From: Squalus acanthias
Taxonomy: Eukaryota
DNA: 64,000 nt
Direction of reading: 5' to 3'
NCBI GenBank assembly: GCA_030390025.1
Contig: CM059432.1
Location: 39,186,001-39,250,000 of the forward strand
Below are positions 1 through 64,000 of the stretch, piece after piece. Each line of letters starts with the position of its first letter. Positions within the stretch are counted from its first letter, which is position 1. The notes under the pieces were generated by a model. That model ran no database searches, had not been told where the DNA came from, and worked only from the letters and a program-made list of their open reading frames with translations. Made by a program: the position numbers and the translations under genes.

Positions 1-1352
1 ATTTACTCAGAGTCACACAGTTGTCCAGTAAACTGGGTATTATTATAAACAGACATCCTTCCTTTACACTTTGACAAATAAGGTGAATAATAAAACACAA
101 CATTTGCTGTTCTTCTGTTGAAAACCATGGGAGCATGAGAGGGCAATAAATTTCACTGCTGCCCTGTGTTTACTGCCCTATTGTGCTCCCATTCTTTTAA
201 TAGTCGGGGAAAAAAACTGTTGGCAGAATGCCTTTGTGACAAAATCACGCAAAGGAGAAACAGTTCACCTAAAACACACGAACAAAATTAAAATTTAACA
301 GGTACATGTTGAAAAGCAGCATGTACAAAGAGATTTAGGAAAATGAGGCAGTATTATAACACATCATTAAATGGTATCAACTTTTCAGATCTCAAACATT
401 TTTCAGAAAGGACTTCATTGTAGTTGGTCTTAAAGCCTAAAACCTATTCTTGGTCCAAAAAGTCAATGTTATATCATCTATTAGTGCAATTGGTTTCAGA
501 AAACTGTATATATGCAAAACTCTCTCTATTTAATTATTCCCTCCATGTTGCATTTTTCACCCTACACACAGATCACTTGTATTACAAATTCAGTCACAGC
601 TAATCTTGGATCATCAAGAAGAGGCTGGTCACACTTTGTTAGCAAGTACAAGAAGCAAGGCTCTTCAGTTATAGGCTAATCTAGGGTTATCTTTACTGCG
701 TTTGTCTATAAATCTGATCTCTGTTGTGATACAGATGTTTGTTTTTCTATTGTATTTATGCCCCATTATTATTGAACATTAATTTAGCCTGCACCACATT
801 AAATTAAATCACAAAGATATCTTGTGCCTTTCTTTGGGGTGAGAGAAGGGAACTCAAATGCACCAAATTTTTGTAATAGGGTTTTTTTGCAGTAAAACAC
901 TACCAGAGACTGATGGATTTGGTTTTCATATTACTTCTGCACAAGGTTTTGATTTATGTTTGTATTTTGTAGCATGCATTTGTCTCGTTAGCCCTCAAGT
1001 GATCTGTGGAAGAGTCTAGCTCTATCTATTGCCTTGGTGATTCAGGAAGTTCTCCCCACTGACCCTTCACTATAATTCATTTTTTGGAGATCTTATGTGT
1101 AGATGCTGAACATTTTAAATTTCAACAGAAAAGGACTATCAACCCAAATGGTCATCTTCACATATGGTTGTCAGGTACTAAAGAATTGTTGAATTTTTAT
1201 GAAGTTCAAGATTTCTGAGATTTTCCATAATGGAATTACTGTAGATGTAATTTTCTGACTTCACGCTTCCGGCAGGGATATTCACCTAACATGAGCGCAC
1301 ATCAGAAATGATGGGGGTGCTGCACATAATTTTCCAAATAAACAGATACAAG

Positions 1353-2174
1353 GGGCAGAATTTTCATTGACCCGTGGAGGCGGGTTTGGAGGCATGTGGG
1401 GTGGGAAAATAGCAGATTCGGGGGTCCCAAACCCATCCCGCCCCCAACCCGCCTCCATGCCAGTTTCACAGGAGGCGGGTACCTGACCTGTGCTGGGACC
1501 CGCCTCCCCGAGGCGGGAAGGGGATTAGTGCCAATAAACTGCCTGTTAACAGGTAGTTAACAGGCAGTTTTTTGCCTAATCCCTATTTTTGGCCCTGAAG
1601 TGTGGGCTTCCCGACAGGTCCGAACCACGCCGATTTAGCGAGGCGGACCGTCGGTCTGGAGGGGTCGAGATGTCCGGTGTGCAGGTGAGTGATGGGTGCA
1701 TGAGTGCAGAGGTAAGTGTGTTTGGTGTGTGTAAAGTGTTTTAAGAACTTGTACTTACCTTAACTTTGTCCTGCAGGCTAAGGTGTCGGGAGTCCCTCAC
1801 ATCCATGGCACAGAAAGCAGAATGGTCGCGGAGCTGTCAAAAGCTACAGTCTCTGCTTTCTGTGCTGGATTGATTTCTAACTCAGTCTAAGTACAGGGAC
1901 TCACGTTAGAAATCATATTGTCAGGGTTTGACAGCTTCACAGAGTTGTCAAACGCTGAAATTTCATCTGTCAAAAGCTCTTGACAGATGAAATTTCAATG
2001 ACGTCACCTGTAGCCAAGGGACCCTTGATTGGCCTGCTAAGCCTGCTAGGCGGGCTTAACAAGGTCAATCAAGGGAAAATACAGTGGGTTGGCCACAAGT
2101 CGATGGAGGCGGGACTACAACCCAAAAAGTGGGAGTCCCGCCTCCATCACGTCCCAATTGACAAAATCCAGCCC
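1353..2174 (+). mobile_element. Non-autonomous PIF/Harbinger element (MITE-like, family M)
   Basis: Ends GGGCAGAATTTT...AAAATCCAGCCC (imperfect TIR); 3-bp flanks AAG/ATG; colinear with the reverse copy at 34129-34969 and related to 41283-42121. Confidence 0.85.
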
Positions 2175-3924
2175 ATGAAGTCAGAAAATTACCCTTATAT
2201 ACCTTAGTGACTTAACAGAAACAAGTATTTGAGAGAATGACAGAAGCAAATGGAAAGGCTGATTGAGTAGTGCAGTGGTATAGCGCAGGTTTTTCAATTC
2301 AGGGGGGTTGGTATTAGTCCTCATTCCACCTGTTTTATGGGCATAAAACAGGCGCATTGAGGTCTAATGTCAGGGACCACCATCCTGTGCACAAAGGACC
2401 GCAAAAAGACTTCTGACCTGATGTTGGGCTGGCCTATTTTTCAGGCGTCCCTGGCAGCCACCTAAAACTGGTGTTAGGCCCCTTACATAAGCAATGAGGG
2501 GCCCAATGCCTGTTTTCGGCCCCCTTGCCAAAATTAGAGTGCGATTGCGGGAACAGGAACCAGGCCTGCTCCACTGAGGATTCTTCAGTGACCAAAGCAG
2601 CGGCTGTCAACAAAAGAAATCCCGTCTGTTACGTACAGCGGTACCAACATCTGCAGAGAGCAGGCGCAGGTAATAATACGGGTTGTAGGTGGCCCCACAA
2701 TGAAAGTATCAAGTGTTAATTGATCCCATTGGGCCTGCTGCAAATAGTAACCAAAGATAAATCCAGATCAATGTAAAACAATATACATCGTGGGATTAGG
2801 AAGCTTGCTAAACTAATCTAGCAATTGATCAATTCAAATTGCTGTGACTCAAGACACTTTTGCGTCTTTTGAATATGTCAATATTTATACAAATGTGTGT
2901 CCAATCTAATTGCAAATCCCAATTTATAAAAGCTTCAGAGGAGAAGAAGAGTTACAGATTGTCAAAGTTCAAAGCACTTTTATTCTGAGGGGGCGATTCT
3001 CATCTCACTACCACCCCATTTACACCTAAAAATGGAACGGTAAAGAGATGAAAGTCATGTGTGAAAGTGAGATACTCGGCTCCTTAGCTCAAGTTTCTTC
3101 AGCAGTGTGAATTACTGGTCATTATTCAATTAATTTTCAAATAGTATTGAAACCATACATAAATTATTTTTTTTAGAAATTTGTAAACCACCATTCATTT
3201 TTCAATTATCCTTTGCCAGTTTCCTTTCAATTTAGAGTGGTTCCTTCTTCGCAAGAAATGCAAATAGTAAAATTTTATTTCAGAAAATTATTTACCAAAC
3301 AGACAAGCTGGTCCTTAATTGTCTGTACAGTAAATTAGTTGTGCAATTATGATTAACAGTTAAGTGCTAAACCTGTTTCTTTACAATTTTTACAAGCTCC
3401 AGCTTTCACTTAAGTACACAGGCAGGTATATAACAAAGTCTGCCAAGTTGAAAGTGATAAAAGACACAAAATGCAAAACAAACACAGGCAGAGACTCTCC
3501 TGTTTTATGAATGCTATTACATCTGCTTCTCCCAGAGACCTGATTTTCTTCATTTCCTTATATGTTAGCATTTTATACTTGTAACTGTAAACTGCAACAC
3601 TGTAAGAATGCTCCATAAGTAGCAACACTGAAACTCTGGTCTCTCAAGCTCGAGTTCAAACTCTAATCTTGATTTACATTTATACATCCTTACATTTGAG
3701 GAGGTGATTTTTACAGTTAAAGGAAATAAACTTTTGATTGGAGGAAGAGAAACCGCTCAAGCTCCTCTCCCTTTTAATAACAGGCCAATCATCAAGCAAT
3801 ATTGATAAATTCATAGAGATATTCACAGGCTGCACTGGCAGAGGTGAAAACCCGAAAGGATGCTAACAGGGCCAAGACTAAGGATGAATAGAAAATAGTA
3901 AATATGGTCAATGATTACATCCTC

Positions 3925-4370
3925 CCAGTATTCAGTAGGGAAGACATTTGTGAAATACCCTCCAGAATTGGGTATAATCGATGTCTTGCCATGAGGACTG
4001 AGTTATGAGGAAAGACTGGAAAACTTGGATTATTCAGCTTTAAGCTTTAACAACTATGATAGACCTTATAAAAATATATCAGATATTAAATGGTATAGAT
4101 AATGTCAATCCAGAACTTTACTTCAATTTGAACTATGAGAGTAGGACAAGGGGTACAGGTTCAGGAGATTGGTATCAGGAAGTCCTTCTTCACACAAAAA
4201 GTGATCAACACATGGGATGGACTTCTGGATAGGGTAGTGGAGGCAAAAACATTGGAATCGTGTATGTAAATGTTTGATTCTGTGATGAAGTAGGAGTGAC
4301 TGTTAATTCTTTCTGAACGGAGGAACTGGAATGGGTTGAATTGTCTTCCTCATCTGTATATAATTTTTTA
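3925..4370 (+). mobile_element. Degenerate CR1 LINE 3' fragment
   Basis: Translates to GLSYEERLEKLGLFS-like ORF2 C-terminus, followed by a CR1-like 3' end; heavily mutated. Confidence 0.6.
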
Positions 4371-5827
4371 CCTTGTGTTCTTTTGATTGACCCATTCAAA
4401 TAATGAGGAAAGATTGTATTGAAGGAGGGGATAACATGGGGTGCAGGGTGATAGTAGTAAAACAGAACCTGCTTGTACCCTTTTTTAAATTAATGATGTC
4501 CTGACATCAATTATGAAAAAGACCATCCAGTCCATCAACGCCCCCGCCCTCCCATGGTGCAGCTACATATACCATTGTTTCCCCCCATCCCCCCAATTAA
4601 CACAATCTCCTGGGAGAGGCAAAAAACCTGATGCCAATTTACAAAAATCTCCAGGAAATTGCTCTCTGATTTGCTAAGGCAATTAAACAAATCTCCAGGA
4701 CACCACAGCAACCCATAAATCCTTCTACTTCCAGCTAAACCACAATTCACCCACCATAACTGAAAATATTCTCCTGTCTCAGGTGGCCATCAGACGGTCC
4801 TTCCTAGCCTTCATTTCTGCCAACAGATGCATTGGAAAATCTCGTGGCACATTCAACAGCTGACACCCCTGAAGCTTCCGCTCCTTCCGCCAACTTGCTG
4901 AGAAGTGATTTTGCCCTTTAACTTGCTGCAGCATTCATCCCTTCAAGCAGCAGGATGCCAATGAAGAGCGGTGTTCTGGCCTCAAAACTGCCTTGCATGA
5001 CTAATGGGGTTCTGGGAGGAAATTGTATTGGGTTAGCGGCGGTTTCTCATTGGTGGGTGTTGGGACTGCCCAATCACAAACCCACCAATGTGAGAAATTC
5101 AGGCCCACGTTCCAGTGAAGCCCAAAAACATAATTCGAGCAAAATATTTCTAATTGTTTGCTAAATAAGGCAGAAAGGTTATTATGCAAAGCTTTATTTA
5201 TATATGTTGACGTGTAGAAGCTAAGGGACCATTTTCTTGTGAGCCATGAGCAACCAAAATAATCAGATGAGTGCTAATTTTTTCTATTATACTTTGCTTC
5301 TAATACTAGCATGACATGTTGTACTATTGCACTAGAATAAAAAACCGCCATAGCACTCTATATCGGTACTAAAAGATAAGATTATTTTGATTTTTTACAG
5401 AATGCCATCAAAATGTAGAAATAGAATCTTGCATAGGGAGTTATTGGAAACAACATTTATTCTGCTGATGACATATGACTCACATACAGCTTCATCACTC
5501 ATTAATAATGCAGTGTCATTCACTTCTGAAACAAACATCATATTCAACCCCTTGTGTCCTCTATGTAAAGCATGTGCTGGACAGATTTAATAGATTGAAT
5601 AAATCCCAATTCATATTTTCAATGACTGTAATTCTATTAGCATTCTAGGCTTTTAAATATATGTTGCTGTTGCTTAATGGAAAATTACAATCTGCTTCAC
5701 TGCAGGTTTCAATTCTATGTAATAAAATATGTAACTTTAGAAATAAAAAGCAGTTTATTGGGAAAGCTTTAATGACTAGTTGATTCAATTTTTCCATCCA
5801 CAAATTTCCAATACTAAGCATTCCATT

Positions 5828-7215
5828 GATGTATTAGACGTAATATATTTGGATTTCCAAAAAGCCTTCGATAAGATACTGCATAGTAGGTCAGGCAGCA
5901 TCTGTGAAGAGAGAAACAGAGTCAACGTTTCAGGTCGATGACCTTTCGTCATCGACCTGAAACGTTAACTCTGTTTCTCTCTTCACAGATGCTGCCTGAC
6001 CTTCTGAGTGTCTCCATCATTTTCTGTTTTTATTTCCGATTTCCAGCATCTGCAGTATTTTCTTTTTGTACTGCATAGTAGACTCATGTCTAAGGTCAGA
6101 ACATGTGGAGTCAAGGGACAAGTAGCAGAATGGATAGCAAGCTGGCTACAAAACAGAACACAGAGAGTAGGGGGTAAAGGTAGTTGCTCAGATTGGCAAA
6201 AGGTAGGAAGTGATGTTCCACAAGGATCTGTGCTGGGGCCACTGTTGTTCACCATTTACATAAACAATTTGGACTCTGGAATCGGAAGTACAATTTCAAA
6301 ATTTGCAGATGACACCATATTGGTGGGTGTAGTAAATACAGAGGAGGACTGCGACAAAATACAGACATTAATAAACTTGCAGAATGGGCGTGTAATTGGC
6401 AAATGAACTTCAATATAGATAAGTGTGAGGTGGTACATTTTAGTAGGAAGAATAAGGAGGCCACATACTCCTTGGAAAATGTCTAAATGGGGTAGAGGAA
6501 CAGAGGACTCTGGGGGCACAGATACACAAATCACTAAAAGTAGTGATGCTGGTTAATAAGGCCATAAAAAAGCAAACAAAGCATTAGGGGTCCTTTCTAG
6601 AGGGATAGCATAATAAGGCAGAGAAGTTATGTTAAACTTGCATAGTACCTTGGTTAGACTACACAGAGTACTGTGAACAGTTCTAGTCGCCATATTATAA
6701 AAAGGATATAGAGGTACTGGAGAAAGTGCAAAAAGATTTACGAGAATGATACCAGAACTGAGAGGCTTACCTATCAGGGAATGCTGAGCAGGCTAGAGCT
6801 CTTTTCACTGGAGAAGAGAGACTCAGGGATGACCTGCTAGAGGTCTTTAAGATTATGAAAGGGTTTGATAGGGTAGACATAAAGAAGAGGTTTCCACTTG
6901 TAGGCGAGACCAGAACTAGGGGTCGTAAATATAAGATAGTCACTAATAAATTCAATAGGGAATTCGGGAGAAACTTCTTTATCCAGAGAGTGATTAGAAA
7001 GTAGAACTCGCTACCACAAGGAGTAGTTGAGGCAACTAGTATAAATGCATTTAAAGGGAAGCTAGATAAGCACATGAGGGAGAAAGGAATAGAAGGATAT
7101 GTTGATGGGGTTAGATGAAGAAGGGTGGGAGGAGGCTGGTGTGGAGCATAAACACCGGCATGGACTGGTTAGGCTGAGTGGCCTGTTTCTGTGCTGTCAA
7201 TACTTTGTATGTTTT
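5828..7215 (+). mobile_element. 5'-truncated CR1 LINE (RT domain to 3' UTR), disrupted
   Basis: YLDFQKAFDK, VPQGSVLGPLLFTIYIN and KFADDT motifs; stops and frameshifts; CR1 3' end near 7200. Confidence 0.9.
5889..6068. mobile_element. Short Penelope-like terminal-repeat insertion, palindromic
   Basis: GGTCAGGCAGCATCTGTG...CACAGATGCTGCCTGACC inverted arms; 12-bp TSD TACTGCATAGTA at 5877-5888 and 6069-6080. Confidence 0.7.
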
Positions 7216-8856
7216 GTTTCTGCTTGTCACAGGATCCATAAGTGAACAAGCAAATGCCACAAAATTATCATTAATATTAACTTGGTCAAAATTTGCTGGC
7301 ACCTTCCACTCACAAAATGCCCTTAAAAATGTCATTGTTATGAATGCTTTTGCTTATAAATGCACCTTTATTATAATCACAATTGCATTACTTTTAGTTT
7401 TAAAATAGCATCGTAGTTCAAAAGATCCTCCATTTATATAACATAAGAACATAAGAAATAAGAGCAGGAGTAGGCCATACGGCCCGTTGCGCCTGCTCCG
7501 CCATTCAATAAGATCATGGCTGATCATCGACCTCAACTCCACTTTCCTGCCCAATCTCCATATCCCTTGATTCCCCTAAAGTCCAAAAATCTATCTATCT
7601 CAGCCTTGAATATACTCAAAGACTCAGCAGTCACAGCCCTCTGGGGCAGAGAATTCCAAAGATTCACAACCCTCTGAGTGAAGAAATTCCTCCTCATCTC
7701 ATTCTTAAATGGCCTACCTCTTATCCTGAGACTATGCCCCCTAGTTCTAGACACTCTAGCCAGGGGAAACAACCTCTCAGCATCTACCCTGTCAATCCCC
7801 TTTAGAATCTTGTATGTTTCAATGAGATCACCTCTCATTCTTCTAAACTCCAGAGAGTATAGGCCCATTCTACACAATCTCTCATCATAGGACTGCCCTC
7901 TCATCCCAGGAATCAATCTAGTGAACCTTCGTTGCACCGCCTCTAAGGTAAGTATATCCTTCCTTAGATAAGGAGACCAAAACTGTGCACGGTACTCCAG
8001 GTGTGGTCTCACCAAGGCCCTGTACAATTGTAGCAAGACTTCCTTACTCTTATACTCCAACCCCCTTGCAATAAAGACCAACATGCCATTTGCCTTCCTT
8101 ATTGCTTGCTGTACCTGCATGCTAGCTTTCTGTGTTTCTTGCACGAGGACACCCAAATCTCTCTGAACACCAACATTTGAAAGTTTCTCACCATTTAAAA
8201 AATATTCTGTTTTTTTATTCTTCCTACCAAAGTGAATAACCTCACATTTCCCTACATTATACTCCATCTGCCACCTTACTGCCCACTCACTTAGTCTATC
8301 TATATCCCTTTGCAGACTCTTTGGGCAGAATTTTCATTGACCCGTGGAGGTGGGTTTGGAGGCGTGTGGGGGGTTAAAATTGCGAAAAACTGGCGGGTGG
8401 GCACAAGCCTGCCTCCATCCCGCTGCCACGCAATTTTCATTAAATCGTGTCTGCTGGTCCCGACTCTGTCCCGCCTCCAAGAGGCGGGATAGGCCGTTAA
8501 GGCCCTTAACAAACAGTAAATTGCCTCTATAATGCCATTTTGAAAGGCCTTTGTGATTTTAACCCTTTTTCCACGTGAAGCACGCCTGTTCTGAACCACG
8601 AATGTGAAACCTGGCGGTAGCACATTTGGATTGCTGACTATCAGCTGCAGCTCAACCATTATGAAATAGGAGATGTGATCAGCCATCATTTGCAGTTGGC
8701 AGGACTTTGTTGTCTGAGGTCTGGGGGATCTTTTATATGGCATAACCACAGCTGTGGAAGTTTGGAGCCTGACACCCATCTCCAGTGTGACCTCCTGGGA
8801 AACCCCTCTTGCCACCTTGATTGAGCGCTTCCTCAACTGAGGCATATACGAGAAGC

Positions 8857-9078
8857 ATGGGAACCATTTATTTCCTTTCCTCCTGGACATCAGATTCGGA
8901 CGAAGACCAGCTGTGGCAGCAGCAGAACCATGAACAACAGCACCACCAGCAGCAGCAGCATCAACAGGAGTGCCAAGCTGCTCCTCACCCACCTGAAGCT
9001 GCACAGGCCAGAAGGCGCCAGCACGCGACCACATTGCTGCCCGAGATGCAAGGGACGCACTTGACCAGATTTGCTTAG
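8857..9078 (+). pseudogene. Harbinger transposase with the DDE core deleted
   Basis: [16 protein letters not shown]...[11 protein letters not shown] is nearly identical to the N-terminus in ORF 51818-53164, then jumps to HIAARDARDAL/TRFA* (C-terminus). Confidence 0.85.
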
Positions 9079-9394
9079 TCTGCACAATCAAACACTTTTG
9101 CCTCGCACCTTCTTATCAGACCATCGACAATGGCCAGGAACCTGTGGATTCCTATCACTCTGACAACCATACTGACAATTGCAAGTCATCCTAAGCCCTC
9201 AATGTGGAAGTCCCATTTGCGAAATGACAGATGCCACAACTTCAGCAGTTTGCCAGCAGAATTTTTAATCACACCAAGCAAGTGCTGGCATTTCAAGATT
9301 AAACACAACATTACACCCAAGTGACTACCCTTGTGACTACTTGTGCATTATTTTTCTTTTACGCGTGCTCCTACGTGGTGCTTCCCCTGTGGCT

Positions 9395-11289
9395 TCAGCA
9401 GATGTGGAGGCCCCCTTGCTCACTTTCTTGCTGCTCCTGCCTCGACACCTTTGGCAGGCATCCTCTGGGGTTGCGAGCCTGTGAGGGCTCGGCAACAGTC
9501 TGCTGCTCCTGCGGCTGTGCAGGGGTTGAAACGCCCATCTCAGTTGGGTGAGGACTCTGGTGGGGCTCTGACCGAGGGCTTTGCAGTGGCTTGGTCGTGT
9601 GAGCGCTTGGAGAGGAGCCCCCACTTCCTTGTTGTCTGCCACCAACATCCCTCTCATGGGTCAGCCCCACCTCAGCTCTTGCAAGTGGATTGAGAGCACC
9701 ATGCTGCACATCAGGGGGGCCATGGGGACCCGTATCTGCACTGGAAGTCCTACTCAGAAGGACTTCCATGAAGGTCTGGTTTCTATGTTCAATAGATAAC
9801 CATCGCTCCTCAAGAGATGCCAGTCTATTCTGAACAATGACCATGTTTTCTACACTCTGGTGACTTATCTCCTCCATAGCCATAGCCATCCTCTCCTCTA
9901 CTCTAGCCATCCTTTCCACAGAGGTTGCCATCCTTTCCGTGGTGATGTGTTCATGTGCCAATGACTCCATAAAGGCTCTGCTCATGTTCGCTATGGACTC
10001 CTCCATTCGCTCCACACTCGGAGTGACCCTGGAGACAAAACCTGCCAGAGACTCCTGCATCTGTTCCTGGAGTTCTAGCACCGCTGATCTTATGGATGGA
10101 CCCAGAGGCAGAGGGTCGACATGCAGCTGAGCCGAGCTAGGAGAGTCCTACGCCCTCCGACTAGGACTCTCCACTGCTGTCCCTGTCTCCACTATCTGCT
10201 GATGCTCACTTGTGAGCTGTGATACACCAGGTGACAACACTACTCTATCTCGCGGTGTGAGTGTCTGCGCTGGTGCTGGGTGCGCTGAATTCTGCTGACG
10301 CGGCGCCCTCAGAGGTTGCAGCTTCCTCTGACGAGTGGTGAGGCTCATGCTCTTCCTCCTGGACGGTGGGGACGGCTGCTTGCGATGGTCCTGGGGGGGA
10401 GTAAAGGAAAGAGTCAGAGATGTGAGTCCAAGGTTACATGCACATTGCATATTGGAGGTGATCATAAGTTAGTCTGCTGGAGCATCAGAATCATTATCAG
10501 TGACTCATGCAATGTCAATGAGAGAGATGATAAACTATTCTGTCACCAGCTTGCTCTGATGCACCCGTCTGTCCGTCCCCCACTTGCGCATCCTCCTCCA
10601 CTCCCATGATCTCCAGGACCGCCTCCTCCCAGGTGGTGAGCTGGGCTACTGAGGCTGGCCCTCCTCCTGTCCTCGCTCTTTCCCTCTTATTGTGAGCTCT
10701 CTTTTCCTGCAATGAGGGAGACAAGTGGAGTTTGAGTGAGAATGAAGGAGTGAGTGTAGAGAATCTATATCATTGATGCTTAGAAGGATACAAATTCGGA
10801 GTGAGGTGGCAAGACCATGGGCCCTCCCTGTGTGTTGTAAGTTGTTTTCATAGCATCACAGCAATACGGAGTGTGAGGGCTGCATAGTTGAATAGTTAGG
10901 TGAATGTGACCATACAGAGAGAGGGAATGGGTAAGGGTGTAGTGATGTCAGTGTCAAGTGGGATGTGGAGGAAGAGGTTGTCAAAGCTGAGTGCTGGTGA
11001 GGAGAGGCAATGGGGATCAGAATGAGGGTGATGGGAAATTCATACTCACTTTTCCAGTGCGCAGCAGGTCATGAAACCTCTTCCTGCACTGAAGTCAGGT
11101 TCTGCGGGTTATGGACAACGAGGTGACCTCCTCTGCCACCTGGATCCACACAGCCTTGGTTTGATGGGAAGGCTTCTTCCTCCCTGAAGAAGGGAAGAGC
11201 ACCTCCTTATTAGCTCTGGCTCCCTCAATTAAAGCTTGCAGGGCGACGTCATCAAATCGAGGTGCAGACCTAGGTCTCTGGCTGGCCAT
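9395..11289 (-). pseudogene. Harbinger Myb/SANT-like (trihelix) DNA-binding gene, 3 exons (11289-11050, 10706-10547, 10390-ca.9395)
   Basis: MASQRPRSAPRFDDVALQALIEG...W..VA...RT*LQCRKRFHDL motif; GT-AG introns; exon 2 EKRAHNKRERARTGGG; coiled-coil-like tail; stop at 11095 plus later frameshift/stop. Confidence 0.85.
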
Positions 11290-12299
11290 TCTTCCTGCAG
11301 GTGCCTCTAACATGCAAAGGCAGAAGCTTGGCAGTCTGCAGAGGAAGCAAGGCTTGTTGCAGACCTTAAATGCTGCAGCAAAGATGACGTCATCGGAAGC
11401 GACTTTCAGACTGGAAAAACTCACTGGCCATGGGTTCCCACACGTTGGCACTCAATTGGCCAATTATGTTAAAATCGCATCAATCTCCCACATCGATTTA
11501 GATTCGGGTGGCTAACACAAAATGCGGATTACACAACCCCAGCCCGCCCCTGATTCAAAATCCAGTCCTTTGTGTTCTCCTCACAGCTTACTGTCCCACC
11601 TGCCTTTGTATCATCAGCAAACTTGGATACATTACACTCTGTCCCTTCATCGAGGTCATCAATATAGATTGTAAATAGTGGAGGCCCCAACATTGATCCT
11701 TGCGGCACCCCACTAGTTACAGCTTGCCAACCTGAAAAAGATTCATTTATCCCTACTCTCTGTTTTCTGTCCATTAATCAATCCTCTATCCATGCTACTA
11801 TATTACCCCCAACCCCATGAGCCCTAATCTTGTGTAATAACCTTTTATGTGGCACCTTATCGAATGCCTTTTGGAAATCCAAATATACTACATCCACTGG
11901 TTCCCCTTTATTTACCCTGCTAGTTACATCCTCAAAAAACTCTAATAAATTTGTCAAATACGATTTCCCTTTCATAAAACCATGTTGACTCTGCCTAATC
12001 ATGTTATGCTTTTCTAAGTGCCCTGATACCACTTCCTTAACAATGGATTTCAGCATTTTCCCGACAACTGATGTCAGGCTAACCGACCTGTAGATCCCTG
12101 TTTTCTCTCTCTCTCTCCTTTCTTGAATAGCGGTGTTACATTTGCAACCTTCCAATCCGCTGCGACCATTCTAGAATCTAGGGAATTTTGGAAGATCAAA
12201 ACCAATGCATCCACTATCTCTTCAGCCACCTCTTTTAGAACCCGAGGATGTAGGCCGTCAGGTCCAGGGGATTTGTCGGCTTTTACATTTTACAACCAA

Positions 12300-12720
12300 A
12301 AGAAAAGAAAGAACTTGCACTTGTATAACGTCTTTCACCTCTCAAGCGCTTCACAGCCAATGAAGTACTTTTGAAGTGTAGTTAGTCACTGTTGTAATGT
12401 CGGGAAATGCAGCAGCCAATTTGCATACAGCGTGGTCCCACAAACAGCAATGAGATAAAAGACCAAATAATCTGTTTTCTGGTTATGGTGGTTGAAGGAT
12501 AAATGTTCTTCAAGTAGTGCAGTGGAACTTTTGCCTCCACCTGAGAGGGAAGAGATTAATGTCTCATCCAAAAGAGTGTGCATCTGATGGTGTAGCGCTC
12601 TCTTAGTACTTTACTGAAGTGTTAGCCTAGGTTATGTGCTGAGGTCCATACCGGAGTTTGAATCCTCAACCTTCTGACTCAGTGACGAATGCTACCAACA
12701 GACCCAAGTTGGCGCTTAGT
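12300..12720 (-). mobile_element. tRNA-derived Deu-domain SINE (SacSINE1-like)
   Basis: Reverse-strand match to the full copy at 28598-29043, including the L2-type tail. Confidence 0.8.
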
Positions 12721-13809
12721 GACAGTTAGTACAGAAGCATTTTCTTAAATACATTTATAAGTATGGTATTTTATTTTAAAAATGGTACACTGCTGTGTGC
12801 ATGTTAAAAACATTATGTAGACGGTTTGGGAATTGAGAGAACAATGCCTAAGGTCTTGTCTGAGCACTTTAGCTCATAGGACATCAAAAACATAGAACAC
12901 CCTGTTGTTGAATACTTGCAGATGTGAAACTTAAGTCATGCAATGCAGAACCATGGAACTACATAGGTCAGGCTCTGTGCCCAATACATTTTAGTGCTGT
13001 AGTACTCCTTCATCAAGAAATTTACTGCAGGTTTGGTAGTAGACAATAAACTTTGCTGAAGAAGAGCATTTAATTCCAAACGCAGCAGCTCACTTCCTTT
13101 GACCCCAACTCACCCTATTACTAAGTATAATTACATTTGGTTTGGCCAATGCAGTGATCTTGGATTGGGTTGAGGCACAGATCATTCTATTAAGTAACAT
13201 TATAATTAAGCATTTACTTATTGTATATTTTCCCATGAAATGTTTAACATGTTTTTATTCCCCTTCTCAGTAAAAAGAATCATAAAAAAGCAATAAATTC
13301 CAACTGGTATTCACTTGCTGTCATTTTCCAAAAATGTCCAGCATTCCCAAACTTTGTTTTATCCTATAAAGCCATAATGAACTCCAGAAGTTAAGAGCAT
13401 TTACTCTCTTATAGGCTTTTCAGTTTGTGTTTCTAATTTAAGGGTAAGGAATGATACTTTCAATGCTTGTCTAGCAACCTGTGATACAAGTAAGTGATGA
13501 AGGTACCTGTCTTTTAAGTTTGAATGTTGGATGTGTGAATGTTTGATATACATGCCTTTTTATTAATTCATCCTTATAACCATTTGATTCAAGTTCGGAA
13601 AGTAGTAGTTTATTCTTTTGCATTGGTATGGGCAATAACACTAATGTGTGACACTTGATAACACTTTGCATAATTGAATGTATAATTGTTGAAAATTATA
13701 TACAGCATATGTTACATGAAATTAATCAAGACATCACCAAAATCATTCAAATTTTGCACTAATTCTTAAACTACAGCTATAGTAATACCAATTCCAATAT
13801 TATTGTCTG

Positions 13810-14235
13810 AAAGAAAGAAAGGACTTGCATTTATGTAGTACCTTACAATGTCCTCATGGTATCGCAAAGCACTTTACACCAATGGATTATTTTTGAAGTA
13901 TAGTCACTGTTGTTGAACACAACAAGATCCTACATTCACCAAATAAATGACCAGATAATCTGTTTTTGGTGGTGTTGGTTGAGGATAGAATGTTAGTCAG
14001 GACATCAGGAGAATTTCTTGCTCTTCTTCAAACAGTGCCATGAGATCTGTTACATCAACTTCAGTAGGCAAGGCCTTGGATTAACATCTGATCCAGAAGG
14101 CAGCAATCCAATAATGCAGTACTTGCTCAGTACTGAAGCATAGCCTGGATTATGCGTTCAAGTCTGTAGTGGAGCTTAGACCTACAACCTTCTGACTCAA
14201 CGGAAAAAGTGCAACTGACCGAACAAAGCTCACGC
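13810..14235 (-). mobile_element. Deu-domain SINE, diverged
   Basis: Reverse-strand match to 28598-29043. Confidence 0.75.
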
Positions 14236-14302
14236 TGAAATAGGCTATAATTTCACTGCTGAATTGAGTCACCGTTTTCATTATCTCATTATTAGGAATC
14301 TA

Positions 14303-14420
14303 CTGTTTCCTACATTACAACAGTGACTACACTCCAAAAGTACTTCATTGGCTGTAAAGCACTTTGAGACGTCTGGTGGTCATGAAAGGTGCTATATAAA
14401 TGCAAGTCTTTCTTTTCTTT
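14303..14420 (+). mobile_element. 3' tail of DeuSINE/L2-type element
   Basis: CCTACATTACAACAGTGACT...GCTATATAAATGCAAGTCTTTC. Confidence 0.75.
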
Positions 14421-14807
14421 ATTTAACATTGAAATGCACACAGTTATCAGTTGTGAGTTGGTAAAACACTGGGGCTGATTTTCGTTTTGATAGCACATTG
14501 GGCCTGATGGCACCAGATAGAGGCCCGAACCATTTACATGGTCGGACCTCATTAGAATACATTCGCTGAGCTGCCAGTGCTGTACGAAGATTGATTGGTT
14601 TCACACGTCCTTACAGTCCTTGACTATTTTCTAGCACTTTCCTCATTTCTGATTTGTACTTTCCCATTCTCTTTCATTCTGATTTTCTGCTGTTTTACTT
14701 TAAGTCAACTAACAAAGTGTGATAGGGAAAATGATACAGGAAGTAAGTGACACTTACAAGAAGTTCATGTTATATTTGAGACCTTTAAGATATGAAAGAT
14801 GTGAAAA

Positions 14808-14886
14808 GAGATAGATAGAAGATAGATAGATAATAGATAGATAATAGATAGATAGAAAGATAGATAATAGATAGATAGATAGATAA
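14808..14886. repeat. (GATA)n microsatellite
   Basis: Direct reading. Confidence 0.95.
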
Positions 14887-15679
14887 ATAATTCCACTGTG
14901 GTGGTCATAATAAATTGACAAACAAAACGATCTTTCTGATGTATGACCATTCTCACCAGCACTGCCAATTTCTAAAACCTCTATTATTAAACATGTGGTG
15001 ATGAATAAGCACGATAGGATGTTTAAAACTTTAAGGTGGTTGCTACAATGCTCAGTGGTGTAGGGTGTGTGACCGTGCTATGGCCAGGAGGATAGTGGCA
15101 ATTAACTCACACATTTTACGATGAGCTGTACTGCTTATCTATTCTGCTCATGAGCTCCTGGTATCTGTTGTTCATCCAGTGAGAGCACAAGTCAGATTTG
15201 CAGTAGCCTTGTGCACTGTTAATGATTTACCCTCTAGCCTGGTTCAGTACTGAAACCTGATGGGGTAGACCTGACACTGGGGACTGGGATTCTTCCCACT
15301 TGGCTCCAGATAGCCCTACAAGCCAATGGCCCAATGGGGAGTGTAGTCCTAGCTGGACAAGCAGTGAAGAACTTATCAGTGCTCTGTACACATAAGTGTA
15401 CTTTCCAGCAAGTCACTGGAAAGCAAACAAAAGGAGGAATCACATTATTGATAGATTAATGGTGCCAGGATTAGTTAGAGATTCGGCTACCAGCAATCCA
15501 AATTGCATAATACTGCACCTGGAAAGCTGAGCCCACAAGAATTGCACTATGTTACTTCCTTATGGAGATAAGAAATAAATTTTGTTACAACATTTCCTTC
15601 CACCATTCTTTAATAAACTACAAGACGTTAGCTATTGCAGACAATAGCCAGTGCAGACAATAGTTATGGCGTGAATAGT

Positions 15680-16271
15680 TATGGCTTTTGTCACCTCTAG
15701 ACTTGACTATTCCAGCACACACTTGGCCCACCTCCCACGTTCTACCCTCCATAAACTTGAGGTCATCCAAAACTCTGCTGCCCGTGTCCTAACTTGCACC
15801 AAGTCCCGTTCGCCCATCACCCCTGTGCTCACTAACTTACATTGGCTCCCAGTAGAGCAACACCTCAATTTTAAAATTCTCGTCCTTGTTTTCAAATCCC
15901 TCCGTGGCCTCACCCCTCCCTACGTCTGTAATCTCCTCCAACCCTACAACCCTCCGAGATATCTGTGCTCCTCTAATTCTGGCCTCTTGAGCATCCCTGA
16001 TTTTAATCGCTCCACCATTGGTGGCTGTGTCTTCAGCTGACAAGGCCCTAAGCTCTGGAATTCCCTCCCTAAACCTCTCCGCCTCTCTACCAATCTTTCC
16101 TCCTTTAAGATGCTCCTTAAAACCTACCTCTTTGACCCAGCTTTTGGTCATCTGCCCTGATATCACCTTATGTGACTAGGTGTCAAATTCTGTTTTATAA
16201 CGCTCCTGTGATGCATCTTGGGACATTTTACTAAATTAAAAGCGCTATATAAATACAAGTTGTTGTTGTTG
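15680..16271 (+). mobile_element. L2 LINE 3' fragment
   Basis: AFVTSRLDY...IQNSAARVL...HWLPV...FKILVLVFK (L2 ORF2 C-terminus); ATAAATACAAG(TTG)n tail. Confidence 0.9.
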
Positions 16272-17562
16272 AAATGTCAATTGAAGCATTTGTATAAAGT
16301 TCTTCCTTAATTAACAATGCTAGGCTACATTTCAGCCAAAACTCAGCATGCATGAATAAAATTGGCAATAGAAGTGTCTTGAAAAGGAATTGCAGTATTT
16401 ATGCTATTTCTCTAGAGATTTCTTCCCTGCTCTACTACCATAACCTCAGCAGGATGCCAGGAGAACCCCCATAGAATTTCAGGGCCTAATTTTTTACTTA
16501 ATCGAGAAACCTAAGTGAAGAGCTAAAAAGAACAACCAAGACTAAAAACAGGAGGCTTGTGCATAAGAAGCCTTCTATTCACTATGAAGACAATGACACT
16601 GCTGCATCAAGGTCAAGGTCACTGCAATCAACTGCAGCAAATAGCGCAGCATTGTCTCCCGCAGTCAAGTTCACTGCAGCCCTGAACATCTTTGCCTTCA
16701 GCTAACTTCCAGGTTGCCACAGGAGATATCTGTCTGCAGTCCATACTTGCATTCAACAGGTGACTGATTCCTCCATCAGACTAATGAGGGGTGACCCAGA
16801 AATAGGGCTGTCCTTCCCTCACCTAACTCCTCTGGGTGGCCACTGCTTTCTCTTGCTTCGCCTACTTCCTATCCATTTCCCACTAGGGGCCCAAAATCAC
16901 CATTTACAAGTTCATTTTGCAGGGCCCCCACTGGGACAACGATTATATATGGCACTCGGTTATTTCCAAACAGACAACAAGCGCCAATGTGACGTTGCAG
17001 GCATGCCTTTATTTAACCTTTCAGAGACAATTTTAAACACCATAGACTGCAAGTATAAACGATTGACAGCCCAGTGATCCATATTAATTATTTCTATTGC
17101 TGGGGTGTGGGCGGGGTTCGTATCTTATAACTCTTGCCAGGGATTATACAAATAATTAACAGTGCCGCAAAAATGAGAGCTGCATACAGGAAAATTGAAC
17201 ACTCATTTGTTTCTGCCTATCTGTATTTGAATAATGCTACCCATTAATTTCTTGTATGGTTTTTCAGCTATCCCTGCTGTCCCTGAAGAAAGTGTAGCAA
17301 TGTAAATTACATGCAACCGAATGTTCATTGCCTCTGCACACAGATGTCCCGTTACACTGCCAGGTGCAGTTCAGAGATAGATTTCTCCTAGACAAACTTA
17401 TCTCTGCATAATAATATAAAATTAAGGAAATGTTGCGCTACCCCACTATAGTGAGTTATCTTGCTTGACTTAAAGCTAATTTGCTAACTGCCCTCTCCTG
17501 TATGCTATCCTCCTCACAGCCTTTTGCTGCCTGACTGCCCCTGAGCTTCTACAGCTCTCTCC

Positions 17563-20500
17563 AGGAACATAGGAACAGGAGTAGGCCATCCAGCCCCTCG
17601 AGCCTGTTCCGCCATTCAATGAGATCATGGCTGATCTGCGACCTAACTCCATATATCCACCTTTGGCCCCTATCCCTTAATACCTTTGGTTAACAAAATG
17701 CTATCAATCTCAGATTTAAAATTAATAATTGACCCAGCATCAATTGCCATTTGCGGAAGAGAGTTCCAAACTTCTACCACCCTTTGTGTGTAGATGTGTT
17801 TCCTAATTTCACTCCTGAAAGGTCTGGCTCTAATTTTTTAGTCTATGCCCCCTAGTCCTAGAATCCCCAACCAGCGGAAATAGTTTCTCTCTATCTACGC
17901 TATCAGTTCCCCTCAATATCTTGAAAACTTTGATCAAATCACCCCTTAACCTTCTAAATTCCAGGGAATACAACCCTAGTTTGTGTAATCTCTCCTCGTA
18001 ATTTAACCCTTGGAGTCCAGGTATCATTCTGGTAAACCTATGCTGCTCTCCCTCCAAGGTCAATATATCCTTCCTAAGGTGTAGTGCCCAGAACTGCTCA
18101 CAGTATTCCAGGTGTGGTCTAACCAGAGTTTTGTATAGCTGCAGTATAACTTCTACCCCCTTGTATTCTAGTCCTCTAGATATAAAGGCCAACATTCCAT
18201 TAGCCTTTTATTTTCTGTACCTGTTCATGACATTTTAATGATCTATGTACCTGGACCGCCACTGTTTTTAGCTTTTCCCTATTTAGAAAGTACCCTGTTC
18301 TATCCTTTTTAGGTCCAAGTGGATGACCTCACATTTGCCTCCAATTAAATCTATTTGCCACAATTTTGCCCATTCACTTAATCTATCAATATCTCTTTGT
18401 AATTTTATGTTTTCATCTACATTGTCTACAATGCCACCTATCTTTGTGCCATCGGCAAATTTGGATATGAGGCTTTCTATCCCATCATCTAAGTCGTTAA
18501 TAAATACACTGAATAGTTGAGGCCCCAACACAGATCCCTGCGGAATACTACTAGTCACATCCTGCCAATTGGAGTACCTACCCATTATCCCTTCTCTCTG
18601 TCTCTTGCCACTCAGCCAATTTCCTAACCAGGTCAATAATTTACCTTCAATTCCATGGGCTTCAACCTTAGTTAACAGTCTCATTTGAGGGACTTTATCA
18701 AATACCTTCTGGAAGTCCATATAAATAACATCCATAGACATTCCCCTGTCCACTACTTTAGTCACCTCTTCAAAAAATTCAATCAGGTTCATCAAACGAG
18801 GCCATATGGGTCGAATTGAAAAACAAAAAAGGGGCAATCACACTGCTGGGAGTGTACTACAGACCCCCAAACAGTGAGAGGGAGATAGAAGAACAAATAT
18901 GTAGACAAATTTCTGAGAAGTACAAAAATTTTAGGGCAGTAACAGTAGGGGATTTCAACTACCCCAATATTAACTGGGATAAAATTAGTGTGAAGGGTAT
19001 AGAAGGTGCGGAATTCCTAAAATGCATCCAGGAGAACTTTTTTAGCCAGTATGTAGCAAGCCCAACAAGGGAGGAGGCAGTTCTGCACTTAGTTTTAGGG
19101 AATGAAGCTGGGCAGGTAGAAGGCGTATCAGTGGGGGAGCATTTTGGTGCTAGTGACCATAATTCTGTTAGATTTAAGGTCGTTATGGAAAAGGACAAGG
19201 ATAGACCAGGAATAAAAATTCTAAATTGGGGAAAAGCAAATTTTGCTAAGCTCAGAGGGGATTTAGCTGTAGTGGACTGGAAACAGCTACTTGAAGGTAA
19301 ATCAGTGTCAGAGTAGTGGGAGGCATTCAAGGAGGAGATCCAGAGGGTTCAGACCAAACATGTGCCCTTAAAGAAAAAAGGTGGGACTGACAAATCTAGA
19401 GCCCCCTGGATGTCTAGAGACATACAGGGTAGGATAAAGAAAAAAAGGGCGGCGTATGACAGATACCGAGGGCTAAATACTCCAGAATCTTTAGAGGAGT
19501 ACAGAAAGTGCAGGGGTGCAATTAAAAAGAATTAGGAAAGCAAAGAGAGAGCATGAAAAATTCTTGGCAAGTAAAATCAAGGAAAACCCAAAGATGTTTT
19601 ATAAATATATTAAGAGTAAGAGGATAACTAAAGAAAGGGTAGGGCCTATTAGAGTTCATGAGGGTAATCTGTGTGTGGAGGCGGGAGACGTCGGTAGGGT
19701 TCTTAATAAATACTTTGCGTCTGTTTTCACAAAGGAGAGGGGCGAAGCAAACATTGCTATCGGGGGAGGAGTATGAAATATTAGATGAAATAAACATAGT
19801 GAGAGAGGAAGTATTAAGGGGTTTAGAAGCTTTAAAAGTGGATAAAACCCCAGGCCCAGATGAAATGTATCCCAGGCTGTTAAGCGAAGCAAAAGAGGAA
19901 ATAGCAGAGGCCCTGACCATCATTTTTCAATCTGCTCTGACTTCAGGTGTGGTGCCGGAAGACTCCTAATGTGGTACCCTTGTTTAAAAAGGGAGAAAAG
20001 GATAAACCGAGTAATTACAGGCCAGTCAGCCTAACCTCGGTGGTGGGAAAATTATTGGAAAGAATTCTGAAGGACAGGATAAATCTTCATTTAGAAAGAC
20101 ACGGATTAATCAAGGATAGTCAGCATGGATTTGTTAAGGGAAGGTCGTGTCTGACAAACTTGATTGCATTTTTTGAGGAGGTAACAAGGAGGGTAGATGA
20201 GGGTAGTGCATTTGATGTAGTGTATATGGACTTTAGCAAGGCTTTTGATAAGGTTCCACATGGCAGACTGGTCATGAAGTTAAAAGCCCATGGGATCCAG
20301 GGCAAAGTGTCAAGTTGGATTCAAAACTGGCTCGGAGACAGGAAGCAGAGGGTAATGGTTGATGGGTGTTTTTGTGACTGGAAGGCTGTTTTCAGTGGGG
20401 TTCCGCAGGGCTCAGTACTAGGTTCCTTGCTTTTTGTGGTATATATCAATGATGTAGACTTGAATATAGGGGGTATGATTAAGAAGTTTGCAGATGATAC

Positions 20501-21900
20501 TAAAATCGGCTGTGTGGTTGATACTGAAGAAGGAAGCTGCAGACTGCAGGAAGATATCAATAAATTGGTCAGGTGGGCAGAACAGTGGCAAATAGAATTC
20601 AATCCGGAGAAGTGTGAGGTAATGCATTTGGGGAGGGCTAACAAGGAAAGGGGATACACATTAAATGGTAGGACACTGAGTAGTGTAGAGGAACAAAGGG
20701 ACCTTGGAGTGCATGTCCATAGATCCCTGAAGGTAGCAGGCCAGGTAGATAAGGTGGTTAAGAAGGCATACGGAATGCTTGCCTTTATTAGCCGTGGCAT
20801 AGAATACAAGAGCAGGGGGGTTATGCTTCAACTGTATTAAACACTAGTTAGGCCTCAGCTAGAGTACTGCGTGCAGTTCTGGTCACCGCATTACAGGAAA
20901 GATGTGATTGCACTAGAGAGGGTACAGAGGAGATTTACAAGGATGTTGCCGGGAGTAGAGAATCTTAGCTATGAGGAAAGACTGGATAGGCTGGGTCTGT
21001 TTTCCTTGGAACAGAGAAGGCTGAGGGGAGACCTTATTGAGGTGTATAAAATTATGAGGGGCATAGATAACGTGGATAGAAAGGACCTATTTCCCTTAGC
21101 AGAGGGGTCAAAAACCAGGGGGCACAGATTTAAAGTAATTGGTGGAAGGATTTGAGGGGAAATTTCTTCACCCAGAGGGTTGTGGGGGTCTGGAACTCAC
21201 TGGCTGAAAGGGTGGTAGATGCAGGAACCCTAACCACATTTAAAAAGTACTTGGATGTGCACTTGGGATGCTCTAACCTGCAGGGCTACGGACCAAGAGC
21301 CGGGAAGTGGGATTAGGCTGGATAGCTCTTTGTTGGCTGGCGTGGACACGATGGGCTGAAATGGCCTCCTTCTGTGCTGTAACTTTCTATGATTCTATGA
21401 TCAGGCATGGCCTACCTTTCACAAACCTCACTCTGATCAACTTAAAATTTTCAAGGTGTTCAGTCCTTAATTATAGACTAGTAATTTCCCAACAACAGAT
21501 GTTAGGCTAACTGGTCTATAATTTCCTGGTATCCCTCTCTCACCATTCTTAAAAAGCGGAGTGACATGCACAATTTTCCAATCTAAAGGAACGGTTCCTG
21601 AATCGAGAGAACTTTGGAAGATTATAGTTAGGGCATCTGCAATGTGCTCACCTACTTCCTTTAAAACCCTGGGATGGAAACCATCTGTTCCTGGGGGATT
21701 TGTCACTCTTTAGTGCCATTATTTCCATGCTTATGTTAATTTTGTTGAGTCCCTGTCCCTGATTCAATATTAGTTTTTCCTTGGGATTTCCAGCACGCTA
21801 TCCTCTTCCTCTACTGTAAATACTGACGCATAGTATTTTCATTGACAATATCACCGTTATCAGTTTTCAAGGGGCCAACATTGATCCTGACCACCCTCTT
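17563..21900 (-). mobile_element. CR1 LINE interrupted by a second CR1
   Basis: ORF2 pieces at 21467-21706, 18283-18790 and 17830-18195; (TTCCTATG)n tail at 17563. Confidence 0.9.
18795..21399 (+). mobile_element. CR1 LINE, 2.6 kb (part of APE endonuclease + RT + 3' UTR), disrupted
   Basis: YRPP, GDFN and SDH endonuclease motifs; RT ORF 19947-20840; (TTCTATGA)n tail; ATCA duplicated at both junctions. Confidence 0.95.
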
Positions 21901-22339
21901 TTTCCTAATATAATTGTAAAAATCTTTTGTATTGATTTTGATATTTCTTGTTGATTTTGATACCTGTCTTAAGAGTCCCAATGTCAACTTTTAGCCAAAC
22001 TGACTAACCCCCTCAACTTCCACCGACCACCCCCCCCCCCGCTCCCTCCCCAAGCAGAATCCACTATCCTAACTTGGCAATGATTCTTGCTGAGTTAAAA
22101 TGAATTGAGTTGTTGCAGGAGCAATGATTGTGAACAAACATTGGAATGTCAAACTATCTGTCATTGTCTTCAGGCCACTGATCCAGATGCTTCATCTGAA
22201 AACTAATTGTCACTTACTAACCCTGCTGACTTGTGAATTTAACCCATTGAGAGCTAAGTTTAGCTCAATAGCAGCATTTTTAATGAGGCTTGGGCCACAG
22301 GCTGGTGTGCAAAGCAGTCACTCCGTTTTGAGTACAAGT

Positions 22340-23080
22340 CGAATTTCTCCCCAACGTTCCAAAATATTGGATCTCTTCCATAATTATTAATGCTTCTAAC
22401 TCGCAAATTTTGTTTTGAATGCTTTTTGTATTCACATAAATACCACTAAATCTGGACTTCAATTTTCTTAAATATCTTCAAATATGAGCTGCGTAGAGCA
22501 CTATATAAATATATTCCTATAAGTTGAAAAGAGGATGCATTGGCGTATTGAGTTCCATGGATAAAAGGTGATTAAAACTAAATTGAAACTTAAAAGGGAG
22601 GCAAATAATATAGTTAGTGCTAACAATACTAAAGATAATCATGAGAAATATAAAGAACGTAATAGAGAGATCAAAAAGATTAGAAGGACTAAAAGAGAAT
22701 ATGAGAAAAGACTAGCAGATAATATTAAAGGACATAGTAAAGGCTTTTATAAGCATACAATAACTAAAATAATAGTTAAAGGGAGCCACTGAGGGATGAA
22801 GGAGATAGTCTAATTGTGGAGAAGATATAGCAGAGAAAATTAATAAATATTTTGCATTGATTTTTTTACAAATGATGATCAAAGTGAGAACGTAGGTGTA
22901 CCAGAGGAGGATATAGAACTATTAAATATAACAGGAGAAACTGAATTGGTCCTGAAAAAAGTAGCAGAGCTCAAGGTGGCTGAGTCACTCGACCCTGATG
23001 GCAAGCACCCTAGGCTGTTGAAAGACATCAGAGAGGAGAGAGCAGGGGCTCTGGCCACTATTCTTTTGATCCTGAAAGAT
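22340..23080. mobile_element. Old CR1 ORF2 fragments (APE N-terminus on minus, tether region on plus)
   Basis: YVNTKSIQNKICELEA (minus); KREYEKRLADNIKGHSKGFYK and PDGKHPRLLK (plus). Confidence 0.65.
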
Positions 23081-24831
23081 GGAGTCAAACTGTCACTTGA
23101 GTTCTTCAGAACAATCTAGCCACAATTGATAACTCGAATAGAATAAGATCTATCATCACATTGTTGAAATATTTAGATTTTTGGCAATTTGCTTTGAGGC
23201 CACGTGATAACTCGTTACAAATAGTGTTTTGACTTCCCTCATTAAATTGACAACTTCTTCCAACACAGCCCATCGGAATTTCACCAAGATGTCTCCATCC
23301 TTCTTCTCCTCACTGCTCCAGCAAAATAACACGGAGTTCTCTTTCATTGTTATATTAGGTGGTGCTCTGGACTCTTTCTGTTATTTATGGGACTATTTAT
23401 CTGAGATGTTTCCACATAAAATAGCTGTCAAGAATGTATCTGTTGTTGTTGACCATATTCAATGCTACATAATAAGATGTAGAATTCCAGTTCCCCTTCC
23501 CCACTTAGAGGAACCATTAAATGTTCAATCCCATGAACTGAGATAAAGATTCCATTGTAATGCTCTGTAACGCTCATAGTACAATGAAATCTTTGTCTCA
23601 GATTTACTCGTTGAAATTCAGCGGTTCTTGGGAGTGCAGATCGATTCATTTCTCAGTTCCTATTAGTAGTTTTCACAAAGTGTTTGAAATTGACTACTCT
23701 GAGTTTGATACGTGTGCTAATGTCCTGAGTTTATACTATAACACGTTTATATAAATTTACAAATGATCATGCTCACAAGTGAGCATACCTTTTTCCCCGC
23801 ATGACTCAATTGTCTCATTATGCAGTGAAGTAGCTTTCCAGAAGTAATTTAACCTACAGCCTTCTGAAAATCCACTTGAATATGCTATAGAAATCTGTAG
23901 GAGGCAGTTAAATTATGACTCCAGGACATTGAGTGCTAATTTTTGGTTCTCAATTTTATAATTTCTAATATGATTTAGCATCAGTATTACTGTATATAAA
24001 TTATAACCACTTTACTTCAGAATTGCCTCATATGTTTACAATCATTAATGATAGCTTCCCTAATTGATAGCCTATTTCAGAATCATCGGGTCAGGTTTTC
24101 AAATTTTTTGGATCTCTGCAAATTATTTTTTGGCTTTGGTCACAATTGTTTACCTAAATAACAACAGTCATTAAATTCTAAAAGTAATTAATTGTTGGAA
24201 GCTCTTTGAGATGTTTTGGTGTGATAGGGAAGGCAAACAGGGCTTGGTTTAGTATCTCATCCAAAAGCCGGCACCCGTACTGTACTCCATCAGTACTGCA
24301 CTGAAGTGATAGCTGTCCTCAACCCACTCATTTCTAATTTAGAGGTGAGTGCTACAACTAAGTCAAAGCTAACACTTAAGATTAAATGTGTCACTGCTGT
24401 CAAATGTGGTCATTGGATTTGTTAATGCTAATTCATCTCTTGTGGTGTTAGTCACAGACAAAAACTAGAATACAATTTTTCTCCCTTTTTCCCCCCACTC
24501 CAATTCTGTGTCCCTTCTCACTGTCTTTCTGTGTGTCTTCCACTTTCTTTCTCTTTCTCCCTCTATGGTTTTCATATACTTTTCTCATTATCATGTTAGC
24601 ATCTCTGTTTCTAACTCTTTTTTCATTCCTTCTTTAAGTATCTGATTACTTCTATCCGCTCTTTCTTCTGTATGAAGCGATTTTTGGGATCATAGAGGTA
24701 CGGATATACAGCAGAAATCAGTTCCCCAGATTCCCGCTTATTTAAAGCCCTTTTCAATCTTTAAGTCTAGCCTGGGCGGGTGTCCTAAGCTCCCACCTGC
24801 AGAAGGGGGGGTGGGGGGAAAGTGATACCAA

Positions 24832-26531
24832 GGGGGAAATTTCTACTTGCTGACGCACTGGGAGCGCGGGGTGGGGGGTCCAGTAGCGCGCGGGAAACCC
24901 AAAAGTAAGTGCAGCACGTCGGTCAGTGGTTTTTTAACCCAGCCACTGCATTTGTATCTGACTTCCGGGTTTCCCGACCAATTAGGTTGAGCGGGCGTGA
25001 TGACGACCCGCATGAGTTGATTTCAACTCCAGTATTTAAAGGGACACTGCAAAGATGATATTTCATTGATTCTGGAGTTCGGAGAACAAAAGAAGGAACT
25101 GTCAGAATGGAGTCCCAACATTCCAAGTCTGCACCTTGCTTTGGTGACGCCTCCCTGAATGTGCTGCTGGGGCTGTAAGGGCCGCAGGGAGATACTGTTC
25201 CCTACTGACAGGAGGAAGATGCCTGCCAGTGAAACCTAGGAGGCGTGGCTGGAGATTGCTCATTAGGTGAGCAGCAGGAGTGTGGTGCCATGCTCCTGGA
25301 TTCAGTGCCGAAAGCGGTTTAAAGACCTAAGCAGGGCAGGAAAGGTGAGTACAGTGGCACATTCAACTACATCCTGATGTGTGTATCACACCAATCCCCT
25401 CACTCTGTCTTCTCAAGCCTACTCCAGCACATCACTCCTCACACCAAATTACAGGTGCAGGTGCACCCATCCGTCTCTGTCTATGCACTTCCTCACATCC
25501 CCATCTGTCCATCCACCACTGAAACTCACTCTCACCTTTATGCAATGTCACGCCTTGCCCTCATAGTCACCCTCAACAAATGCTGTCCATCCATCCATTC
25601 AACATGCTATTACTCTCACTCATAGGTGTCTTTTTTCCCTCCTTGCAGGAGAAGAGAGCACAGAACACCAGGGAGAAACAGAGAACGGAGGTGGTCCTCC
25701 ATCAATCTCACAACTGACAGCTGCAAAGGAGGAGACGCTGGATATCAGTGGAGTTTCAAAATGCTCGGAGATGGGGCGATGGGGGCCTCCCAGTTACCTG
25801 GTGAGAGAATTAAATATCACACTGCCACATGGCATACAACTCAAATTGATTTGCTGTCAGCAGCGAGTGAAATATGATCATATACATAGTCACCACTTAA
25901 CACTTCCTTACCTTGACAATTCTAAGTCATGTCTTTAATCTCCCACAGGGCCTTCAAGCGTCCCGCAGGAGGTGGTGCAGGAGGAGGACGATGACTCCTC
26001 AGAGGAGGTCATTCAATCTGAGGGTGCACCGTCACAGGACTCATGCAGACCGTGCTTCAGCTCAAATACTCACATTTCAGTGTAAGGAAGTTAGTTGGGT
26101 TTTCACCCGGTGACTCTCACATCACAAGTGAGCAAGAGCAGATGGTGGAGACAGGGACAGCAGTGGAGAGTCTGCGTCGCATGCTGCAGGACACTCCCAG
26201 CTCTGCTCAGTTGGACGCCGATGCTGAACCTCGGGGGCCATCGACAAAGAGGATACTTCTGGAGCAGCAGCAGAGAATGTGTGATGTACTTACAGGCGTT
26301 CCAAGCGCACTGTGCACACTTGCAGAGAGATTGGAGCAGTCCGTGTCATGCATGAGTGGCATGATGTCGCAGGCATTTGTGATGATGGCCCGGAAATTAC
26401 GGGGCCTGTGATGGCGTATGCACAGTGTACGCCGTCGTAAGTGCTGTCAATGACCCCGCAAGTTCCGGGTTTCTGCATGAAGTAAGGTCAAAAAATCTCC
26501 AATGCGCCAATGACTTAAGTCGAAATTGAGC
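24832..26531 (+). mobile_element. Harbinger derivative carrying only a Myb/SANT pseudogene
   Basis: Left end GGGGGAAATTTC; GC-rich arms; degenerate right TIR. Confidence 0.65.
25107..26388 (+). pseudogene. Harbinger Myb/SANT-like gene (exons 25107-25344, 25649-25800, 25949-ca.26388)
   Basis: MESQHSKSAPCFGDASL...WIQCRKRFKDL; same intron positions as element A; shared ETGTAVES motif; stops and frameshifts. Confidence 0.8.
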
Positions 26532-26539
26532 AGCTACTG

Positions 26540-27200
26540 TCAAATGTAGTTTGGAAGAAACTTCTAAATGTCAAGAAGTCAAAAATCATGTGAGTGAAGA
26601 ATGGTGAAAAGTCAGCAAACTTTGTGGCAAATAGCAGAAAGCTCAATTTTATTGAGAACTTGGAGGTCTTTGTTAATAATCATTTAAAATAAAAAGTGTT
26701 ACATTAGCATGGAAAATATTCACATATTTAAATGCCTATTGGAGATATAAAAATAGAAACAAAACTAAACTAGTGCAAAGCTCTCTTTCCTGTATGCTGC
26801 AGAGAACTGGACACTGAAGATTAGAAATGAGAAAAAGATCATTGAAGTATGGTGCTACCATCAGCTCTTTAAGGTACAGGACAGCTGGATGCACACATGT
26901 TTTATGTTCAAGAGATAGGTGTGAAGATGGAATTCAAGGGAGGATCATCAAGTCGAAATGCTCTACTGTAGTTTGTGACAGCACTGGAGAGATTGATAGA
27001 CAACTCAGTGGATAGAGAAGGAGACATTGTGATTTCACAGCATCAAACAGTGGTCTGATAAAATAATTTGACCTGTAGACGTATGAGCCCACAACAAATG
27101 AGACCTTATTTGAACACGTGCAGCTGTAGGGTTAGCGGATGGTGTGCAGCATCGAGTGATAATCTTAGTCTGTCCAAAAGAAGTACATTAGTTGGATACA
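26540..27200 (+). mobile_element. Degenerate RTE-clade LINE 3' fragment
   Basis: NVKKSKIM and LYAAENWTLKIRNEKKIIEVWCYHQLFK resemble the RTE motif LYGxExWT...FEMWCxRRML. Confidence 0.6.
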
Positions 27201-27954
27201 ATGACAAATATCTAGATTGGTAAGTGACCTGTTCAGAATTAGAATTACAGTTTGGGTGTTGGAAGACATGATTTTAGAAATGCATGAAAGTAGTTGAGTC
27301 ATTATTTAAATTACGAACTCCTTCATTTTGTATTTGTTTTTATCCCAAACAGTAAACATGAACAGATGTTTCTCAGGAACCTTACTACCAATGAGTCACT
27401 AGTACACTCAAAACATATATTGGAATTGAGGTTTGAGGAAGACATGAACATCTTTTGTGAACCTCAGTTGTGCGCTGTTCTCAGTGTTTGGTTCCCACAT
27501 TTATTTACAGAGATTAATTTGAAAGAGATTAGTCACAAACTGATTGCATAATATTCTATTGTCATCTGCAGTATATAAAACATTGCTAAATAATATGAGT
27601 CAAACTGAAATTTTATGTGGCACATAGGGAATTACAGTAATTTGCCTTCTGCATGAAATCTCGAGTATTCCAAGAATTGAATGCTTTGTGTGATTAGACA
27701 GACCACCTTGTAGAAACATTTTAGGTTTTATATCACTCTCAAACTTGCATCATTATTGTTCCAATGTAAAAGAGTAAGTAAGCAAATGAGTCTGCCAACA
27801 TTAGAGTTGCTGTACAAAATGTTTATACTTCTGCAGAAATTATCAGCAAAGATTTATCTAATAATTTGAAAAGATTTTGAAGCAAATTATCTGGAGTTTT
27901 GAAACCAAGATTGGCAAACTGTGATCATGAAGTACCATATAGCTGCAAAGTGAA

Positions 27955-28177
27955 AAAGAAAAGAAAGACTTGCATTTATACAGCGCCTTTCACGACCACC
28001 GGACGTCTCAAAGCACTTTACAGCCAATGAAGTACTTTTGGAGTGTAGTCACTGTTGTAATGTGGGAAACGCGGCAGCCAATTTGTGAGCAGCAAGCTCC
28101 CACACACAGCACTGTGATAATGACCAGGTAATCTGTTTTTGTTATATTAATTGAGGGATAAATATTGGCCAGGACAA
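27955..28177 (-). mobile_element. DeuSINE 3' half
   Basis: Reverse-strand match to 28830-29043. Confidence 0.85.
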
Positions 28178-28597
28178 GTGTTATGATTACAAGCTTAATC
28201 TCTCATTTTTTCAAACTTCCTATCCCATAGATTTCATGATGAAAAATTTGCACTCCTTTCATATTCCAAAAGTCAAATAATGAAGATCTTTCTTAAGTTT
28301 TCTACAGTTGATTCAACTTCATGGAGTTTCATAAAGACAGACCTAGAAGCCATCACTCTCTCAGTAGGGGAAAGAGAGAATGATAAATAGGCTGTTAAAA
28401 TGGAAAAACTCTCCAAAAGGTGAAGGATCCAGTGAGCACGATTTATACTGTGCTGACGAGAACAGGAAGACTATTCAAATGCAGGTATAGCTTCCACGTG
28501 GCCTCCTCTGAACTACACCATGCAAACTGAAAAATCTATAATAAACTAGGGGATAGATTTTGGCCCAGATCCTATACCTGTGTATCATCCTGTCCTG

Positions 28598-29043
28598 TGT
28601 CAGCTGTGGCTCAGTTGGTAGCACACACTCTCCTCTAAGTCAGAAGGCTGTGGGCTCAAGTCTCAGGGACTTGAGCACATAAAGCTAGGCTGACACTCCA
28701 GTGCAGTACTGAGGGAGTGCTGCATTGTTGGAGGTGCCATCTTTCAGATGCCCCGTCTGCTCTCTCAGGTGGACTTAAAAGATCCCATGGCACTATTTTG
28801 AAGAAGAGCAGGGGAGCTATTCCTGGTGTCCTGGCCAATATTTATCCCTCAACCAACATAACAAAAACAGATTACCTGGTCATTATCACAGTGCTGTTTG
28901 TGGGAGCTTGCTGTGCGCAAATTGGCTGCCGCATTACAACAGTGACTCCACTTCAAATAGTACTTCATTGGCTGTAAAGTGCTTTGAGATGTCCGTTGGT
29001 CATGAAAGGCGCTATATAAATGCAAGTCTTCTTTTTTCTTTTT
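28598..29043 (+). mobile_element. Full-length tRNA-derived Deu-domain SINE (SacSINE1-like)
   Basis: A-box TGGCTCAGTTGG; B-box-like GGGCTCAAGTC; Deu core GGCTGACACTCCAGTGCAGTACTGAGGGAG; L2-like tail GCGCTATATAAATGCAAG. Confidence 0.85.
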
Positions 29044-29271
29044 ATTATATATTGGTACTTTTGGGTGAGGCATCCCAACTCTGCAAATACTGCTCATTCA
29101 CACTAATAACACAACATCTCGGAGCGCTTGTACAGACAGGTGCACAGTACCCCACAGCCGTGTGCGCAGTCTGAAGGAGCCACTTACTGTGCTACTTAAA
29201 GCTGTGCTACTTCATCTATACCACACCATTTTCAGACCTTCATTGTGACCATTTTTGGGTTACATTGGTAG

Positions 29272-29395
29272 GGGTGTGGTAGCCTAGTGGTTATGTTATT
29301 AGATTAGTAATCCAATAGGCCGGGACTAATATGATAAGCAAATGTGAGTTCAAATCCCACCATAGCAGTATGAGAATTTGAATTCAGTTTTTTGT
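29272..29395 (+). mobile_element. tRNA-derived SINE head
   Basis: TAGCCTAGTGG (A-box) and GAGTTCAAATCC (B-box). Confidence 0.55.
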
Positions 29396-29404
29396 TTCTG
29401 CACC

Positions 29405-29620
29405 TGCTGATGTGAGTCCCACATGGTGTGTTGCCTTTCTGGTAAAGGAATCACTAAGAAGGTGCAGAACATTTTGAAGGGGGAAGGGGAACAGCCAGAA
29501 GTCGTGGTCCGTGTGGGAACCAATGACATAGGAAGGAAAAGGGTTGAGGTTCCGCAGTCAGAGTTTCAGGAGCTGGTGAGGAAGTTAAAAGCAGGACCTC
29601 AATGGTAGTAATCTCTGGAT
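29405..29620 (+). pseudogene. CR1 ORF1 fragment (SGNH/GDSL esterase)
   Basis: VCCLSG...QPEVVVRVGTNDIG block III motif. Confidence 0.8.
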
Positions 29621-29843
29621 TTTTTGCTTACTTTTTGTACCTGTGCACTAGCTTTTAGCGAGTGTCTATCCCCATAATATGGTAATGATTACAGTATGCA
29701 GGGTGTAGAAAGGGCAATTTTCCACATTTGTGCTGCCAGCAGAGTATTGCAAATTGAATTTTGGATGTTCAGCATTGATCACTTTATACGCAACCCAGCC
29801 GATTTCCCATCCATTAATTTAAATGAGAGGCAGCGCACACATT

Positions 29844-30840
<997 letters not shown>

Positions 30841-30859
30841 ATTGACTCAATAAATGTAA

Positions 30860-31445
30860 GTGACTCAAAAAACACACAGGAAATTGAAGTTATTGCACCA
30901 TTGGGAAATAGCAACCACAGTATGATCAACTTCAACATGACCTGGGATTCAGAAGTACCATGGACTAAGAGCCTTGTATATAATTTTAAAAGCTAAATTC
31001 AGGAAAACGAGGAAAGAGTTTAAGAAAATTGATTGGTGGGTTGTTCAACAACACTTCAGTAGATGACAAGTGGACAACCTTTAAATTATATTTCTAAGCA
31101 TACAGGATAAATACCTGCCCAGGATTGGCAAGAATAGACTAAACAAGTATGACCCTAAATTAATTAATAAATTATTCAGAAGCAAAATGAGGAATAATAA
31201 ACCATATAAATCCTACAGGGAAAAGGTGAAGGGGTCCCGACCCTGAGATGAATACAACTACCAACAGAAACATGTTGAAAGGGTGGTAAGTGGGTCAAAG
31301 AGAGATCTGGAAAAAGCATAGTTGTAAATGCAAAAATACAACAATGAGGAACTCTTTCACTACTGCAACAGCAAGAGAGTAGTCAGAGAAAAGGTGAGCA
31401 TAAAAGATTCTGATGGAGCTGCAACTGAAGATGATCATAAGATAA
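30860..31445 (+). mobile_element. Old CR1 ORF2 fragment
   Basis: PLGNSNHSMINF (endonuclease SDH region) and tether-like sequence. Confidence 0.55.
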
Positions 31446-31454
31446 TTAACTGAC

Positions 31455-32245
31455 TGATCATCTCCCACAAATAAAGGCCCAAACACCTTCCCCTGACGTT
31501 TCAACGGCACCAACGCTGAGTTACTCCACCAGCAACATCCTGGGGGTCACCATTGACTGGAAGTTTGTCAATAATGTGACTACAAGAATAGGGCAGAGGC
31601 TGGGTACTCTGTAATGAGTGCCTCACTCCTGACCACTCAAAGCCTCTCCACCATCTACAAGGCTCAAGTCAGGGGTGATGGACTACTCACCACTTACCTA
31701 GATTGGTGCAGCTGTAACAAAACTCAATAAGAACACCATCGTGAAATGATCAGTCTGCTTGATTGGTACCCTTGCTATTGGACTCAACATTCACCTTCTC
31801 CACCACTGGAGCACTTTGCTTGAAGTATTCCTACATTACAACAGTGACTCCACTTCAAAAGTACTTCATTGGCTGTAAAGCGCTTTGAGACATCCAGTGG
31901 TCATGAAAGATGCTATATAAATGCAAGACTTTCTTTTATGTATTATTTATAGGATTCACTGCAGCAACTCACCAAGCTTACTTCAACAGCACCTCCCAGC
32001 CCCGCAACTTCTACCACTAAGAAGGGCAAAAGAAGCAACATCTTGGGAACACCATCACCTCAAGTTCCTTGCCAAGTCACATGCATTCATGATGAACATA
32101 TATCACCATTCCTTCATCATTACTGTGTCAAAATCATGAAATTTCCTACCTGGCATCATTGTGGAGCACCATTAGCACAAGGACCACAGCAGTTTAAAGA
32201 AAAGCCCACCATCATTTTCTCAGGCCCACTGGGGGTAAGCAATAA
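31455..32245 (+). mobile_element. Non-LTR retrotransposon 3' fragment with a DeuSINE tail inserted at 31826-31935
   Basis: ILGVTID and YKAQVR.VMDYSPL motifs; same family as 63255-63810. Confidence 0.65.
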
Positions 32246-34049
32246 AGCTATGACAAATATTATCTCTGTGTGACCTGTTTTAACCCCTTACCTGCTGATT
32301 CTAGCCATAAATAGTCCAAATCAAAAATTGCATACAGACAAAAGGTATGTTTCAATCACACTCACCTTTCATTTTTATGGTAATGAGCTTAAATTTCTGC
32401 CTCCTAGTCACCAACTCATGGATAAATGGAAATAATGGGGGAGAAATTTGTTTAAGCCAGTAAATTTGCCGATGTCACCGGCAACTGGAGTTAACGGCTG
32501 CTAAAAATGGCTGCAACGCTAATGGAGCAAAATTTGTCTGGGGGGATGGAGATTGTTGGCGCAGCATTTACCTGCCGTGCAATGCCATCCTGGTGGCGTT
32601 ACTGGAGGCATCCGAGGTGAAGTTCCTGTCCAAGTGCGGCGTTGAAGCTTCGCACAACCTCTGGAAGCGAGGCTGTGGAGCTCGCAAGGAATTGTGGGCA
32701 ATGAAAAAGTCTGAGAATTAAAGGGGCCATACACATTGAAGCAATACAAATTAAAATTAAGTGAAACAATGCAGTTTTCAGCCGTTTCTGCCTTTTAAAA
32801 AATATTTAACATTAAAAAGAAGTCCCAAATGTGAATATTCAGTTCTTAAAGCTGAATTCCCTTCCTAACCTCAAAAAATGGGAAAAAATGCCTCAGCACT
32901 AACACAAATGGCTCAGCAAGCCAGGGAAGGGGCACCCAGGGTCTTGCACACAGCACTCCAGCTTTGTGCAGGGGATCACTGCTGTAAAAGAGGTCCTCTA
33001 CCCACAGGAGCCAGGAGGCCCTCCAGAAAGAACGATGTGGGACCACATCACCGAGGTCGTCACTGCCAACAGTCTCGCCCCTACCACCTGGCTCAGTGCC
33101 CAAAGAAGATTCATGACCTCAGACCACTGGTCGAGGTCAGTGAATGCAACTTCAAAAGCCGTCTCCTACCAACTGCACCAGTAGCCTCACACACTGCTCA
33201 CTGCATGACCCCCACACCCAACCACTCACCTACCAACAATCTGCACCAATCACGAGGCACATCTCTCATTTCTAGCCTCACCTCACCTCCTTGGAGGAGA
33301 CGGTGCAGGCCATTCTTGGGAGGAGCATGGCCGAGCCCTTGGCCAGCGGCGGGGCTGAAAGGATACAAGGTATCCTCATACGTTATCCTCCGACTGGCAT
33401 GCACCTCATGCTTTTCCGCCCTCCCCTCACCACAACTCCACCCTTGTGCCTTCCTCATTTCACATACCCAAGAAAAGCAGCCTGCCCAGCCAGTGGGTGG
33501 CCAAGAAGAAGGAGAGGAGAGTGAAGAAGAACAAGAAGAAGATGATTGATTTGACACTCAGCCACTAGCGCCTCAATGTCAACCAGCAAGGTCATTTACA
33601 GTGTCCCCCACTGAAAGTCAGCAGCCTTCCACCAGCCATGCTGCAGCCAATGAGGTAGCACTGTGTGACATCAGTAGGATAGGCAAAGGCGCACACAAGA
33701 CAGTCACTAAGAGAATGCATAAGGGCGATGAGTTGATTTCTTGATGTCACATTGGATGGATAGATGTATAAAGTTGGACTGGAAAGTTTGCTTTGTGGTG
33801 GCTTTTATTTCAGCATCGTGCCCAAGAGGACGCTGTGATGGTCAGTAACAGATGGAAGGTAAAGTGTGGGACTAATGTTGAAAGGGGAATTGGGGTTGCA
33901 GTCACTGGACCGCAGGCGGATGATTCCATCTCGGATATACCGGCCATAAAGGCGCTGTCTGGGATGCATCCTTCCATCTGATTCCTCCTCTTCGGCTTCC
34001 TCCTCTGCGGCTTCCTCCTCTTCTGTGTCTTCCTCTTCCCTCTGAAAGC

Positions 34050-35040
34050 GGATGCTGTAAATGTGAAATGACAGCATAAAATGCTGGAAATACTCAGCTG
34101 GTCCGGCAGCATCTTGACCTGAGACATAGGGCTGGATTTTGATACTGGGGACGTGATGGAGGTGGGACTCCCACTTTTTGGGTTGTAGTCCCGCCTCCAT
34201 CGACTTGTGGCCAACCCACTGTATTTTCACTTGATTGACCTTGTTGAGCCCGCCCAGCGGGCTCAGCAGGCCAATTAAGGGCCACCGGCAACAGGTGACG
34301 TCACAGATTGACATTTCATCTGTCAAGAGCTTTTGACAGATAAATATCAGCGTTTGACAGCTCCTTGAAGCTGTCAAACACTGACAATCTGTCTTCTAAC
34401 TTGAGTCCTTCCTCTCAGGCTGAGTTAGAAATCAGTCCAGCACAGAAACAGAGGCTGCAGCTTTTGACAGCTCAACGGCCATTCTGTTTTCTATGCCGGT
34501 GAGATTTCTGACTCCCGAGCCCTGAAGGGCTGACACCTGCAGGAGGAAGTTAAGGTAAGTAAAACTTTTTTCCACACTTTACACTTACCTTACACACTTA
34601 CCTCTGCACACATGCACTCATCACTCACCTGTCCACCGGACATATCGACCCCTCCAACCCCTGCAGACCCACGGTCCGCCTCGCTAACTTGGCATGGTTC
34701 AGACCTGTCGGGAAGCCCACATTCCACACATAAAAATAGGGATTAGGCAAAAAACTGCCTGTTAACTACCTGTTAACATGCAGTTTATTGCCACTAATCC
34801 CCTTCCCGCCTTGGGGAGGCGGGTCCCCGCACAAGTCGGGGACCCGCCTCCAGCGAAACTGGCATGGAGGCGGGTTGGGGGCGGGATGGGTTCGGGACCC
34901 CCGAATCTGCAACTTTAACCCCCCACATGCCTCCAAACCCGCCTCCACGGGTCAATGAAAATTCTGCCCATAAACTCTGTGTTTCTCTCCACAGACGTTG
35001 AGTGACCTGCTGAGTATTTGCAGCATGTTCTGTCTTCTCA
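34050..35040. mobile_element. Penelope-like palindromic repeat, split by a Harbinger MITE
   Basis: ATGCTGGAAATACTCAGC...GCAGCATC on the left; AACTCTGTGTTTCTCTCCACAGAC...GCTGAGTATTT on the right. Confidence 0.65.
34129..34969 (-). mobile_element. Non-autonomous Harbinger (family M)
   Basis: Reverse complement of 1353-2174; TSD ATA. Confidence 0.92.
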
Positions 35041-35529
35041 AAGGCCTTCATTTACCATGCAAGCCCTTGCAAGCATCAAGCAGCACCCCATCACACTTAA
35101 AAAACTTTTCACATCTATTGCAGCAAGTCACCACTTCAATAAAATCAAAAAAAAACAGTCCAAATCCTTAAATTCAAACTTATCTGAATGATGTGTGTGT
35201 CCCTTTAAGAGGCACAGTCATCGTCACTGTCAGCCTGCTTGCATGCCAGGTTGCATGCTTAGGATCCAGCACTGAATTCAGCGCTAGGGTTGACGTTTGC
35301 GCTTGTGACGTTAAGTCAGCATTGCACGCCGATTTATGTCACAGCGCCACCATTTTGTTTGGGATGGTACTGCCAGTTACCGGCAGTGCAAAGGTAAGGA
35401 CGAAAATGGCGGCCGCCGCGGGACCCGCCAGCAGCTGCCTAAAGAGTGTCAGCCATCGTTTTAGCGCCATTTAATGGCGCTACGGAGTGGCGCTAAGGCC
35501 ACGAATTTCTAGCACAATGCTTCCCTATT

Positions 35530-36450
35530 TACCTTAATGAAACATCACTATGAGATCTCTTCTTTCTGTGTTCTAATGAAAAGATGCTAGTTTCTTTAGT
35601 TTCTCCTCATAATTAAAACCTTTCACTCTAATGTCATCTTAGTGAATCTGCTTTGCACCCTCTCATTGGTCTTGACATCCTTCCTAAAACAGTGTGCCCA
35701 AAACTGGACAAAATATTTTAACTGTGGTCTGATCAACAATTGGTTTTTGCACTCTGTGTCCTTAACCCCAAAATTCTGTTGTGGCTCCTCCGATCTCCCA
35801 CTACCTGTGTAGAGCCCCAAGAAAACAGCATAAATAGCTAAAAAAAAACCAGCCATTTATGCCATTTCCCCTGGGGTTCTGCTCACCTCCATAGTTACGG
35901 CATGAGACTGGTAAAACCCAAATGGAATTTTAAGGCTCCTATTATAAAACCTAAGATCCCATATACAACCTTTTCAATTTCTTCTCCCACTTTTAAAGAT
36001 TTGTCTGTCTGAGTCATTAAGTTTCTCTTCTTCTCTACTCCTATTAAAGTTGGACAATTCAGTGCATATTTCTTATTATTATTCTTCCCAAAATGTATCA
36101 CTTCACATTTCATCTGACATTTATCTGCCCAATCTCCTAACCTGTCTATGGCCTCTTGAAATTGCCTACAGTTCTCTTCACGCATGAGCATCATGTTGTC
36201 CCTAAACAACAATAATCAAAGGCGAATTAATAATTTCAATATAAGTGAGATGAATTACATATTACATAGAATTATATAGGATTTACAGCACAGTAACAGG
36301 CCATTCGGCTCAACAGGTCTATGCTGGTGTTTGTGCTCCACACGGGCCTCCTCCCACCTTAATTTAGCTCACCCTATCACCATATCCTTCTATTCCTTTC
36401 TCCCTCATGTACTGATATAACTTTTTCTTAAACACATCTATGCAATTCAT
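35530..36450 (-). mobile_element. Degenerate CR1 fragments (35530-36190 RT C-terminus; 36262-36450 3' end)
   Basis: KCEVIHFGK and YFVQFWA motifs; CR1 3' tail. Confidence 0.7.
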
Positions 36451-39093
36451 TTAAGAAACAGTTGTATGCTGAGGACTCTACGACCTTTCTAGTCAGATGA
36501 GCTAAATAGTCGAATGGCCTGACCCATTGCATCTATGTTGTGATTCTGTGACATTTAGTAACTTGCATGCAAAAATTACTTCTAATTTTTCAGTAACAGC
36601 AACCAAATGAGCTCTGCTACAATCAAATCAACCTGAAGGTTAATTTTTCCCTGGTAAATAAAAATTGCTCTTTAAAGAGTTTCACTGGTGTACACTTATT
36701 TGATCTGCAGCTGAAGCAGGCAGATGCAATACTTTCTTCTGTGCAAATGTTTAAGAAATGTTTACAAACAATGCATTTATGAATTTGTTAAAATTAAGGC
36801 ACAGAAAATGGCTTTTTACTTTGCATTTGAATCTATTATGAAATTTATCTGTAGCAAACAGAGTGAGTGAGATCACTGGCATGTGTGTGCAGGAACAACT
36901 TTTCTAGCTGGGAAATGGAAAAAATTACCCTTTGTAAATTGGCTCATGAGATGACACACAAGGGTTTTCTTCACTTAAACTAAAACAAAAGCATCTGGTA
37001 TAGAGTTAGTATGGAGTTAGAAGCCGCTGTGAAGAGCACTAGTAATTTGAACTGGATGCCAGGCTTGTATTCCAGAAAGCGTAGGCTTTGGGAATTGAAA
37101 AATAAAACTTAGAAATTTATACCATAGGCACAAAAGGAGATTGGCCATGCTGTGGTAAAGCAGCATGTAGCGTGTATGTGCTGACAAAGCACGTGACGGA
37201 TGGATGATTTCTGTAGACTCACAGTAAGTTCATCATGATGAGCCCAAACAAACCTTACTGCTGGCAAGCAACAGGTCAACCATTAACTGCGACTTTTTTC
37301 CTACAGGTATCCACAAAATATACTCGCTGTCTCATGAAGTGACCAAAATCTGGACTTAATACCTAGTACTTATTGGAAAACAGATTTTCAAAAGCTGCTT
37401 TTGTTTTAAACATTGCTCCAAAAGGTGTTGGTAGTTCCTTATCACCAACATTACAGTTAGGGTGAAATCATTTTATCTGAGCCTGGCAAATATTAGAGGG
37501 TTAATTTTCCACTTCATACTCTCAGTGGGGAGCTTTGTTTTAACTGGTCGCAAAATCTTGGGCAGCGCGCACCCGCATTTCCAATATAGCTTCTTAACAG
37601 ATGAGGCTCCCTGCTGGGAATGCAGAGTCGGAAAATGAGCCCATATGTGAGAAGTGCTCAAACTCGATTACCCAGAATAAAATCTAGGCTGTTGTTATTT
37701 TTGGTTCACCATACAATGCCTAACACTTACCCAGGAGCACAAAGCAGAGCACAAATTGTTTAAATTGAGGTTGCCTTACACTGTAGTGGTTATAATTAAA
37801 CTACAACAAATATAAAGGAAAGTTGGCAACGAGAAACTTTGACAATTAAGAAAGTCAATAAGAGTTCATTTAAACTCTCCAGACTATGCAGAAATGAGCA
37901 AAATAATTACTATTCTTGTATTCCCAAACCACAGAATCGTGTTCATTAATCTGCACTTTTCATTTGTCTCAATTTCTTTTTGACTTCAGTTGAAAGTAAG
38001 ATCGGATGGTGTGTTAAACGAGCAGCTGATCTGAGCATGCCAGTTTCCCACTGGGCGAGTTCGGTTAAAATTAACCACTGCTGAGTTTCACAATTCCTAT
38101 GATGACATGAAATATTGAAACACACAGAAGTTTCATTTTGCTCCAAAACAATAGCCTAGAAATGATTGTTGGCGATAGGAGCACACTAATGCTTTTGATG
38201 TTTGTATGACATCCCGCATGTCTGCTCTACTTTAAGGCAGGCATTACCCCATTTATTTTAACTGGATTAAAGCCTCCACTAATACAGCCGGCAGTGGAAT
38301 CATGTGCAAACATGTTAAACGTCTGTCCTCTAATATCCAGCTAATTTAATTGACATGCACAAAAACAATCAATAACTCTCCTTGACGTCATACCGACCAG
38401 GAGGATCACAGGTTTTCTCCTGGACCTGTGCTGTTAGCCAGTCATCTGTGATTTCTAATTCTATAATCTCAACCACAATGATGGTGCCAATTGGGTCCTG
38501 ATTATTCCTAATTGCTCCCCATGAAACCTGATGGAAAGCGACATGTAAGGATGCCAAATGTGGACAACATTGGGCTCATAACCCCCTATTTAGTTGAATA
38601 GCTTGGAAATACTCGTCTGAAAATTCCTTGTGGGTTCTGTGGTGGGAGACTGGCAGAACATCCAGAGAAATGACATTAATGGCTATAAATGGCCATTAAC
38701 ACAGTTTCTCTGAGGTTTCTGCTGTAGTTACAACAAGAGACTGGGGGAACTCACTGGAATTTCAAGGCCATTCTGTCCATACTAAAGAATAGCTACTTGG
38801 ATAATGTGTAGGGGGATTTCTGCCACCCGTGGAACTTTTCTGTCAATAGTAAAGGAAACAAAGTTCCCAAGACTGTTCCCACTGACCTGAAAGTTTCTTG
38901 TATGATTGATGGCTGCAGCGCTGAATTTAGATGGATGCACAGTAACAGTACATTTCTTTCGCTCTTTGCTGCCAGAAATGGAATGAACTCACTGTGATTT
39001 GAACAGAATATTTTGAAAGGAAATACAGATGAAAACAAAGAATTTTTGAAGCCATAAACACATGTGCTTTCCAACTAAGCTAACAGAGTCCAT

Positions 39094-39227
39094 TGGCGGA
39101 ACTTTCAACTTCGCTGGAGGTGTAAAACAGGCAGCAGCGGATTGACCCAAGAGTTCAATGGAAAGGAAAATTGCTCCAATTCACCGCCGCCATGTTTGTG
39201 GCCCAGCTGAAGATGAAAGTCCCGCCC
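39094..39227. mobile_element. 134-bp Harbinger-type MITE
   Basis: TIR TGGCGGAACTTTCA / TGAAAGTCCCGCCC; TSD CAT. Confidence 0.65.
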
Positions 39228-39324
39228 CATGTGTGATTGATTCAATACTAAGCTTGCATTTTTTTAAAACTGTATCCTGCTTTGCGTTACTTTATTGGCT
39301 ATTAAGTAATTTAAAGTGTCACAT

Positions 39325-39930
39325 TTGGCGAACTGGCAGCACACTTGCCTCTGAGTCAGAATGTTGTGGATTCAAGCCCCACTCAGGTATTTGAGTACGT
39401 AATCTAGGCTGACACATTGGCTGAGCGGCAGGAGACAGGCAGTAGGGATAATGGGTAGGTACTCAAATTGGCAGGATGTGACTAGTGGTGTCCCGCAGGG
39501 ATCTGTGTTGGGGCCTCAACTACTCTCACAATATTTATTAACGACTTAGATGATGGCTTAGAAAGTCATGTATCCAATGACACAAAGGTAGGTGGCATTG
39601 TAGGCAGTATAGATGAAAGCATAAAATTTCAAAGGGATATCGACAGATTAAGTGAATGAGCAAAACTGTGGCAAATGGATTTCAATGTAGGCAAATGTGA
39701 GGTCATCCACTGGGAGAGTTCTGTGCTGTTGGGAGGTGCTATCTTTCAGATGGAGATGTTAAACTGAGGCCTGTCTGCCCTGTATAAAAAAATCCTGTGG
39801 CACTATTGGAAGAAGAGCAGTGGAGGTGTGCTGGTCAATATTTATTCCCTCAACCTACACCAGAAAAAAAAATTATCTGGTCATTATCTTTTGTTGTTTA
39901 TGGGTCCTTACTGTGTGCAGATTGGCTGCC
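39325..39930 (+). mobile_element. DeuSINE interrupted by a CR1 internal fragment
   Basis: tRNA head to TAGGCTGACAC; resumes at GGGAG...GGAGGTGCTATCTTTCAGATG. Confidence 0.75.
39416..39711 (+). mobile_element. CR1 RT internal fragment with no 3' tail
   Basis: [18 protein letters not shown] to KCEVIH; same subfamily as 18283-18790. Confidence 0.85.
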
Positions 39931-40370
39931 AGGATAAGAACATAAGATCTTAAGAATTAGGAGCAGGAGTAGGCCATACGGCCCCTCGAGCTTGCTCTGC
40001 CATTCAGTAAGATCATGGCTGATCTTTGACCTCAACTCGAATTTCCCGCCAGATCCCCATATCCCTTGATTCCCCATGAGTCCAAAAATCTATCTCAGCC
40101 TTGAATATACTCAATGATTCAGCATCCACAGCCCTTTGAGGTAGAGAATTCCAAAGATTCACAACCCTCTGCGTAAAGAATCTCAGTCTTAAATGGCTGA
40201 CCCCTTATCCTGATACTATGCTGCCTAGTTCTAAACTCTCCAGCCAGGGGAAACAACCTCTCAGCATCTACCCTGTCAAAAAACCTCAGAATCTTATATG
40301 TTTCAATGAGATCACCTCTCATTCTTCTAAACTACAGAGAGTATAGGCCCATTCTACTCATAGAGTCATA

Positions 40371-41263
40371 GGGGGAAAAATTCAGTTGGTTGCGCCTCCC
40401 GTTAGCGCCTTAAGAGGGCGCTAATGGGGCACAAATCATCTAGCGCCCAGGCGCAGCGATGTTTGTGCCGCTCGCGAAATTAACTAGACACTTTGCGGCG
40501 GTGCTAAACACTACCGCCACGATCTCCTACGCCGGCAGATTGTGACATCAGTCGAGTGCGCAACGCCCCGGTATCGCCCCGGAGCGGATATTGAGTGGCG
40601 CCCCCTGCCTTACCACCTGACGCTAGCAATGACATGTTGAGGGAAGCGTTTTGCAGTCATGAAGGGACTGGGAGAGTGCCATTTAAAGGCGACCGCTTCC
40701 TGCCTTTTATTGTTGGTGCCATTTTTGAAACACGCATTCTGAGAGAGAGGGAGAGAGTCATCTGGAGAGATTCAACACTGTGTGAAGGAGTTTTTGGTAC
40801 TGAGCAGCACTTTGCAGGTTCATTTTGATTTGCCATTCCTTGTATCGATTTAGAAGGGTCTGTGGGGGCTGCACTCTGAGCTCTTTCCCTGGTACTCTCC
40901 ATTGTTCTTTCCAGCAGATTTGATGTGCAGGTCTCTCCAGGCCACGATTCAAGGCTGCAATGCGCAGGATGTGGATGGAAAGCAAGATCAACCATCTCCT
41001 TTAAGAACTGGCCCGTGCCATTGTGTGGGTGTTCCGTTGCTGACTGACATCACATGAGCTTCGCCAGCGCTCTGAGGTAGCGCCTCGCTCCTCGGCCTTT
41101 GCACCTTAAGACAGGTGTGAAGCGCCTGATTTAGCGCTCCAATCACCTCCCGGGGCGATAAAAGTCAAGTTTGCAGTCGGTGGCGATAACTAGCGCCAGG
41201 CGCTAATCTTTGCACCCGGCCGATAATTGTGCCCCAAATGGGGTGATACTGAATTTCTCCCCC
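40371..41263. mobile_element. Non-autonomous Harbinger (GC-rich family)
   Basis: 16-bp TIR GGGGGA(A/G)AAATTCAGT; TSD ATA; Myb-like start MESTRERA on minus. Confidence 0.9.
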
Positions 41264-41282
41264 ATAGAGTCATAGAGTGATA

Positions 41283-42121
41283 GGGTTGGATTTTCCAAGC
41301 CCTGAGGAGGCGGGCATGGAGGCGGGACAGCCAGTAAATTCAGAGAAAGTGGGGGCAAAGGCACCCCCATCCCGCCTCCGTGCCCTTTTGCCAGGAGGCG
41401 GGAAGATGTGCAGCTTCGGGTCCCATCTCCTGGTGACGGGAAAGGAATTTAATCCTTTTAACTGCCTGTTAACAGGTAGTTAACAGGCAGAAAAAAGGAT
41501 TAGTGCCATTTTACCTTCACAGGTGAAGGCTTCCCGACCTTGGAGAACCCCGCCGGGTTGGAGGAGACGTGGAGGAGGTCTGCGGGGGTCGGAGGCACCT
41601 GGAAGTAAGGTGTAGAGGTGAGTGATGGGTGCAAGTGTGGAGTGGTAACTATGCAAGGTGAGTGATAAGTTTTAAAAAGTGTTCACTCACCTTGTTTTCT
41701 TCCTACAGCCTTCAGCCGTGGTGGATCAGGAGAGGCGACATCCTCCTTGTCAATTTCACAGACTGGCTGTTGGAACCTCCGAACCAACAGCCATGTGAAA
41801 TTTACAAATTTGAAAGGTTTGATAAGTCCTGAACACAAGGTCTCATCAAACTAAAGAGAATGTCAGTGTTTGACAGCTTCACAGAGCTGTCAAACGCTGA
41901 CATTTCTTCTTTCAAGAAATCTTGACAGATAGCACGTCTGACGTTGACATGCTCTGTCAGTGACTTCCTCCCTAATTGGCCTGCTGAGCCTGCAGGGTGG
42001 GCTTAACAAGCTCAATCAGGGGAAAATCCCTCTGGTTGGTCAGGCGAGGATGGAGGCGGGACATTGACATGACAAGCAGCAGTCCCTCATCCAACTCGCC
42101 TCCATTCACAAAATCCAGCTC
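41283..42121 (+). mobile_element. Non-autonomous Harbinger (family M relative)
   Basis: TIR GGGTTGGATTTT / AAAATCCAGCTC; TSD ATA; shares internal palindromes with 1353-2174. Confidence 0.88.
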
Positions 42122-43210
42122 ATAGAGTCATAACGGCACAGAAGGAGGCCATTCGGCCCATCGAGTCCGTGCCGGCTCTCTGTAGAGCAATCCAGTCAGT
42201 CCCATTACCCCACTCTATCCAATAGCCCTGCAAGTTTATTTCCCTCAAGTGTCTATCCAGTCTCCCCTTGAAAACAATGAGTGTCTCCGCTTCCACCACT
42301 TCCGTTGGCAGCGAATTCCAGGTCATCACCACTCGCTACGTAAAAAAGTTTTTCCTCACATCCCCCCTGTATCTCTTGTCCAAAACCATAAATCTGTATC
42401 CCCTAGTCCTTGTACCATCAACTAGTGGGAACAGCTTTTCCCCGTCTAGCCTATCCAAACCCGTCATAATCTTGTACACCTCTATCAAATCACCCCTCAA
42501 CCTTCTTTGATCTAATGAAAACAAATCCAGCTTCTCCAACCTGTCCTTGTAGCTAAGATCCCCCATTCTACTCAATCACTCCTCATAGGACAACCCTCTC
42601 ATCCGAACAATCAATCTAGTGAACCTTCGTTGCACGGCTCTAAGGCAAATATATCCTTCCTCAGCTAAGGAGACCAAAACTGTGTGATTTCACCAAAGCC
42701 CTGTACAATTGTAGCAAGACTTCCTTACTCTTATACTCCAACCCCCTTGCAATAAAGGCCAACATGCCATTTGCCTTCCTAATTGCTTGCAGTACCTGCA
42801 TGCTAACTCACTGTGTTTCCTGTACGAGGACACCTAAATCTCTCAGAACACCAGTATTTAATAGTTATTCATCATTTAAAAAATATTCTGTTTTTCTCTT
42901 CTTCCTACCAAAGTGAATAACCTCACATTTCCCTGCATTATACACTGCCACTTTATTGCCCACTTACTTAACCTGTCTATAAACCTTTGCAGGCTCTTTG
43001 TGTCCTCCTCACAGCTTACTTTCCCACCTAGCTTTGTATCATCAGCAAGGAAGAAACTTTTACAAGAAATCTAACATTGAAATCTTGCATCAACATATAT
43101 AAAACTAATGAATCAATAGCAATGCAGCTGAAAGAAATAAGTACCCAGGAAAAATGACACCAGATATGAAGCTAAAATGTTTGAAAATTCCTAAAATGTC
43201 CTGCTTGATG

Positions 43211-44617
43211 TGTAAAGGAATAGCCATATTTAGAAAAATACACCACCCTATGAATAGAATTCTGACTTTATTAAAACATGACAGACTGGGTTTAAAAATC
43301 TAAAAGCCTCAACAACACAAAGCTGTAAACACCATACAGGATTTTGAGATAAAGATCAGTTGTTGACACTGAAACAAAAGCTTCATTGAAACAGAGGGTT
43401 GGAGGTTCCTAGAAGTCTGAAGTTTTGGAAAGAGCACAATGGAATCCCCAGTTAAGGTGTCATAAACCAACACTTTGAAATGAATCACATAAATTAAAGA
43501 AACATATGCCTTCATAAATATGACATCAAATGAAAGACAGGAGACATAATTCTTGGCACAACCAATTGAAGTAGCTAGGAAAACAATCACGTACTCGGTT
43601 GAAGTGTTTATAATTTACATGTTGTAAAAAGATACAAACAGAAGACTTTCATAAATATGACATCAATAGATGCACCAAGCAATCACATTGTTTATGTGTT
43701 AAACTTGGAGCAAATAGGAGACACGAAGTCTGTTTAAAACCAGCTGAGGTGATTTAAGAATTGAATAGAAGACCTTCGTAAGAATGGCATCAAATAGATA
43801 CATCTGTTATAACCGTTTTTATGATAAGTTTTGAACACCTAAAGTAGAGACACAAGTCTGCAAGCTAACAACTGAACTGACAGTAAGAATAGAAAGAAGT
43901 CAACAGAAATATAACTAGAGATAATTAGCTTACATCAGCAGCACACTTCAAGGGATATGCCACTGAAAATAGGGTTTAAATATAGGACTTTCAAATAGGA
44001 AGACAGAATTCGCTGGAAGGGGCAAGCGATTCTCAGCTTCAGAGACAGGCTCTGAAAGCCTACAACTCTTTGAGTCTCGGGTAATCAAAGGTATTTTGAT
44101 TTTGGTGGATATCCTGGATTAAGAATAAGTAGAAATGTAAAAATGTAACGAAGTTAAGATTTGAGAATAAGGATCTCTGAGAATAAGAATTGTAAGCTAT
44201 TTGTTTTTAGAACTGTTAAAGTTGCGATTGAATCACCAACTGTTAACTGCAAGTCGGTTCTTCAATAAATCTATATATTTTTAGAATTATCTCACATAAT
44301 ACTTCTGTATCAAACTCGCGAACTCAATCTCTGTACACTCTTTGGTGAGGAGTTGCAGAATTCATGGGGAATTTTCCGGACCCTCATAATATCCAGAAGG
44401 TTACAGTCTAGTTAAACTTATTAAAAGTGCTATCTGGAGGACGGTAACATCTTCAAGTCATTCCTTTCTTTTAGGGAGAGATAGTCTGGACCTTTAGACC
44501 CAATTAAGCATCTTGTAGGATTCGGCTATCTCTAACTTTAGTTGAAGGTGAATGTCTGGGGAATACGCCTGACCCGGGGTGGCCCGAAAAGGGCTAGGAC
44601 TAGTAATTATCCCTTCA
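43211..44617 (+). mobile_element. Solo LTR, 1407 bp
   Basis: TG...CA termini; TSD GATG; TATA-like site near 43975; AATAAA at 44264. Confidence 0.88.
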
Positions 44618-45421
44618 GATGTTGGAAATGCAATATATATTTTAAGAATGGAATAATTTCTCAGCCAGGTGACCAACGTCCAGAAATGGAGGCATTGAGT
44701 GGATATGTACTGTAGATGAAATTGCTGGTAACTCAGGTGAAAGTTATTGGATTGGTAGAAGACCAGTATGACCAAAATATTAGGGATAATTTTCTAATGT
44801 TGCACTCCCAGTGGGAGTTAATATTGGAACTTTGGGCTAGTTTTTCACTTTCAGTGGTGGCAGCAAACTGGGGTTAGCGATCAATGGAATGGAAACCATG
44901 GCAGAGTTTGGACAAGTTGAAGTTTGTGGAGGATGGAAGACAACAGGAGAGAATTAGAGTAATCAATTCTGAAGGTGAGAAAGTCCCATCATTTCAGGTA
45001 GAATGTCCCAGAACTAGCAAGGCGTGTAGGGAGTCATTAGAATGTCTCCCAGCCCAATTTTACACTCCTGTCTGCTGGAGTAACATCAGGGAGCTGGTGT
45101 AACTTCAGCATAAAATTCCAGGCTCAAGTGATTTGCAGCTCTAGTTTGTTACCAATTGAACCTAATAATAAAAGCCACAGTTTAAATGATTCCTTCTGTG
45201 GGGGAGAGGAAATGAAATCTTGACTTCAGTCCTGTTGCATCAGAGTTACTGTAGTTATTTGAAACTATGCCATATAATTGCACACGTATCTAGCAGAGGC
45301 AACCCATTCATGAGGATAAGGTGATCAGTCATTTGATAAGGTCCTGGCTGTGTGGTAGAAGATCAACAACTGAGAACATGTGCTGCTGTAACAGTGATCT
45401 GAAGAGGAATATAAAGATAAT

Positions 45422-45580
45422 GTGGATGAAATTGGTCTTCGCTCATTGCGCAAAACGGGCAATAGCGAAACAGCAGCTCACTTTACATCCAATGGAAAAG
45501 AAAAGCAGGTAGGGTGTAAAACGGGGTGCCGATTGGTTATTTCCCATTTTGTCCTATTGCTGAAGACCAATTTCATCACC
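45422..45580. mobile_element. Short MITE
   Basis: Perfect 16-bp inverted repeat GATGAAATTGGTCTTC at 45425-45440 and 45562-45577. Confidence 0.65.
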
Positions 45581-46016
45581 AGTGATGGATACAGTGATCT
45601 TGTACAAAGGAATAGGGACTCACATTCAACTTTGGCGGGGCGGAAAACTGATGGTAACGGATTGGCTGCCTGTTATACACCCCCGATTTTCCTTTCCATT
45701 GAAGATTACCCTCATAGTTTCTCTTCAATTTTATTTAATACATTTTATTTCCAAACAAACAACAAAAACAGCTGAAATAGGTGGACATTTTAATTCACTC
45801 TGAGGGGGTAAGCACTGTGGAGCTGGATTTCCTTGCCATTTACGCCGCACATACCATACTGGAAAAGCAATGGCAACCTTTTTGTGAGAAAAGTCAGATG
45901 AAAGCCATTTTCACCAACTCCCACGTTTAAACGGCATCCCCTGAGTTTCCTCCTATTTCTGCAGCTCTCCCACGGTCCACCTGTGGAGTCACCACTGGCC
46001 GCATTTGAATATGTCA

Positions 46017-47410
46017 TGAAGGGATAATTACTAGTCCTAGCCTTTTTCGGGCCACCCCGGATCAGGCGTATTCCCCAAACGTTCACCTTCAACTAAAGTT
46101 AGAGATAGCCGAATCCTAGAAGATGCTTAATTGGGTCTAAAGGTTCAGACTATCTCTCCCTAAAGGAAAGGAATGACTTGAAGATGTTATCGTCCTCCAG
46201 ATAGCACTTTTAATAAGTTTAACTAGACTGTAACCTTCCGGATATTATGAGGGTCTGGAAAACTCCCCCAGAATTCTGCAACTCCTCACCAAAGAGTGTA
46301 CAGAGATTGAGTTCGCGAGTACTATGTGAGACCATTTAAAAAATATATAGATTTATTAAAGAACCGACATGTAGTTAACAGTTGGTGATTCAGTCGCAAC
46401 ATTAACAGTTCTAAAAACAAATAGCTTACAATTCTTATTCTCAGAGATCCTTATTCACAAATCTTAACTTTGTTACATTTTTACATTTCTACTTATTCTT
46501 AATCCAGGATATCCACCAAAATCAAATACCTTTGATTACCTGAGACTCAAAGAGTTATAGGCTTTCAGAGCCTGTCTCTGAAGCTGAGAATCGCTTGCCC
46601 CTTCCAGCGAATTCTGTCTTCCTATTTGAAAGTCCTATATTTTATACCCTTTTTTCAGTGGTATATCCTTTGAAGTGTGCTGCTGATGTAAGCTAATTAT
46701 CGCTAGTTATATTTCTGTTGACTTCTTTCTATTCTTACTGTCAGTTCAGCTGTTAGCTTGCAGACTTGTGTCTCTACCTTTAGGTGTTCAAAACTTATCA
46801 TAAAAAGCGGTTATAACAGATGTATCTATTTGATGCCATTCTTACGAAGGTCTTCTAGTCAATTCTTAAATCACCTCAGCTGGTTGTATTACAGACTTCG
46901 TGTCTCCTACGTGTTCCAAGTTCAACACAAACACAATGTGATTGCTTGGTGCATCTATTGATGTCATATTTATGAAGTCTTCTGTTTGTATCTTTTACAG
47001 CATGTAAATTAAAATCACTTCAACCAGATGCACCATTGTCCCCCTAGCCACCTCAGTTGGTTGTACCACATAATCGTGACTCCTGTTTCATTTGATATCA
47101 TATTTACGAAGGCATATGTTTCTTTAATTTATGTGTTTCATTTCAAAGTGATGGTTCAAAACAATTTAACTGGGTATTCTTATTGTGTTCTTCCGAAAGC
47201 TCAGACTTTCTGGAAGCTCCAATCTGCTGCTTCAGTGGGGCTATTGTTTTAGTGTCAACAACTGATTCTTATCTCAAAAGCCTGTATGGTGTTTACAACT
47301 TTGTGTCGTTGAGGCTTTTAGATTTTTAAACCCAGTCTGTCATGTTTTAATAAAGTCAGAATTCTGTTCATAGGATGGTGTATCTTTCTGAATATGGCTA
47401 TTCCTTTACA
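46017..47410 (-). mobile_element. Solo LTR, 1394 bp, same family as 43211-44617
   Basis: TG...CA termini; TSD GTCA; on minus, TATAAAA at 46640-46646 and AATAAA at 46352-46357. Confidence 0.88.
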
Positions 47411-48446
47411 GTCAAACGTGAGAGCTAGTGGTGACATTTCCTGCAGTTGGATTGATGCTGCACTGAGAGTAAGTTAGACACAGTTCAGTGAGAGGCAGCA
47501 GCTGCCAAGATCAGCTGTTGGAATTCCTGGAACAGAAAAGGCTGGAGATCTTTTAAATCCAGATTTCTGCAGGTAGGAAACTATTTTTAAAGCAGTATCT
47601 TTTGCCATGTGGCCCTTGCTTCTGACTGCTTCTCACAGGGTCGGACCACCTGCCAGTTTTTGGTCTTCCCAGCTTCTCACCACCCCCTCCCCCAGCTGCT
47701 TCTCAGGAGCAGTTAGTGCTTTCCCTGTAAACATCCATTCTGATGCTTCTTCTAGATGCCACTTGAGGGTCAGGATTACAGTAGTTGGTTGGCTGATCAT
47801 ACCCTACAAACAGCTCATGGGACCCTCGTCTCATGGTAACTTGCTTCTTGGCAGCTTGTTGTCACCTCCCACGTTCTACTGATGCTATGAGAGGGATAGC
47901 TGGAGGCCTAGCACATGCCACTGTCCTGAGCAACGGTAGTATCATGCAGCTGGGACTCCTGGGTGGCTTGGTCCTCATCAGCCTCTTCCTTCTCCTGTGC
48001 TGCATGTTGCTGGAAAGGAGGGTATGAGCATTACCCCCTTGAGATTAAGGTGACCGAAAAGGCGGTGGAAGCTTCTGCCTATGTGGTGCCTCTCAAGGAT
48101 GCTCTGGGGACTGTGCAAATTGTCGCCGATCTTTATCTCCCATGGCAAGAGCTGAGTGGCTCTCCACGAGCTCCATGGCCTTGCCCTTGAAGGTTTAAAG
48201 CTGGGGATGCCCCTCTGGTGGGCTGCCTTTGGTGGGCATTGTGTGCCAATGTGCTCTGCAAGACAATATCATGAATCAGTAGGTGGTTGGCTGATCATAA
48301 CCTACAAAAGGCTCGTGGGACTGAGGTGGCCTTCGCCTCATGGCAACTTGCTTCTGGCAGTTTGGTGCCACCTCCCACATTTCACTGATGTAGGGACATG
48401 AAAGGAATGGCTGGAGGCCTAGCACATGCATCCTAACCCATGCATC

Positions 48447-49170
48447 CTCGCAAGGATCTGTGTTGGGGCCTCAAATATTAACAACTTAGATGATGAAATA
48501 GAAAGCCACATATCCAAGTTTGACACAAAGATAGGTGGCATTGTAGGCAGTGTAAATGGAAGCATAAAATTACAAAGAGATATTAATAGATTAAGCGAAT
48601 GGGCACAACTGTGGCAAATGGATTTCAATGTAGGCAAATGTGAGGTCATCCACTTTGGACCTAAAAAGGATAGAACAGGGTACTTTCTAAATGGTGAAAA
48701 GCTAGAAACAGTGGAGGTCCAAAGAGACTTGGGGGTCCAGGTACATAGATGATTAAAATGTCATGAACAGGTACAGAAAATAATCAAAGAGGCTAATGGA
48801 ATGCTGGCCTTTATATCTAGAGGACTAGAATACAAGGGGGTAGAAGTTATGCTACAGCTATACAAAACCCTGGTTAGACCACACCTGGAGTAATGTGAGC
48901 AGTTCTGGGGACTACAGTTAGGAAACACTTCTACACGCAAAGGGTGGTAGAAGTTTGGAACTCTCTACCGCAAACAGCAATTGATACTAGGTCAATTGTT
49001 AATTTTAAAAATGAGATTGATAGATATTTGTTAACCAAAGGTATTAACCGATATGGACCAAAGGCGGGTATATGGAGTTATGTCACAGATCAGCCATGAT
49101 CTCATTGAATGGCGGAACAGGCTCGAGGGACTAAATAGCCTACTCCTGTCCTATGTTCCAATGTTCCTAT
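48447..49170 (+). mobile_element. CR1 3' fragment with internal deletions
   Basis: KLQRDINRLSEWAQLWQMDFNVGKCEV; (TTCCTATG)-like tail. Confidence 0.88.
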
Positions 49171-49222
49171 AAGGGTAAGGCTAGCAGGTAAGGAGTGTGT
49201 GCCAAGTGGCATAAGAGAGTTG

Positions 49223-49350
49223 GCGAAGGGTCATCGACCTGAAACGTTAACTCTGTTTCTCTCTCCACAGATGCTGCCTGACCTGTCGAGTATTTCCAGC
49301 ATTTTCTGTTTTTATTTCAGATTTCCAGCATCCGCAGTATTTTGCTTTTG
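49223..49350 (+). mobile_element. Short Penelope-like terminal-repeat insertion
   Basis: GAAGGGTCATCGACCTGAAACGTTAAC...; 11-bp TSD TAAGAGAGTTG at 49212-49222 and 49351-49361. Confidence 0.7.
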
Positions 49351-49493
49351 TAAGAGAGTTGAGGAACTTGAGCCCATTCAAAACTCTGCTGCCGGTATCC
49401 TAACTCGTACGAAGTCCCATTTACCCATCATCCCCGTGCTTGCTGATTTACTTTGTCTGCCGGTCCGGCAACGCCTCGATTTTAAAATTCTCA

Positions 49494-49594
49494 AATAGAA
49501 ACAGAAAATGCTGGAAATACTCAGCAGGTCAGGCAGCATCTATGGAGAGAGAAACAGAGTTAACGTTTCAGGTTGATGACCTTTCGTCAGAACA
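49494..49594 (-). mobile_element. Short Penelope-like insertion inside L2
   Basis: 13-bp TSD TTTAAAATTCTCA at 49481-49493 and 49595-49607. Confidence 0.75.
49559..49593 (-). ncRNA. Minimal type I hammerhead ribozyme motif
   Basis: GUU-CUGACGA-A-AGGU(CAUCA)ACCU-GAAAC-GUU-AAC: conserved core, stem II and palindromic stem III. Confidence 0.6.
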
Positions 49595-49824
49595 TTTAAA
49601 ATTCTCATCCTTGTTTTCAAATTCCTCCATGGCCTCTCCCCTCCCTATCACCATAAACTCCTCCAGCCCTACAGGCCTCCAACATCTCTGCGCTCCTTCA
49701 ATTCTGGCCTCTTGCGTATACCCGATTTTCATCGCTCCACCATTGGTAGCTATGCCTTCAGCTGCTTAGGCCTTGAGCTCTGGAATTCCCTGCCTAAACT
49801 TCTCTGCCTCTCTACCTCTGTCTG

Positions 49825-50388
49825 ATGAGCGAGGGGGTTGGCAATCAGTGTCAGCACCATCTCCTCCCAGATTTGATGTGCTAATGCTGAGTAGCTTAAC
49901 GGCACCCACATCCAGTAGTCTGTTCTTCCTGCCTTCATTACCCTCCAGAAGAGCTTGTAGATCTGAACAATGGAAGTTGTGAATTCTTCTCCTATGGCTT
50001 GATGCCATGCTCTGCTGCCCTCTGGGCACAGATGGTGCTTGAGTATTCATAATGCAATAAGACTATTGCTAAGACATGTAGTGAAATTATTTGCGGGTGA
50101 GGGGAAAAAGCCAAGCACTGTTGCTCTTGTTTTTTGTTTGCCCCCCCCCCCCCCCCCATTCTGCTGCTACAGGGTGCAGGCTGAACTGTGTTTTAAAGGC
50201 AGCACAGAAATGCCCAGGTAATTCAGCTGCTTTCACTGGTTTCTCACTAATGCCTGCACCAATGGGAATGCAAATGTAAAGACCCAGGAAACTTGGGTGT
50301 ATCTCCCTCTGGAGGCCACCAGCAGATGCAACAATTTTTTTTAAAGGCGCAGCCGTAGTGTAAGTCATTTCAAGGAAATTCTAGGCCT
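49825..50388 (-). mobile_element. Old Harbinger end with a Myb/SANT N-terminal remnant
   Basis: MASSHRRRIHNFHCSDLQALLEG resembles MASQRPRSAPRFDDVALQALIEG; TIR-like GAAATTCTAGGCC at the right. Confidence 0.55.
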
Positions 50389-51817
50389 ATCTGTTTGAAT
50401 ACACAATAATAGTGGACAATTGAGGAGCATTAACAGTGATACCTATTGCGCCTGTATTTCATGCATATTCTGATGCACCATCAATTGTGATTTGCAGACA
50501 GAAGTGGTGAAAGAAGCCATGAATTTCCTCTGAGCTTTTCCCGCTCCACCACCATAAATGGAGTTTCTGCCGAACTTCCGCTAAAGTTTCGGCAGCGGAG
50601 CAAAAGAAGCATCAAGGAAGTTTACCCCCAAAGTTTTGAAGGGGCAATGATTGGGCTTGGGCATAAATACTCCAAATATCCACTGGTGGCGATGGACCAT
50701 TCCTTGTCTTTATAAACAGAGGCATTGAGAAACTTTAGCACTGAAAATCCCAAATCTGAGTGGAAAAGGGCTGTATTCCTGCATTCTGATGAGGAGGATT
50801 TACAAGAATTTGGGAAACAATGATTACTAGAGGACAGTGATTATTACAGTAGTCCCAAAGCAGCTGTAACCAGATATTACACACCCAAATGACAATGCTG
50901 TTAAAGAAAGAATATGATCTGAATGAAGTGTGGTAGATAATGTGGTTGACTGAGCTATCTGAAAGCAGAGTGGAAGATGTGAATAATCAGCCAAAGGTGA
51001 CTGTTATGAAGTTAAATATTAAGCAATGAAAACCAAAACAAACAGACACAAAAGCTCAAGGAAGGAGTGTTATTTCTGTGGTGGTGCATATTGTGAAGAA
51101 AATGCATGATAAAGATCTTTACATTTCATAGAACTCTGGAAGTTGTTAAGGTGGAAAATGATCTGTTATTTAAAAGTGCAGAATTCCAACAATTCTCAGA
51201 ATATCTTATGTTTCTCACAGAAGGATAACATCATATTGGCCAGAGGCCAGCGAATCACAGAATTATAGAATCATAGAATTATACAGCATAGAAGGAGGCC
51301 ATTTGGACCATTGTGCTTATGCCGGCTTTGAAAGAGCTATCCAATTAGTCCCATTCCCCTGCCCTTTACCCATAGCCATGCATTTCGTCCACTTCAAGTA
51401 TTTATCCAATTCCCTTTTGAAAGTTATTATTGAATCTGCTTCCACCACCCTTTCAGGAAATGCATTTCAGATCATAACAACTCGTAAAAAAATTCTCCTC
51501 ATCTTGCCTTTGGTTCTTTTGCCAATTACCTTAAATCTGTGTCCTCTGGTTACTGACCCTCCTGCCACTGGAAACAGTTTATCCTTATTTAATCTATCAA
51601 AACCATTCAAGATTTTAAACACATCTATTGTTTCTCCCTTTTATCTTCTCTGCTCTAAGGGGTACAACACCAGCTTCTTTAGTCTCTCCATGTAACTGAG
51701 GGCCCACATCCCTGGTACCATTCTAGTAAATCTCCTCTCTCTAAGGCCTTGACATCCTTCCTAAAATGTGGTGCCAAGAATTGGCCACAATAGTCCAGCT
51801 GAGACCTAACCATTGAT

Positions 51818-53164
51818 TTATAAAAGTTTGGTGTAACTTCCTTGCTTTTGTACTCTATGGGCTCGATTTTGCCAGGCCCGAGGAGGCGGGATTGGAGGCG
51901 TGTGAGGTGTTAAAATCGCAAAAACTGGCGGGCAGGCCCGATCCCACCTCCATCCCACCGCCGAGCAATTTTCCCACATGCGAGTTTTCTGACCCCGTCT
52001 CCATCCCGCCTCCAAGATGTGATGAGCCACTTGTTCCTCCGGCATCTGCAAGCCACGATGCTGTGACATGTTGTGAAGTGCACAGCAAACCACGATGATT
52101 CTGGAGACCCTGGCTGCTGAGTACTGCAGGGCTCCACCTGATCTATCCAGGCATCTGAACCGCATCTTCAGCAAGCTGATGGTTTGCTCGATTATGGATC
52201 TGGTGGAAATGTGGCTCGAGTTGTAGCGCTCCTCAGCTTCGTTGGATGGGCTCCTCAATGGCGTCATTAGCCACATCTTCAGGGGATAGCCCTTGTCTCC
52301 AAGTAGCCATCCGTTAAGTTGGTCTGGCGGACTGAAGAGCGGAGGCACACTAGACTGGCGCAGGATGAAGGAGTCATGGCAACTGCCAGGGTACTTGGCA
52401 CAAACATGCAAAATTTCCTTCTTGTGGTCACACACCAGCTGTACGTTGAGGGAGTGGAAGCCCTTGCGGTTGACAAAAATACCTGGATTGTGATGGGGTA
52501 CCTTAAGGGCCACATGTGTGCAGTCAACGATGCCCTGCACCCTTGGAAAGCCTGCCAGATTGTCAAACCCAACCGCACACACAGTTACACTGGCTTGATC
52601 CTTGGAGAAATGGATGTGATTGTGCACGATGGCAAAGAGGGCATCGGTTACCTGCGTGATGCAAGTGTGTGCGGCCGCCTGGGAGATGCCGCTGATGTCT
52701 GCTGCTGATCCCTGGAATGAGCCTGAAGCAAAAATGTTGAGTGCGGTGGTGACTTTGATGGCCACTGGTAAGGGGTGTCCACCTGCTCCTCTGGGCTCCA
52801 GGTCTTGCTGCAGCATTGCGCAGATGTCACCCACTACCTCTCGCGAAAGTCTGAGCCTCCTTTGGCACTGCTGCTCAGTCATGTTGAGGTAGCTGATCCT
52901 TTGTCTGTAGACCCTGTTTGGGGGGTATCTGCTGCGCCGACGGGCTTCCATGCGCTGGCGCCTTCTAGCCTGTGCAGCTTCAGGTGGGTGAGCAGCAGCT
53001 TGGCGCTCCTGTTGTTGCTCCTGCAGTTGGTGCTGCTGTTGCTCATGGTTCTGCTGCTGCCGCGGCTGTTCTTCGTCCGAATCTGATGTCCAGGAGGAAA
53101 GGAAATAAATGGTTCCCATTCTTCTGGTATATACCTCAGCAGACTTTGGCCTGCTGCTGGACAT
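51818..53164 (-). CDS. Harbinger (HARBI1-like, DDE_Tnp_4) transposase ORF; native ATG probably at 53119; native C-terminus lost
   Basis: Uninterrupted 448 codons with [60 protein letters not shown] and CCALHN; reads through the left arm into CR1. Confidence 0.9.
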
Positions 53165-53443
53165 ATTGGCTGGAGGAATCTATCACAGCAAAGGGCATAA
53201 GGTTTGCAGTCTGCAGAAGAAGCAAGGCTGCTTGCAGGCCTTAAATCCAGCAGCATTGATGACGTCATCAGAGGCGACTTTCAGGATGGAAAGACTAATT
53301 GGGCCAGGGGTTCCACACGCTGGAAATCAATTGCCCAATTAGGGGAAAATCGCATATTTTTCCCACATCAAATTGGAGTCGGGTGGCTAACACAAAAAGC
53401 GGCTGACACGCCCCCAGCCCGCCCCAATGGCAAAATCGAGCCC
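51859..53443 (-). mobile_element. Compact PIF/Harbinger element B (1585 bp)
   Basis: Perfect 16-bp TIR GGGCTCGATTTTGCCA; TSD TAT. Confidence 0.95.
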
Positions 53444-54654
53444 TATGCCTCTGTTTACAAAGCCAAGGATCCCGTATGCTTAACAGCCTTCTCAACTTGT
53501 CCTTCCACCTTCTATTATTTGTGTGTGTGCACCCCCAGGTCTCTCTTTAAAAAGGCTTTAAAATTGTACCATTTAGTTTATATTGCCTCTCCTTATTATT
53601 CCGACCAAAATGCATCACCTCACACTACTCTGTGTTAAATTGTATCAGCCATGTGTCTACCCATTTTACCAGTCTGTCTATGTCCTCCTGAAGTCTGTTA
53701 CTATCCTCCTCACTGTTTACTAGATTTCTGCAAACTTTGAAATTTTGCCCTGTATACCCAAATCCAGGTCATTAATATATATCGAAAAGAAGCAGGAAGA
53801 TTCATGCAGAGGCTTAAAAAACAATTCATACAATCCAAGTCAAAGGAAATTATGGTAGAAAGAAGTGTGTTAATTGATGAGAAACTGTCATGCCACTCCA
53901 CTCATGAACGGAGGTGAAGTACCAACTACAGTCCTTTTCAGTCAGAACTGAGAATCACTATGTCACATATGAGTAGAACAAAACAGTGTGATCTCATTCA
54001 GAAGAAAGATAAATTCAAAGAAAAAATTATGGAATATACTCATAAGAGATGGAATGTTCAAAAAGTCTGAGATCAAGGAAGGGAACAATGCATTGGACAA
54101 GGCTGTAAGGAAAGAAAATTGTTCTTTCTATGCACACCAGAAATGTATACTGTAACATACAAGGGGTCCGCTGTGACTGCATAAAGAGATGACCATAGAG
54201 TCACAATAAAGTTTACCATTAGAAGAAAATTAAGCCTAGTGTGATTTTCTTTTTTGTCAGCTGGGCAACTGACACGCAAGGAAACACAGTACCATGTGCA
54301 AAAAACTCCAAACCAAGATACTTAGAGATCTTCACAGCTTCTATTTGCAGGATATAGAAGCCGATTCTCTCCCAGTAGGGAACCTGCTTACTCTAATGAG
54401 GATAGATATTAGTTGGTCTTTAGATGGTTCCACCTATTGGAGGTACGGAGATTCAGCAGTAACTGTGTCCCTGTAATGCAGCCATGATAGTACTGAACTC
54501 TGGTAATTCCTTCCATGAGCTGTCTTGCCAAGCTTCAGTTTCCTCCTCAGGGTACATGATGGGCATTTGCCTTTAGCATGGAGGAAGGACCTACAGTGAA
54601 TAGCTCGCAATTTACTAGACATCTAATTTGAGTGTCGCATACCAGTCTTACTCT

Positions 54655-54890
54655 TCAGCAGTTTGGCTCAGTGGTAGCAGTCCCGGCTCTGAGTCCGAGA
54701 GATCTTGGATTCAAGCTCTAGTTGAGCACACAATCTAGGCTAACACTTCATTGTCAGTGAGGGTTGCATTGAAGGTGCAGTCTTTCAGATGAGATGTTAA
54801 ACCGAGGTCCTGTCTGTCTGTTCAGGTGAACTTAAAATATTTGAAGAAGAGCAGGGAAATTTTTCCAGCACGCTGGTCAGCATTCAACAT
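54655..54890 (+). mobile_element. DeuSINE 5' part, diverged
   Basis: TGGCTCAGTGGTAGC head and Deu-like core. Confidence 0.65.
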
Positions 54891-55579
54891 CCAGGAGGAT
54901 TAAGAGGAAGAGGATCAACAAAAACAACAACTTGCATTTATATAGCACCTTTAACGTAGTAAAACAAGTTACAACATGTGCTGCTGAAATATTAATCTGC
55001 ACAGGATAAAGTATATAAAATGGAGTGGTTCCTCTTCAATATTATTCAAATCCATTTCCACATACACAATACTGACATGAAATTAAATGATCAACTAATG
55101 AGTGAGCTATTGTTTACTTTACCTAAATCATGGCAATGTATCTAACTGCTGACATAGCTGGTGTGCGGACTGATTCAGCAATCACTTACTCACACTTAAA
55201 AACTGGCAGATAGATTTAATTTTTCTGTGATCATCAGATAAGCTCAGTGAAGCACATTTCTGGAACTTGGCAACAGAGACGTAGGTTTATTGGTTCTCAA
55301 ATGAAGTGAACTAGATGTAAATTATATTTATTACTTCCATAGATGCCTGAATTATACTAAAACGCTATCAATCTGAAAGGGCTATTAATGGTGTACAAGA
55401 CTTTTCTTACTGTAAATGCCAGATAATTATGAATGCTCCTCTAAAAGCAGTTAGAAAGCATACTTGCTTGATCCTATGTTACACATTGGTTTCAGGTGGA
55501 TCTACCATACCTACTCAATCCTATAAATCACAGCAGTCTCAAGGTGGATCAGGGAAATGAAAATGCTTTTTACAGTTAT

Positions 55580-56385
55580 ACAGATCATAGAATCATAGAA
55601 TGGTTACAGCATGGAAGGAGGCCATTCGGCCCGTCGAGCCCGTGCTGGCTCTCTGCAAGAGCAATTCAGCTAGTTCCACTCCCCCGCCCTTTCCCCGTAG
55701 CCCTGCAAATATTTTTCCTTCAGGTACTTATCCAACTCCCTTTTGAAAGATAAAATTGAATCTGCCTCCACCACCCTTTCAGGCAGTGCATTCCAGATCC
55801 TAACCACTCGCTGAATAAAAACGTTTTTCCTCATGTCGTCTTTGGTTCTTTTGCCAATCACCTTAAATCTGTGTCCTCTGGTTCTCGACCCTTCTGCCAA
55901 TGGGAACAGTTTCTCTCTATCTACTCTGTCCAGACCCCTCATGATTTTGAATACCTCTATCAAATCTCCTCTCAATCTTCTATGCTCTAAGGAGAACAAC
56001 ACCAGCTTCTCCAGTCTATCCATGTAACTGAAGTCCCTCATCCCTGGAATCATTCTCGTAAATCTTTTCTGCACCCTCTCTAAGGCCTTCACATCCTTTC
56101 TAAAGTGCGGTGCCCAGAATTGGACACAATACACCAGTTGAGGCTGAACCAGTGTTTTATACAGGTTCATCATAATTTCCATGCTTTTGTGCCCTATACC
56201 TCTATTTATGAAGCCCAGTTTCCCGTATGCTTTTTTAACTGCTTTCTCAACCTGCCCTGCCATCTTCAACGATTTGTGCACATATACCCCTAGGTCGCTC
56301 TGTTCATGCACCCACTCTAGGATTGTACCCTTTAGTTTATATTTCTTCTCCTCATTCTTTCTACCAAAATGTATCACTTCACACT
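55580..56385 (-). mobile_element. CR1 3' fragment
   Basis: ORF 55670-56377 is the CR1 ORF2 C-terminus; (TTCTATGA)n tail. Confidence 0.93.
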
Positions 56386-56436
56386 ATTCATGTAAGGTTG
56401 TTATGTCAAAATTAAGTCTTTTTCTCCTGTAAGGTA

Positions 56437-57475
56437 TGTAGGTGGTTTGCCTTGGTGGTTCGAATCACCTCTCCTACTTAGTTCTATACGACAGGAATTA
56501 CGGTGAACAGAATTGGAGCACAGACAAGCTTTTCGGACTCAACCGTACGGTGTTTAATAAGGTTAACACACACACCCGCCTCCAGTACGTAAAATGCCTG
56601 GTGGCGTAAAGCAAACAGTACAACAATACAACTTGGCCCGTCGAACAGGCCCCTGTCTCATATTAAGATGCCTAAAATCCCACTGTGTTGCTATACAGAG
56701 TATAAAATACACACAGAACCTCCCCACTAAATCCCTCTGGATTGGTTGGGACACACAACACCCCCTCACACAGTACCGGTGGTCTTAAGGATGCGTGGGC
56801 TTGGACAATGCTCACCCCGATTGTCCATTTTCTTGCTCGCTGCTTCCCTATGTAGAACCTGTCTCCTGGTTCCGTATCGCCGATGCAGTATCCAAGTCCC
56901 AGTTTCGAGGTTCGTTCCTACAGTCGAAGAGCAAGGCAAGGCTCTTGTCGTCGTGGTGGTTTCGAGCAAGCGAGAGAGAGAGAGAATGGCCAGAGCTGCC
57001 TTCTCTGTATACCCTAAAAGATCACTACAGGTCTGTGTGGTTGCAGTGATGTCTTTTTAATCACCCTTCTTTGTCTTCTTTGTCTGGTTTCCCGCCTTTT
57101 GGGGCTATCCCATCTAGGTGCTGGTGTTAATGGCAGATGATGGGCCGCACTTCTCACCTGATCCTGGGTTAAGTGGCTTCCCATTAATTTACAATGGCCC
57201 TCTTTTGTCCGGTTCCCGCCTTTCGGGGCTATCTCATCTAGGTGCTCATCACCGTATGAGTCACCTACCCGGACCCATTGTTTTCCCAGAGAATTCTGTC
57301 TGCCCAGACATTCTCCCATAATTAGTTTGTAGGTCTGGCTGGAATCTCCTATCCAACATGAACACCTGGGCCCCTCCCATCTTCTCCAAACAGGCTGTTA
57401 GTCAAATCAGCAGTAACAGTCATTCAAAATGTCCGATACAAAAAAAAATCCTTGGGGCCTGCGTTGATGCTTACA
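56437..57475 (-). mobile_element. Solo LTR, 1039 bp (different family)
   Basis: TGTAGG...CTTACA termini; TSD GGTA; ATTAAA on minus near 56555; ca. 35-bp direct repeats at 57087 and 57211. Confidence 0.75.
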
Positions 57476-59149
57476 GGTACCAAGATCAGCCCCCCAAAAT
57501 TCTGGGGAGACCTTGCTTTGTGAAGGGGAGGTGGAGGGGTTGCAGTGGGGGCGGGGGGGGTGGGGGGTAGGGTGGTGCTGTTTGGGGTAGTGCACGGATC
57601 TTAGACGGAGCCATCTTCTGCCCTCCCAATGCAGGTATTCTGACCCCATTAGGAATCCCAGGGTCAGGCTACTCTGAGTATCTGGGTTGGGCGCTCACAC
57701 TATTTCTGGCACATTTGGATCACTCGCTTGATGGAACACCTTACTACAGCACCAGTAAGCCAACAGGGCTTTGGTGGGTTGACTCCAAAATTTAAAAACT
57801 TTCTGGTGTCTTCTTCTGTTGGTTTTGCCAATAAAATGATTGATTTATGATCAATTAAATTCCAAGAACTTGCCATTAAATGCAGAAATTCCCCATCCTC
57901 CACAGCCCTATCTGGATGCAGGGCCTCACAGGCCTACTGATACCCCATGATCTTGTCAAACAACAGAGCCAATTCAAAGTGCAACATCATATATATTTAA
58001 CAATACGTGCTCTGACCTAATTCTAAGCACTGTGTTTCCCCTAGATGCCCAGACATCCTGTTTTAAATCTAGGCTGCTGCTGTTTCTAGATGCCAACTGA
58101 GGGCCAGGGTCATGCGAGGTGATTGGTAGCTGCTGTGATGCAAGAAGCTCTTGGGACTGAGGTGACCCTCATGTCATTGAGAAGGACCCACTGTGGGCTG
58201 CATCTCTTGTGTGGTTGCCTGGGCAGCCTGACCCTGCCTCCTATGTGCTCTTGGATTCATCTCTGAGGGGCTAGGCGTGGGCTATTATACTGAGAAATAG
58301 CAACCTCATGTCAGTTGACTTCAGCCATGTCACAGGTACTGAGTTCAGGATCTGGTTAGCCACTGATCAGCAGGTTGGCAAATTTAATGGTTTCCACCAG
58401 ATACTGAAAACCTAGAGAGAGGGAGTAAACCAGCCCCAAATGTCTGGTCCAGAATGAAGGGCTCGCTCAAGACTGTTCCTCAAGGCATCAACTTGTCCTG
58501 AAACACTGCTGTGGAAGGGGGGAAGATGGTCAAAGACTGTGGTGAAGTTGCCACATGCTCTCTGATGTTGCTGTGTATGAAGTGGACCAAAATTGAGACC
58601 TCTATCAGATGCTGCACAACTTGAGACAAATCTCAGTGCATGCAGATTGGTATGGTTATCAAACATTCTTCTTTTCATGAGCTCTTCAATCAAGGGAAAG
58701 CATCTCCACAACCTCTGTTGGTGAGTGGTGAGTCCTCATCCATGACTTGCTCCTGTGGCACACGTGCTCAGCCATGTTCCCTGTAAGCTGCGCTTTGTTT
58801 GGCATGGCCTGTTTCTTTTCATGTGCAGTCCCTTTAAATTTCCGCGCATGCAGGTATTTACAATGTAAAAGCCGGTGAGCAGCCTGTGCGGGACCTCTGA
58901 GATTACAGCGCGGACACTTGGCCACACACCTTAGCGGGAACATTGGTGCTCAGTGAGTCAGATGGTTCAATATCCTCACCCCACTATTTAGATCCCTTCG
59001 GTTGAAAGTCTCTGAGATGGTGCATGGGATAGATAAGTGGATGATGAAAGTGATGCAATAGAATGGTGGGAGAGATATCACAGATGCTGTACAGCATGGT
59101 CATCATTATCCTCGTCATCATTGTTCTCATCATCACAATCATCTGGAAA

Positions 59150-61760
59150 CACGCAAGGACTTCCTGCCACCTCCTCATTATCATTGGCATGTCCTCATCA
59201 TCATCATTATCAACATCATCATTCTTTTCCTTCTCTTCTGCACCATTTCCGTACCAGTACCTGTGGAAGAAGAGGAAATGATGTAAGTATGGGAGTGCAA
59301 CACCCAGAGACAGTGATGAAATACAGACAATCCAGATTTCCATGTTAGCTTGGTCCTTTAAAATGTTTTAGCAGGAAGAGGTATTAATTAGCATCTACTC
59401 ACCTGCAACTAGCATTGACCCACTGACCTCGCCAAAATTGCTTGCCTCCCTGGAGCTCAATAGTCTGGTCTTCGAAATCTGTCAGATCTCTTACATTCAG
59501 GGTCCCCTCACAAGTGTACACAAGTGTCTTGGTCATTTGTGTGCTAGTTTCTCCTGGGATAATATTAAGAGCAGTGGTTTAGGAATCTGAAGGAAATCTC
59601 CCAGTAGCAACAACCAGCTGATGTAACTGGAAGGACAAAGGCTAGAATCACCCTGTAACGTAAGAGGTTGGAGTTGTAAAGGGCCCCATGCAATAAGGAC
59701 TTGTGAGGGAGGTACCAGGGGGCAGAGTTATAGAGCCAGTGAACCATGGTGTACTGTGAATGAAGACTTTTCATTCTATTTCAGAAGTATGGATTACAAT
59801 GGAATGGGTCCTTGGTGCCAAAAGTAAAAAGGGGAAGATCGCAGTTCACTTACCTTGGCTGCCTTTGAGAGAGGAACTTAAAACAATCTCTATCACTAGA
59901 GAAAAAGTACTAGGCAAACTAATGGGGCTAAAGGCTGACAAGTCCCCTGGACCTGATGGCCTGCATCCTAGGGTCTTAAAAGAAGTGGCTGCAGAGCTAG
60001 TGGATGCGTTGGTTGTAATCTACCAAAATTCCCTGGATGCTGGAGAGGTCCCAGCGGATTGGAAAACCGCAAATGTAACACCCCTATTCAAGAAAGGAGA
60101 GAGACAGAAAGCAGGAAACTATAGGCCAGTTAGCCTAACATCTGTCATTGGGAAAATGCTGGAATTCATTATTAAGGAGGCAATAGCAGGACATTTAGAA
60201 AATCATAAGACAATCAAGCAGAGTCAACATGAAAGGGACATCGTGTTTGACAAATTTGCTAGATTTCTTTGAGGATGTAACAAACAGGGTGGATAAAGGG
60301 GAACCAGTAGATGTAGTGTATTTGGATTTCCAGAAGGCATTTGATAAGGTGCCACATAAAAGGTTACTGCACAAGATAAGAGCGCACGGGGTTGGGGGTA
60401 ATATATTGGCATGGATAGGGGATTGGCTAACTAACAGAAAACTGAGAGTCGGGATAAATAGGTAATTTTCCGGTTGGAAATCAGTAACTAGTGGGGTGCC
60501 ACAGGGACCAGTGCTGGGGCCTCAACTATTTACAATCTATATTAATGACCTGGATGAAGGGACCGAGTGTACTGTAGCCAAATTTGCTGATGAAACAAAG
60601 ATAGGTGGGTTAGCAAGTTGTGAGGAGGACACAACGAGTCTGCAAAGGGATATAGATAGGTTAAGTGAGTGGGCAAGAATTTGGCAGACAGAGTATAATG
60701 TGGGAAAATGTGAGGTTATACACTTTGGAAGGAAGAATGAAAAAGCAAATTATTATTTAAATGGAGTGAGATTACAAAATGCTGGGGGATCTGGGGGTCC
60801 TAGTACATGAAACACAAAAAGTTAGCATGCAGGTACAGCAAGTAATTAGGAAGGTTAATAGAATGTTGGCCTTTATTGCAAGGGGTATGGAGTATAACAG
60901 TTGGGAAGTTTTGATGTAACATTGCAGGGCTCTGGTGAGACCGCACCTGGAGTACTGCGTACAGTTGTGGTCTCCATATTTAAGGAAGGATATACTTGCA
61001 TTGGAGGCAGTGCAGAGAAGGTTCATTAGGTTGATTCCTGGGATGAAGGGGTTGACATATGATGAAAGGTTGAGCAGGTTGGACCTATACTCATTGAAGT
61101 TTAGAAGAATGAGAAGTGATCTTATTGAAACATATAAGATTCTGAGGGGGATTGACAGGGTGGATGCTGAGAGGATGTTTCCCCTAGTGGGGGTATCTAG
61201 AACCATTTAAGACGGAGATGAGGAGGAATTTCTTCTCTCAGAGGGTCGTGAATCTTTGGAATTCTCTACCCCAGAGAGCTGTGGAGGCGGAGTCATTGAA
61301 TATATTCAAGGCGGAGATTGACAGACATTTGAACTACAGGGGAGTCGAGAGGTATTGGGAGAGAGCGGGAAAGTGGTGTTGAGGCCAAGATTGGATCAGC
61401 CATGATCTTACTGAATGGCGGAGCAGGCTCGAGGGGCCGATTGGCCTACTCCTGCTCCTGTTTCTTATGTTCTTATGTTTTTATGTAGGCCATTACACTT
61501 CTTGCGGCACTGTACTGCTTCCCTGGGGTTGAGCAAAGTGTCATTCATTGCCGTTCACCTCCCTCTACATGGCTCTCGTGACCAATTAAGGCAGCTTCTT
61601 GCCATGTGAGCCCAGCAGATGGTACATTCTCTGGCAAATCTTGTCCAGGAGGATCTGTAGATCAGCATCTGCAAAATTCTGGACTCACCTCCTTCTACCA
61701 CCACTTGCCTGAGGCCTTCCTGGTGGCCCACCAGTGTGTGAAGTTGAGGCCATGATGATG
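59150..61760 (-). pseudogene. Very old Harbinger Myb/SANT gene remnants, split by CR1
   Basis: QCRKK at about 61500; exon-like pieces with splice signals near 59260 and 59400-59555; acidic tract. Confidence 0.4.
59862..61478 (+). mobile_element. CR1 LINE (RT to 3' UTR), disrupted
   Basis: KSPGPDGLHPRVLKE, NYRPVSLTS, YLDFQKAFDKVPH and FADET motifs; (TTCTTATG)n tail. Confidence 0.95.
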
Positions 61761-62142
61761 TCTTGAGAAATCACAAAGCAGATCTTTAGTAAGAAATCAC
61801 TGCGGTTGAACATTCTGATCAAAAGCTGGAAGAGAAAACACCCCACTTACCTGCTGGACCTCTAGGAACCTGTTACCACCTTCACTTGCTGCAGGGTTTT
61901 AAATCCTGCAGCTGCAAGTTTCCATCACTCACCCATCCAGAGTTGTCCTCCTGGCCTGCTATTCAATATTTAAATGCAATGACCCCACAAATTCCAAGAG
62001 GGGTCAGCAGTACAATTCACTGCCTGGCGGAAGTCCTGCCCTGCTGGCATTACTGCAATGCAAATGGCAACAAGGGTTTTCAGGGTCATTGATAGTTGCA
62101 ATATGAGGTATCCATGGCGGGGTGGTAACCAATATATAACTG

Positions 62143-62463
62143 TCTTTTGGATGAGATGTTAAACCGAGGCCCTAGCTTTCCCTCTCAGCTGGAGGTAAAA
62201 GATCCCATGGCACTATTTGAAAGAAGAGCAGGGGAGTTATCCCCAGTGTCCTGGCCAATATTTATCCCTCAACCAAAATCACTAAAACAGCTTATCTGGT
62301 CATTATCACATTGCTGTTTGTGGGAGCTTGCTGTGTGCAAATTGGCTGCCATTTCCTACATTACAACAGTGACTACACTTCAAAAGTACTTCATTGGCTG
62401 CAAAGCGTTTTGGGATGTCCTAAGGTTGTGAAAGGCGCTATGCAAATGCAAGTATTTCTTTTC
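62143..62463 (+). mobile_element. DeuSINE, 5'-truncated
   Basis: Matches 28740-29043. Confidence 0.85.
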
Positions 62464-63254
62464 AAAGCACTTTATCATACAACAGTTTAATATAATCATC
62501 ATTCCTTAAAAGGAAACTCAAATAACATTTCTGGTTTCATGATGTTATTAGACTTTTCTCTCAATTTTTCGTGTTTCTTTTTGTTGCTGTCTCTTATTCT
62601 TGCAGTTGGAATGCTACACATATTTCATAGGCCTCCTGAGTTGAAATTAAATCATTTTATTATGAAAATGCATAAGTAGTAAGAAGGGAAATACTTCCTT
62701 TGTAAAGCCAGATCTTTATTATATTGTCTTTGCCATTTATATTGTACTTCATCTTAAAGTTGGATTAAAATGTCTTTTGCTGGACAGAGTTCACTGAGTT
62801 AATTGAGAATTTCCAGCACTACAATGAACACTTAAATTGTGACACCTACTTAAGGATGGTGATGTCCTTTTGTACAAAATGAGATCCCCAATTATATTTG
62901 ACTTAAATGTGGATGGACTCAAGTGCATCACATTATAATAGTCTTCAAGCAAACATTTGCCGACACTGTCAGTATGTTGATCTGATAAAGTATATTTGGC
63001 AAAGCGGTCCATTGTGTGTAACTTCCAAAATATTTGTTTCTTATTGAAGTTTGAAGCAGCTGCTGGCTGTTGTGATTTGTTAGTCTGGTCACACATATTA
63101 TAAAGTACAGATGTCTGTAGGTTTGAATCCTGTGGCTACCTGTCAATCAAATTTAGCAGCCATTGCTTTAAAGTGAATTTTTCCAATTTTTTGATACAGA
63201 CCATTACATGCAGTACACCACTTTGGCAAAACAATCGCTCCGAGGTTCCATTTA

Positions 63255-63810
63255 AGCAGACCGCTTTGTCCTGGTTGGTGCTAAGTTTCTTGAGTGTCAT
63301 TGCAGCTGCGCCCATCCAGGCAAGAGGAGAGTATTCCATCACACTCCTGGCTTATGCCTTGTAAGTGGTAGAGAGGCTTTGAAGCGTCAGGAGGTGAGCC
63401 GCTTGCCACAGAATACCCAACTTCTGACTTGTTCTAGTAGCCACGGCATTTATATGGTTGCTCCAGTTGAGTTTCTGATCAATGGTGACCCACAAGATGT
63501 TGATGGTGGGGCACTAGGCAATGGTAATGCCATTGAATGTCAAGGGGAGGTGGTTCGGCTCTCTCTTGTTGGAGATGGTCATTGCCTGACACAGGTGTGG
63601 CACGAATGTTACTTGCCAATTATCGGTCCAAGCCAGGATGTTGTCCAGATCTAGCAGCATGCGGCATGGAATGCTTCATTATCTGAGGAATTGTCTATGA
63701 GGCTGAACAATGTGCGATCATTAGCGAATATCTATGAAGTAGGGAAGATCATTGATGAATCGGCTGAAGATAGTTGAGTCTAGGACACTGTGCTGAGGAG
63801 CTCCTCATAA
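63255..63810 (-). mobile_element. Non-LTR retrotransposon RT/C-terminal fragment
   Basis: MEYSPLAWMGAAAMTLKKL; same family as 31455-32245. Confidence 0.7.
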
Positions 63811-63814
63811 TGCC

Positions 63815-63952
63815 TCATGATGTCCCTCAGGATATCCCAAAGTGCTTTGCATACAATTAATTATTTTGAAGTTCCTATGTAGGCAAATATGGAAGCCATT
63901 TTGCACACAGCAAAGCAGCATAAATAATAATGAGATGAATGTTCAGTTAATC
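63815..63952 (-). mobile_element. Diverged DeuSINE 3' part
   Basis: CCTCAGGATATCCCAAAGTGCTTT... matches the reverse of the SINE tail. Confidence 0.5.
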
Positions 63953-64000
63953 TAAAAGATATAAACCGAGCTATATTCAACATCATTGCACTCGTTTTGT

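Follow-up and report, generated by a model that had tools for sequence, protein, structure and literature searches.

PIF/Harbinger elements of Squalus acanthias, from at least two transposase clades, very probably share a preference for one degenerate palindromic target, ARASWY-WWW-RWSTYT, which is likely to be read directly by the transposase complex and likely to go back to an ancestor shared with zebrafish Harbinger3_DR, convergence between the two motifs being possible. The consensus is a 15-letter palindrome with an A/T-rich centre and carries about 8 bits; its three central bases are the target-site duplication (TSD). Judged by its letters, it is a motif of a known type and not a new site, since the flanks fit Harbinger3_DR and the 3-bp centre is WWW instead of CWG. 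Occupancy climbs steeply with motif score, and among homologous CR1 sites it is lower by about 8-fold or more when the motif is altered at one or two bases.

For Harbinger3_DR and mPing, the literature describes a Myb protein that binds the element ends and imports the transposase, both proteins being needed. By analogy, the Myb protein of the elements described here may do the same. A symmetric complex containing the transposase would contact two 6-bp half-sites and cut the A/T-rich centre with a 3-bp stagger, and the dense occupation of CR1 tails and bodies would be a by-product of repeats that spell the motif.

Elements of the window and their insertion sites

A first-pass annotation of the window, the whole stretch of 64,000 nucleotides analysed here, had proposed eight insertions at a palindromic site, GASWC-nnn-GWSTC. 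In order of position these sites match GASWC/GWSTC at 8, 9, 9, 9, 9, 10, 9 and 8 of 10 positions, and seven have identical 3-bp TSDs, the exception being the element at 1353 (AAG/ATG). An older element at 32437 had been described as keeping only the outer GA...TC, and its site, GAAAT-AAT-GCTTC, scores 6 of 10. Scored with a matrix for which other loci alone served as training, all nine sites rank within the highest 0.12% of background positions. The mean match to the proposed consensus is 8.9/10 for the eight and 7.7/10 for independent sites, as would be expected of a consensus built from the eight; the motif nevertheless survives independent tests. The elements had also been said to have different TIRs and interiors, which is overstated: other TIRs occur only in the group C element at 40371 and the group D element at 39094. 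The remaining six form one related group, AB, 66-92% identical in DNA over shared parts, and one miniature element (86%) is present both at 1353 and at 34129.

Within group AB, the non-autonomous 1353 element (1353-2174, plus strand, 822 bp, site GATAC-A(A/T)G-AAGTC) has a left 28-mer with 1,257 exact copies genome-wide. The element at 8323-11568 (plus strand, site GACTC-TTT-GTGTT) has lost most of the transposase (canonical 684-1699) and keeps the Myb gene on the minus strand, with exon 1 at 10978-11289; it occupies a hot spot in the CR1 reverse transcriptase, and the homologous CR1 site is filled in 23 of the 100 copies listed. Two further non-autonomous copies lie at 29844-30840 (plus strand, with an internal (GA)n microsatellite, site CACAC-ATT-GACTC) and at 34129-34969 (minus strand, site GAGAC-ATA-AACTC). 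The latter is hosted by the older, group-C-like Harbinger (32437-35515, plus strand), which retains a Myb remnant at 32960-33223. A right end for the old element at 24832 was searched for and not found.

The group C element (40371-41263, plus strand, 893 bp, TIR GGGGGARAAATT) is non-autonomous and lies within a CR1 octamer tail, at a site, GAGTC-ATA-GAGTC, that fits perfectly. A remnant of this (ATAGAGTC)n tail (41264-41282, no strand assigned) separates it from a non-autonomous group AB element in the same tail (41283-42121, plus strand, site GAGTG-ATA-GAGTC), directly after which the CR1 3' end runs from 42122 onward. Harbingers are stacked 8 bp apart at further loci (L035, L070, L086, L266, L267 and L270). 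The small group D element (39094-39227, no strand assigned, 134 bp, TIR GGGCGGRACTTTCA, site GAGTC-CAT-GTGTG) is spanned without a gap by orthologous contigs of related sequencing runs, from relatives a few percent diverged; a search for an orthologous empty site at 33800-42500 in four such runs resolved none, repeat contigs having swamped the comparison. None of the sequencing runs listed was of RNA.

The last group AB element (51859-53443, plus strand, 1,585 bp), which occupies a hot spot in CR1 at TACTC-TAT-GCCTC, is rearranged: its left end is followed by an inverted transposase segment (52017-53139) and its right end, and the Myb gene is deleted. The open frame at 51818-53164 (minus strand), put forward earlier as the candidate enzyme, is a chimera of the start codons of the Myb gene with a DDE_Tnp_4 transposase that lacks its last 45 or so residues, and the frame continues across the TIR into the neighbouring CR1 sequence. 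The junction is spanned by only one of 40 scored matches; the copy is a one-off rearrangement, and canonical two-gene elements lie elsewhere. The element at 8323 has no such inversion, being collinear with the canonical form.

In their canonical form, autonomous elements measure about 4.2 kb and have two convergent genes on opposite strands, one for a DDE transposase and one for a Myb/SANT protein. Natural two-gene copies include one of group AB (L080, G000:C3:44332980-44337186) and one of group C (G000:C20:30084578-30088744), and private changes are present in each copy. The transposases match DDE_Tnp_4 (PF13359) with E-values of 4e-38 (AB) and 7e-39 (C), and their alignment shows the conserved motifs DCTH, GDKG and IIEQ; the best Myb match is Myb_DNA-bind_5 rather than Myb_DNA-bind_4 (PF13873, E 6e-10 and 7e-11 for AB, 6e-9 for C). 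A search of solved structures with the transposase core gave no match at E up to 1.

Form and strength of the target preference

Automatic pairing of ends gave 114 pairs, 84 with identical 3-bp TSDs and 15 with a one-base difference; the other 15, with two or three TSD mismatches, are wrong pairs, and site scoring was limited to the 84. At least 8 of 10 positions match GASWC/GWSTC in 56 of these, a score reached by 0.28% of random positions; 28 fall below it and 12 match throughout. To speak of a 13-bp site, as had been done, overstates a preference that exists in degenerate form. The TSDs are all A/T in 61 of the 84 and CAG or CTG in 2. Over the larger set of AB and C ends, TAT and ATA are the commonest TSDs and, with TTT and AAA, dominate.

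A logo of 275 independent ends (147 AB and 128 C, 24 ends with a TIR match below 11/12 being left out) holds information beyond the 3-bp TSD, and the extended palindromic preference is, as the first-pass annotation had claimed, common to several Harbinger families, including two transposase clades 57-60% identical. The logo is symmetric between left and right element ends, with an equal half-site at both. Its most constrained base is A at -7 (T at +4), at 88% in AB and 84% in C, followed by Y at -4 (C in 73% and 62%), and positions -12 to -18 all carry at most 0.07 bits. The clades differ at -6, where S is stronger in AB, and at -10/-11, where C has an A/T bias. Genome-wide, exact GASWC stands at -8 to -4 of 1,946 of the 8,854 exact group-C left ends (22%), against a background of 0.29%, a 76-fold enrichment, and GASWC-WWW joined to a TIR occurs at 28,021 places against 115 for the reversed control. 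In group D the motif is weak (about 2.8 of 5 against 1.7, for 25 hand-scored ends).

Such a logo might be generated by a few insertions that were copied along with CR1, duplicated or selectively retained. In keeping with this, homologous repeat sites account for 67 of the 275 flanks, in 15 clusters, and one near-duplicate locus, L059, was found and left out. However, a single CR1 site has been hit by different families, of different lengths (577-4,302 bp) and in different orientations, each with its own TSD, and the logo is unchanged when limited to 190 singleton, non-tail flanks. It holds, too, in unselected DNA: a matrix trained on the search loci placed all 31 paired insertions in 800 kb of such DNA (block pairs with at most one TSD mismatch) above zero, in the top 5% of positions, with four of them below 4 bits. 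By rising matrix score, the occupied positions there were 0 of 758,916, 4 of 34,806, 9 of 5,361, 10 of 811, 5 of 78 and 3 of 3. A repeat artefact is therefore extremely improbable, and already largely refuted. Retention bias as a partial source of the logo is possible. The insertions are old (pairwise identity 0.90-0.94, best pair 0.974), so that later mutation blurs the logo.

Empty GASWC-WWW-GWSTC sites occur at 9,988 places and those of a control with a four-W spacer at 4,219, with repeats dominating both lists and reversed-pattern controls differing in dinucleotide make-up, so that these counts yield no depletion figure. A spacer scan of the 800 kb found 2 perfect empty sites against 6.7 expected, which is too small a sample.

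CR1 repeats as natural target variants

Homologous CR1 copies that differ by one or two bases show what single positions contribute. A site in the CR1 body is filled in 20 copies and empty in 35 (36%) where T is present at +4, and filled in 2 and empty in 42 (4.5%) where it is absent (p=1.6e-4), so that T is missing from only 2 of the 22 filled sites. Two-unit GACTC-TAT-GACTC tails of one CR1 family were filled in 42 cases and empty in 6 (sampled; about 80-88% filled), against 0-1 filled and 15 empty for GATTC-TAT-GATTC tails (p=5e-9), whose CR1 family is not younger. Where CR1 contains the best copies of the motif, between a third and about four fifths of the sampled places are filled, and the difference between a perfect body site and a perfect tail indicates that context beyond the 13-mer, or age, matters.

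Recognition might instead depend on DNA shape or bendability, the letters being a proxy for indirect read-out. The degeneracy of the motif, its roughly 8 bits and its A/T-rich centre would suit this, and target choice by Sleeping Beauty is reported as shape-driven in a passage of PMC3016246. Against it, one base dominates the logo, A at -7, and homologous repeats in which T at +4 is replaced by C, a single change, are occupied about 8-fold less often; we consider shape in place of base contacts rather doubtful. For the central WWW, a contribution of shape is compatible with direct reading of the half-sites.

Another reading is adaptive homing, in which the target has been tuned to CR1, above all to its (ATAGAGTC)n tail, as a safe haven, the change of centre from CWG to ATA/TAT being that tuning. 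The filling of the GACTC tails, the stacking 8 bp apart and the prevalence of TAT and ATA TSDs speak for it, as does the finding that, among the first 50 empty perfect sites listed, 22 lie in this tail. Nevertheless, just 41 of the 275 ends, and 11 of the 87 from unselected DNA, have tail-like flanks, and removing these leaves the logo as it was. Another abundant CR1 family has a ATTCTATG tail in which hardly any insertions occur, and Harbinger3_DR already possesses the flank motif. DNA transposons such as Dada home on one host repeat; here 208 of the 275 flanks are singletons, and insertion is not confined to one repeat. We regard adaptive homing as improbable. A broader scenario, in which the Harbinger3_DR half-site was kept across clades older than the shark-ray split, the centre was re-tuned to ATA/TAT, about 85% of the CR1 tails were filled by homing and CR1 was pushed to other tail units, would amount to a safe-haven arms race and a seventh PHIS TSD class; this, too, seems unlikely. 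Over some 10^5 insertions, even a modest preference of about 8 bits can bring the best sites close to saturation, and can account for look-alikes of homing in tails and satellites. As a tool, such a system would offer a preference and not a precise site-specific integrase.

Classification and comparison with known systems

The elements combine DDE_Tnp_4, a separate Myb/SANT-like gene, short TIRs, a 3-bp TSD and an extended palindromic preference, as in PIF/Harbinger broadly; the TWA TSD of the narrow PIF/Harbinger group (Han et al., 2015; PMC4482050) is not the rule among them. Elasmobranch proteins annotated "putative nuclease HARBI1" are transposases 50-63% identical to these, with matches in Chiloscyllium, Carcharodon, Heterodontus, Pristiophorus, Heptranchias, Scyliorhinus, Mustelus, Mobula, Narcine and Pristis, whereas a bird protein labelled HARBI1 is just 40-45% identical. 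The AB and C transposases fall in two separate clades of this elasmobranch radiation in a quick tree that has no labelled Nuwa or Harbinger3_DR anchor.

Two papers report Harbingers absent from sharks or from elephant shark; a 2025 paper on the grey reef shark lists Tourist/Harbinger as the commonest DNA transposons there, so that their presence in sharks alone is no longer news. We found no description of shark Harbinger target sites in the literature searched, which excluded Repbase, Dfam and subscription papers. Two transposase clades with one half-site and measurable differences at -6 and -10/-11 offer material on which protein reads the target, a question raised in PMC2836001, and the WWW centre, together with thousands of CR1 target variants of one or two bases, makes swap and specificity designs easy.

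An extended insertion preference is a trait of the superfamily, given in PMC2836001 as 9 bp in plants and 15 bp in vertebrates. Plant PIF and mPing-Ping-Pong, as treated there, are likewise two-protein systems with a 3-bp TSD and an extended preference, but theirs spans 9 bp around TTA/TAA, whereas the motif described here is longer and has other letters. NuwaII (C|TNA|G; PMC4482050, section 8) resembles the present elements in the C and G that border the TSD on its left and right (62-73% here), in GG-starting TIRs and in having two genes, and Table S7 of that source lists many transposases of about 410-440 aa. Here, however, TNA TSDs are a minority (TAA/TTA/TCA in about 14 of 147 AB and 19 of 128 C ends), the Myb domain is of the other type, and the extended ARASW flank is not described in that section. 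NuwaI agrees in a TIR starting GGG, in a DDE gene with a Myb_DNA-bind_5 gene and in a length of about 4-4.5 kb, and differs in its CWG TSD.

Harbinger3_DR is NuwaI-2_DRer of Han et al. (2015; PMC4482050, supplement 1). Our motif had been taken to be a separate recognition site with a different sequence, yet the Harbinger3_DR consensus, AAACACCWGGTCTTT (PMC3016246), matches GASWC/GWSTC at 8 of 10 positions, as do two window sites, and only the TSD differs. Scored with the matrix of this genome, its flanks, AAACAC/GTCTTT, reach 11.5 of the 13.9 bits available for flanks, a score reached by 2.5 per million background positions. The two systems are also alike in their length of about 4.2 kb, 12-bp TIR, DDE_Tnp_4 transposase with a Myb_DNA-bind_5 protein and 15-bp palindromic target. 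Unlike the zebrafish consensus, the motif described here has G at -8 as commonly as A or more so; the transposase is of about 425 aa against 343 aa, and the 112 ends counted in 800 kb extrapolate roughly to about 260,000 copies, against 293 in zebrafish.

Harbinger elements in the window and the genome

All eight Harbinger elements described in the first-pass annotation are present with TIRs and 3-bp duplications (TSD identical in seven of the eight), and their sites match the proposed consensus GASWC-nnn-GWSTC at 8, 9, 9, 9, 9, 10, 9 and 8 of the 10 flanking positions. An older element at 32437-35515 lies in GAAAT-AAT-GCTTC, a 6/10 match. The elements are less independent than the differing TIRs and interiors ascribed to them implied. 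Those at 40371 (group C, TIR GGGGGARAAATT) and 39094 (group D) are indeed distinct, but the six at 1353, 8323, 29844, 34129, 41283 and 51859 are related through common ends or interiors and form group AB, with a TIR resembling GGGCTGGATTTT. Group D elements (L231-L250 and the genome listing) are old and very short, those resolved measuring about 80-320 bp, and T is frequent as the last letter of their TSDs (AAT, ACT, GAT, GCT).

An old Harbinger end at 24832-26400 had been overlooked (flank GATAC-CAA, TIR GGGGGAAATTTC, Myb remnant at 25171-25350); its right end was sought in the window and not found. At 43211-47410 lies a long inverted repeat whose arms, 91% identical and each about 1.4 kb, enclose a core of 1.4 kb, and since an arm recurs in L268 and L151 we regard it as a repeated long-TIR or foldback-like element. 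A common non-Harbinger repeat forms short inverted pairs at 5885-6005 (58-nt arms 5 nt apart) and 49221-49589 (104-nt arms).

The 3.7-Gb genome is rich in CR1. Four unselected 200-kb blocks on contigs C2, C5, C12 and C20 (800 kb) contain 112 element ends, which extrapolates to roughly 260,000 elements genome-wide. A first look gave 114,384 transposase candidates; the best 133 matches outside the window are 90-95% identical, many with open frames of more than 420 codons.

Target preference of independent insertions

The target preference is real, well quantified and common to two transposase clades. Across the genome, GASWC occupies -8 to -4 in 1,946 of the 8,854 left ends that match group C exactly (22.0%, against a background of 0.29%; 76-fold), and GASWC-WWW followed by the TIR occurs at 28,021 places, against 115 for the reversed control. 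Flank logos were built from 275 ends (147 AB, 128 C) located outside the window through homology of the element interior alone, after removal of locus L031, which lies in the window, of L059 as a near-duplicate and of 24 ends whose TIR was poor. For AB and C respectively, A was found at -9 in 48 and 62% of ends, G at -8 in 52 and 48% (A in 28 and 39%), A at -7 in 88 and 84%, S at -6 in 81 and 62%, W at -5 in 87 and 79%, and C at -4, next to the TSD, in 73 and 62% (T in 20 and 25%). The TSD was A/T-rich, and positions -12 to -18 each carried at most 0.07 bits. Because left and right ends give like logos, the motif is palindromic. The flank-logo check, run on these independent ends, therefore revealed information beyond the TSD rather than the TSD-only logo that had been named as counting against the proposal. 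An unchanged logo was obtained from 190 singleton non-tail flanks, and it is scarcely credible that the motif is an artefact of repeats.

Among 84 paired sites with identical TSDs the mean match was 7.7 of 10, with at least 8 in 56 (background 0.28%) and all 10 in 12; the TSD was WWW in 61 and CWG in two, and the information content summed to about 8.5 bits in AB and 7.6 bits in C. To test the motif on the 800-kb blocks, a matrix was trained on 188 half-sites drawn exclusively from search loci; in the blocks 31/31 paired insertions scored above 0, against 5% of positions, and occupancy with rising score was 0/758,916, 4/34,806, 9/5,361, 10/811, 5/78 and 3/3. The observation is confirmed and its interpretation partly supported: the extended preference is palindromic as proposed, but the strict 13-mer gives way to a degenerate site. 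The working consensus, ARASWY-WWW-RWSTYT, describes a strong but degenerate preference.

CR1 repeats as natural mutagenesis

Identical CR1 positions carry insertions of different families in both orientations. Copies of the body site, inside the retrotransposon, and of the tail, in its 3' tandem octamers, were sampled as first matches on contig C1 rather than as random genome draws. At the body site (17-letter anchor, 4,717 matches), 23 of the first 100 listed copies were interrupted at one bond by hand count. The far side was resolved in 22 of the 23, with T at +4 in 20; the empty copies comprised 35 with this T and 42 without. Occupancy was thus 36% with T at +4 and 4.5% without (p=1.6e-4; first 100 listed). 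The GAGCC subfamily has diverged as much as the GAGTC one (0.911 versus 0.907), and GAGTC is present in 4/6 filled copies nearest to the GAGCC subfamily.

Where the CR1 3' end runs into GACTC-TAT (4,642 matches), 42 of the first 100 listed tails, and three unsure, were filled by hand count; GACTC continues in only six of the empties. Twenty of the 42 filled tails were fetched and 17 resolved, showing an exact GACTC continuation in 14, T at +4 in 17/17, and in three another element 8 bp beyond the first. Two-unit GACTC tails are about 80-88% occupied (first 100 listed matches). By contrast, a CR1 family with a ATTCTATG tail has no clearly filled copy and one unsure among the first 100 listed (6,990 matches), 15 of the empties reading GATTC-TAT-GATTC (p=5e-9 against GACTC tails). 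This family is not younger (0.903 versus 0.926), and among 20 copies fetched from it two have Harbingers at a body site. Adaptive homing to CR1 tails is improbable, and we set equally low the chance that the preference has been tuned to these tails in an arms race.

The elements combine a two-gene anatomy, a 3-bp TSD, a symmetric half-site and an occupancy sensitive to individual bases. We infer a symmetric complex that would read two 6-bp half-sites and make a 3-bp staggered cut in the A/T-rich centre. Sites in CR1 tails and bodies would fill up because they spell the motif, and tandem octamers, in which every insertion leaves another target 8 bp from it, would produce the stack at 40371/41283. 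Read-out of DNA shape, partly compatible with this model, is unlikely, though less so than homing.

In the CR1 tails of L035, L070, L086, L266, L267 and L270, and at 41264-41282 in the window, different Harbinger families stand head to tail, spaced by one octamer plus the TSD. A second body hot spot, GAGGC-ATA-GAGTA and variants, recurs at L003, L022, L030, L109, L276, L277 and window position 51859, with insertions of AB as well as C; GACAC-AAA-GTATT with its variants forms another, seen repeatedly in the blocks and at L084. Eight of the first 100 listed GACTC-TAT tails continue as GACTA-TGAC, where the first octamer gives way to a 6-letter unit; this may reflect tail slippage or a footprint.

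Transposition machinery and relation to known Harbingers

Both ends were recovered at 18/20 refetched AB loci. Most AB elements measure 4.0-4.6 kb. Towards their left end lies a transposase frame of about 425 codons, and a Myb gene that appears to be spliced runs convergently to it. Group C is laid out alike, its transposase being 57-60% identical to that of AB, and Pfam finds DDE_Tnp_4 and Myb_DNA-bind_5 in both. The best named transposase relatives (50-63% identity) all come from sharks and rays. A quick tree, with SH-aLRT support only, places AB and C in two separate supported clades of an elasmobranch radiation, C with ray proteins; judged from these sequences, the split is probably old.

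The open frame at 51818-53164, put forward as a candidate enzyme, proved to be a rearranged copy and not the canonical enzyme. In this element (51859, right end at 53443) the orientation of segment 52017-53139 is opposite to that in all 29 other loci compared, and the Myb gene is gone. The frame opens on the initial codons of the Myb gene, and read-through replaces its last ~45 transposase residues; its junction is spanned by 1/40 scored matches, namely 51859 itself. At 53139-53164 the inversion makes an in-frame fusion of the transposase to Myb start codons and so puts the transposase behind the Myb end of the element. Sampled copies are 90-94% alike on average and 97% at best, and the sample therefore shows past rather than current activity.

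Sharks (Han et al., 2015, PMC4482050) and the elephant shark (PMC9179366) are reported to be without PHIS elements, while Tourist/Harbinger elements are reported to outnumber all other DNA transposons in the grey reef shark (PMC12498223). We found no study of shark Harbinger target sites in the literature as searched, Repbase lying outside the search. In Harbinger3_DR and mPing the Myb protein is described as binding the ends and importing the transposase, both being required, with target preference set by one or both proteins (PMC2836001, PMC9392472). Extended target preference is a stated trait of the superfamily, plant elements showing one of 9 bp and vertebrate elements one of 15 bp (PMC2836001). 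Han et al. (2015, PMC4482050), who use the TSD to delimit groups, assign Harbinger3_DR to NuwaI (4,204 bp, 12-bp TIR, CWG). In anatomy the present elements agree with NuwaI, but their TSDs fit neither CWG nor TNA nor TWA; we therefore file them under PIF/Harbinger, with a mode of action like that of Harbinger3_DR, and not under NuwaI. The zebrafish target had been called a different sequence, which holds for the centre only: its consensus, AAACACCWGGTCTTT (PMC3016246; also listed for PMC3432063), matches the first-pass consensus at 8/10 positions, and the dogfish matrix gives it 11.5 of 13.9 flank bits, which 2.5 background positions in a million attain. Apart from its WWW centre, the preference described here is in essence the one of Harbinger3_DR.

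What the first reader, a model, noticed from the sequence alone, without database searches (positions are those of the whole stretch)
51859..53443. One-gene Harbinger: transposase fused in frame to the Myb gene start and placed behind the Myb-side arm
Seen: the right arm of B (53205-53443) is colinear with the right arms of element A (11330-11568) and of 29844-30840, where it leads into the Myb ATG (MASQRPRSAPRF, MSSSPKSAPR). In B the same arm leads into MSSSRPKSA. It then switches at CTGAGG to the transposase 5' leader (EVYTRR, compare 8836-8856) and continues in frame into MGTIYF and a complete DDE core. In A the transposase instead runs from the left arm. The 16-bp TIRs are perfect and the ORF has no stops, but the last ca. 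15 native residues are replaced by arm sequence. Inference: inversion plus deletion, or deletion in a tandem-gene parent, made a transposase-only element with a swapped promoter. It would need Myb protein in trans.
Basis: partly seen in the sequence, partly recalled or inferred. Interest (0 to 1): 0.72.

Follow-up and report, generated by a model that had tools for sequence, protein, structure and literature searches.

The report
One-off inverted, decaying Harbinger copy
This is a single damaged copy of a common shark-type jumping gene in which the cutting-enzyme gene was flipped and trimmed, likely by a copying error during DNA repair, so that it now follows the start of the partner gene in frame; it is found once in the genome, shows no sign of selection, and is most likely an ordinary fossil.

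Summary
The anatomy is real. B (51859-53443, 16-bp TIRs, TSD TAT) is three pieces of a 4.3-kb two-gene Harbinger whose genes converge: left 159 bp, the transposase segment inverted (1123 bp), right 305 bp, each about 98% identical to the parent consensus. The Myb start MSSSRPKSA is joined in frame to the transposase, giving a 448-codon ORF with the DDE triad. Corrections: 46 native C-terminal residues are lost (not ~15), including a conserved helix; a 65-residue tail runs through the TIR into flanking LINE; element A is not full-length but transposase-deleted. A tandem-gene parent is rejected (19/19 relatives convergent). Both junctions occur once in the 3.7-Gb assembly; B is the only inversion among 84 same-end copies. 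Its 8 synonymous/16 non-synonymous changes match decaying siblings, and 9/29 siblings also keep an open core. Most likely a one-off template-switch repair product (left break inside the element's only 10-bp hairpin), now decaying. Transposase-only Harbingers and internal inversions are already in print. Transcription could not be tested. The scan noted the Myb-only sister family earlier; no look-alike of B was listed.

The parts
51856..51858 (.). left target-site duplication TAT, inside a CR1-like LINE fragment
   Evidence: flanks colinear with the LINE copy near 55818-56389 (D4/D7/D15)
51859..51874 (+). left TIR, 16 bp, perfect match to the right TIR
51859..52017 (+). left arm = parent consensus 1-159, 4 differences; normally leads into the transposase promoter, here cut short
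52003..52017 (+). remnant of the parent's only perfect hairpin with a stem of 10 bp or more (consensus 145-167); the left breakpoint (159) lies inside it
52017..53139 (-). inverted transposase segment = parent 509-1631, 23 differences in 1123 bp; DDE_Tnp_4 with D214, D290, E326 retained
51818..52015 (-). non-native 65-residue C-terminal tail and stop: left arm read antisense, through the TIR, into the LINE flank; replaces 46 native residues
53117..53119 (-). ATG of MGTIYF, the likely conserved transposase start
   Evidence: 15 of the first 40 homologues begin MG
53138..53164 (-). first 9 codons of the Myb gene (MSSSRPKSA), joined in frame at 53139 with a 1-base overlap
51818..53164 (-). 448-aa chimeric ORF
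53139..53443 (+). right arm = parent 4012-4317, 3 differences; carries the region upstream of the Myb ATG (presumed Myb promoter; TGACGTCA and CCAAT-like motifs by eye)
   Evidence: promoter role is inferred
53428..53443 (-). right TIR
53444..53446 (.). right target-site duplication TAT

Best explanation
B is a single-copy, internally inverted and doubly deleted derivative of a 4.3-kb two-gene Harbinger, likely made in one template-switching repair event and likely decaying neutrally since. Shown: three pieces of one young subfamily (parent 1-159, 1631 to 509 inverted, 4012-4317), intact TIRs and TSD, unique junctions. Inferred: after excision or a break at this locus, repair synthesis from the left end stalled in the hairpin at 145-167, jumped to the opposite strand of the template at 1631, copied the transposase backwards to 509 and was joined to the 305 bases rebuilt from the right end. 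The in-frame join to the Myb start is a one-in-three accident. The element could still be moved in trans because both ends are intact, but it did not amplify; any protein would lack the conserved C-terminal helix and would need the Myb partner from another copy.
For: Three-piece map at 97.5, 98.0 and 98.7% to the consensus of 16 full-length copies. Junction patterns with up to 2 mismatches: 1 match each in 3.7 Gb; DNA search across the right junction: only B spans it among 40 scored of 2263 candidates; B is the only one of 84 copies with this right end that has an inverted piece over 100 bp at 95% or more, and I saw no internal inversion in 40 further transposase-bearing copies. Neutral drift: 8 synonymous vs 16 non-synonymous codons, against 243/463 plus 28 stops in 29 siblings, Fisher p = 1.0; 15 of 30 differences are CpG transitions; 9 of 29 siblings also have an open core. 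B changes conserved positions: F141I (F in 100 of 120 homologues), G327S four residues after the catalytic E (G in 93 of 120), A364S (85 of 120). Lost tail holds an R..LI...F motif (R 66, L 54, I 52, F 62 of 120 rows, about 40 gapped) that AlphaFold models as a helix at pLDDT 92-97 in an intact sibling. All three pieces are equally diverged (p = 0.40) and the transposase and right arm are closest to the same subfamily. The hairpin covers 0.5% of the element and another copy, L105, has an independent deletion starting at the same base. Two of three antisense frames of the left arm are stop-free, so read-through is expected.
Against: Junction overlaps are only 1 base each, which 44% of random joins reach, so microhomology gives no support for template switching. 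The hairpin coincidence was noticed after the fact. The ORF is still open and the D-D-E triad is intact; pN/pS is 0.59 and 24 changes give little power (binomial p = 0.23). The AlphaFold model of B still shows a C-terminal helix at pLDDT 85-95, though the alignment laid the homologues' motif on B's unrelated tail, where L and F are R and G. The left arm does not tell B's subfamily from the Myb-only subfamily (medians 95.1 vs 94.5%). A poly(A)-like hexamer lies downstream at about 51593, so a transcript is possible.
Confidence: 0.8

Rival explanations
1. Same fossil status, different origin: one copy inserted head-to-tail reversed into another and two later deletions left the outer arms and the inner transposase, or inversion and deletions happened in separate steps.
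For: A reversed self-insertion exists in this family (L094/L095, 1 of 30 left-end loci). No microhomology points to template switching. The left arm cannot be assigned to a subfamily.
Against: Needs three events; the transposase and right arm both come from the same minority subfamily (96-97% vs 80-95% to the others) and all pieces are equally diverged; no trace of inner TIRs remains.
Confidence: 0.1
2. B is a working promoter-swapped, transposase-only helper or inhibitor: the Myb promoter drives a DDE protein that is completed by Myb protein from the thousands of Myb-only copies.
For: ORF open, triad intact, Myb upstream region kept whole; 2224 Myb-only junction matches in the genome; split DDE/Myb families are described (PMC13668399, PMC8437027, passages).
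Against: Single copy; no selection signal; conserved C-terminal helix lost and conserved residues changed; at least 7 siblings keep a complete MGTIYF-to-stop ORF, so B is not needed as a source.
Confidence: 0.05
3. The rearrangement is an assembly chimera.
For: The junctions are seen only in this assembly; no independent reads of this organism could be laid.
Against: B has its own spread of 30 substitutions over all three pieces with a CpG bias, a matched TSD and colinear LINE flanks; no other copy is closer than 96.8% in the transposase, so it is not a mis-join of two other loci.
Confidence: 0.03
4. Deletion in a parent with tandem (Myb then transposase) genes.
For: A predicted shark protein joins a Myb domain to a DDE domain (P0034), so tandem layouts may exist in other families.
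Against: The 98%-identical parent is convergent in 19 of 19 and 29 of 29 copies; none of 84 plus 40 copies is tandem.
Confidence: 0.02

Closest known systems
Solo-ORF variants of Harbinger-Snek in sea kraits (PMC8437027, passages read)
   Same: TIR-bounded vertebrate Harbinger derivatives that encode only the transposase (2263 intact in L. colubrina) or only the DNA-binding protein; thought non-autonomous.
   Different: Those are multi-copy and ascribed to large deletions; B is single-copy, inverted, fused to the Myb start and C-terminally truncated.
DDE-only and MADF-only derivatives of Harbinger-1M_cIno, Caenorhabditis inopinata (PMC13668399, passages read)
   Same: Same asymmetry: Myb/MADF-only copies expand, DDE-only copies stay few (5 loci, 1 intact).
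   Different: There the DDE-only locus is intact, expressed and the only transposase source; here complete two-gene siblings remain, and B is damaged with no expression data.
MtPH-A6-4 internal inversions, Medicago truncatula PIF/Harbinger (PMC2213677, passages read)
   Same: Non-autonomous PIF/Harbinger derivatives with inverted interiors, in families that follow the abortive gap repair model.
   Different: Those inversions are tied to 60-bp tandem repeats; B has no repeat at its joins and the inversion makes an in-frame gene fusion.
Single-copy Pack-TIRs made by gap filling with template switching (PMC8277862, passages read)
   Same: TIR arms around a filler, mostly single-copy, microhomology short (median 2 bp) or absent.
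   Different: Pack-TIR filler is host DNA; B's filler is its own transposase, reversed.

Membership tests
PIF/Harbinger superfamily (derivative) | short terminal inverted repeats | tested here: met
   16-bp perfect TIRs
PIF/Harbinger superfamily (derivative) | 3-bp target-site duplication | tested here: met
   TAT/TAT; siblings have 3-bp A/T-rich duplications
PIF/Harbinger superfamily (derivative) | DDE_Tnp_4 transposase with D-D(35)E triad | tested here: met
   PF13359 E 4e-37; D214, D290, E326 match columns conserved in 93, 104, 88 of 120 homologues
Autonomous two-gene Harbinger | second gene encoding a Myb/SANT protein | tested here: not met
   B keeps 9 of about 502 Myb codons; the parent has the 3-exon gene; the matching exon of A hits PF13873 at E 0.0015, below the curated cut-off
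Autonomous two-gene Harbinger | complete transposase | tested here: not met
   46 C-terminal residues with a conserved motif lost
Transposase-only (solo-ORF) Harbinger subfamily | only the transposase gene between intact ends | tested here: met
Transposase-only (solo-ORF) Harbinger subfamily | amplified as a unit (several copies, different flanks) | tested here: not met
   1 match for each junction; 1 of 84
Transposase-only (solo-ORF) Harbinger subfamily | transposase expressed and active in trans | not testable with these tools
   no run on record as RNA held the stretch; needs RNA of a carrier and a transposition assay
Domesticated Harbinger transposase (HARBI1-like) | purifying selection on the ORF | tested here: not met
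   8 syn/16 non-syn, same as decaying siblings, p = 1.0; low power
Domesticated Harbinger transposase (HARBI1-like) | orthologue kept across species, ends lost | tested here: inconclusive
   TIRs and TSD are intact; no related genome is held and short contigs of other organisms cannot show absence

The most novel reading that the evidence does not exclude
B is a natural promoter swap: the Myb-side arm drives a transposase lacking its C-terminal helix, which either mobilises the family in trans with Myb protein from the thousands of Myb-only copies or binds that Myb protein and damps the family as a dominant-negative.
Probability: 0.05. Interest if true: 0.55.

Novelty: new member of a known kind. 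Interest (0 to 1): 0.15.

Why it matters
As it stands it matters little: it is one rearranged fossil among thousands of family copies, though a clean record of how a repair event can flip a gene inside a transposon and put it behind the other gene's start. If B proved to be expressed and active or inhibitory, it would show that the two promoters of a Harbinger are interchangeable and would give a natural test of what the conserved C-terminal helix does.

Tried and rejected
Sequencing runs: no holder is on record as RNA and the best holder has 0.74 of the words. Contigs of four DNA-type runs on the whole element and of two DNA-type and two guessed-RNA runs on the right junction stop at 53139 or continue into the native sequence on either side; no listed contig bridges the junction, but the tables are cut, the runs appear to be other organisms, and contigs show presence only, so this is no evidence on existence or expression. 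Solved structures: no relative by sequence or Foldseek at E 0.001, so the role of the C-terminal helix is not read from a structure. Microhomology at the joins: 1 base each, not beyond chance. Alternative (reversed-end) transposition, a lead from e1-9081716: rejected because none of B's four breakpoints (159, 509, 1631, 4012) is at a TIR tip. L220 also starts near base 158 but appears to be a deletion between repeated arm motifs, so I did not count it. A closest parent copy: none found; B's non-CpG changes are mostly private. Literature: six searches listed no report of a Harbinger transposase inverted into frame with the Myb start; the library lacks most subscription journals, and supplements of the papers read were not opened, so solo-ORF variants in PMC8437027 might include inverted ones. 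Selection on Myb in the Myb-only sister family: shared variants looked constrained but on a tree the signal sits on stems and mixed branches (omega about 0.34-0.4), not inside Myb-only clades (about 0.7-0.8) (99 of 114 rows kept).

Full report
What is in the sequence. B spans 51859-53443, has perfect 16-bp TIRs and a TAT duplication, and sits in a CR1-like LINE fragment whose two halves are colinear with another copy in the window. The minus strand has a 448-codon ORF, 53164-51818, with a whole DDE_Tnp_4 domain. The closest named proteins of an intact sibling are HARBI1-like transposases of sharks and rays.

The parent. Searches of the window's genome gave many relatives at 96-99% to either side of the right junction, but only B spans it (40 of 2263 candidates scored). 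I fetched 19 relatives; in all 19 the transposase is opposite to its orientation in B relative to the arms. A consensus of 16 of them (three left out: one cut by a contig end, one with a diverged right arm, one with a large insertion) is 4317 bp, with the transposase running from the left arm and a three-exon Myb gene of about 502 codons running from the right arm. B maps as parent 1-159 forward, 1631 to 509 reversed, 4012-4317 forward, at 97.5, 98.0 and 98.7%. So 160-508 (transposase promoter region) and 1632-4011 (transposase end, poly(A)-like signal, nearly all of Myb) are gone. In 29 of 29 further transposase loci the left arm and transposase are colinear with the consensus. A tandem-gene parent is therefore rejected, and MSSSRPKSA is the Myb start.

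The chimeric ORF. B has 9 Myb codons, 374 transposase codons and a 65-residue tail that reads the left arm backwards, crosses the TIR and stops in the LINE; 46 native residues are lost. Two of three antisense frames of that arm are stop-free, and an in-frame join has a one-in-three chance, so the long ORF needs no special cause. The lost tail carries an R..LI...F motif: R, L, I and F are the commonest residues in those columns (66, 54, 52, 62 of 120 rows, about 40 rows gapped), and a direct scan found it in 41 of 88 homologues that have the preceding LHN motif. AlphaFold models it as a helix at pLDDT 92-97 in the intact sibling L033. Against my reading, the model of B also ends in a confident helix, but the alignment placed the homologues' motif columns on B's tail, where L and F are replaced by R and G, so this model does not test the loss. 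No solved structure is related; that the helix is needed is inference.

Copy number. Patterns across the right (24 bases) and left (28 bases) junctions, two mismatches allowed, match once each in 3.7 Gb. Of all 84 loci with the exact 24-base right end, 55 are transposase-deleted Myb-only copies, 18 carry transposase and Myb-side sequence, 10 are truncated or unclear within 6 kb, and one, B, has an inverted piece. In 40 more transposase-bearing copies of two other subfamilies I saw no internal inversion. B did not amplify in this assembly.

Selection. B differs from the consensus at 30 of 1588 aligned bases, 15 at CpG sites, evenly over the three pieces (p = 0.40), like its siblings (mean 26 per 1120 bases vs 23). 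Codon changes are 8 synonymous and 16 non-synonymous (pN/pS 0.59), indistinguishable from 29 siblings (243/463 plus 28 stops; p = 1.0) and from neutrality (p = 0.23), with low power. Nine of 29 siblings also have an open core and at least seven a complete ORF from MGTIYF. The triad D214, D290, E326 is intact, but F141I, G327S and A364S (consensus numbering) hit columns conserved in 100, 93 and 85 of 120 homologues.

Mechanism. Shown: one inversion with a deletion at each end, pieces of equal age, ends and TSD intact. Inferred: repair synthesis with two template switches at this locus. The left break lies in the only perfect hairpin with a stem of 10 bp or more in the element (145-167, 0.5% of its length), and L105 has an independent deletion starting at the same base; this was noticed after the fact. 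The joins overlap by one base each, as 44% of random joins do, so there is no microhomology support. A nested reversed insertion followed by two deletions remains possible, since such nesting occurs (L094/L095), but it needs three events and two copies of a minority subfamily.

Expression. Not tested: no run on record as RNA held the stretch. The region upstream of the Myb ATG is kept whole and a poly(A)-like hexamer lies at about 51593, so a transcript is possible.

Comparison with what is known. Transposase-only Harbingers are described in sea kraits (PMC8437027, passages) and C. inopinata (PMC13668399, passages); inverted derivatives under the abortive gap repair model in Medicago (PMC2213677, passages); single-copy gap-filling products of TIR elements in animals (PMC8277862, passages). 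A survey of fish Harbingers found none in elephant shark and asked for other cartilaginous fish to be examined (PMC9179366, passages). Six searches listed no in-frame Myb-start fusion by inversion; no supplements were read. B works like a non-autonomous derivative and is a member of PIF/Harbinger by ends, TSD and domain, but it is not an autonomous element, not an amplified solo-ORF subfamily and shows no sign of domestication.

Context. Element A belongs to the Myb-only subfamily: its junction pattern matches 2224 places against 270 for the undeleted site. The scan has noted that subfamily many times; a look-up with B's own sequence listed nothing.

Verdict. Real, correctly seen in outline, but most likely a single decaying rearrangement. 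Interest 0.15; new member of a known kind.

Noticed in passing
window 8324-11568 (element A); genome-wide: A is one of at least 2224 copies sharing a transposase deletion (consensus about 697-1701, 8-bp microhomology) while keeping the Myb gene; 18 of 30 left-end and 55 of 84 right-end loci are of this type. On a Myb tree these copies are polyphyletic among transposase-bearing subfamilies, and constraint sits on stems, not within Myb-only clades. Already noted by other reports of this scan.
   Followed up: partly
L254 206-2670, L256 188-2670, L204: Simple Myb-deleting derivatives that keep most of the transposase: two copies share consensus 1-1487 joined to 3292, one has 1-1685 joined to 3293; all cut the transposase short.
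   Followed up: no
L094/L095 (G000 C1 22112759-22115900): One family copy lies reversed inside another at about consensus 423.
   Followed up: no
window 51850-51858 and 53444-53452; L073, L009, L016, L080: Independent insertions at the same position of CR1-like LINE copies, L073 in the opposite orientation; pooled flanks of 60 ends show a preferred target (A at -7 in 53 of 60, C at -4 in 45 of 60, A/T-rich 3-bp core).
   Followed up: partly
P0034: A predicted 523-aa shark protein joins a Myb_DNA-bind_5 domain to DDE_Tnp_4; may be a gene-model join of two tandem genes or a real fusion.
   Followed up: no
window 29844-30840: Short derivative with both arms and the Myb start followed by a (CT)n/GA-rich microsatellite instead of any gene.
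   Followed up: partly
window 43211-47410: Long inverted arms, 89-96% complementary over about 1 kb in several pieces, around a 1.4-kb centre (I4, I6, I7, I14, I18); perhaps a foldback-like element.
   Followed up: no
parent consensus 493-495; loci L032, L036, L043, L045, L049: The upstream in-frame ATG of the transposase is polymorphic (ATG 24, CTG 5 of 29); contigs of other organisms mostly show the CTG form.
   Followed up: partly
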